Virus record (IMG/VR): IMGVR_UViG_3300037789_000065
Location: 1 to 25,530 of that record
DNA from: a virus
Lineage: Duplodnaviria > Caudoviricetes
Length of the DNA stretch: 25,530 nucleotides
Reading direction: 5' to 3' (one strand)
Shown here: positions 1 to 25,530 of the stretch, piece by piece
Layout of the letters: each line of letters begins with the position of its first letter
How positions within the stretch are numbered: position 1 is the first letter of the stretch
The notes under the pieces: model-generated
Told to the model about the DNA's origin: nothing
The model's input: the letters and a program-made list of their open reading frames with translations, nothing else
Databases searched by the model: none
Made by a program: the position numbers and the translations under genes

Positions 1-79
1 GTGGAGCCCGCCGCCCGGGCGTTTTCTATGAACGATGTTCAAAAAATGGACCCCGCAAGCACCATATGTAGGGGGTCCT

Positions 80-637
80 ATGGCTCGTAAGTCTAATAAA
101 CGTGGGCAAAAGGTTTCAAGTCTTGCTTTGTCGAAGCTGCTGGGTCGTGACCGTGGCTCATTTCCAAAGTGGGTCGATGAAGAAGGCATGCCTTTCGAGA
201 CCCGGCCCGACGAAAACGGCGCCGGTGAGTGGCAGTTCTACACAGCTGAGGTCATCGACTGGCTGATTGAACGGGAAATGAAAAAGGTCGTCGATGCAGT
301 CGCACCATCTGACGGAGATGAAGACACAAGCAAAATGTCCAAGGCCCAAGCTGAACGGTCAAAGGCTGTCTGGTCTGCTGCGAAAGAACGTGTCGCCGCT
401 CTGATGGCCGCTCTTAATTATCAAAAAGAGCTCGGCCGTGTCGTCGACAAAGAGATGGTCGGCGCCGTGTTCAATGAAAAACTGATCCGTGTCAAAACCC
501 GCTTCATGGATCTCGGTCCGCGTGTCGGCTCTGACTTTGAAGACGATCAATACACAAAAACAAAAGTTGTGAACTCAATCGATGAACACGTTTCTGAGAT
601 TTTGGGTGAGCTGTCATTCTCGGAAAAAGAAATATGA
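80..637 (+). CDS. Terminase small subunit (Nu1-like, N-terminal winged HTH)
   Basis: WVDEEGMP...WQFYTAEVIDW resembles the Nu1 wHTH, followed by a coiled coil; its stop overlaps the large-subunit ATG (ATGA 634-637). ATG 80 (after GGGGG 71-75) preferred over ORF-track start 35. Confidence 0.85.
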   Translation: MARKSNKRGQKVSSLALSKLLGRDRGSFPKWVDEEGMPFETRPDENGAGEWQFYTAEVIDWLIEREMKKVVDAVAPSDGDEDTSKMSKAQAERSKAVWSAAKERVAALMAALNYQKELGRVVDKEMVGAVFNEKLIRVKTRFMDLGPRVGSDFEDDQYTKTKVVNSIDEHVSEILGELSFSEKEI

Positions 638-2754
638 GTGAAGAAGAAGGCATCGGCGAACTGCCGGATCTCGGAATAGAAGAAATTGATCAGGTTGCTC
701 TTTTGTCAGAGCACCTTGATTCCGTGATGTCAGAAGCATTGAAGCCGTTGTCGCGTGATCCGACTTCTGTGTGGTCTGAGAGCAATCTTTATCTTCCGGC
801 AGGTGTTTCATCTATCCCTGGCCCGCTGCGTTGGTTTGAGTATCAACGCGGGATTGTGGATGCGATTGATGAGCCGGGTGTTCATGAGATCGTCATCGAG
901 AAAGGATCCAGGACTGGCTACAACCAAATCCTCGCCGCCTGGCATCTGCGTTGGCTTGCGACAACGCGCGATCCTATCGTGACAATCCACCAGACGGAAA
1001 AAGCGGCGCGTGAGTATGAAGAAAAATACATCCGCCCGATGATTGAAGCGAGCCCTGAGTTGCTTGCGGTTTTGCCGAATCAGGAAGACCAGCGCTGGCA
1101 CTCGAAGACAACACTCACCGGCTCAACGCTTACATTCAAAGAGGCCGGTAAGCCGTCAAACTTCGCGTCATATGCAGCCCGACTGATTTCAGGCGATGAA
1201 GTTGATCGCCCACAGTGGGCTGATGGTGGCGCAGATATTTCAGAGGGTGACAAGTTGGATTTGATGGAAGTCCGCCTGTCATCGTTCAAAGGCCGTGAAT
1301 TGATGATCAACGGGTCATCGCCTGGTCTTGAACGCACGAGCCGCATCCACCCCCGCTTCCTCCTGACTGACCAGCGGCGTTATTTTATGCCGTGCCCACA
1401 CTGCGAGGAGACCCAATATTTTGAGTGGGGCGGCCGTGATTATGACTACGGCGTGAAGTGGGACAAAGGCAATCCAGCCGCTGCATATTATGTCTGTAAG
1501 CACTGCGGATGTGTCATCGATGAGCGCGGACGGCGTGAGATGATGAAGCGTGGCGAGTGGATTCCAACAGCTACGGGCCTGCCAGGGAAAGTCGGCTTCC
1601 ATATGTCCGGCCTTCTTTCTCCCTTTCTTTCTTTCGGTGACCTGGCCGGGCAGTTTGAGAAAGCGGCTCGGATGGCAGCGATTGGTCGAACGGGAAACTT
1701 GCAGACATTCGTGAACACAAAGCTGGGCGAGGTTTGGGTTGAGCCAGAAGCTGGAAAGCCAGCGGACGCACATGAACTTGAAGAGCGTGTCGAACTTTAC
1801 GAAGCAGAGGTGCCGCAGGAGTGTCTGTTCGTTGTTGCGACGGCTGACACGCAAGAAGGCAAGGCAGATGAGCCGGGTTATCATGAGGTGGCATTCTATG
1901 GTGTCGCACCTGGCGAGCAATTCTATCTGATCGCGCAGTTCAAACTTCAAGAATACGGTCTCGACGATAAGCGGCACGAAGTCCAGCTCGCCTCCCTCCT
2001 GTCGAGGAAATGGCGCCACGCGTCCGGTCGTCAGATGGAAGCGGCTATCGCGCTTGTCGACTGCGGCGGCAATCACACAAGCCAAGTCGTCCGGTTCTGT
2101 AACGACGCGGCCGCGAAGGGTAAGCGTTGGTATCCGATCAAAGGTTATTCAAACAAGCCTGGTGAACGCCGTGGCATCATCTGGCCAGGCTCAATCTCGC
2201 AAGCCAAAAAAGGCGGCTATATGTATGTTGTCGATGTCGACAGCGTCAAAGATGAGATGTATCGCCGACTGAAATTGGAGCCTGGCGAACATGGTTCGGT
2301 TCACTTTCCATCTTCTGCGAGCTCAATTGAAGGGGCTCTGCAAATCGACGGCAAATTCTTCAAGCGTTTGACAAAAGAACGCCCTCGTGTCGTGCCTGGA
2401 ACAGATGGCACATCTTGGGCAAATCAGCCGCGCGATCAAGAGCCGTGGGATTTGCTTGTCTATTCGTATGTTGCTTTGGAAGCGCTTTACTCAATGAAGG
2501 GCGGCTCAAAAATCCGCGACGCCCTGGGTGGCTCGTCGGTGAACACTGTTCAAAAGAAAGCAAAAGAGGAAGCGGTGACTGCTGTTGAAGAAGCGACGGT
2601 CGAAGAACAAGCTGACCTCACAAAAATACCGCCGTGGAATCTGACGCCGGAACAACGCAAAATCGCAGAAGAACAACGTGCAGCAAAAGAAAAGAAGATC
2701 AAGCGTCAAACGGGTGGAATTGGTGTCGTCAAGTCAAGTTTCGTAAGTCAATAA
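634..2754 (+). CDS. Terminase large subunit, GpA family
   Basis: Walker A-like KGSRTGY, Walker B ISGDEVD, SSP motif, DQRRYFMPCPHC and YVCKHCG Cys motifs, FVNTKLGE and nuclease ADTQ; charged C-terminal tail. Confidence 0.95.
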   Translation: MSEEEGIGELPDLGIEEIDQVALLSEHLDSVMSEALKPLSRDPTSVWSESNLYLPAGVSSIPGPLRWFEYQRGIVDAIDEPGVHEIVIEKGSRTGYNQILAAWHLRWLATTRDPIVTIHQTEKAAREYEEKYIRPMIEASPELLAVLPNQEDQRWHSKTTLTGSTLTFKEAGKPSNFASYAARLISGDEVDRPQWADGGADISEGDKLDLMEVRLSSFKGRELMINGSSPGLERTSRIHPRFLLTDQRRYFMPCPHCEETQYFEWGGRDYDYGVKWDKGNPAAAYYVCKHCGCVIDERGRREMMKRGEWIPTATGLPGKVGFHMSGLLSPFLSFGDLAGQFEKAARMAAIGRTGNLQTFVNTKLGEVWVEPEAGKPADAHELEERVELYEAEVPQECLFVVATADTQEGKADEPGYHEVAFYGVAPGEQFYLIAQFKLQEYGLDDKRHEVQLASLLSRKWRHASGRQMEAAIALVDCGGNHTSQVVRFCNDAAAKGKRWYPIKGYSNKPGERRGIIWPGSISQAKKGGYMYVVDVDSVKDEMYRRLKLEPGEHGSVHFPSSASSIEGALQIDGKFFKRLTKERPRVVPGTDGTSWANQPRDQEPWDLLVYSYVALEALYSMKGGSKIRDALGGSSVNTVQKKAKEEAVTAVEEATVEEQADLTKIPPWNLTPEQRKIAEEQRAAKEKKIKRQTGGIGVVKSSFVSQ

Positions 2755-2793
2755 CGCAAACGAAAACAGTCTCCCGGGCAATAATAGAAAAAC
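2755..2793 (+). promoter_or_regulatory. Late-promoter motif copy 1 (upstream of gpW)
   Basis: CGCAAA 2755-2760, 15-nt spacer, GGGCAATAATA 2776-2786, then GAAAAAC. Confidence 0.8.
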
Positions 2794-2808
2794 CCGGGAG
2801 AAACTGTC

Positions 2809-3063
2809 TTGTTCACACTCATTTCAACAGCCGATTTGACGGCAATGCTTCAAAAGCTCGCTGCATCGTATGCAAGCGGCCGTCTTGAAATTGAACACAA
2901 CGGCGAACGCATTCGATATGTGAGCAAAAAAGACATGAAAATGGTGGCTGATGAGATCGCAAATGAATTGCGGTCTCGCGGCGCTCTTATTTCTCCGGAA
3001 ACTGGTGAGCAGCCGGAGAAGCCAAATCGGGTTTTGTATCTGTATCAATCAGGGAACCCGTAA
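2809..3063 (+). CDS. Head-tail joining protein, gpW-like
   Basis: 84 aa between terminase and portal; LAASYASGRLEIEHNGERIRY pattern; TTG start after GGGAG 2796-2800. Confidence 0.8.
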   Translation: MFTLISTADLTAMLQKLAASYASGRLEIEHNGERIRYVSKKDMKMVADEIANELRSRGALISPETGEQPEKPNRVLYLYQSGNP

Positions 3064-4554
3064 ATGACTGAACAAAAGCAAAAAAGAACCTGGTTTTCAA
3101 AAATCTGGTCGCCCGCTTCAAAAGTGACACAAATCGGAAACTCGATTCCAGACGCTGGAATCGCCGGATTGACACGTCTTGACTATGACTATGCAGGCGC
3201 AACGGGTGCTGGTCCAAACGCCGCTATGTTGTCGCGCTTAGATGTCGAGCGTGCTCGCAGCCGTCATGAGTTTATGCTCAATGAATATGCTCGCCGCGCA
3301 AAAGCAATTCGCACCCGTTATGTGGTCGGCTCTGGTCTGCGTCCGCACATAAAAGGCGATGCAAAACTTCAAGAGCTTTGGAAAAAGTTTGTCAAGAACT
3401 CTGATCCGTCCGGTTTGCTTGATTTTTATGATCAGCAAAAACTGATTTATAGTGAGGCTCTCGAAGGCGGCGAGTCCATGGTTTTACCGCGTCGTCGTCG
3501 CCCAGAAGATGGGCTCGAAGTGCCGCTGCAGCTGCAAGTCTTGGAGGCTGAATATCTGCCCAGCGGGCGTTCGGTCGATATGCCTGCAAACACAATCGGC
3601 GGCGTTGAGTTGGACAAACTTGAGCGCCCCGTCGCTTATTGGCTCTACACTCGTCACCCTGCCGATGCTGTTCTGACTGGAATCGGCTTGCCGGAATTGA
3701 AGCGGTATGAAGCGGCCCGCGTGATCCGCATTCTTGCGCCTGGTCGTGCCGGTGCGCTTCGTGGCCGTCCAATCATCGCGGCCGTGTTGCCGCGTCTTCG
3801 TGCAGTGGAAAAATACGAACGCGCTGACCTGGCGAAGAAAGAGACTGCCGCCTTGATGGGCGTGGCGGTCAAGATGCCAGCGGCTGATGACAGTGTCGGT
3901 GATGTCCTTGGACTGAGTGCAGAAGAGAAAGAAGAGGGCCAAACCTGGGAGCTGTCAGGCCTCAACCCTGGCGCCATTTTCGGACTTCCTCCTGGCGCTT
4001 CAATTGAAGTCGTCAATCCTCAGGATTCGAGCACTGGCTTCGCAGAGGCATGGCGCACTCGCTACCTCGGCGTCGCTGCTGGCTTGGATGTTCCTTACCA
4101 TCTTTTAACAGGCGATCACTCCGGCATGAATGACCGCTCTTTGCGTTCTGTTATGCTCGATTTCTTCGCGTGTGTGAAAGAAGACAGGAAGCGTTTGTCG
4201 CACCAGCTGAACAGTCGTGTGTGGAAAGAGTTCCTTGACGCTGCTGAACGGGCTGGATGGAAAGCACCGGCTGGAAAGACACGCTCTGATTTTGAGAGCG
4301 TCGAATGGATCGGTGAGCCGCTTCCACACATCCACCCTGTTCAAGAAGTCGCCGCTCAAACCAATGCGATCAGAACCGGCGTCAAAACGCTTGAAGAAGT
4401 TCTGCAAGAAAACGGCAGTGATCTCGAAACATTTATCGAGCAGAAAAAGCGTGAAAACGAAATGCTCGATGAAGCCGAGATCATTCTTGACTGTGACCCT
4501 CGCAAGATGACGAAAGCGGGCGGCTATCAAGACACAAACACCGGATCGGAATAA
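3064..4554 (+). CDS. Portal protein, lambda family
   Basis: RARSR...NEYARRA, VVGSGLRP, PLQLQVLEAEYL, GVELDKLERPVAYW, LTGD..GMN, W..EP..HIHPVQE motifs; position. Confidence 0.95.
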   Translation: MTEQKQKRTWFSKIWSPASKVTQIGNSIPDAGIAGLTRLDYDYAGATGAGPNAAMLSRLDVERARSRHEFMLNEYARRAKAIRTRYVVGSGLRPHIKGDAKLQELWKKFVKNSDPSGLLDFYDQQKLIYSEALEGGESMVLPRRRRPEDGLEVPLQLQVLEAEYLPSGRSVDMPANTIGGVELDKLERPVAYWLYTRHPADAVLTGIGLPELKRYEAARVIRILAPGRAGALRGRPIIAAVLPRLRAVEKYERADLAKKETAALMGVAVKMPAADDSVGDVLGLSAEEKEEGQTWELSGLNPGAIFGLPPGASIEVVNPQDSSTGFAEAWRTRYLGVAAGLDVPYHLLTGDHSGMNDRSLRSVMLDFFACVKEDRKRLSHQLNSRVWKEFLDAAERAGWKAPAGKTRSDFESVEWIGEPLPHIHPVQEVAAQTNAIRTGVKTLEEVLQENGSDLETFIEQKKRENEMLDEAEIILDCDPRKMTKAGGYQDTNTGSE

Positions 4555-4560
4555 TTTTCA

Positions 4561-4589
4561 GTCTGCGGCGCAAATGAAACGCCGCAGAC
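4561..4589 (+). other. Perfect 10-bp GC-rich hairpin after the portal stop, overlapping the upstream box of promoter copy 2
   Basis: GTCTGCGGCG 4561-4570 pairs with CGCCGCAGAC 4580-4589, 9-nt loop; no U-tract follows. Confidence 0.6.
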
Positions 4590-4607
4590 GGGCAACAATA
4601 GAAAAAC
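4569..4607 (+). promoter_or_regulatory. Late-promoter motif copy 2 (upstream of prohead protease)
   Basis: CGCAAA 4569-4574, 15-nt spacer, GGGCAACAATA 4590-4600, then GAAAAAC. Confidence 0.8.
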
Positions 4608-4621
4608 AAGGAATGATGAAC

Positions 4622-5773
4622 ATGGACTATTTTGCAAAACTTCCACAAGTAAGCGTCGGACGCCCGTCCTACATCCGCTCTTTCCGTGGAACTGACATCA
4701 AGGCCGCTCGCGAAGTTCGCAAGCCAGAAATCTCTGCAAAGGCATCTGAGAATGAAGGTGAGGTTTCTGAGCTGTTTATTCTCGATGAGATCGGTGGCTG
4801 GGGTGTTTATGCAGCCGAGGCGATTTATTGGTTGAAGCAATTCGACGGCGAAGGCAAGAAAGTCAAGATCTACATCAACTCTCCCGGCGGCGACGTTTTT
4901 GAGGGAATTGCGATTGCAAACTTCATCGCTGGTATGAAAGCAGAGACAGAAGTTGTTGTCACATCTTTGGCTGCTTCTATCGCGTCAATCATCGCTATCG
5001 CTGCTGACAGCGTGAAGATGAATAAGAACGCACAGATGATGATTCACCGTCCTTGGGCCTTCACTTGGGGCGAGTCTGATGCACTTCGTAAAGCTGCTGA
5101 CCATCTCGACAAAATCGAAGATCAGCTTGTTGGCACATACGCGGATCGCGGAAACGGCAAGAAAAAGCGTGAAGAATATTCTGCTGCTGTTCGTGCTGAA
5201 ACATGGATGACGCCAGAGGAGGCAATCGAAATGGGATTGGCTGATGGACTTGTCGGCGAAGAAATCGAAGTCAAAGCATCTTTGAAAATCGACGCTGAAT
5301 TTTTGAACGAAGCCGGAATCAAAAACGCGCCTTCCGATCTTGTCGAGCCTGCACAGGAAAAAGAATCCGAGCAGGAAAAAGAAGAAGTGAAAGCACAAGA
5401 AGTTGTTGGTGTTTCGCTCGCAAAACCGGAAGATTCAGAAAAAGATCAAAAAAATTCTGTTGCCCACGCAAACAAAGATGAAGACGCGGGCAATAACAAA
5501 ACATACACCGAAACTGAGGTGTCTGAAATCAAAGCAATCTGCGCAAAAGCAAAAATGCAAAACGCAGATGAGCTGATGAAGAACGGCAAAACGGTGGCAG
5601 AAATCAAGAACCTCGCGTTCGACATTCTTGCCGCACAAGACGCCGAAGAAAACATCAGCAGCGCGATTGAAGGCTCTGAGGGGACGGAACAACCCGCAGC
5701 CCCATCGGCTGCACAAATAAACGCAGAAATTCGGGCTCGGCAGTTCGCTGAGTTCCAGCCAAAGTCAAAGTAA
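4622..5773 (+). CDS. Prohead maturation protease, ClpP (S14) type, with acidic linker and scaffold-like C-terminus
   Basis: INSPGGDVFEG, LAASIAS (catalytic Ser), MMIHRPW (His), ETWMTPEEA. ORF-track ATG 4574 lies inside the promoter/hairpin; SD AAGGA 4608-4612 favours ATG 4622 (or 4613/4616). Confidence 0.9.
   Translation: MDYFAKLPQVSVGRPSYIRSFRGTDIKAAREVRKPEISAKASENEGEVSELFILDEIGGWGVYAAEAIYWLKQFDGEGKKVKIYINSPGGDVFEGIAIANFIAGMKAETEVVVTSLAASIASIIAIAADSVKMNKNAQMMIHRPWAFTWGESDALRKAADHLDKIEDQLVGTYADRGNGKKKREEYSAAVRAETWMTPEEAIEMGLADGLVGEEIEVKASLKIDAEFLNEAGIKNAPSDLVEPAQEKESEQEKEEVKAQEVVGVSLAKPEDSEKDQKNSVAHANKDEDAGNNKTYTETEVSEIKAICAKAKMQNADELMKNGKTVAEIKNLAFDILAAQDAEENISSAIEGSEGTEQPAAPSAAQINAEIRARQFAEFQPKSK
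5467..5498 (+). promoter_or_regulatory. Late-promoter motif copy 3, inside the protease gene about 290 nt upstream of the capsid gene
   Basis: CGCAAA 5467-5472, 15-nt spacer, GGGCAATAACA 5488-5498. Confidence 0.7.
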
Positions 5774-5786
5774 CGGAGAAAATGGC

Positions 5787-6851
5787 ATGAACACTATTGT
5801 TGACTTTTTGACGCAGGAAACGCCAGACGGCAATCTTGCTGCTATCCTGGCCGGTGTCGTTGAAAAGACGCCCGCCGTTCCTTCTTTCACAAAAACATTG
5901 GGACTCTTTACCGCTGAAGGCGTTCCTGGAACAACTGTCAAGCTCGATCAGAAAAACTCTGTCATCGGCTTGGTTCAGACTTCCGCGCGCGGCACAGATG
6001 CACCTTCGGCATCCGCGACAGGTCGTGGCCCAACCGTTCACTTCGAAGCGGTTCGTGTTGCTTTGGAGCGTCAGTTCCTTGCAGACGAAATCTTGAACCT
6101 TCGTAAGCTGGGCACAAGCGAGTTCGAAATCTCTGCTATCGAGCAATATTTCGTGAATGAGCTGGCGCCTGTTTCTGGCTCTGTTCGCGCAACTCTCGAA
6201 AACCACCGCCTCGGCGCTCTGCGCGGCTACGTTCTCGACGCAAACAGCGACGTGATCACTGACCTTTACACAAAGTTCGGTATCACTGAGCCCGACACTG
6301 TCTACTTCGACCTGACAACAGCTCCTTCCGCTGGTGTTCCTGATCCAATCCGTCGCAAGCTCGCGGAAAAAGTTGTTCGCCCCATCAAGAAGAGCCTTGG
6401 TGCCATCGGCTCCGGTCAAATCTGGGCGATGTGTGGTTCTCAGTTCTTCGATGAGCTCGTCGGAGCCGAAGAGTGCCGCGAAACATACGCAAACCAAGCT
6501 GCTGCTTCCGCTCTGCGTGAAGGCACAGCGATGACTGGCCGCGTGTTCAAATACGGAGATGTCAACTTCGTCGAAAACTTCGACACAATCGGCGGAACAG
6601 ACCTTGTTGATGCTGACGAAGTTCGCTTCTTCCCAGCCGGTGTTCCTGGCCTCTTCCGTCAGTTCTTCGCACCTCACGACCGTGACGCTTCCATCCCTGG
6701 CAAGGGCATCGGTCAGCCTGAGTATGCGCTGCCAAGCTTCGACCCGAAGGGCCGCTATCGCGAAGTCGAAATCCAGTCCAACCCCGTGACCATCTGCACC
6801 CGTCCGCAGGTGCTCATCGGTGGCCGCGCCGGTGCTGACCCTGCTCCATAA
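5787..6851 (+). CDS. Major capsid protein, lambda gpE family
   Basis: 354 aa; LGLF..EGV....V, TLENHRLGALRG.VLDA, DLYTKFG, FFP.GVPGLFRQFFAP, EIQSNPV.ICTRP motifs; SD GGAG; strong codon bias. Confidence 0.93.
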   Translation: MNTIVDFLTQETPDGNLAAILAGVVEKTPAVPSFTKTLGLFTAEGVPGTTVKLDQKNSVIGLVQTSARGTDAPSASATGRGPTVHFEAVRVALERQFLADEILNLRKLGTSEFEISAIEQYFVNELAPVSGSVRATLENHRLGALRGYVLDANSDVITDLYTKFGITEPDTVYFDLTTAPSAGVPDPIRRKLAEKVVRPIKKSLGAIGSGQIWAMCGSQFFDELVGAEECRETYANQAAASALREGTAMTGRVFKYGDVNFVENFDTIGGTDLVDADEVRFFPAGVPGLFRQFFAPHDRDASIPGKGIGQPEYALPSFDPKGRYREVEIQSNPVTICTRPQVLIGGRAGADPAP

Positions 6852-6877
6852 GGGCAGATGACAGCTGAATGATTTTG

Positions 6878-6908
6878 GCCCCGCCCTCTCATAGGGGCGG
6901 GGCTTTTT
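6878..6908 (+). terminator. Rho-independent terminator after the capsid gene
   Basis: GCCCCGCCC 6878-6886 pairs with GGGCGGGGC 6895-6903, followed by TTTTT. Confidence 0.9.
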
Positions 6909-6921
6909 CGTAGGAGAGAAC

Positions 6922-7506
6922 ATGAACATCGGATCTGAAATACTGGAAGAACTCGGAAAGCCCGCTCAATATGAGCGGCCGTCTTCTGGTGTGTCGACAA
7001 TCACCGCAATCATTCGAGACAGAGGCGCCAGATCGCGTGTCGGTCGCGGTGTTGTCTTGACATCTGATGCTGTTGCGACTGTTTCAGATTCTGTTGTGTT
7101 CGAAAGAAATGCCACATTGACCTTTGAGGGCACGGTTTATCGTGTCGAAAGCAAAGAGCAAGGTTCGCCAGGATCAAATGTCTGGTCTCTTTCTCGTTTG
7201 AGTGGTGATCGGATTGAAAGCACAGACTCGTTCTTCGGTGATGATATCGTCGACGCGTTCGGAGATGATGTGATTGTTTATAACAGTCAATCCATTCCTG
7301 CTCATGTCGTGAGAACGGCGACCCGAACTGAGATGAAAAAATCCGGTGCGATTGTGAATGTCGTGAAGACGGTTGCAACAATCCGAATTTCAGACGCACC
7401 CGACATTAAGCCAAAAGATCAAATCGAACTTGATGGCCGCACATACACTGTTCGAGAAACAAATCGGACAGGCTTTGGGCTTGTAGATCTGGAGCTCGAC
7501 AAATGA
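6922..7506 (+). CDS. Head-tail joining (stopper, gpFII-like) protein, apparently two tandem domains
   Basis: Position after capsid; each half ends in a 'TLTFEGTVYRV'/'QIELDGRTYTV' beta-strand motif typical of stopper proteins; SD AGGAG. Confidence 0.65.
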   Translation: MNIGSEILEELGKPAQYERPSSGVSTITAIIRDRGARSRVGRGVVLTSDAVATVSDSVVFERNATLTFEGTVYRVESKEQGSPGSNVWSLSRLSGDRIESTDSFFGDDIVDAFGDDVIVYNSQSIPAHVVRTATRTEMKKSGAIVNVVKTVATIRISDAPDIKPKDQIELDGRTYTVRETNRTGFGLVDLELDK

Positions 7507-8030
7507 GTGGAAGAAACAGGCGCGCTGCAGACAAATTCGCAACCTTTGAAAGAGACTTTGACAAAGTGTCAAAGAAGTCATTTGCAAAAACATCGAATAA
7601 ATACGGCAAAAAGATCGTCAAGGACAGACAAAAACAGCTCGGAAATGTCGATGAGCGCAGAAAAGCGGGTGTCTGGCACAAAGTCACACGAAACGGCGGC
7701 CTTGTCATCATGGACTTGGCACCTCTCGCCGCTGCCCAGGAATTTGGGAAAATCATCGGCCCAACCGGCGATGTCGGCTATTTGCGTGTTCCCCTCGGAA
7801 AGGAAAACAAAGGCCCGCAAAAAGATGACAGCGGAAACTTTGTTGTGAGAACACACAGCGGCACGATGTTGCTGATGAACAAAGACGGTGAACCGATTGC
7901 GACACTCGAAAAGCGTGTCGTTATCAAAAGAAACAACACGAACGGAAGATTTGCGACGGCCATTGATAAGAACCTCCGCAAATATCAAGACGAACTTATT
8001 CAAGAAGTGCTTAGGGAATGGCAACCATGA
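7503..8030 (+). CDS. Putative tail-completion/neck protein (gpZ position)
   Basis: Basic 175 aa, ATGA-coupled to both neighbours; QEFG.IIGP...YLRVPL motif like tail-completion proteins; function from position. Confidence 0.55.
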   Translation: MSGRNRRAADKFATFERDFDKVSKKSFAKTSNKYGKKIVKDRQKQLGNVDERRKAGVWHKVTRNGGLVIMDLAPLAAAQEFGKIIGPTGDVGYLRVPLGKENKGPQKDDSGNFVVRTHSGTMLLMNKDGEPIATLEKRVVIKRNNTNGRFATAIDKNLRKYQDELIQEVLREWQP

Positions 8031-8461
8031 AACGTAAAGAAATCACACAAGAAATTCTGAACTGCTTAAACTCAATTCCGAATCTTCGGGTTGAGTATGA
8101 AAGAAGGCAACCAGAAGATGAAGACGAACTGAGAGAAAATGGACCGCTTGCAATTTTGCTTCGCGGCGAGTGTGAGCGAGTTGAGGTTGACAATGCGCCA
8201 ACATCTCTTTGGTCCATTCGGTGGGAATACAAGCCTGTGATCGCTTTTTTCATCGCTGATGCTGATCAGGACGAGCAAAGAGAGGCGCTTGAAGAAATCG
8301 AGGACGCTTTCGTCACGGCGCTTGCAGAAAATCCAAGACTGACAGAAGACGATCTTTTGGCAATGAGTTCTGAGCCTGATTGTAAAGTCGTTTTTCGTTA
8401 TCCGGACGAGGCGCCGATTGGTGGCATGGAAATATTCTTAAATCTGACGTATGACAGATAA
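8027..8461 (+). CDS. Putative tail terminator protein (gpU position)
   Basis: Acidic ~144 aa just before the tail tube, begins MKRKEITQEI and ends LTY; ATG 8027 overlaps the upstream TGA and follows AGGGA (ORF track starts at 8018). Confidence 0.6.
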   Translation: MKRKEITQEILNCLNSIPNLRVEYERRQPEDEDELRENGPLAILLRGECERVEVDNAPTSLWSIRWEYKPVIAFFIADADQDEQREALEEIEDAFVTALAENPRLTEDDLLAMSSEPDCKVVFRYPDEAPIGGMEIFLNLTYDR

Positions 8462-8476
8462 AAAAATAACTGCTGA

Positions 8477-8515
8477 CGCAAACAAAAACGAATGCGTGGG
8501 CAATAATAGATAAAC
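8477..8515 (+). promoter_or_regulatory. Late-promoter motif copy 4 (upstream of tail tube)
   Basis: CGCAAA 8477-8482, 15-nt spacer, GGGCAATAATA 8498-8508, then GATAAAC. Confidence 0.8.
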
Positions 8516-8540
8516 ACAGCTTTGACATGAGGAAAACGCA

Positions 8541-9281
8541 ATGAGCAAACTGCCTTCAAAAGACAACATTTCCATTCCAGCCGGTGAAGTTTTCTGGCAG
8601 AAAGATGGCGATGCATTCCCTGTGTCCCTCGGACACACAAGCAAATTCGGCTGGACGCCGAGCGTCGAGTTTGAGCCCGTCGAGGTTTCAACAACTGGCG
8701 TAAAAACGAAAGTCGCAGAACTTGAAAAAGAAGTTTCTGTCGACATCTCTTTGACGCTTCAAGAAATGCGTGCTGACATCATCGCGATGGCGACAGCTGG
8801 TGAAGAGACTGTATACACACAGGCCTCTGTAACCGCTGAAACTGCTGCCCTGGCCGGTGCAACCGCTGGCGCTTTGATGAAGCTCGGGTATCTCGATGTG
8901 ACAAACGTTTCTGTTGAAATCGACGGTGTCGCCGCAACAGAAAACACAGATTACACAGTTCTGGCGGCTGCCGGTCGTGTCATCGTTCGCACTCCTGGTG
9001 ACTATGTTGTGACATTCGACGCACCCGCGATCACTGCTGGCAAATCTGCCATCAAGCTGCTCCAGAAAACTGGTCTCGAAGGTATTTTCACTGTTGTTCA
9101 GAAGAACAAACAGGGCAAGCGTTACATGCTCGAAGACTTCCGCGCCGTGCTGCGTCCTTCTTCTGAATTGATGTTGAACTCTGACGGCTCTGCAATTCTC
9201 AATGTCGAGCTCTCCGGCGCTGGTGTTTACAACGAAGCAAATCCCGCTGCACCTTGGGGCACACTGACAGAACTGTCTTAA
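8541..9281 (+). CDS. Major tail (tube) protein
   Basis: 246 aa, beta-rich (GEVFW, LG....F, ISLTLQEM, DYTV...AGR, LRPSSEL.L), has its own promoter and terminator, high-expression codon bias, precedes chaperone and tape measure. Confidence 0.8.
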   Translation: MSKLPSKDNISIPAGEVFWQKDGDAFPVSLGHTSKFGWTPSVEFEPVEVSTTGVKTKVAELEKEVSVDISLTLQEMRADIIAMATAGEETVYTQASVTAETAALAGATAGALMKLGYLDVTNVSVEIDGVAATENTDYTVLAAAGRVIVRTPGDYVVTFDAPAITAGKSAIKLLQKTGLEGIFTVVQKNKQGKRYMLEDFRAVLRPSSELMLNSDGSAILNVELSGAGVYNEANPAAPWGTLTELS

Positions 9282-9315
9282 TTTTTACTCTCCTTTTGTT
9301 TCGACAGTTTTTGTG

Positions 9316-9349
9316 AGGGCGGCCAAAGTGGCCGCCCTTTTTTCTTTTT
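9316..9349 (+). terminator. Rho-independent terminator after the tail tube gene
   Basis: AGGGCGGCCA 9316-9325 pairs with TGGCCGCCCT 9329-9338, followed by TTTTTCTTTTT. Confidence 0.9.
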
Positions 9350-9352
9350 CGG

Positions 9353-9391
9353 CGCAAACAAAGCGGGGTGTTCGGGCAATAATACATAAAC
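9353..9391 (+). promoter_or_regulatory. Late-promoter motif copy 5 (upstream of tail chaperone/tape measure operon)
   Basis: CGCAAA 9353-9358, 15-nt spacer, GGGCAATAATA 9374-9384, then CATAAAC; directly after the terminator. Confidence 0.8.
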
Positions 9392-9403
9392 ATAGGAGAA
9401 AAC

Positions 9404-9799
9404 ATGTCTGACTTTATCACATCACTTGATGATCTGGCCCCAGTTGTCGACCAGGTCTCAATCGGAGAAAAACAACTTATCGTCAACCCTTTGGATTTGG
9501 CACAAATTGGCGCGCTTATGTATAAGCACAAAATCTTGCGTGATCTTTTCGACGGATCCGAAGAGCGTGAAGTTGATATTTTTGATGCCGTGATGGACGG
9601 TGGAAAGGCGGTCATTTGTGACCTGGTCGATTTTGCCACCGGAATCACTGGGCTTGGCGAGCGACTGACCGGAATCCAGCAAGGCAATGTGATCTTTTCG
9701 TGCTTGTCGATGACGCTTCCCGAAGAAAAAGGGGAGATGAACGATTTTTTGGCACAACTGACAGCTCTCGCGACACGGGCGAAAATGATTCAGGAATAA
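9404..9799 (+). CDS. Tail assembly chaperone (gpG-like)
   Basis: 131 aa between tail tube and tape measure; SD AGGAG; contains a slippery site near its 3' end. Confidence 0.8.
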   Translation: MSDFITSLDDLAPVVDQVSIGEKQLIVNPLDLAQIGALMYKHKILRDLFDGSEEREVDIFDAVMDGGKAVICDLVDFATGITGLGERLTGIQQGNVIFSCLSMTLPEEKGEMNDFLAQLTALATRAKMIQE

Positions 9800-9999
9800 G
9801 CCCCTGGGCGCTGATGGCTGTCGAACTGGAAATGAAGGGTGCTGCAAAAGACGCGATGAAAATGACACCGCGTCAGGCACTCGCAAGATACCGGGCAATG
9901 AATGAAATTGTTCGGAACGACACAAAGAGAAACGCAATCGCTGTTCGTGCAGCACAGGCAGACGATAAAGAATTTGGGAAATGGATGAATGGGCGTTAG
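9404..9999 (+). CDS. Tail assembly chaperone gpGT-like, -1 frameshift product (~198 aa)
   Basis: In-frame T TTT TTG at 9745-9751; the -1 frame (ORF-track 9700..9999) is open to TAG 9997-9999, overlapping the tape-measure start. Confidence 0.75.
9745..9751 (+). other. Programmed -1 ribosomal frameshift heptamer TTTTTTG
   Basis: Codons GAT TTT TTG give X XXY YYZ = T TTT TTG, the same heptamer used by phage P2 E/E'. Confidence 0.75.
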
Positions 10000-12931
10000 A
10001 AACGGTGGATTGAGATTTAACATGGGGGTCGACACAAAGTCGGCTCTCGATTCTCTGCGTGATCTTGAAAACCACCTGCGCGGGATTGGTGACCGTGCAG
10101 ACCAGTCCGAGCAGTCTCTCAATGAAATGTCAGAAGCCGCCCAGGAGGCCGCAAAAGTCGCCGAGGACGCAGCGAAGGAGCAGCAGAAAGCGGCTCAGAA
10201 GCAGCAGCAGGCCGAAGAAGAACTTGCTGATGTTATGGCGCGCAACCAGGGCGTCCGTGGGCGTGCTGCGCAGGAAGAGAGGCAGCAGGCGCGTGAGCGT
10301 GTTCGCTTGCTTCGTGAAGAGGCTCGTGAGCGTGCCAAAATCGCACAAGAAGCAGATCGTCTTGCGCGTCAAGCAAGACGGCAGCAACAGACAAACGATC
10401 CGCAGTTCCAGGCCCGCTCCGCTTTCCGTGAATTGAGTGTCAGCCGCGACCAGGATCTCAACCGTCGCATTGCTCACATCGAAGAATTGAAGCGGCGCGC
10501 ATTGCTTGCTGAGGGACTGACGCAGCAAGAGCGGATCCGTATCGAAGCGTCCGCAAACCGTCAAATTTCGCGTTTGCGCGACCAGATGAACATGGACAAT
10601 TTGAACGGCTCAAATGAAGCGTTCAGAAGACTTGGCATTCGTCGCGCGCAAGATATTCGCAACGAGATCAACCAGGTCCGTGAGCGTGAGCGTCAGGCCT
10701 TGGCTGCGTCGAACTTGACCGCGTCTGAGCGGCTACGGATTGAGCGCCGCACAGCCGCTGAAATTCGTCGTTTGAATCGTCAGCTGGCAGATGCCACAGC
10801 ATCCACTTTCCGCCAGCGTATGCAAGCGGCGGCGAACTCTGTGCGCACGGCCGGACAGTCTATGACGAATATTGGTCAGCAAGCGACGATGAAAGTGTCG
10901 GCGCCGGTTATCGGTGGCTTCGGTGCATCCGTTCGTCAAGCTGCAATGTTTGAGCAACGCATGGGCGGTGTTCGCGCAATCATGCAGGATTTGAGTGATG
11001 AAGATTTTCAGAAACTCATTGACATGGCAAAAGAATTTGGTCGCACAACTCAGTTTTCTGCAAACGAAGTCGCACAGGGCATTGAGATGCTGGCTTCAAA
11101 CGGTTTGAGCGCACAGCAGATTCTTGGCGGTGCATTGAAAGGTGCGATCACAACGACCGCAGCGACGGGTGGTGAGCTCTCAGGCGCCGCTGATTTGATG
11201 ACTGACGTGATGATGCAGTTTGGTGTCAGTGCAGAAGAGATGACACGCGTTGCTGACCAGCTGACCGGCCTGCGCAGCTCTTCAAAATTAACTTTTGACG
11301 ATATGCGACTTGCCTTTGGTATGGGCGGTGGTGTTGCTGGTATGTCGGGTCTTTCTTTTGAAGACTACACGGCTGGCCTGGCTGCGACAGCTTCTATGTT
11401 CACATCTGGCTCGGACGCTGGCACGTCGTTCAAAACATTTATGCTTCGTATGTCGAGCCCGGATTCTGCAAAAGCCCGCGCTGAGGCTGGATTTAATGCG
11501 TTCAGCGTGTCTGATGAAGTCGCGGCCGCAATGGCAGAAGCTGATGCACAAATTCAGCGCGCAAAAGATTTGGTCGAAAAAACAGAAGAAGAATATGACG
11601 CGGCTGCGAAGAGAAGCCGTGACAAGGGCGGTGAGGCAAATAAGACTGCAAAAAACAAAGCAAAAGACCGTTATGACGCTGCAAAAGAAGCGCTTGAAGA
11701 ACTTGTGGCTACACAAGAAAGACTTATTGAAGACGCGCGCCTAAACTCTTCGGACGAAGACGGTGTTTTGAAGTCTTTGCCAGAAATTGCAGATGAACTT
11801 CGCCGCATAACGGCAGGAAAAACACAAGAACAAAAGACTGCAATGCTCGGGAAGATCTTCGGGCAGGACGCTATCCGGACCGCCCTTTCGCTTGCTGAAA
11901 TGGGAAGTGAAGGCGTAATTGCCGCGCGTGAAAAAGTCGGAAAAGGTGACTCAGCCGCCGCAGCTGAAATTCGGATGGAAGGCTTGATGGGTGAGTTGAG
12001 GAAGCTTGCATCTGCGATGGAAGGCTTCGCAATTGCGCTCGCCGAATCCGGTCTCATTCAAGCTATCACTGACATTGTCGTGAAGCTTACAGAGTTTGTT
12101 TCAAGCCTTGCAAAAGCCTCTCCTTTTGCGATGAAGATGATCACATGGGTTGGACTTTTGGTTGCCGCCCTCGGCCCGCTCCTCCTCATCATCGGTCAAA
12201 TCGCAATCGGTTTCTCGCTACTCATGACCGCGATCTCTCTGATTAGCGCTCCAATCTTGCTTGTTGTCGGTATCATCGCAGCAATTGCAGCGGCTATCGC
12301 TTTGCTCTGGGTTTTCAAAGATGACATCGTTAAGATTCTGACTGGAATTGGTGTGTTTTTCACAATAAAAATGAAAGAGCTTTTCACGTCAGCATTCGAC
12401 TGGCTTACAGAAACTAGCTCAAGAGTATGGAGCTCAATCGTCGACGCTATCAAGCAAGCGTTCGCAAGTGCCATCATTTGGATTTCTGAAAAAATCGCGG
12501 CGCTTATCGACATGATTCCAACGAAGGAAGACTTCGGAAAAGCGTGGGATGGTTCAACGATTGGAACAATTGTGAACACTGTAGCGGGATATGCAAACGG
12601 CGTTGTGAACTTGCAAGGTCCTGGCACTTCGACAAGCGATTCAATCCCTGCCTGGCTGTCAAAAGGCGAAACTGTTCACACTGCAAAAGCCACGAAATTC
12701 TGGGGCACTGGATTTATGAACGCGGTTCAAAATATGAACCCGGCCGCTGCGATGATGCCTGTCGCTTCGACTGGCGGCGGGGGTCGTGACCTTCACCCGA
12801 TCACATTGAACATTGGCGGCGGTGCAGTCGATGGTGTCTATGGAACGCCGGACGCTGTTCGTCAACTTCAAAATCATCAATCACAAAAATCTGCTCTTAG
12901 AGTCGTCAAAAAATCGAGAAACTTCAAATGA
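9989..12931 (+). CDS. Tail tape measure protein (TP901-type core)
   Basis: 980 aa, Ala/Gln/Glu-rich helical; FEQRMGGVRA, TTQFSANEVAQG, GSDAGTSFK, KIFGQDA core motifs; hydrophobic segment; C-terminal GPGTSTSDSIPAWLSKGE motif. Confidence 0.95.
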   Translation: MGVRNGGLRFNMGVDTKSALDSLRDLENHLRGIGDRADQSEQSLNEMSEAAQEAAKVAEDAAKEQQKAAQKQQQAEEELADVMARNQGVRGRAAQEERQQARERVRLLREEARERAKIAQEADRLARQARRQQQTNDPQFQARSAFRELSVSRDQDLNRRIAHIEELKRRALLAEGLTQQERIRIEASANRQISRLRDQMNMDNLNGSNEAFRRLGIRRAQDIRNEINQVRERERQALAASNLTASERLRIERRTAAEIRRLNRQLADATASTFRQRMQAAANSVRTAGQSMTNIGQQATMKVSAPVIGGFGASVRQAAMFEQRMGGVRAIMQDLSDEDFQKLIDMAKEFGRTTQFSANEVAQGIEMLASNGLSAQQILGGALKGAITTTAATGGELSGAADLMTDVMMQFGVSAEEMTRVADQLTGLRSSSKLTFDDMRLAFGMGGGVAGMSGLSFEDYTAGLAATASMFTSGSDAGTSFKTFMLRMSSPDSAKARAEAGFNAFSVSDEVAAAMAEADAQIQRAKDLVEKTEEEYDAAAKRSRDKGGEANKTAKNKAKDRYDAAKEALEELVATQERLIEDARLNSSDEDGVLKSLPEIADELRRITAGKTQEQKTAMLGKIFGQDAIRTALSLAEMGSEGVIAAREKVGKGDSAAAAEIRMEGLMGELRKLASAMEGFAIALAESGLIQAITDIVVKLTEFVSSLAKASPFAMKMITWVGLLVAALGPLLLIIGQIAIGFSLLMTAISLISAPILLVVGIIAAIAAAIALLWVFKDDIVKILTGIGVFFTIKMKELFTSAFDWLTETSSRVWSSIVDAIKQAFASAIIWISEKIAALIDMIPTKEDFGKAWDGSTIGTIVNTVAGYANGVVNLQGPGTSTSDSIPAWLSKGETVHTAKATKFWGTGFMNAVQNMNPAAAMMPVASTGGGGRDLHPITLNIGGGAVDGVYGTPDAVRQLQNHQSQKSALRVVKKSRNFK

Positions 12932-14319
12932 CAAAAATGCCATGGAAACTCTTTAAGAATGAATCAGAAATCGTGTTCCCTGAGGGCTCGCGTCGGTTTG
13001 TCAATGTCAATGTGACACAAATCGGAAGCGGCGGCGGTGTTGAGCGTGACATCTATGGGAATGCTGTCTATATGGGCAACCCCGCGTTTCGTCTTCACAC
13101 AGTCGATATCAGCTGCACCGGACAAACGGCGGCGCCCATTTCACAGATTTGGGTCGGTGATCAAGTTGTGCTTTGGTCTCCTGATGAAATTTCTGTCGCG
13201 GGTCCGTCAGCAAATTTGGATCACGACGCTGTCCCAGGCACTTGCTACGGCGTTGACGCGAACGATGTGATCGTCGGATTTGCTGATCCAGTCGATAAAG
13301 CGGTGACAATTTCTGGTGCGGTGTCTATTCGATACCGCCCGATTTTGAACTGCGTCGTTGTGAATAAGAACGCGAACGGACAACAAGGCAAGGCAAACGC
13401 GGGATGGTCTTTGACGCTTGAAGAGATGGCGGGCGGTGAAGAGATTGTTGGATCGATTGATTATATTCAAGCGACTGGCGGTCAGATTGTGGACTACACA
13501 GACGACGACGGCGTAGCCTGGCGTGCTCACATTTTCACAGCGTCGGGTGAGTTTGTTGTCACGACTGGCGGTGAGGCTGATGTTGAGGGCATTGGTGGCG
13601 GCGGCGGTGGTGGTGATGGATATAGCGGGACAGGAGGCGGTGTTGCTGGCGGAGGCGGTGGCGCTGGACAATATTACAGAAATCAGAAGCAAAAAATAGA
13701 AGCCGGAACATGGCCAATAGCCATCGGTGCTGGCGGTGTTTTTAGAACAAACGGAACTGAAACGTCATTTTTGGGCATCACCTGCCTCGGCGGCGGGCGA
13801 GGCGCAAGGGCAGGAACAATACCGTCTGGCTACGGTGGGGGCGGTTTTTCATTTTATCAATTCACTTATTCTCCGGGTGGCACATTTCCCTGCTCGACGC
13901 CTTGGCACAGATCAGGAAATCGTGGCGGACTTGGCAGAGTATCAAGCAACACCTTGTTAGCGGGCGGTGGCGGCGGAGTCTGTGGCTGCGGAGGCGATGG
14001 ATTCGCAGGTTGGCCAAACGATGTTTATCGTTACGACACAAGCCTCATCCCGGGGATTCCATACAGAGCAGCGGGCGACGGCATCTACACCGACATCGCG
14101 GGAGTAGCCGAATACATCGGCGGCGGCGGCGGAGGAGGCAGCAGCTGGACACAAGAGTTGCAGGGTGGCCTGGGTGGCGGCGGAAATGGCGCAATCGGAA
14201 CTGGCAGGGGACACGACGCAACGAGCTACGGCAGCGGCGGCGGTGGAAGCTGGAATAATGCTTCAGCAGGCACCGGCTCAGACGGTCGCGTCGTCATTCG
14301 CTATAAGAGGAAATCATAA
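12928..14319 (+). CDS. Tail-tip protein: ~165-aa N-terminal distal-tail-like domain fused to a glycine-rich domain
   Basis: Follows tape measure; N-domain ends WSLTLEE; C-domain runs ATGG...HIFTASGEF...GGGGGGG...GSGGGG...GSDGRVVIRY, the typical frame of phage glycine-rich domains. Confidence 0.7.
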   Translation: MTKMPWKLFKNESEIVFPEGSRRFVNVNVTQIGSGGGVERDIYGNAVYMGNPAFRLHTVDISCTGQTAAPISQIWVGDQVVLWSPDEISVAGPSANLDHDAVPGTCYGVDANDVIVGFADPVDKAVTISGAVSIRYRPILNCVVVNKNANGQQGKANAGWSLTLEEMAGGEEIVGSIDYIQATGGQIVDYTDDDGVAWRAHIFTASGEFVVTTGGEADVEGIGGGGGGGDGYSGTGGGVAGGGGGAGQYYRNQKQKIEAGTWPIAIGAGGVFRTNGTETSFLGITCLGGGRGARAGTIPSGYGGGGFSFYQFTYSPGGTFPCSTPWHRSGNRGGLGRVSSNTLLAGGGGGVCGCGGDGFAGWPNDVYRYDTSLIPGIPYRAAGDGIYTDIAGVAEYIGGGGGGGSSWTQELQGGLGGGGNGAIGTGRGHDATSYGSGGGGSWNNASAGTGSDGRVVIRYKRKS

Positions 14320-14837
14320 TGAAACAGCGCGTGCATCAACTTGAAAACAATGTCATCGTAAAAAGCTGGGTTTTTCTCGCCGGAATCGATATCGACGATC
14401 CCGCCGTGGCAAAATACAAACTGCCAGGCTTCGACTACATTCTAGAAACAGAAGCCACTCGTCGCGGCTCACCTGGTTATGTCTGGCACCCCGAACGCGG
14501 CTACTTCACAGAGCCCGCGCCTTTCCCATCATGGTCTCTCGACGAAAACAACGAATGGCAAGCGCCAACCCCAAAACCTGCAACCGGCGACTGGGACTGG
14601 AACGAAGACACCCAAACGTGGGATCCGATCATCCAATTCATTGACGTCAATTCAGCAACAGAAACAGAACTCCAAGCTCTCAACGGCGTAGGCCCAAGCA
14701 CTGCAGCGGCAATTATTTTGGAACGAAACGAGAACGGCCTATTTACTTCTTTGTTAAACTTGTCTGTCCGCGTTGATGGCGTAAGTGCCGCTATGGCTGA
14801 CGGATGGACAAATGCTTGCATCGGAGAAACTGCTTAA
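14319..14837 (+). CDS. Trp/Pro-rich tail-associated protein with a C-terminal ComEA-like helix-hairpin-helix domain
   Basis: PFPSWSLDENNEWQAPTPKP...WDWNEDTQTW, then IDVNSATETELQALNGVGPSTAAAII..R..NG.FTS (HhH); TAATG coupling on both sides. Confidence 0.8.
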   Translation: MKQRVHQLENNVIVKSWVFLAGIDIDDPAVAKYKLPGFDYILETEATRRGSPGYVWHPERGYFTEPAPFPSWSLDENNEWQAPTPKPATGDWDWNEDTQTWDPIIQFIDVNSATETELQALNGVGPSTAAAIILERNENGLFTSLLNLSVRVDGVSAAMADGWTNACIGETA

Positions 14838-16558
14838 TGTCTACACCATACATCGCAATTGTTGATGATGAGGAAATTTTTGATCTTCAAACTCACACAC
14901 GCCGCGACCTCTTTCCAACTGATCTCACAATGACTCAAAATGAAGGCGAGTTGTGCTCTGTTGACATGACTGTTGTCAATCCGCAGACACAGCTTTCAAG
15001 CTTCGATGGTCGCCGCGTCATTCTCTCGACAAAAGGCGCCGTTCTTTTCGACGGCGTCATCCAAGGCGTGCCTTACGGTTTGATCGGAAACCAAATGACG
15101 ATCCAGGCGTTCGGAACAACACCGGATCCGGAGACACTTGAAACACAAGTCGCGCTTCTCAAAGAAAGCTTGAAAGTGGCGCCATATTATGACCCGCTTT
15201 TCGTGCCGGATGGAGAAGATGACAACGCAATCGAAATTCTGACCGGCCGTTCGTCTGTTATTTGTCACAGCAGAATCAAGGGCGCGCCCGTTTTGTGTGA
15301 TGCTTTGTCTGGATCCACAACGCTTGAAATCGTGCCGATTCATCAGTCTCTTTCTATCAGCGCTGAAAAGTCAGTCGCTCAAAATTATGGCGTGACTGTC
15401 AGTGCGAAATGGAAACAAAATGTTCGTCAAACACTGGGCGACAACAACGCATTTTTTCAGTTTTCGACACTGACAAAAGACGCGATTATTGAGAACTTTC
15501 CAAAGCTCGGCTCGACAATCGGCTCTGATTTTCGTGTGACTCGCTCTGTTGCAAAAGCCGTCACAAACGGATTTGCAGTGAGCGGAAACGAAACTTTCAC
15601 ACTCAAAAAGCAAGCGACAACGGCGACACTTGATCCGGCTTGGGAAGAAGCAAAAGTCGAAGAAATCGAGTTTAAAAAGACACGACTGGATCTCGATATT
15701 GCAGTTGAGTATCGCTTCGATTTGGAACGCACAGAAACTCTGTCTGTGCTCGCTGAGACTGATATGCAAGCCGGTGTTGTTGTTCAAACTGACGAAATCG
15801 AAGAGCTGAACTTGCGCTCGCTTTCGACACCTGAAACCGCAGATGAATGGGCGTCTGGCACAGACTATCTGATCGGAGACCTGGTCACATATGGAAACTA
15901 CGTCTATACAGCACGGGTTGATCACACATCCGGCGATGAATTTTCTCCGGCAGACTGGACGCAATCTGGTGAGACTTCTTATTTGTCGAGCCAGTCCCTC
16001 TCTTCGTTCTTCAAGTCTGCGCGCGGGCAACAAGCTATCGAGCATATCGAGCAACGCATTCGTTCTCGCGCTCGCATTGCAAGCCGCTGTGTGTATATCG
16101 ACTTTGAAGCAAAAATGCCTCAGAACCCGCACGATGTGACACATGACTGTATGGTGTCTATCACGGCGCCACAGCTCCCAGGCGGCGTCGCTGTCGGCCG
16201 CCTCATCAATTATACTTTGTCTTGGACCGACGGTCGCTGGTCTCTCTCTGGTCAAATCGCTTGTGCGGCTGGATCTGGCGGTGCTGATGACTTCGCGCTC
16301 GGAACGGCAACGGTCAGCACATACACACCGAGCGGCCGGATGTCTGTGAAAGTTGAGAACACAGGCGACGAGCAGCAAGAAATTCTTGAAGGCGCCCAAC
16401 AATTCGACGCTGAGGGTGTCCCGTCCATTTCTGATGTCGAAGTCCCAGAAACAAAAATAACTTTCACAACGACGCCGACTTCTGTGAAATCTTTGGAACA
16501 AGAGGCAGAAGTTCCTATCTCAGGATCAATCGGGCTTCCAAATCAGGTAAATCTATGA
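14837..16558 (+). CDS. Tail hub/tip protein with a small carbohydrate-binding (CBM5/12-like) insert
   Basis: Position; N-terminal ...VLFDGVI hub-like strands; EWASGTDYLIGDLVTYGNYVYTARVDHTS...W motif; ATG 14837 overlaps the upstream TAA (ORF track starts at 14804). Confidence 0.65.
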   Translation: MSTPYIAIVDDEEIFDLQTHTRRDLFPTDLTMTQNEGELCSVDMTVVNPQTQLSSFDGRRVILSTKGAVLFDGVIQGVPYGLIGNQMTIQAFGTTPDPETLETQVALLKESLKVAPYYDPLFVPDGEDDNAIEILTGRSSVICHSRIKGAPVLCDALSGSTTLEIVPIHQSLSISAEKSVAQNYGVTVSAKWKQNVRQTLGDNNAFFQFSTLTKDAIIENFPKLGSTIGSDFRVTRSVAKAVTNGFAVSGNETFTLKKQATTATLDPAWEEAKVEEIEFKKTRLDLDIAVEYRFDLERTETLSVLAETDMQAGVVVQTDEIEELNLRSLSTPETADEWASGTDYLIGDLVTYGNYVYTARVDHTSGDEFSPADWTQSGETSYLSSQSLSSFFKSARGQQAIEHIEQRIRSRARIASRCVYIDFEAKMPQNPHDVTHDCMVSITAPQLPGGVAVGRLINYTLSWTDGRWSLSGQIACAAGSGGADDFALGTATVSTYTPSGRMSVKVENTGDEQQEILEGAQQFDAEGVPSISDVEVPETKITFTTTPTSVKSLEQEAEVPISGSIGLPNQVNL

Positions 16559-19311
16559 GCACTAATTTTGAACGAAAAATCGCATCTGAAAAACTGAAAG
16601 AACAAGAACTCACAAACTTCGAGCCGTCGAAAGCGGGTTCAGGCGGCACTGTAGTTGTGAACGGCGGGCCGGTGCGTGAAGACGATGTAAAAGATGTGTG
16701 GTGGAAAGATTGGGGTCACACAATCAACCAGCATTTTGAAATGCGTTCTCACTCTTCGACACTGAGATATATAAAACTTTTGGCGGCTGACATTGCGAAT
16801 GATGAAATATCTGTCAAAATCAATCCGTCTGACTTTGCGCACCACCTCGTCCGTTGTCCTGTTTCCTCAAACCCTCTCAAAGTGAACATTGTTTTTGAGA
16901 AACCGCAGGGCGTTCCGAGTGACCAAAAAAGAGAATTGACGGCCGCAGAAGAGGCTGACCCGGAAATTGTCGGATACCGTCACCGTGTCTGGACTTCATT
17001 TGTTGAGTTCTATCACCCGAGTCCTGATCAATCGATTTACCCGGATTCAAACTTTATTCCCGTGAAGACATATCGCGATGAAGCCGCGTCGGCGCCGCTT
17101 TATGATGACCCGCCGCTTGACCCGCCTCGTGACCACTACCACGACAACGGGTTTTCGATGTGGATCGATTTGGAGGGATCGCCGTATGTTGTTGGTGAAA
17201 ACGGAACAGCCACACTGTTCATGATTCAATACAATGAGCGCTACGGTAAAGCACTCATCACACCGCTTGCGCGCGGTGTTGAAATTCCTGATCCACTCAA
17301 TCCAGGCCAGGGTTCAACAGAGGAAAACGACGCAACCGCTGACGACGACGAAAATACAGAATCCGACAAGAATCCGTGGGATGACGATCCAGAGGCACCG
17401 GCACCTGGCGAGCCGCCGTCTTCTCTTGTTCCGTCTGAACCCGGAGACACGACAGACTACACATACGGCGGCATCGCTGTCACAAAGCCGACTTTGTCAA
17501 TTGGAGATGTTTTCGCGCTCCACGCAGATGGCATTTCGTTCAGCACAAACGGCGGCATGACCTGGGCTTTCAAGGACCTTTCAGATCCACGCTTTGGAAC
17601 GCTTGTCGATTTTGCAGTGAGCAAGAGATACGGTCTTTGGCTCCTCAATAGTGATGGCGAGGTGTTCTGGCGCTCACCGTCTGGCGCCATGGTCACGCTT
17701 GATTATAGCGACAACTTCGCGCCCGGAGATATCGAAGTGACCGACCAAATCACGAACGGGGACTTTGAAACCGGTGATTTGACCGGATGGACTTTGCTCG
17801 ACGGCGACGAACCGCGCGTGCTTCAAACACAGCAGCCGCCGCAAATGCCTGGATCAACTTATTATCTGACCCGCGACTGGGCTATTATCAGTCCGCAGGA
17901 TTTTAAGATTGCTCAAAATGTGACGCTCGCAGCTGAGCAGCAAAATGTTCGTCTCGCAGTCGATTATTTTTCCAGAAATAATGATATTGCAAAAATATCA
18001 CTACGCAATTTTGCGAAGAAGCTCGCGACACCGAATGGGACAAACAGCTTCTCTGGAAACACTTGCGCTGACTTTGCGACAAGCCCGTCCGGTGAGCTCC
18101 TGGATCTTGTTTCACTGAACGGGCAGACTGCAGGCATTGATGGTGTTTCGAGTGGCAGCAATCTGTTTTACAGACTTCAACTGAGATATAAAAATGGCAC
18201 CCCGTATGATGGGCCTTGGTTCATGCCGATGGGCAACTTGAACCCAAACAGTGAGTGGATGGATGTCGATAACAACCTCTTCATAGACTACATCATCGCA
18301 CCGGGCGACTCTGCTGCGACACCAGCTCCGGCCGGTGAGCCAAACAGAACGCGCTTCTATTCGAACAACGGCGGAATTCTTGATATGGGCCTGGTTGTTG
18401 GTCAGCCCACAATCGAGTTCGATTTGAGAACTCTTGGCGGTGCCTTTGACATCACCCAAGATCTCACAAATGACGGCTACTATGGCTCAAATATTGCAAG
18501 CGCTCAGTCATCAGGAAACACGATCAACAACTGGAAAACACTTGAAATCGATCTCGATGATGTTGGAGGCGGTGAAGTCGAGCTTGTTCTCGAAGCCATT
18601 TCTGTCAACGGCTACGGCGATGTCTGGTTTGATAATGTCAGACTGACCTCAATTCAAGTCGGTGCTGAGCCTGTGCCAACACCATCGGCTATCGCGGCAG
18701 GTCAGCTGGGGCCAGATGTCTACATCGGCGACATGCATATCTATGACGGGCCAGAGCAAGAAATTTTCACACCAGGCTTCGAAAATGTATATGCAGCAGA
18801 AAATCACAGCCTTTATCGCATCGCTGCCGACACACAGGGCGCCTGGTTCCAGTCCGACACGGTTGAGTGGTCACTGTTCGCATCTGGAAGCATCTCAGAC
18901 GTCATCGCTGGCCCGCTCACGGCTGCAATCGACTTTGACGGCACACTTTATCTTGCTGACCGTGTGAATGGCGGCGGATTGTCGGATCATGGAGCCGGTG
19001 CTGGCCACAAGATTTCCGGCGACTTCCTGCGCGATGGTATCCTTCACACGCACTCAACAGACGGCACGACAAAGCTGTTCAAGAAGTCTGACTTCTCTTT
19101 TGCTGCATACGCTCAGCAACCCGTTGAAGCAGCAGCTGATGAGCGTCGTTCCATCTGTTTGGATATCGGCCGCTACATCGGCTTCAACATCGGCAACCGT
19201 GACATTTATTGGACAGACACGCCGCAAACTGAGTGGAAACTCGGCGGCTCGCTTTACAAGCCAATTTTGAAAATGGTTGAAGTTCGTGACAACTTAAATA
19301 TCACCAGATAA
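16555..19311 (+). CDS. Large tail/receptor-binding protein (Asp-box/propeller-like region plus carbohydrate-binding jelly-roll motifs)
   Basis: 918 aa, last tail gene before a terminator; Asp-box-like SFSTNGGMTW; ITNGDFETGDLTGW...VWFDNVRL; acidic Pro-rich linker. Confidence 0.65.
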   Translation: MSTNFERKIASEKLKEQELTNFEPSKAGSGGTVVVNGGPVREDDVKDVWWKDWGHTINQHFEMRSHSSTLRYIKLLAADIANDEISVKINPSDFAHHLVRCPVSSNPLKVNIVFEKPQGVPSDQKRELTAAEEADPEIVGYRHRVWTSFVEFYHPSPDQSIYPDSNFIPVKTYRDEAASAPLYDDPPLDPPRDHYHDNGFSMWIDLEGSPYVVGENGTATLFMIQYNERYGKALITPLARGVEIPDPLNPGQGSTEENDATADDDENTESDKNPWDDDPEAPAPGEPPSSLVPSEPGDTTDYTYGGIAVTKPTLSIGDVFALHADGISFSTNGGMTWAFKDLSDPRFGTLVDFAVSKRYGLWLLNSDGEVFWRSPSGAMVTLDYSDNFAPGDIEVTDQITNGDFETGDLTGWTLLDGDEPRVLQTQQPPQMPGSTYYLTRDWAIISPQDFKIAQNVTLAAEQQNVRLAVDYFSRNNDIAKISLRNFAKKLATPNGTNSFSGNTCADFATSPSGELLDLVSLNGQTAGIDGVSSGSNLFYRLQLRYKNGTPYDGPWFMPMGNLNPNSEWMDVDNNLFIDYIIAPGDSAATPAPAGEPNRTRFYSNNGGILDMGLVVGQPTIEFDLRTLGGAFDITQDLTNDGYYGSNIASAQSSGNTINNWKTLEIDLDDVGGGEVELVLEAISVNGYGDVWFDNVRLTSIQVGAEPVPTPSAIAAGQLGPDVYIGDMHIYDGPEQEIFTPGFENVYAAENHSLYRIAADTQGAWFQSDTVEWSLFASGSISDVIAGPLTAAIDFDGTLYLADRVNGGGLSDHGAGAGHKISGDFLRDGILHTHSTDGTTKLFKKSDFSFAAYAQQPVEAAADERRSICLDIGRYIGFNIGNRDIYWTDTPQTEWKLGGSLYKPILKMVEVRDNLNITR

Positions 19312-19313
19312 AG

Positions 19314-19348
19314 AAAAAAAATTGGCCTCATAATTTGGGGCCTTTTTT
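19314..19348 (+). terminator. Rho-independent terminator, probably bidirectional, ending the tail operon
   Basis: A-run 19314-19321, GGCCTCA 19324-19330 pairs with TGGGGCC 19336-19342 (one G-U), T-run 19343-19348. Confidence 0.75.
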
Positions 19349-19393
19349 ATTTTTTCCTATTTGCTTTTTAGATAAAGCATAAGGGAAGAAGAT

Positions 19394-20251
19394 TTGCTTG
19401 GTGAAATTTTAGAGTTCAAGAAACCACAGAAATTACTTGTGCTTTCTGACACACATTTGTCGCAAGAAAGCGGCCAAAAGCAGCACGATCTCGTCGCTGC
19501 TATTTCTGATGAAATATGGGATGAGCAACCCGATCATGTTGCTCACTTGGGGGATTTGGGGGATTTCCCAGGTCTTCTTGAATATCGTGGCTCAACACTT
19601 GCGGGCGGCGACGGTCGAGACGAAAACCTTGACCTGGTCGGCGACTTTGAAGCGTTTAAATCTGGCCTGGCCGCACTCAAAAGACGCTTCAATTTCGAAA
19701 AAGAAAGAAACAGAAAAAACCGCCGCAATGACAGAACACCAAACATTCAATGGCACATGATGTTCGGAAATCACGAAAACAAAATCTTTGAGCTGGCCGC
19801 AAAATACAAAGTTTTGAGACGCCTCCCCTATCTCCCAGAATTTAATCTATCGCAAATGTGTCTCGATGAAGGTTGGACACCATATCCATTTTTGGAACCT
19901 CTGACAATTAATGGATTGACGATGCAGCACTATTTCCAAGGTCTCAACAAAAAAGTCGCGCTCGGTATGGCTTCGGTCCGTCGTGAAAACGGCGGGTCTT
20001 CTCTTTTTGGGCACACGCATCGTCAAGAGGTCATCAACTGGAATGATCCACATATGCGTTCACGTCACATCATCAATACGGGCTGCACAATCCATCCAGA
20101 TTCTCTTGTGAAAATGAAAGCGCGGCACGCACGCTCCGGCATCCTCATCATCGAAAATCTTGAAGACGGAATGTTCACGCACCGCTGGATCCCATCAGAA
20201 ATCCTGCTCCGGAAATATTACGAGAAAAACGGGGGTCTTCTTGCGGCATGA
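19394..20251 (+). CDS. Calcineurin-like metallophosphoesterase
   Basis: All five motifs present: SDTH, HLGDLGD, GNHE, QH, GHTH; TTG start after AAGGGAAG. Confidence 0.9.
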   Translation: MLGEILEFKKPQKLLVLSDTHLSQESGQKQHDLVAAISDEIWDEQPDHVAHLGDLGDFPGLLEYRGSTLAGGDGRDENLDLVGDFEAFKSGLAALKRRFNFEKERNRKNRRNDRTPNIQWHMMFGNHENKIFELAAKYKVLRRLPYLPEFNLSQMCLDEGWTPYPFLEPLTINGLTMQHYFQGLNKKVALGMASVRRENGGSSLFGHTHRQEVINWNDPHMRSRHIINTGCTIHPDSLVKMKARHARSGILIIENLEDGMFTHRWIPSEILLRKYYEKNGGLLAA

Positions 20252-20763
20252 GTAAATTGACGAAGAGGGAAAAAGACAGACTGATTTCAGAAAATTATAA
20301 TTTTATTTGCTCCATCGCGACAACTGAATGGAAAAAAAATAAATGGCTTGATAGAGATGACTTTATTCAAGAAGCAAGTATGTGTGCTTTCACCGAGCTT
20401 GAAAAATACGATCCGGATGTCGCAGGTTTCGGTGCGTTTATAAAAAGAAGAATTGAGCTCCATCTTGGTCATTTTGTCAGATCAAATTTGCGATCAGAAA
20501 AAAGAGTCGAAACTGCTGCTGAAATTTATCAAATGATAAGCGAAAACAGAGAGCAGTGCATTGAAGAAAAGATTGATGACAAAGTATCACTCGATCTTTT
20601 TGATGATTTTCCAACCGTCAAAAAGAGACTTATGGGACACACTATTGTCGATATGGCAAAGGTTGAGAAAGTGGCTCCCTCAACAGTCTATCGAAGGATG
20701 CAGAAAGAGAAAGGCGAAATGCTTAAAACTCAGCGCAAACAAAAGAGTGATGGCGGGCAATAA
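20248..20763 (+). CDS. Phage-encoded sigma-70-family RNA polymerase sigma factor (regions 2 and 4 only)
   Basis: Region 2-like KDRLISENYNFICSIA...DRDDFIQEA...EKYDPD..GFGAFIKRRI....GHFVR; region 4.2-like HTH GHTIVDMAKVEKVAPSTVYRR; 171 aa. Confidence 0.8.
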   Translation: MSKLTKREKDRLISENYNFICSIATTEWKKNKWLDRDDFIQEASMCAFTELEKYDPDVAGFGAFIKRRIELHLGHFVRSNLRSEKRVETAAEIYQMISENREQCIEEKIDDKVSLDLFDDFPTVKKRLMGHTIVDMAKVEKVAPSTVYRRMQKEKGEMLKTQRKQKSDGGQ

Positions 20764-20772
20764 TAGAGAAAC
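20734..20772 (+). promoter_or_regulatory. Late-promoter motif copy 6 (3' end of the sigma gene, upstream of the lysis cassette)
   Basis: CGCAAA 20734-20739, 15-nt spacer, GGGCAATAATA 20755-20765 (contains the sigma TAA), then GAGAAAC. Confidence 0.8.
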
Positions 20773-20788
20773 GCGAGGGTTTCTCTAT
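20763..20788 (+). promoter_or_regulatory. Hairpin sequestering the endolysin translation start
   Basis: ATAGAGAAAC 20763-20772 pairs with GTTTCTCTAT 20779-20788; loop GCGAGG holds the SD and the 3' arm includes the AT of ATG 20787. Confidence 0.7.
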
Positions 20789-21548
20789 GATTAAATATGC
20801 GCAAACTGTTCTTGATGTGACAGCAGACGGAAAAATTGGTCCGATTACACTTTCTGCTGCTGAAAAGGTTAAATCAAAAATCAAAAACTGGGCTTCTATG
20901 TCTGATGAGCGTCGTGTCATTTCTGCCGCTCAGGTCATTTTGAATGATGCCGGTTTTGAAGCTGGCCTTGTAGATGGATACTGGGGTCACAACACTGGCA
21001 ACGCATATGATGACTACAATGGCAACCTGGGAACCATCGACCGGACAGAAGAGAAGACGGCTCCTGCCTCGTCTCTCGTGTTTCCTCGTCAGCGTGATAT
21101 GGAATCTTTTTACGGTGCGGCCGGGTCTTCCAGAGCAACGGCAGGGAAAGCAATCCTGCCATTTCCATTTGTCATCGCTTGGAACACAAGCCAGTCTGTA
21201 AGTCGCTTCTCTTGTCATGAGCTCGTCGCGGCTCCTATGACAGCCATTTTTACAGAATCCGCAAGACACTACGGAGAAGACGAATTTCGTCGTTTGCGCC
21301 TGGACCGTTTCGGAGGCTGCTATAACAACCGTAAAATGCGGGGCGGATCATCTAAATCTACCCACGCATGCGGCATCGCGGTAGATCTTGATCCTGAAAA
21401 CAACCAGCTAAAATGGGGTCGTGATAGGGCGTCGTTTGCTCGACCTGAGTATGAACCGTTTTGGAAAATTGTCGAATCACACGGCGCGATTTCGCTTGGC
21501 CGTGAGAAGAACTTTGATTGGATGCATTTTCAGTTTGCGCGACTTTAA
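20787..21548 (+). CDS. Endolysin: N-terminal peptidoglycan-binding-like repeats plus M15 (L-Ala-D-Glu-type) Zn peptidase
   Basis: ADGKIGPIT and VDGYWGHNT PG-binding motifs; GCYNNRKMRG...STHACGIAVD...DWMHFQ (His, Asp, His ligands). Confidence 0.92.
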   Translation: MIKYAQTVLDVTADGKIGPITLSAAEKVKSKIKNWASMSDERRVISAAQVILNDAGFEAGLVDGYWGHNTGNAYDDYNGNLGTIDRTEEKTAPASSLVFPRQRDMESFYGAAGSSRATAGKAILPFPFVIAWNTSQSVSRFSCHELVAAPMTAIFTESARHYGEDEFRRLRLDRFGGCYNNRKMRGGSSKSTHACGIAVDLDPENNQLKWGRDRASFARPEYEPFWKIVESHGAISLGREKNFDWMHFQFARL

Positions 21549-21573
21549 TGAATATAAAAACAAGAAAGGGCGC

Positions 21574-21921
21574 ATGATGCTTACAAAAATATCAGAAGAA
21601 ACGGCTTGGTTCGCAGGAAGTCTTGTGTGCGCAGTCATAATCAAATTGCTATATGAAGATCCCACTAAAGAAACTGTAACACGCCGTCAAAAGGCGTTCT
21701 CAGTTTTTAGCGGCGTTTTTCTTGCTGTTTTTGGAACTGAAACTGTTGCTGAATTTACAAACGTATCTTCATTTAAAGGTATAGCTCTTGTTGCTGCTGG
21801 CATAAGTTTGACTGGCGACCATTTCATGCGCCTCTTCATTTCAGCCGGTCCAAAATTGTCTGAGCAAGTTATGGAAAAAATCTATCGAGCGTTTGGGGGT
21901 GACTCAAATGATCAAAATTAA
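21574..21921 (+). CDS. Putative holin (three hydrophobic segments)
   Basis: Follows endolysin; AWFAGSLVCAVIIKLLY, AFSVFSGVFLAVFG, GIALVAAGISLTG; SD AAGGG 21566-21570; start ATG 21574 or 21577 rather than ORF-track 21421. Confidence 0.7.
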   Translation: MMLTKISEETAWFAGSLVCAVIIKLLYEDPTKETVTRRQKAFSVFSGVFLAVFGTETVAEFTNVSSFKGIALVAAGISLTGDHFMRLFISAGPKLSEQVMEKIYRAFGGDSNDQN

Positions 21922-22324
21922 ATCATTTTTTTGGCCGATTTTGATTTTTTGGGCGCTTGTTCTCGACTTTGGAAAAATTGAGGGCACGCTGTTTCCTGTG
22001 GTCAATCCAGCTTATGACATTGTCGCTATTTCGGACGGAAAGGGCGGCACGATTTTGTCGGGTAAGTTCTACAAAAATAGAATGTGTTCGCCGCTCAAAA
22101 TGGACTGGAAAAAAGGCGCGCGCGGAGATGAAATCACGCCGCCTATTCGCGTTGTGTGGGGCAAGCCAGTGACCAGGCTCGACGGAACACAAGAGTTTCA
22201 CGGCTGGGTTTTGAATGCAGAACCCGATGTCGTTTTGAATGACAGTTTTTCTGACGTTCTCCACAAATGCAGCTTCCTGGGATTTGAAGTTCCGTGGGAA
22301 ACTCGGACAAAGTTTTACAAGTAA
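21908..22324 (+). CDS. Lysis-cassette membrane-anchored protein, function unknown
   Basis: N-terminal hydrophobic stretch FFWPILIFWALVL, then a beta-rich domain with two Cys; SD GGGGGT 21895-21900. Confidence 0.65.
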   Translation: MIKIKSFFWPILIFWALVLDFGKIEGTLFPVVNPAYDIVAISDGKGGTILSGKFYKNRMCSPLKMDWKKGARGDEITPPIRVVWGKPVTRLDGTQEFHGWVLNAEPDVVLNDSFSDVLHKCSFLGFEVPWETRTKFYK

Positions 22325-22353
22325 CACTCAAAGAAGCAGCGAGGTAACGCAAG

Positions 22354-22464
22354 ATGAGTAAAGAAAAGATTATAAAAACAGTCAAAGAGGCATACGCAAA
22401 AATGCCGAAAAATGTGGCGGTCATCGTTGCGTTTGTCGCTGGCCTTGTGCTGGGGAGTTTGTGA
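22354..22464 (+). CDS. Small 36-aa membrane protein (not in the ORF track)
   Basis: MSKEKIIKTVKEAYAKMPKNVAVIVAFVAGLVLGSL; SD GAGGT 22341-22345; TGA overlaps the next ATG (TGATG). Confidence 0.7.
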   Translation: MSKEKIIKTVKEAYAKMPKNVAVIVAFVAGLVLGSL

Positions 22465-22856
22465 TGGGTGGCTTTATTGCAAGATACCTCGGAGGCGCGT
22501 TGTTTAAGCGCGCCATCACAGGGTTTGGCCTGAAAAACTGGCTGAGACTTGGTGCAGCGGCGGTTGTCGTTGCGGCGGGTTATTTTCTCTATTCGCAGTA
22601 TCAATCCGGACAAGCCGCGAAAGTCGAAGTCGAGCGGCTTGAACAGCTTATCGAGCGCGAACGCGAGCAGGCGAAAGAGACGCTGGAAACGCGCACAGAA
22701 GATCTTCAAGCACAAAGTGAGATGTTTCAGCGTCAACTCGAAAGAGAGAAAGAAGATCATGTCGCGCGCGAAGAGTTTCAAAAGAAGCTCGAAGAAATTG
22801 AAGCAAGCCCGATCAGCGACTTACTCAGAGATACACTGCAGGAGGTGTTCCCATGA
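22464..22856 (+). CDS. Putative inner-membrane spanin (Rz-like)
   Basis: TM segment WLRLGAAAVVVAAGYFLY followed by a long Glu/Gln/Arg coiled coil; position in the lysis cassette. Confidence 0.7.
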   Translation: MGGFIARYLGGALFKRAITGFGLKNWLRLGAAAVVVAAGYFLYSQYQSGQAAKVEVERLEQLIEREREQAKETLETRTEDLQAQSEMFQRQLEREKEDHVAREEFQKKLEEIEASPISDLLRDTLQEVFP

Positions 22857-23194
22857 AAGGATTTTTGAAAAACACAAGAGGTGACGGCGGTGCGACAGCC
22901 GCGATTTTGCTTTTGCTCTTTGGTGCTGGGATTTGTGCCGCGAATGACTGCTTCAAGAAAAACGGCAAGAAGTATGAGCTGACACCGCCCCCTGCTGCGT
23001 GCGTGCAGCTTCCACCTGCTGCATTCTCGCCTGAAAAGCGTCCAAGCGTGGGCGGGCGTGAGATGAACGACAAGACGGCAGCTCTCATCATCTCAGACGC
23101 GGGCCGTGTGATCGTGCGTTACGAGAACCGGTTCTTCGACCTGGCCGCGCTTGAAAAGAAGCGTGTCGAGCTCGGGTGCTTGTCTGCGCGGTGA
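22853..23194 (+). CDS. Putative outer-membrane spanin (Rz1-like) or lipoprotein
   Basis: ATGA-coupled to the i-spanin; SD GGAGG; hydrophobic signal AAILLLLFGAGIC; Pro-rich TPPPAACVQLPP; lipobox is non-canonical. Confidence 0.5.
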   Translation: MKGFLKNTRGDGGATAAILLLLFGAGICAANDCFKKNGKKYELTPPPAACVQLPPAAFSPEKRPSVGGREMNDKTAALIISDAGRVIVRYENRFFDLAALEKKRVELGCLSAR

Positions 23195-23414
23195 TGTCGA
23201 TGGTTCAGTTCTTCATCATAGAGCGGATGGGGCCTTTGATCATCTGGATCCCAACAGACTGGCACTCATGCCTCATGGCTTTTGAGTGTGTCAAGATTGT
23301 GGCGATTTGAGTGAATTTAGGTCTTTTTGTGGCTTTCCTTTCCTTGGGCCGAAAAAAAATTTCATCCACGGCATCGGGCCGCGGTGGTCCGGTGACAACT
23401 GAAAAGGAAAGACT

Positions 23415-23783
23415 ATGAACTTGGAACTCATTGGCGCAATGAATCGGTGCAATGAAATAATCGACAACCTCAAAACAAAAGGCTGTGATGTAAAAGTTGA
23501 GCATTCTGCTTTCTCAATATGTCCGCTCACCGGAAGAACGTTTTCACACATCACATTTTCACTGAAAACGAGTGAAGGAATTTCGATGCACGAAGTCAAT
23601 GTTGAGCCGAAAACAAAGTGGGGACGACATCTCGTTGCAGCGAACTTGTTCTTGAATATGGCAGACATGGACCACTGCTGGAAAACTTACCAGCCACATC
23701 CGGACACTGAATATATGATTTACACAGCTATAACTCGGTATATTGAAGAGTGCGGCAAAAGAAAAAGGAACAAGCGCAAGTGA
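23415..23783 (+). CDS. Hypothetical protein (122 aa)
   Basis: SD AAGGA upstream of the ATG; stop overlaps the next start (GTGA 23780-23783). Confidence 0.6.
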   Translation: MNLELIGAMNRCNEIIDNLKTKGCDVKVEHSAFSICPLTGRTFSHITFSLKTSEGISMHEVNVEPKTKWGRHLVAANLFLNMADMDHCWKTYQPHPDTEYMIYTAITRYIEECGKRKRNKRK

Positions 23784-23980
23784 TTGACGCGGCACGCATA
23801 GAAAGCGCGCTTGACTACATAGCGCAGTGCATCGCAGCGGGAGACGAAAGTCTCCTGCCCATATTCGAGCGTCTCGACAAAGAGCTCGAAGAAAGACAGA
23901 AAGAAAATCCAGCACTTGCAAAAGCCTTGGCCCGAGTTAATCGGGCGAAGGCAGGCTCAGCCGCTCAACCGGCAATGTGA
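23780..23980 (+). CDS. Small helical hypothetical protein convergent with the integrase
   Basis: GTG 23780 after AAGGA 23765-23769; RIESALDYIA...LLPIFERLDKELEER amphipathic helices (ORF track starts at 23750). Confidence 0.65.
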   Translation: MIDAARIESALDYIAQCIAAGDESLLPIFERLDKELEERQKENPALAKALARVNRAKAGSAAQPAM

Positions 23981-25361
23981 TGCGGCTCATGAGTTCAGCG
24001 CGCTTTTCAAGTGTGAGCTCATTGCCGTAAATTTCGCGGCCACGGATGCGTTTCACAGAGTGGCCCATCAGCTCCCCTCTATCATCTGAATCTACGCCAG
24101 CGTCTTTCAAGCGGGTCTCAAAGCTGTGCCTTAGGCCACCGATTGTGACACCTGGCGGCAGCAACTTATGTTTCTTCAAAAACTTGTTCGCAGCGGCTGA
24201 GAAGCGGTCTTTTCCACGATAGCGCGGGAAGCCCTGGGGATTGCGTCTCATCGCTTCCAGAGCGGCGCCCAAGAGCGGCACCTGGCGGCCGGTTATCTTG
24301 TTTTTGACTTCCCTCTCATCGCCCTCAGCACGCTCCATCCGAATCCAGATGTAGGGGATTTCTGCGTCAAGGAAGATTGAAGACGGCGCCATGTCTGTGA
24401 CTTCGGCTTGTCTGCACCCTGTCTCAGCCAGAATGTAAATCAGGTCGCGCAGCTGCTCGTTCATATCTTTCAGAGTTTCCGGCTTCATCAGGTTTTCAAG
24501 ACATTCAAGCGGCACTTCGTCTTTGCGATTATTCTCGTCTGTCCTGTTCAGGTCATCTGTGAGGCCTCTGAACGGGGAAGGTGGCATGTTCGTTTCATCA
24601 AAGCCTTCGTCTTTGAAGAACTTCTCCCAGAGCAGATTGAGGTTTTGAAGGTCTTTCTGAGCACTGCCGCCCTTGATTTTGCCTTCACCAATTTGCTTCA
24701 TAAACGATTTTCGCAGCGACACGGCGTTCTCGCGCGTGACATCTTCAAGCGGTATGTCGGCCCCAATTTGTTCAATGAGTTTCTTCGCTGGTCGCTCCCA
24801 TCTTGCCCGCCAACGCCGCTTTTGGGTGTGGTTTTTATACCGAATTTCGAGCGGGTATCTGTCACCCATCGATTCTGCGACTTCCATGATTGTGGGGCGC
24901 GGACGATCCACACCGCCCAGGACGGCTGTCACAGCTGGACTGCCTGGCGCATCCTGGTTTGTGATGAGCGTCTCAACGCGTCGCAGAAGATCGCCAAGGT
25001 CGCCCTGGGCAAGCTCCTCTGTCGTGCGGTATGAGAACCCGCGTGCATTCGTGAGTGCAACAATCGCCTCATAGTGTGAGCGAGTGCCAGGCGTCTCTTG
25101 GCCGAGTAAGCGGGCGTCAAGTTCGCTGATCAGCTGACGCTCGACAACAGCTGCATAAGCCTGAGCTTCTCTCTTGTCGCCGGTTTTGAGGCTTCGGAAG
25201 AGGAACGTCTTCGGCTCGATGTGCTTGTAACGCACAGGCACACGCATCCTGAAATGGTATGTGTCGCCGCGTTTGATGAGCCCGCCCAACTGGTTTGATT
25301 CCTCTGTTTGTGTAGCAAGGGATGTAGCAGTTGGGCGGTAGGGGATCAAGGCGTTGGTCAT
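23937..25361 (-). CDS. Tyrosine recombinase/phage integrase with a DUF6538-like N-terminal domain
   Basis: N-terminal LIKRGDTYHFRMRVP...RSLKTGD; catalytic ETGCR, VKN, LRHSF, LMGH and Tyr in EIYG. Alternative TTG start at 25289 after GAGGA. Confidence 0.93.
   Translation of the reverse strand: MTNALIPYRPTATSLATQTEESNQLGGLIKRGDTYHFRMRVPVRYKHIEPKTFLFRSLKTGDKREAQAYAAVVERQLISELDARLLGQETPGTRSHYEAIVALTNARGFSYRTTEELAQGDLGDLLRRVETLITNQDAPGSPAVTAVLGGVDRPRPTIMEVAESMGDRYPLEIRYKNHTQKRRWRARWERPAKKLIEQIGADIPLEDVTRENAVSLRKSFMKQIGEGKIKGGSAQKDLQNLNLLWEKFFKDEGFDETNMPPSPFRGLTDDLNRTDENNRKDEVPLECLENLMKPETLKDMNEQLRDLIYILAETGCRQAEVTDMAPSSIFLDAEIPYIWIRMERAEGDEREVKNKITGRQVPLLGAALEAMRRNPQGFPRYRGKDRFSAAANKFLKKHKLLPPGVTIGGLRHSFETRLKDAGVDSDDRGELMGHSVKRIRGREIYGNELTLEKRAELMSRITLPVERLSLPSPD
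25311..25329. repeat. Tandem TGTAGCA direct repeat, candidate integrase arm-type sites
   Basis: TGTAGCA at 25311-25317 and 25323-25329 (12-nt period) at the 5' end of the integrase. Confidence 0.4.
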
Positions 25362-25530
25362 GACAACCTCTTCGATACACTAAGTTCCCAAAACTCTCCC
25401 TTAGCAGTCAGTTCTATCCACTCTTGGATCTCAAAACCATCAGCGACGTATGGAAGAACGGTGTGTGCTGTGTTGTTGCGAAGTCTCACAAACTCACCAG
25501 ACTTAACGGCATAGAAGCCTGTTTTTGGTC

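Follow-up and report, generated by a model that had tools for sequence, protein, structure and literature searches.

Candidate late promoters and a phage-encoded sigma factor in a probably temperate phage with lambda-type head genes

How are the late genes switched on in a phage with lambda-type head genes, a two-box motif repeated among them and a sigma70-family gene of its own? The question was raised by a 25,530-nucleotide stretch from a tailed phage (IMG/VR record IMGVR_UViG_3300037789_000065; this whole stretch is here called the window), for which an initial annotation had proposed a self-contained late regulon read by a phage sigma factor. Sequence comparison, from which we infer promoter activity, start sites, timing and the reading sigma, makes it very likely that the six repeats are late promoters, and likely that a 171-aa sigma encoded on the late side reads the motif. 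The joint reading, in which host RNA polymerase would use all six promoters together with the phage's own sigma, encoded in a Q-like slot, is assigned a probability of roughly 0.7.

Six copies of a two-box motif among the late genes

A scan of the window recovered six exact plus-strand copies of the motif (CGCAAA-N15-GGGCAAYAAYA), starting at 2755, 4569, 5467, 8477, 9353 and 20734 and all with 15 nt between the boxes, exactly as initially annotated; no further copy was found in the window at up to two mismatches, and dinucleotide shuffles (n = 100) held a mean of 0.03 copies and a maximum of one. The downstream box GGGCAAYAAYA alone occurred exactly six times in the window, each time at a motif site, and not once on the minus strand, and in a weight-matrix scan the six sites scored 33.5-38.6 bits, the top non-site 11.6 bits. 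The proposed promoter layout consists of a -35 GCAAAY, 18 nt, a -10 AAYAAY and a predicted start about 7 nt downstream.

Copy 1 (2755..2786) lies directly 3' of the terL stop and 5' of the genes for a gpW-type adaptor and the portal, with its proposed -35 GCAAAC at 2756-2761, -10 AATAAT at 2780-2785 and predicted start at about 2792. Copy 2 (4569..4600; predicted start ~4606) is 5' of a ClpP-type protease gene, whose reading frame spans 4574-5773 and whose true start is likely at 4622. Copy 3 (5467..5498) is located in a variable linker of that gene, 289 nt 5' of the capsid start (5787), and likely feeds the capsid gene; an in-frame GTG at 5519, considered as a nested scaffold start after this internal copy, was discarded, having no spaced ribosome site and no conservation. 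Copy 4 (8477..8508; predicted start ~8514) precedes the tail tube gene (8541), copy 5 (9353..9384; predicted start ~9390) the chaperone and tape measure genes (9404), and copy 6 (20734..20765; predicted start ~20771) overlies the last codons and stop of the sigma gene, 5' of the lysis genes; all six are on the plus strand. Family searches of the downstream genes (gpW-type adaptor, portal, ClpP protease, gpE capsid, tail tube, tape measure and endolysin, with a chaperone match below the Pfam cut-off) agreed with the initial annotation, except that the copy at 5467, there placed upstream of the capsid gene, is inside the protease gene.

Intrinsic-terminator-like hairpins were found on the plus strand 3' of the capsid gene (6877..6904), with no motif copy after it, and 3' of the tail tube gene (9315..9339), right before copy 5 as had been noted. 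A third (19324..19342, plus strand) closes the tail block and parts it from the phosphoesterase-sigma pair, in which a metallophosphoesterase gene (19394..20251, plus strand), with no motif copy in front, is coupled to the sigma gene in all three phages compared here. Within the window, no motif copy stands 5' of terS/terL, of the genes at 6922-8461 or of the phosphoesterase-sigma pair, and the regulon is therefore not wholly self-contained, contrary to the initial proposal.

No palindrome was common to the aligned sites. Their location at gene boundaries, in a phage that is likely temperate as marked by a tyrosine integrase gene (23937..25361, minus strand; DUF6538 and Phage_integrase in the family search), could suggest operator or stoperator-type repressor sites silencing the late genes in the lysogen; this is hardly credible for non-palindromic sites in single-strand orientation, built of two boxes around a free spacer and present at late genes only.

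Counterparts of the motif in two relatives

Two relatives, a Ruixingdingia prophage and the IMG/VR phage G402, were compared with the window. Each carries six copies of its own version of the motif, CGCAAC-N15/16-GTGAATAACGGGG in the Ruixingdingia prophage and GCAAGAAA-N13-TCTATAT in G402, and five junctions are common to all three phages, the junctions of copies 1, 2, 4 and 5 being kept in both relatives and copy 6 having an equivalent position in both. Copy 3 has a Ruixingdingia counterpart at the same aligned codons, with a 16-nt gap, and none in G402. All the sites in the three phages fit the pattern GCAA, 17-18 nt, WATAWY; the three have in common the GCAA box and, where transcription is predicted to start, two adjacent A residues (11 and 12 nt from the start of the hexamer, in 17/18 and 16/18 sites, respectively), and the flanks of the -10 vary. 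In G402 the second A is that of the terS ATG, a start codon that no ribosome site precedes.

In the Ruixingdingia prophage, all six sites agree in a 13-nt stretch of the -10 region. The -10 11-mer GTGAATAACGG occurs six times in the 4.7-Mb host genome, always at a prophage site, in line with the initial expectation that the motif would be confined to late genes in the host; the same genome contained five exact matches to the N15 motif, all in the prophage, and one 1-mismatch match elsewhere. Positions kept while the sequence changes, a fixed spacer and restriction of the motif to the prophage in the host thus lend good support to the original view of these sites as late promoters and not operators. 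When spaced dyads were simply counted, the motif came top in the three phages, but CGGCG-type dyads reached 4-7 copies in GC-rich outgroup loci, and the count is therefore no clean negative control.

One feature counts against a phage sigma as the reader: the -10 of G402 equals the S. meliloti sigma70 -10, CTATAT (PMC2573895; this and the other papers cited are used to the extent of the text available), and is seen again, there without GCAAGA, 5' of early genes and of the phosphoesterase gene. Host sigma70 might accordingly read the -10, with a phage protein (perhaps the sigma-like protein by means of its helix-turn-helix, or an activator of the Mu C/P1 Lpa type) binding GCAA as a -35 substitute. 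In agreement with this, a similar box, GGGAATAACC, stands without CGCAAC in the Ruixingdingia phosphoesterase leader, a register starting with TA can be read in all three -10 boxes, and -7T is missing from many alphaproteobacterial promoters (PMC7703639). However, the Ruixingdingia -10, with its 13 invariant nucleotides and its prophage-only 11-mer, is far stricter than a housekeeping promoter, and the phage protein retains a whole region 2, which was modelled onto the core binding site. The sites, moreover, share no palindrome: a conserved inverted-repeat activator site coupled to a host -10, as for P1 Lpa or Mu C, was not seen, a host-like -10 being found in G402 only. Host sigma70 with an activator is thus judged quite improbable.

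Searches beyond the relatives added little. Exact scans of a viral collection located the window motif at 34 loci and the Ruixingdingia motif at eight, single copies only; none of these 42 loci had a sigma homologue, two had distant head-gene matches, and all were treated as chance. Single-protein locus searches with the sigma, terminase and capsid, as well as two metagenome scans, yielded no match, and the sigma profile matched 1 of 401 genomes of the Ruixingdingia relative's family, namely the relative itself. In annotated phage records no match was obtained for the tail tube or for the gene at 14837, and the capsid reached 34% at best. No variants were seen among contigs matching the window phage.

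The 171-aa sigma-family protein and the candidate readers

The protein encoded at 20248..20763 on the plus strand (P0001, 171 aa) has sigma70 region 2 and a predicted C-terminal helix-turn-helix, with no region 3. Its initial annotation as a phage sigma was borne out by a Pfam Sigma70_r2 match (PF04542; E 4e-6, 27 bits, cut-off 24), shared by 12 of 13 homologues, and by homologues in both relatives. P0001 also matched PHROG sigma families, and its profile matched SigA, RpoS and SigE, covering both regions of Mtb SigE and WhiG. For P0001 itself no region 4 family was matched, with weak HTH_7 only, and Sigma70_r4 or r4_2 matched 6/13 homologues, two of them above cut-off; a structural model places the helix-turn-helix at residues 133-168, and the recognition helix S/T-T-V/I/A-x-R is kept in the 13 homologues shown. 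P0001 falls below the TIGR02937 cut-off of 42.9 (35.2), its homologues P0016 (47.9) and P0045 (53.8) above it, and P0001 is far under every curated cut-off for the named groups (RpoH, FliA/WhiG, SigB/F/G and named ECF). Among the sigmas of annotated phage records P0001 had no match, and P0045 had a single weak partial match to such records.

Foldseek searches with the P0001 model returned sigma factors as all of the top matches, none at E <= 0.001, the weak E-values being due to a poorly modelled linker. When region 2 was modelled in complex with residues 250-330 of Rhodobacter beta-prime, the score was 0.66 versus 0.00 for the best control, although sigma and beta-prime are a textbook pair, which the predictor may simply reproduce. 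The score mark applied is attained by 116 of 157 solved pairs and 2 of 215 mismatched pairs; contact agreement between runs was at least 88%, partner pLDDT at least 79, and contacts with the beta-prime coiled coil were modelled at residues 37-49.

The sigma gene lies between the phosphoesterase and the lysis genes, as Q does in lambda, and at the same place in both relatives, the three sigmas being 26-37% identical. Where the initial annotation had called for co-occurrence of motif and sigma, both relatives carry both, and a phage-encoded sigma is present in 3/3 phages with DNA context, a number too small for statistics on sigma/motif co-divergence. Four more distant gpE-capsid records, three of them incomplete, had no late-side sigma. 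No Q-family antiterminator was matched among the 27 window proteins scanned; in place of a single lambda Q/pR' late control, there are six sites, and a protein with sigma region 2 is encoded in the slot.

The pairing of this sigma with the motif is likely and no more than that, given that both relatives encode a second, early-side sigma-like protein (P0019 and P0044), the window excluding the early region. This RpoH/SigB-like protein, which adjoins primase, might read the late promoters, leaving the late-side protein with another job. The sigma-family matches of P0044 are stronger than those of P0001, and the window's phage reaches ~14.4 kb upstream in one contig, so that it may have an early-side sigma too. 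Nevertheless, P0019 and P0044 barely align (44 residues, 30% identity) while the GCAA box is constant, and it is the late-side sigma whose recognition helix is conserved, as that box is; both points were counted for the late-side protein. Its gene also lies where lambda has Q and, in 3/3 phages, has a motif copy at its end, and reading by the early-side protein is considered unlikely.

Start-region hairpins, order of expression and known systems

At copy 1 an inverted repeat (2766..2807, plus strand) has its 5' arm (2766-2778) in the spacer, covers the gpW ribosome site GGGAG with its 3' arm (2793-2807) and would fold only in read-through RNA: opening the gpW start was computed to cost 22.0 kcal/mol in the long RNA and 3.4 in the predicted late RNA (shuffles 7.8 ± 2.2). 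At copy 6 a 10-bp hairpin (20763..20788, plus strand; arms 20763-20772 and 20779-20788) covers the endolysin start region in read-through RNA, and the predicted late RNA retains just 2 nt of the 5' arm (14.6 versus 4.3 kcal/mol; shuffles 8.1 ± 2.2); the hairpins of both relatives at this site differ in sequence and stay within their own shuffles. Another 10-bp hairpin (4561-4589, plus strand) overlaps copy 2 and has no U tail. Altogether 2 of 16 sites passed the hairpin test, both among the five window sites tested, and the other three of the window and the 11 in the relatives all remained within shuffles (best p 0.07-0.08); the G402 terS value was computed from an incorrect start codon, and the Ruixingdingia lysin hairpin, with the correct one, gave p 0.30.

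In T4 gene e the upstream transcript buries the start region, which is released by a late promoter located within the 5' arm (PMC3014915); the strong hairpins at 2/5 window sites match this design and were counted for the late-promoter reading. Hairpins over several copies, together with the coding-strand placement of every copy near a start, might instead indicate RNA-level signals (processing, antitermination or translational control) on long late transcripts, but the folds vary between sites with no common structure, the free spacer of fixed 17-18 nt and the AA at a set distance fit polymerase geometry, and one copy is directly 3' of a terminator, all of which renders such signals very improbable.

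If the six sites are late promoters read by the phage's late-side sigma, the phosphoesterase-sigma pair would be transcribed first, from another promoter, and a sigma operon without a matching motif copy fits an activator gene made earlier. Read-through from this pair into endolysin, and from terminase into gpW, would be poorly translated because the hairpins bury the start regions. The sigma would then fire the six promoters, whose RNAs would begin inside the hairpins and miss the 5' arm, and, with separate promoters and terminators, the capsid and tail-tube genes would yield more RNA than those for minor proteins. A broader scheme for temperate alphaproteobacterial lambda-head phages, with Q replaced by a sigma, is put forward tentatively. 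In it the phosphoesterase-sigma pair would be switched on by the early-side sigma and the six promoters by the late one, the promoter sequence itself would be the blocking arm that silences read-through RNA, and members that keep the GCAA box constant but have each evolved a separate -10 specificity would provide mutually orthogonal sigma/promoter pairs.

Late promoters read by a phage sigma are already known as a basic mechanism, and the temperate, lambda-type setting would be the addition. In the literature searched (subscription papers and supplements lay outside the search) the phage sigmas tested with their own late promoters are from lytic phages; neither this phage family or motif nor sigma-read late promoters in such a setting were found in print. 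If true, the scheme extends to a lambda-type temperate family whose late-regulator slot has a sigma and not an antiterminator. Three sigmas (26-37% identical) with a common -35 and three different -10 regions would constitute a test of region 2 specificity, and the sites might serve as switchable promoters in Rhodobacterales. Because one member resides as a prophage in a strain with a sequenced genome, Ruixingdingia sedimenti LG-4, the pairing is open to direct testing; the gpW gene of this prophage looks interrupted, and the prophage may be defective for that reason.

The novelty initially given to several bipartite, sigma-read late promoters was set too high, since Salmonella phage 7-11 has them by experiment (sigma SaPh711_gp47, promoters GTAAtg-(16)-aCTA; PMC8948821). 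The likeness extends to a small phage sigma, which in 7-11 has regions 2 and 4 and here region 2 with a predicted helix-turn-helix, and to promoter positions kept between relatives while sequences differ (PMC8948821), and two-box, fixed-spacer late sites, a phage sigma and a motif rare in the host (the latter in the Ruixingdingia relative only) were found here too. Phage 7-11, however, is described as lytic and phiEco32-like, with a gammaproteobacterial host and one sigma (PMC8948821), whereas the phage here has lambda-type head genes and an integrase, its motif follows a different consensus, its host is likely an alphaproteobacterium, and both relatives have a second sigma. The sigma gp36 of phiEco32 serves middle and late genes and recognizes a similarly AAT-rich -10-type core, but acts at one-box tAATGTAtA promoters, has no region 4 and needs gp79 (PMC4331800; PMC8948821); two boxes and a predicted helix-turn-helix are present here. 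SPO1 gp28/gp34 and T4 gp55 are likewise phage sigmas that order expression, two per genome as in the relatives (PMC9429907), in large lytic phages with other virion genes; what they have in common with the sigmas here is the sigma70 family. Translational occlusion in T4 (genes e, soc, 49 and I-TevI) places the late promoter in the 5' arm (PMC3014915), an arrangement that for the present phages is a prediction, strong at window gpW and endolysin and weaker in the relatives. Several late promoters also occur in the temperate phages P1 (11 in number) and Mu, where Lpa and C, respectively, act as activators with host sigma70; the Lpa site is an inverted repeat (PMC10695390), which the window sites lack. 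In lambda, finally, the order is ninI phosphatase, Q, S, R, Rz (PMC10695390), and the window resembles it in the succession of phosphatase-family gene, likely late regulator, promoter and lysis genes, as well as in its gpA/gpW/portal/gpE head (PMC10695390); but where lambda relies on a single antiterminated late transcript (PMC10695390), the window phage has a sigma-family gene in the slot and six sites.

Motif copies and late genes of the window

Six exact matches to the two-box motif CGCAAA-N15-GGGCAAYAAYA were detected on the + strand (2755, 4569, 5467, 8477, 9353 and 20734) by pattern scan, with none further at two mismatches and 0.03 in shuffled sequence. The downstream box alone occurred six times, solely at these sites, and a matrix scan scored the six copies at 33.5-38.6 bits vs 11.6 for the next-best site, bearing out the positions and 15-nt spacing of the initial annotation. 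By family searches, the window covers a tailed phage's late half, its genes ordered terS, gpA-type terL, gpW-type adaptor, lambda portal, ClpP protease, gpE capsid, tail genes, phosphoesterase, sigma-like gene, endolysin, holin, spanin and integrase. Five of the six copies stood immediately 5' of genes, as annotated; the copy at 5467, also annotated as upstream, is situated within the protease gene and precedes the capsid start by 289 nt. At 20734, the copy runs over the end of the sigma gene, whose stop codon falls in the downstream box. Within the window, no copy preceded terS, the genes at 6922-8461 or the phosphoesterase-sigma pair, so that the proposed late regulon is self-contained only in part.

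An in-frame ATG follows the internal copy in the protease tail and is conserved (window 5577; L040:2891 in the Ruixingdingia sedimenti LG-4 prophage); a short nested scaffold-like product could possibly start at 5577, where there is no clear ribosome site. Unlike lambda, the protease-capsid gap (5773-5787) holds no gpD-type decoration gene. The chaperone frames 9404-9799 and 9700-9999 overlap, with a T-rich run near 9745, as in the Ruixingdingia prophage, a likely case of the usual tail chaperone frameshift. A tail-region gene (14319-14837) ends in a helix-hairpin-helix (ComEA-like) domain.

Motif versions in two relatives and their common layout

A full library search with P0001, the late-side sigma-like protein of the window, returned 13 homologues at 27-40% identity, one from R. 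sedimenti LG-4, whose prophage shares its gene order with the window between terS and the lysis genes, with identities of 63% (portal), 58% (capsid) and 34-37% (sigma). The window motif had no match around this sigma gene at up to three mismatches; the prophage carried its own version, CGCAAC-N15-GTGAATAACGGGG, in all six positions known from the window: one copy behind terL on a separate contig, one ahead of the protease gene and one within it, one each ahead of the tail tube and chaperone genes, and one at the sigma gene end. The intra-protease copy occupies the same aligned codons as in the window, with a gap of 16 nt. Across the 4.7-Mb genome the two-box pattern gave five exact matches, all in the prophage, and a single one-mismatch match outside; all six matches of the 11-mer GTGAATAACGG were at prophage motif sites. 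The gpW gene is broken across two contig ends (L040:1-78; L060:10100-10206) with foreign DNA at each, by appearance presumably an insertion sequence end of IS66 type, and the prophage may therefore be defective. The genome has ten gpA-type terminase matches and thus many prophages or remnants. Judged from this single named relative, the window's phage probably infects an alphaproteobacterium.

Capsid alignment of 17 clusters revealed G402, a 44.6-kb IMG/VR phage (capsid 51%) with the sigma gene in the same location and six copies of GCAAGAAA-N13-TCTATAT, before terS, gpW, protease, tail tube and chaperone, and at the sigma gene end before the holin. Motif and sigma gene hence co-occurred in both relatives, each with six copies of its own version. 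Four more distant gpE-capsid records (three incomplete) had no such sigma gene; matching lengths of the longest contig suggest that capsid and sigma also lie together on one contig in three further phages (46,842; 44,499; 22,623 nt). The gene after the sixth copy varies: M15 peptidase endolysin (window 20787-21548), amidase (L061:657-1157, Ruixingdingia) or directly the holin (L081:5678-5980, G402), and the putative promoter position after the sigma gene outlasts its downstream cargo. In G402 a further copy with deviant spacing (L081:4201-4230), whose upstream box is perfect but whose -10 is poor, extends across the start of the phosphoesterase gene and may exert weak feedback on the sigma operon.

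The frame GCAA(A/C/G)N, 17-18 nt, WATAWY fitted all 18 sites of the three phages; 17 of them have an A 11 nt past the start of the hexamer, and 16 have one at 12 nt. At G402 terS (G402:C1:20055-20092 = L080:4055-4092) the second A belongs to the ATG, which lacks a preceding ribosome site, and the message is likely leaderless, its ATG exactly at the predicted start. The predicted start was placed provisionally at the A pair, a TA-first register two bases downstream being also possible. The layout, judged from sequence, fits a -35/-10 promoter, and the sites very likely function as promoters.

The sigma-like protein and candidate readers of the motif

P0001 (20248-20763, +; 171 aa) passed the Pfam region 2 cut-off but that of no named sigma group, and fell short of the TIGR02937 cut-off. 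The profile of its homologues matched solved sigma factors, two matches spanning both regions 2 and 4; in the predicted structure a disordered linker joins a region 2 bundle to a helix-turn-helix, and all top fold matches were sigma factors, none reaching E <= 0.001. The annotated phage sigma was thereby supported. In a complex model, region 2 on the beta-prime coiled coil scored 0.66 vs 0.00 for the best control (the same mark was reached by 116/157 solved and 2/215 mismatched pairs; contact agreement between runs at least 88%, partner pLDDT at least 79); as a textbook pair, it may owe its score to memorisation by the predictor.

Both relatives encode a second, early-side sigma-like protein (P0019, P0044), RpoH/SigB-like, on the opposite strand next to the primase (L060:11-700 (-); L079:14423-15163 (-)), which could read the motif instead; this region lies outside the window, and one contig extends about 14.4 kb farther upstream. 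P0019 and P0044, however, are barely similar, aligning over just 44 residues, unlike the constant GCAA box, whereas the late-side sigma recognition helix is conserved among homologues, as the box is. In the window as in Ruixingdingia, a terminator precedes the sigma operon, which carries no matching motif copy of its own; it can therefore be made first, and would be expressed ahead of the motif-driven late genes.

Host sigma70 might contribute by reading the -10: the G402 -10 is identical to the S. meliloti sigma70 -10 (PMC2573895) and recurs before early genes without GCAAGA, and the phosphoesterase leader of both relatives joins a late-like -10 to a different, TTWCC-like upstream box. Such a leader could also be a middle promoter class, or weak autoregulation like that of the short phiEco32/7-11 motifs (PMC4331800). 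All three phages have the TTWCC-like box ahead of the phosphoesterase-sigma pair (window 19352-19385; L040:17235-17270; L081:4140-4175), and the two relatives have it ahead of their early-side sigma genes as well (L079 about 15165-15200 (-); L060 about 700-731 (-)); in most cases a -10-like box follows after 18-19 nt.

Considering three phages only, we give a probability of roughly 0.7 to the late-side sigma reading the motif. Of the annotated scheme, then, the six-copy feature is real, its role as a set of late promoters is very likely, and its reading by the adjacent sigma is likely, given the early-side sigma of the relatives. Three natural motif/sigma variants make the pairing easy to test.

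Hairpins and comparison with known systems

At the gpW site the motif spacer is predicted to pair with the ribosome site, with opening costs of 22.0 kcal/mol for long transcripts against 3.4 for the predicted late RNA; shuffles (n = 100) gave 7.8 ± 2.2. The corresponding endolysin values were 14.6, 4.3 and 8.1 ± 2.2 kcal/mol. The remaining three of the five window sites tested had no start-burying effect. Hairpins of different sequence also occur at the lysis site of both relatives, none of whose 11 sites was better than shuffles (best p 0.07-0.08; the G402 terS figure was computed from a wrong start), leaving the effect at 2/16 sites overall. Terminator-like hairpins were observed 3' of the capsid, tail tube and tail block in the window. 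Hairpins lacking a U tail (window 4561-4589; in G402, L080 about 8990-9025 and 12720-12750) extend over both spacer and -35 box of the motif at the protease site (window and G402) and the tail-tube site. They could shield the preceding transcript at its 3' end.

No literature on this phage family or motif was found in open-access main texts. The predicted gpW and endolysin hairpins share the start-burying design described for T4 gene e (PMC3014915). The late-side sigma slot, after the phosphoesterase and before the lysis genes, resembles that of lambda Q, where ninI precedes Q, S, R and Rz (PMC10695390). With a sigma-like gene in that slot and six sites, the phage falls outside the lambda Q scheme, the departure from a single antiterminated promoter that had been claimed, and the two sigmas per genome of both relatives recall SPO1 (PMC9429907); the mechanism is already known, and its setting is new.
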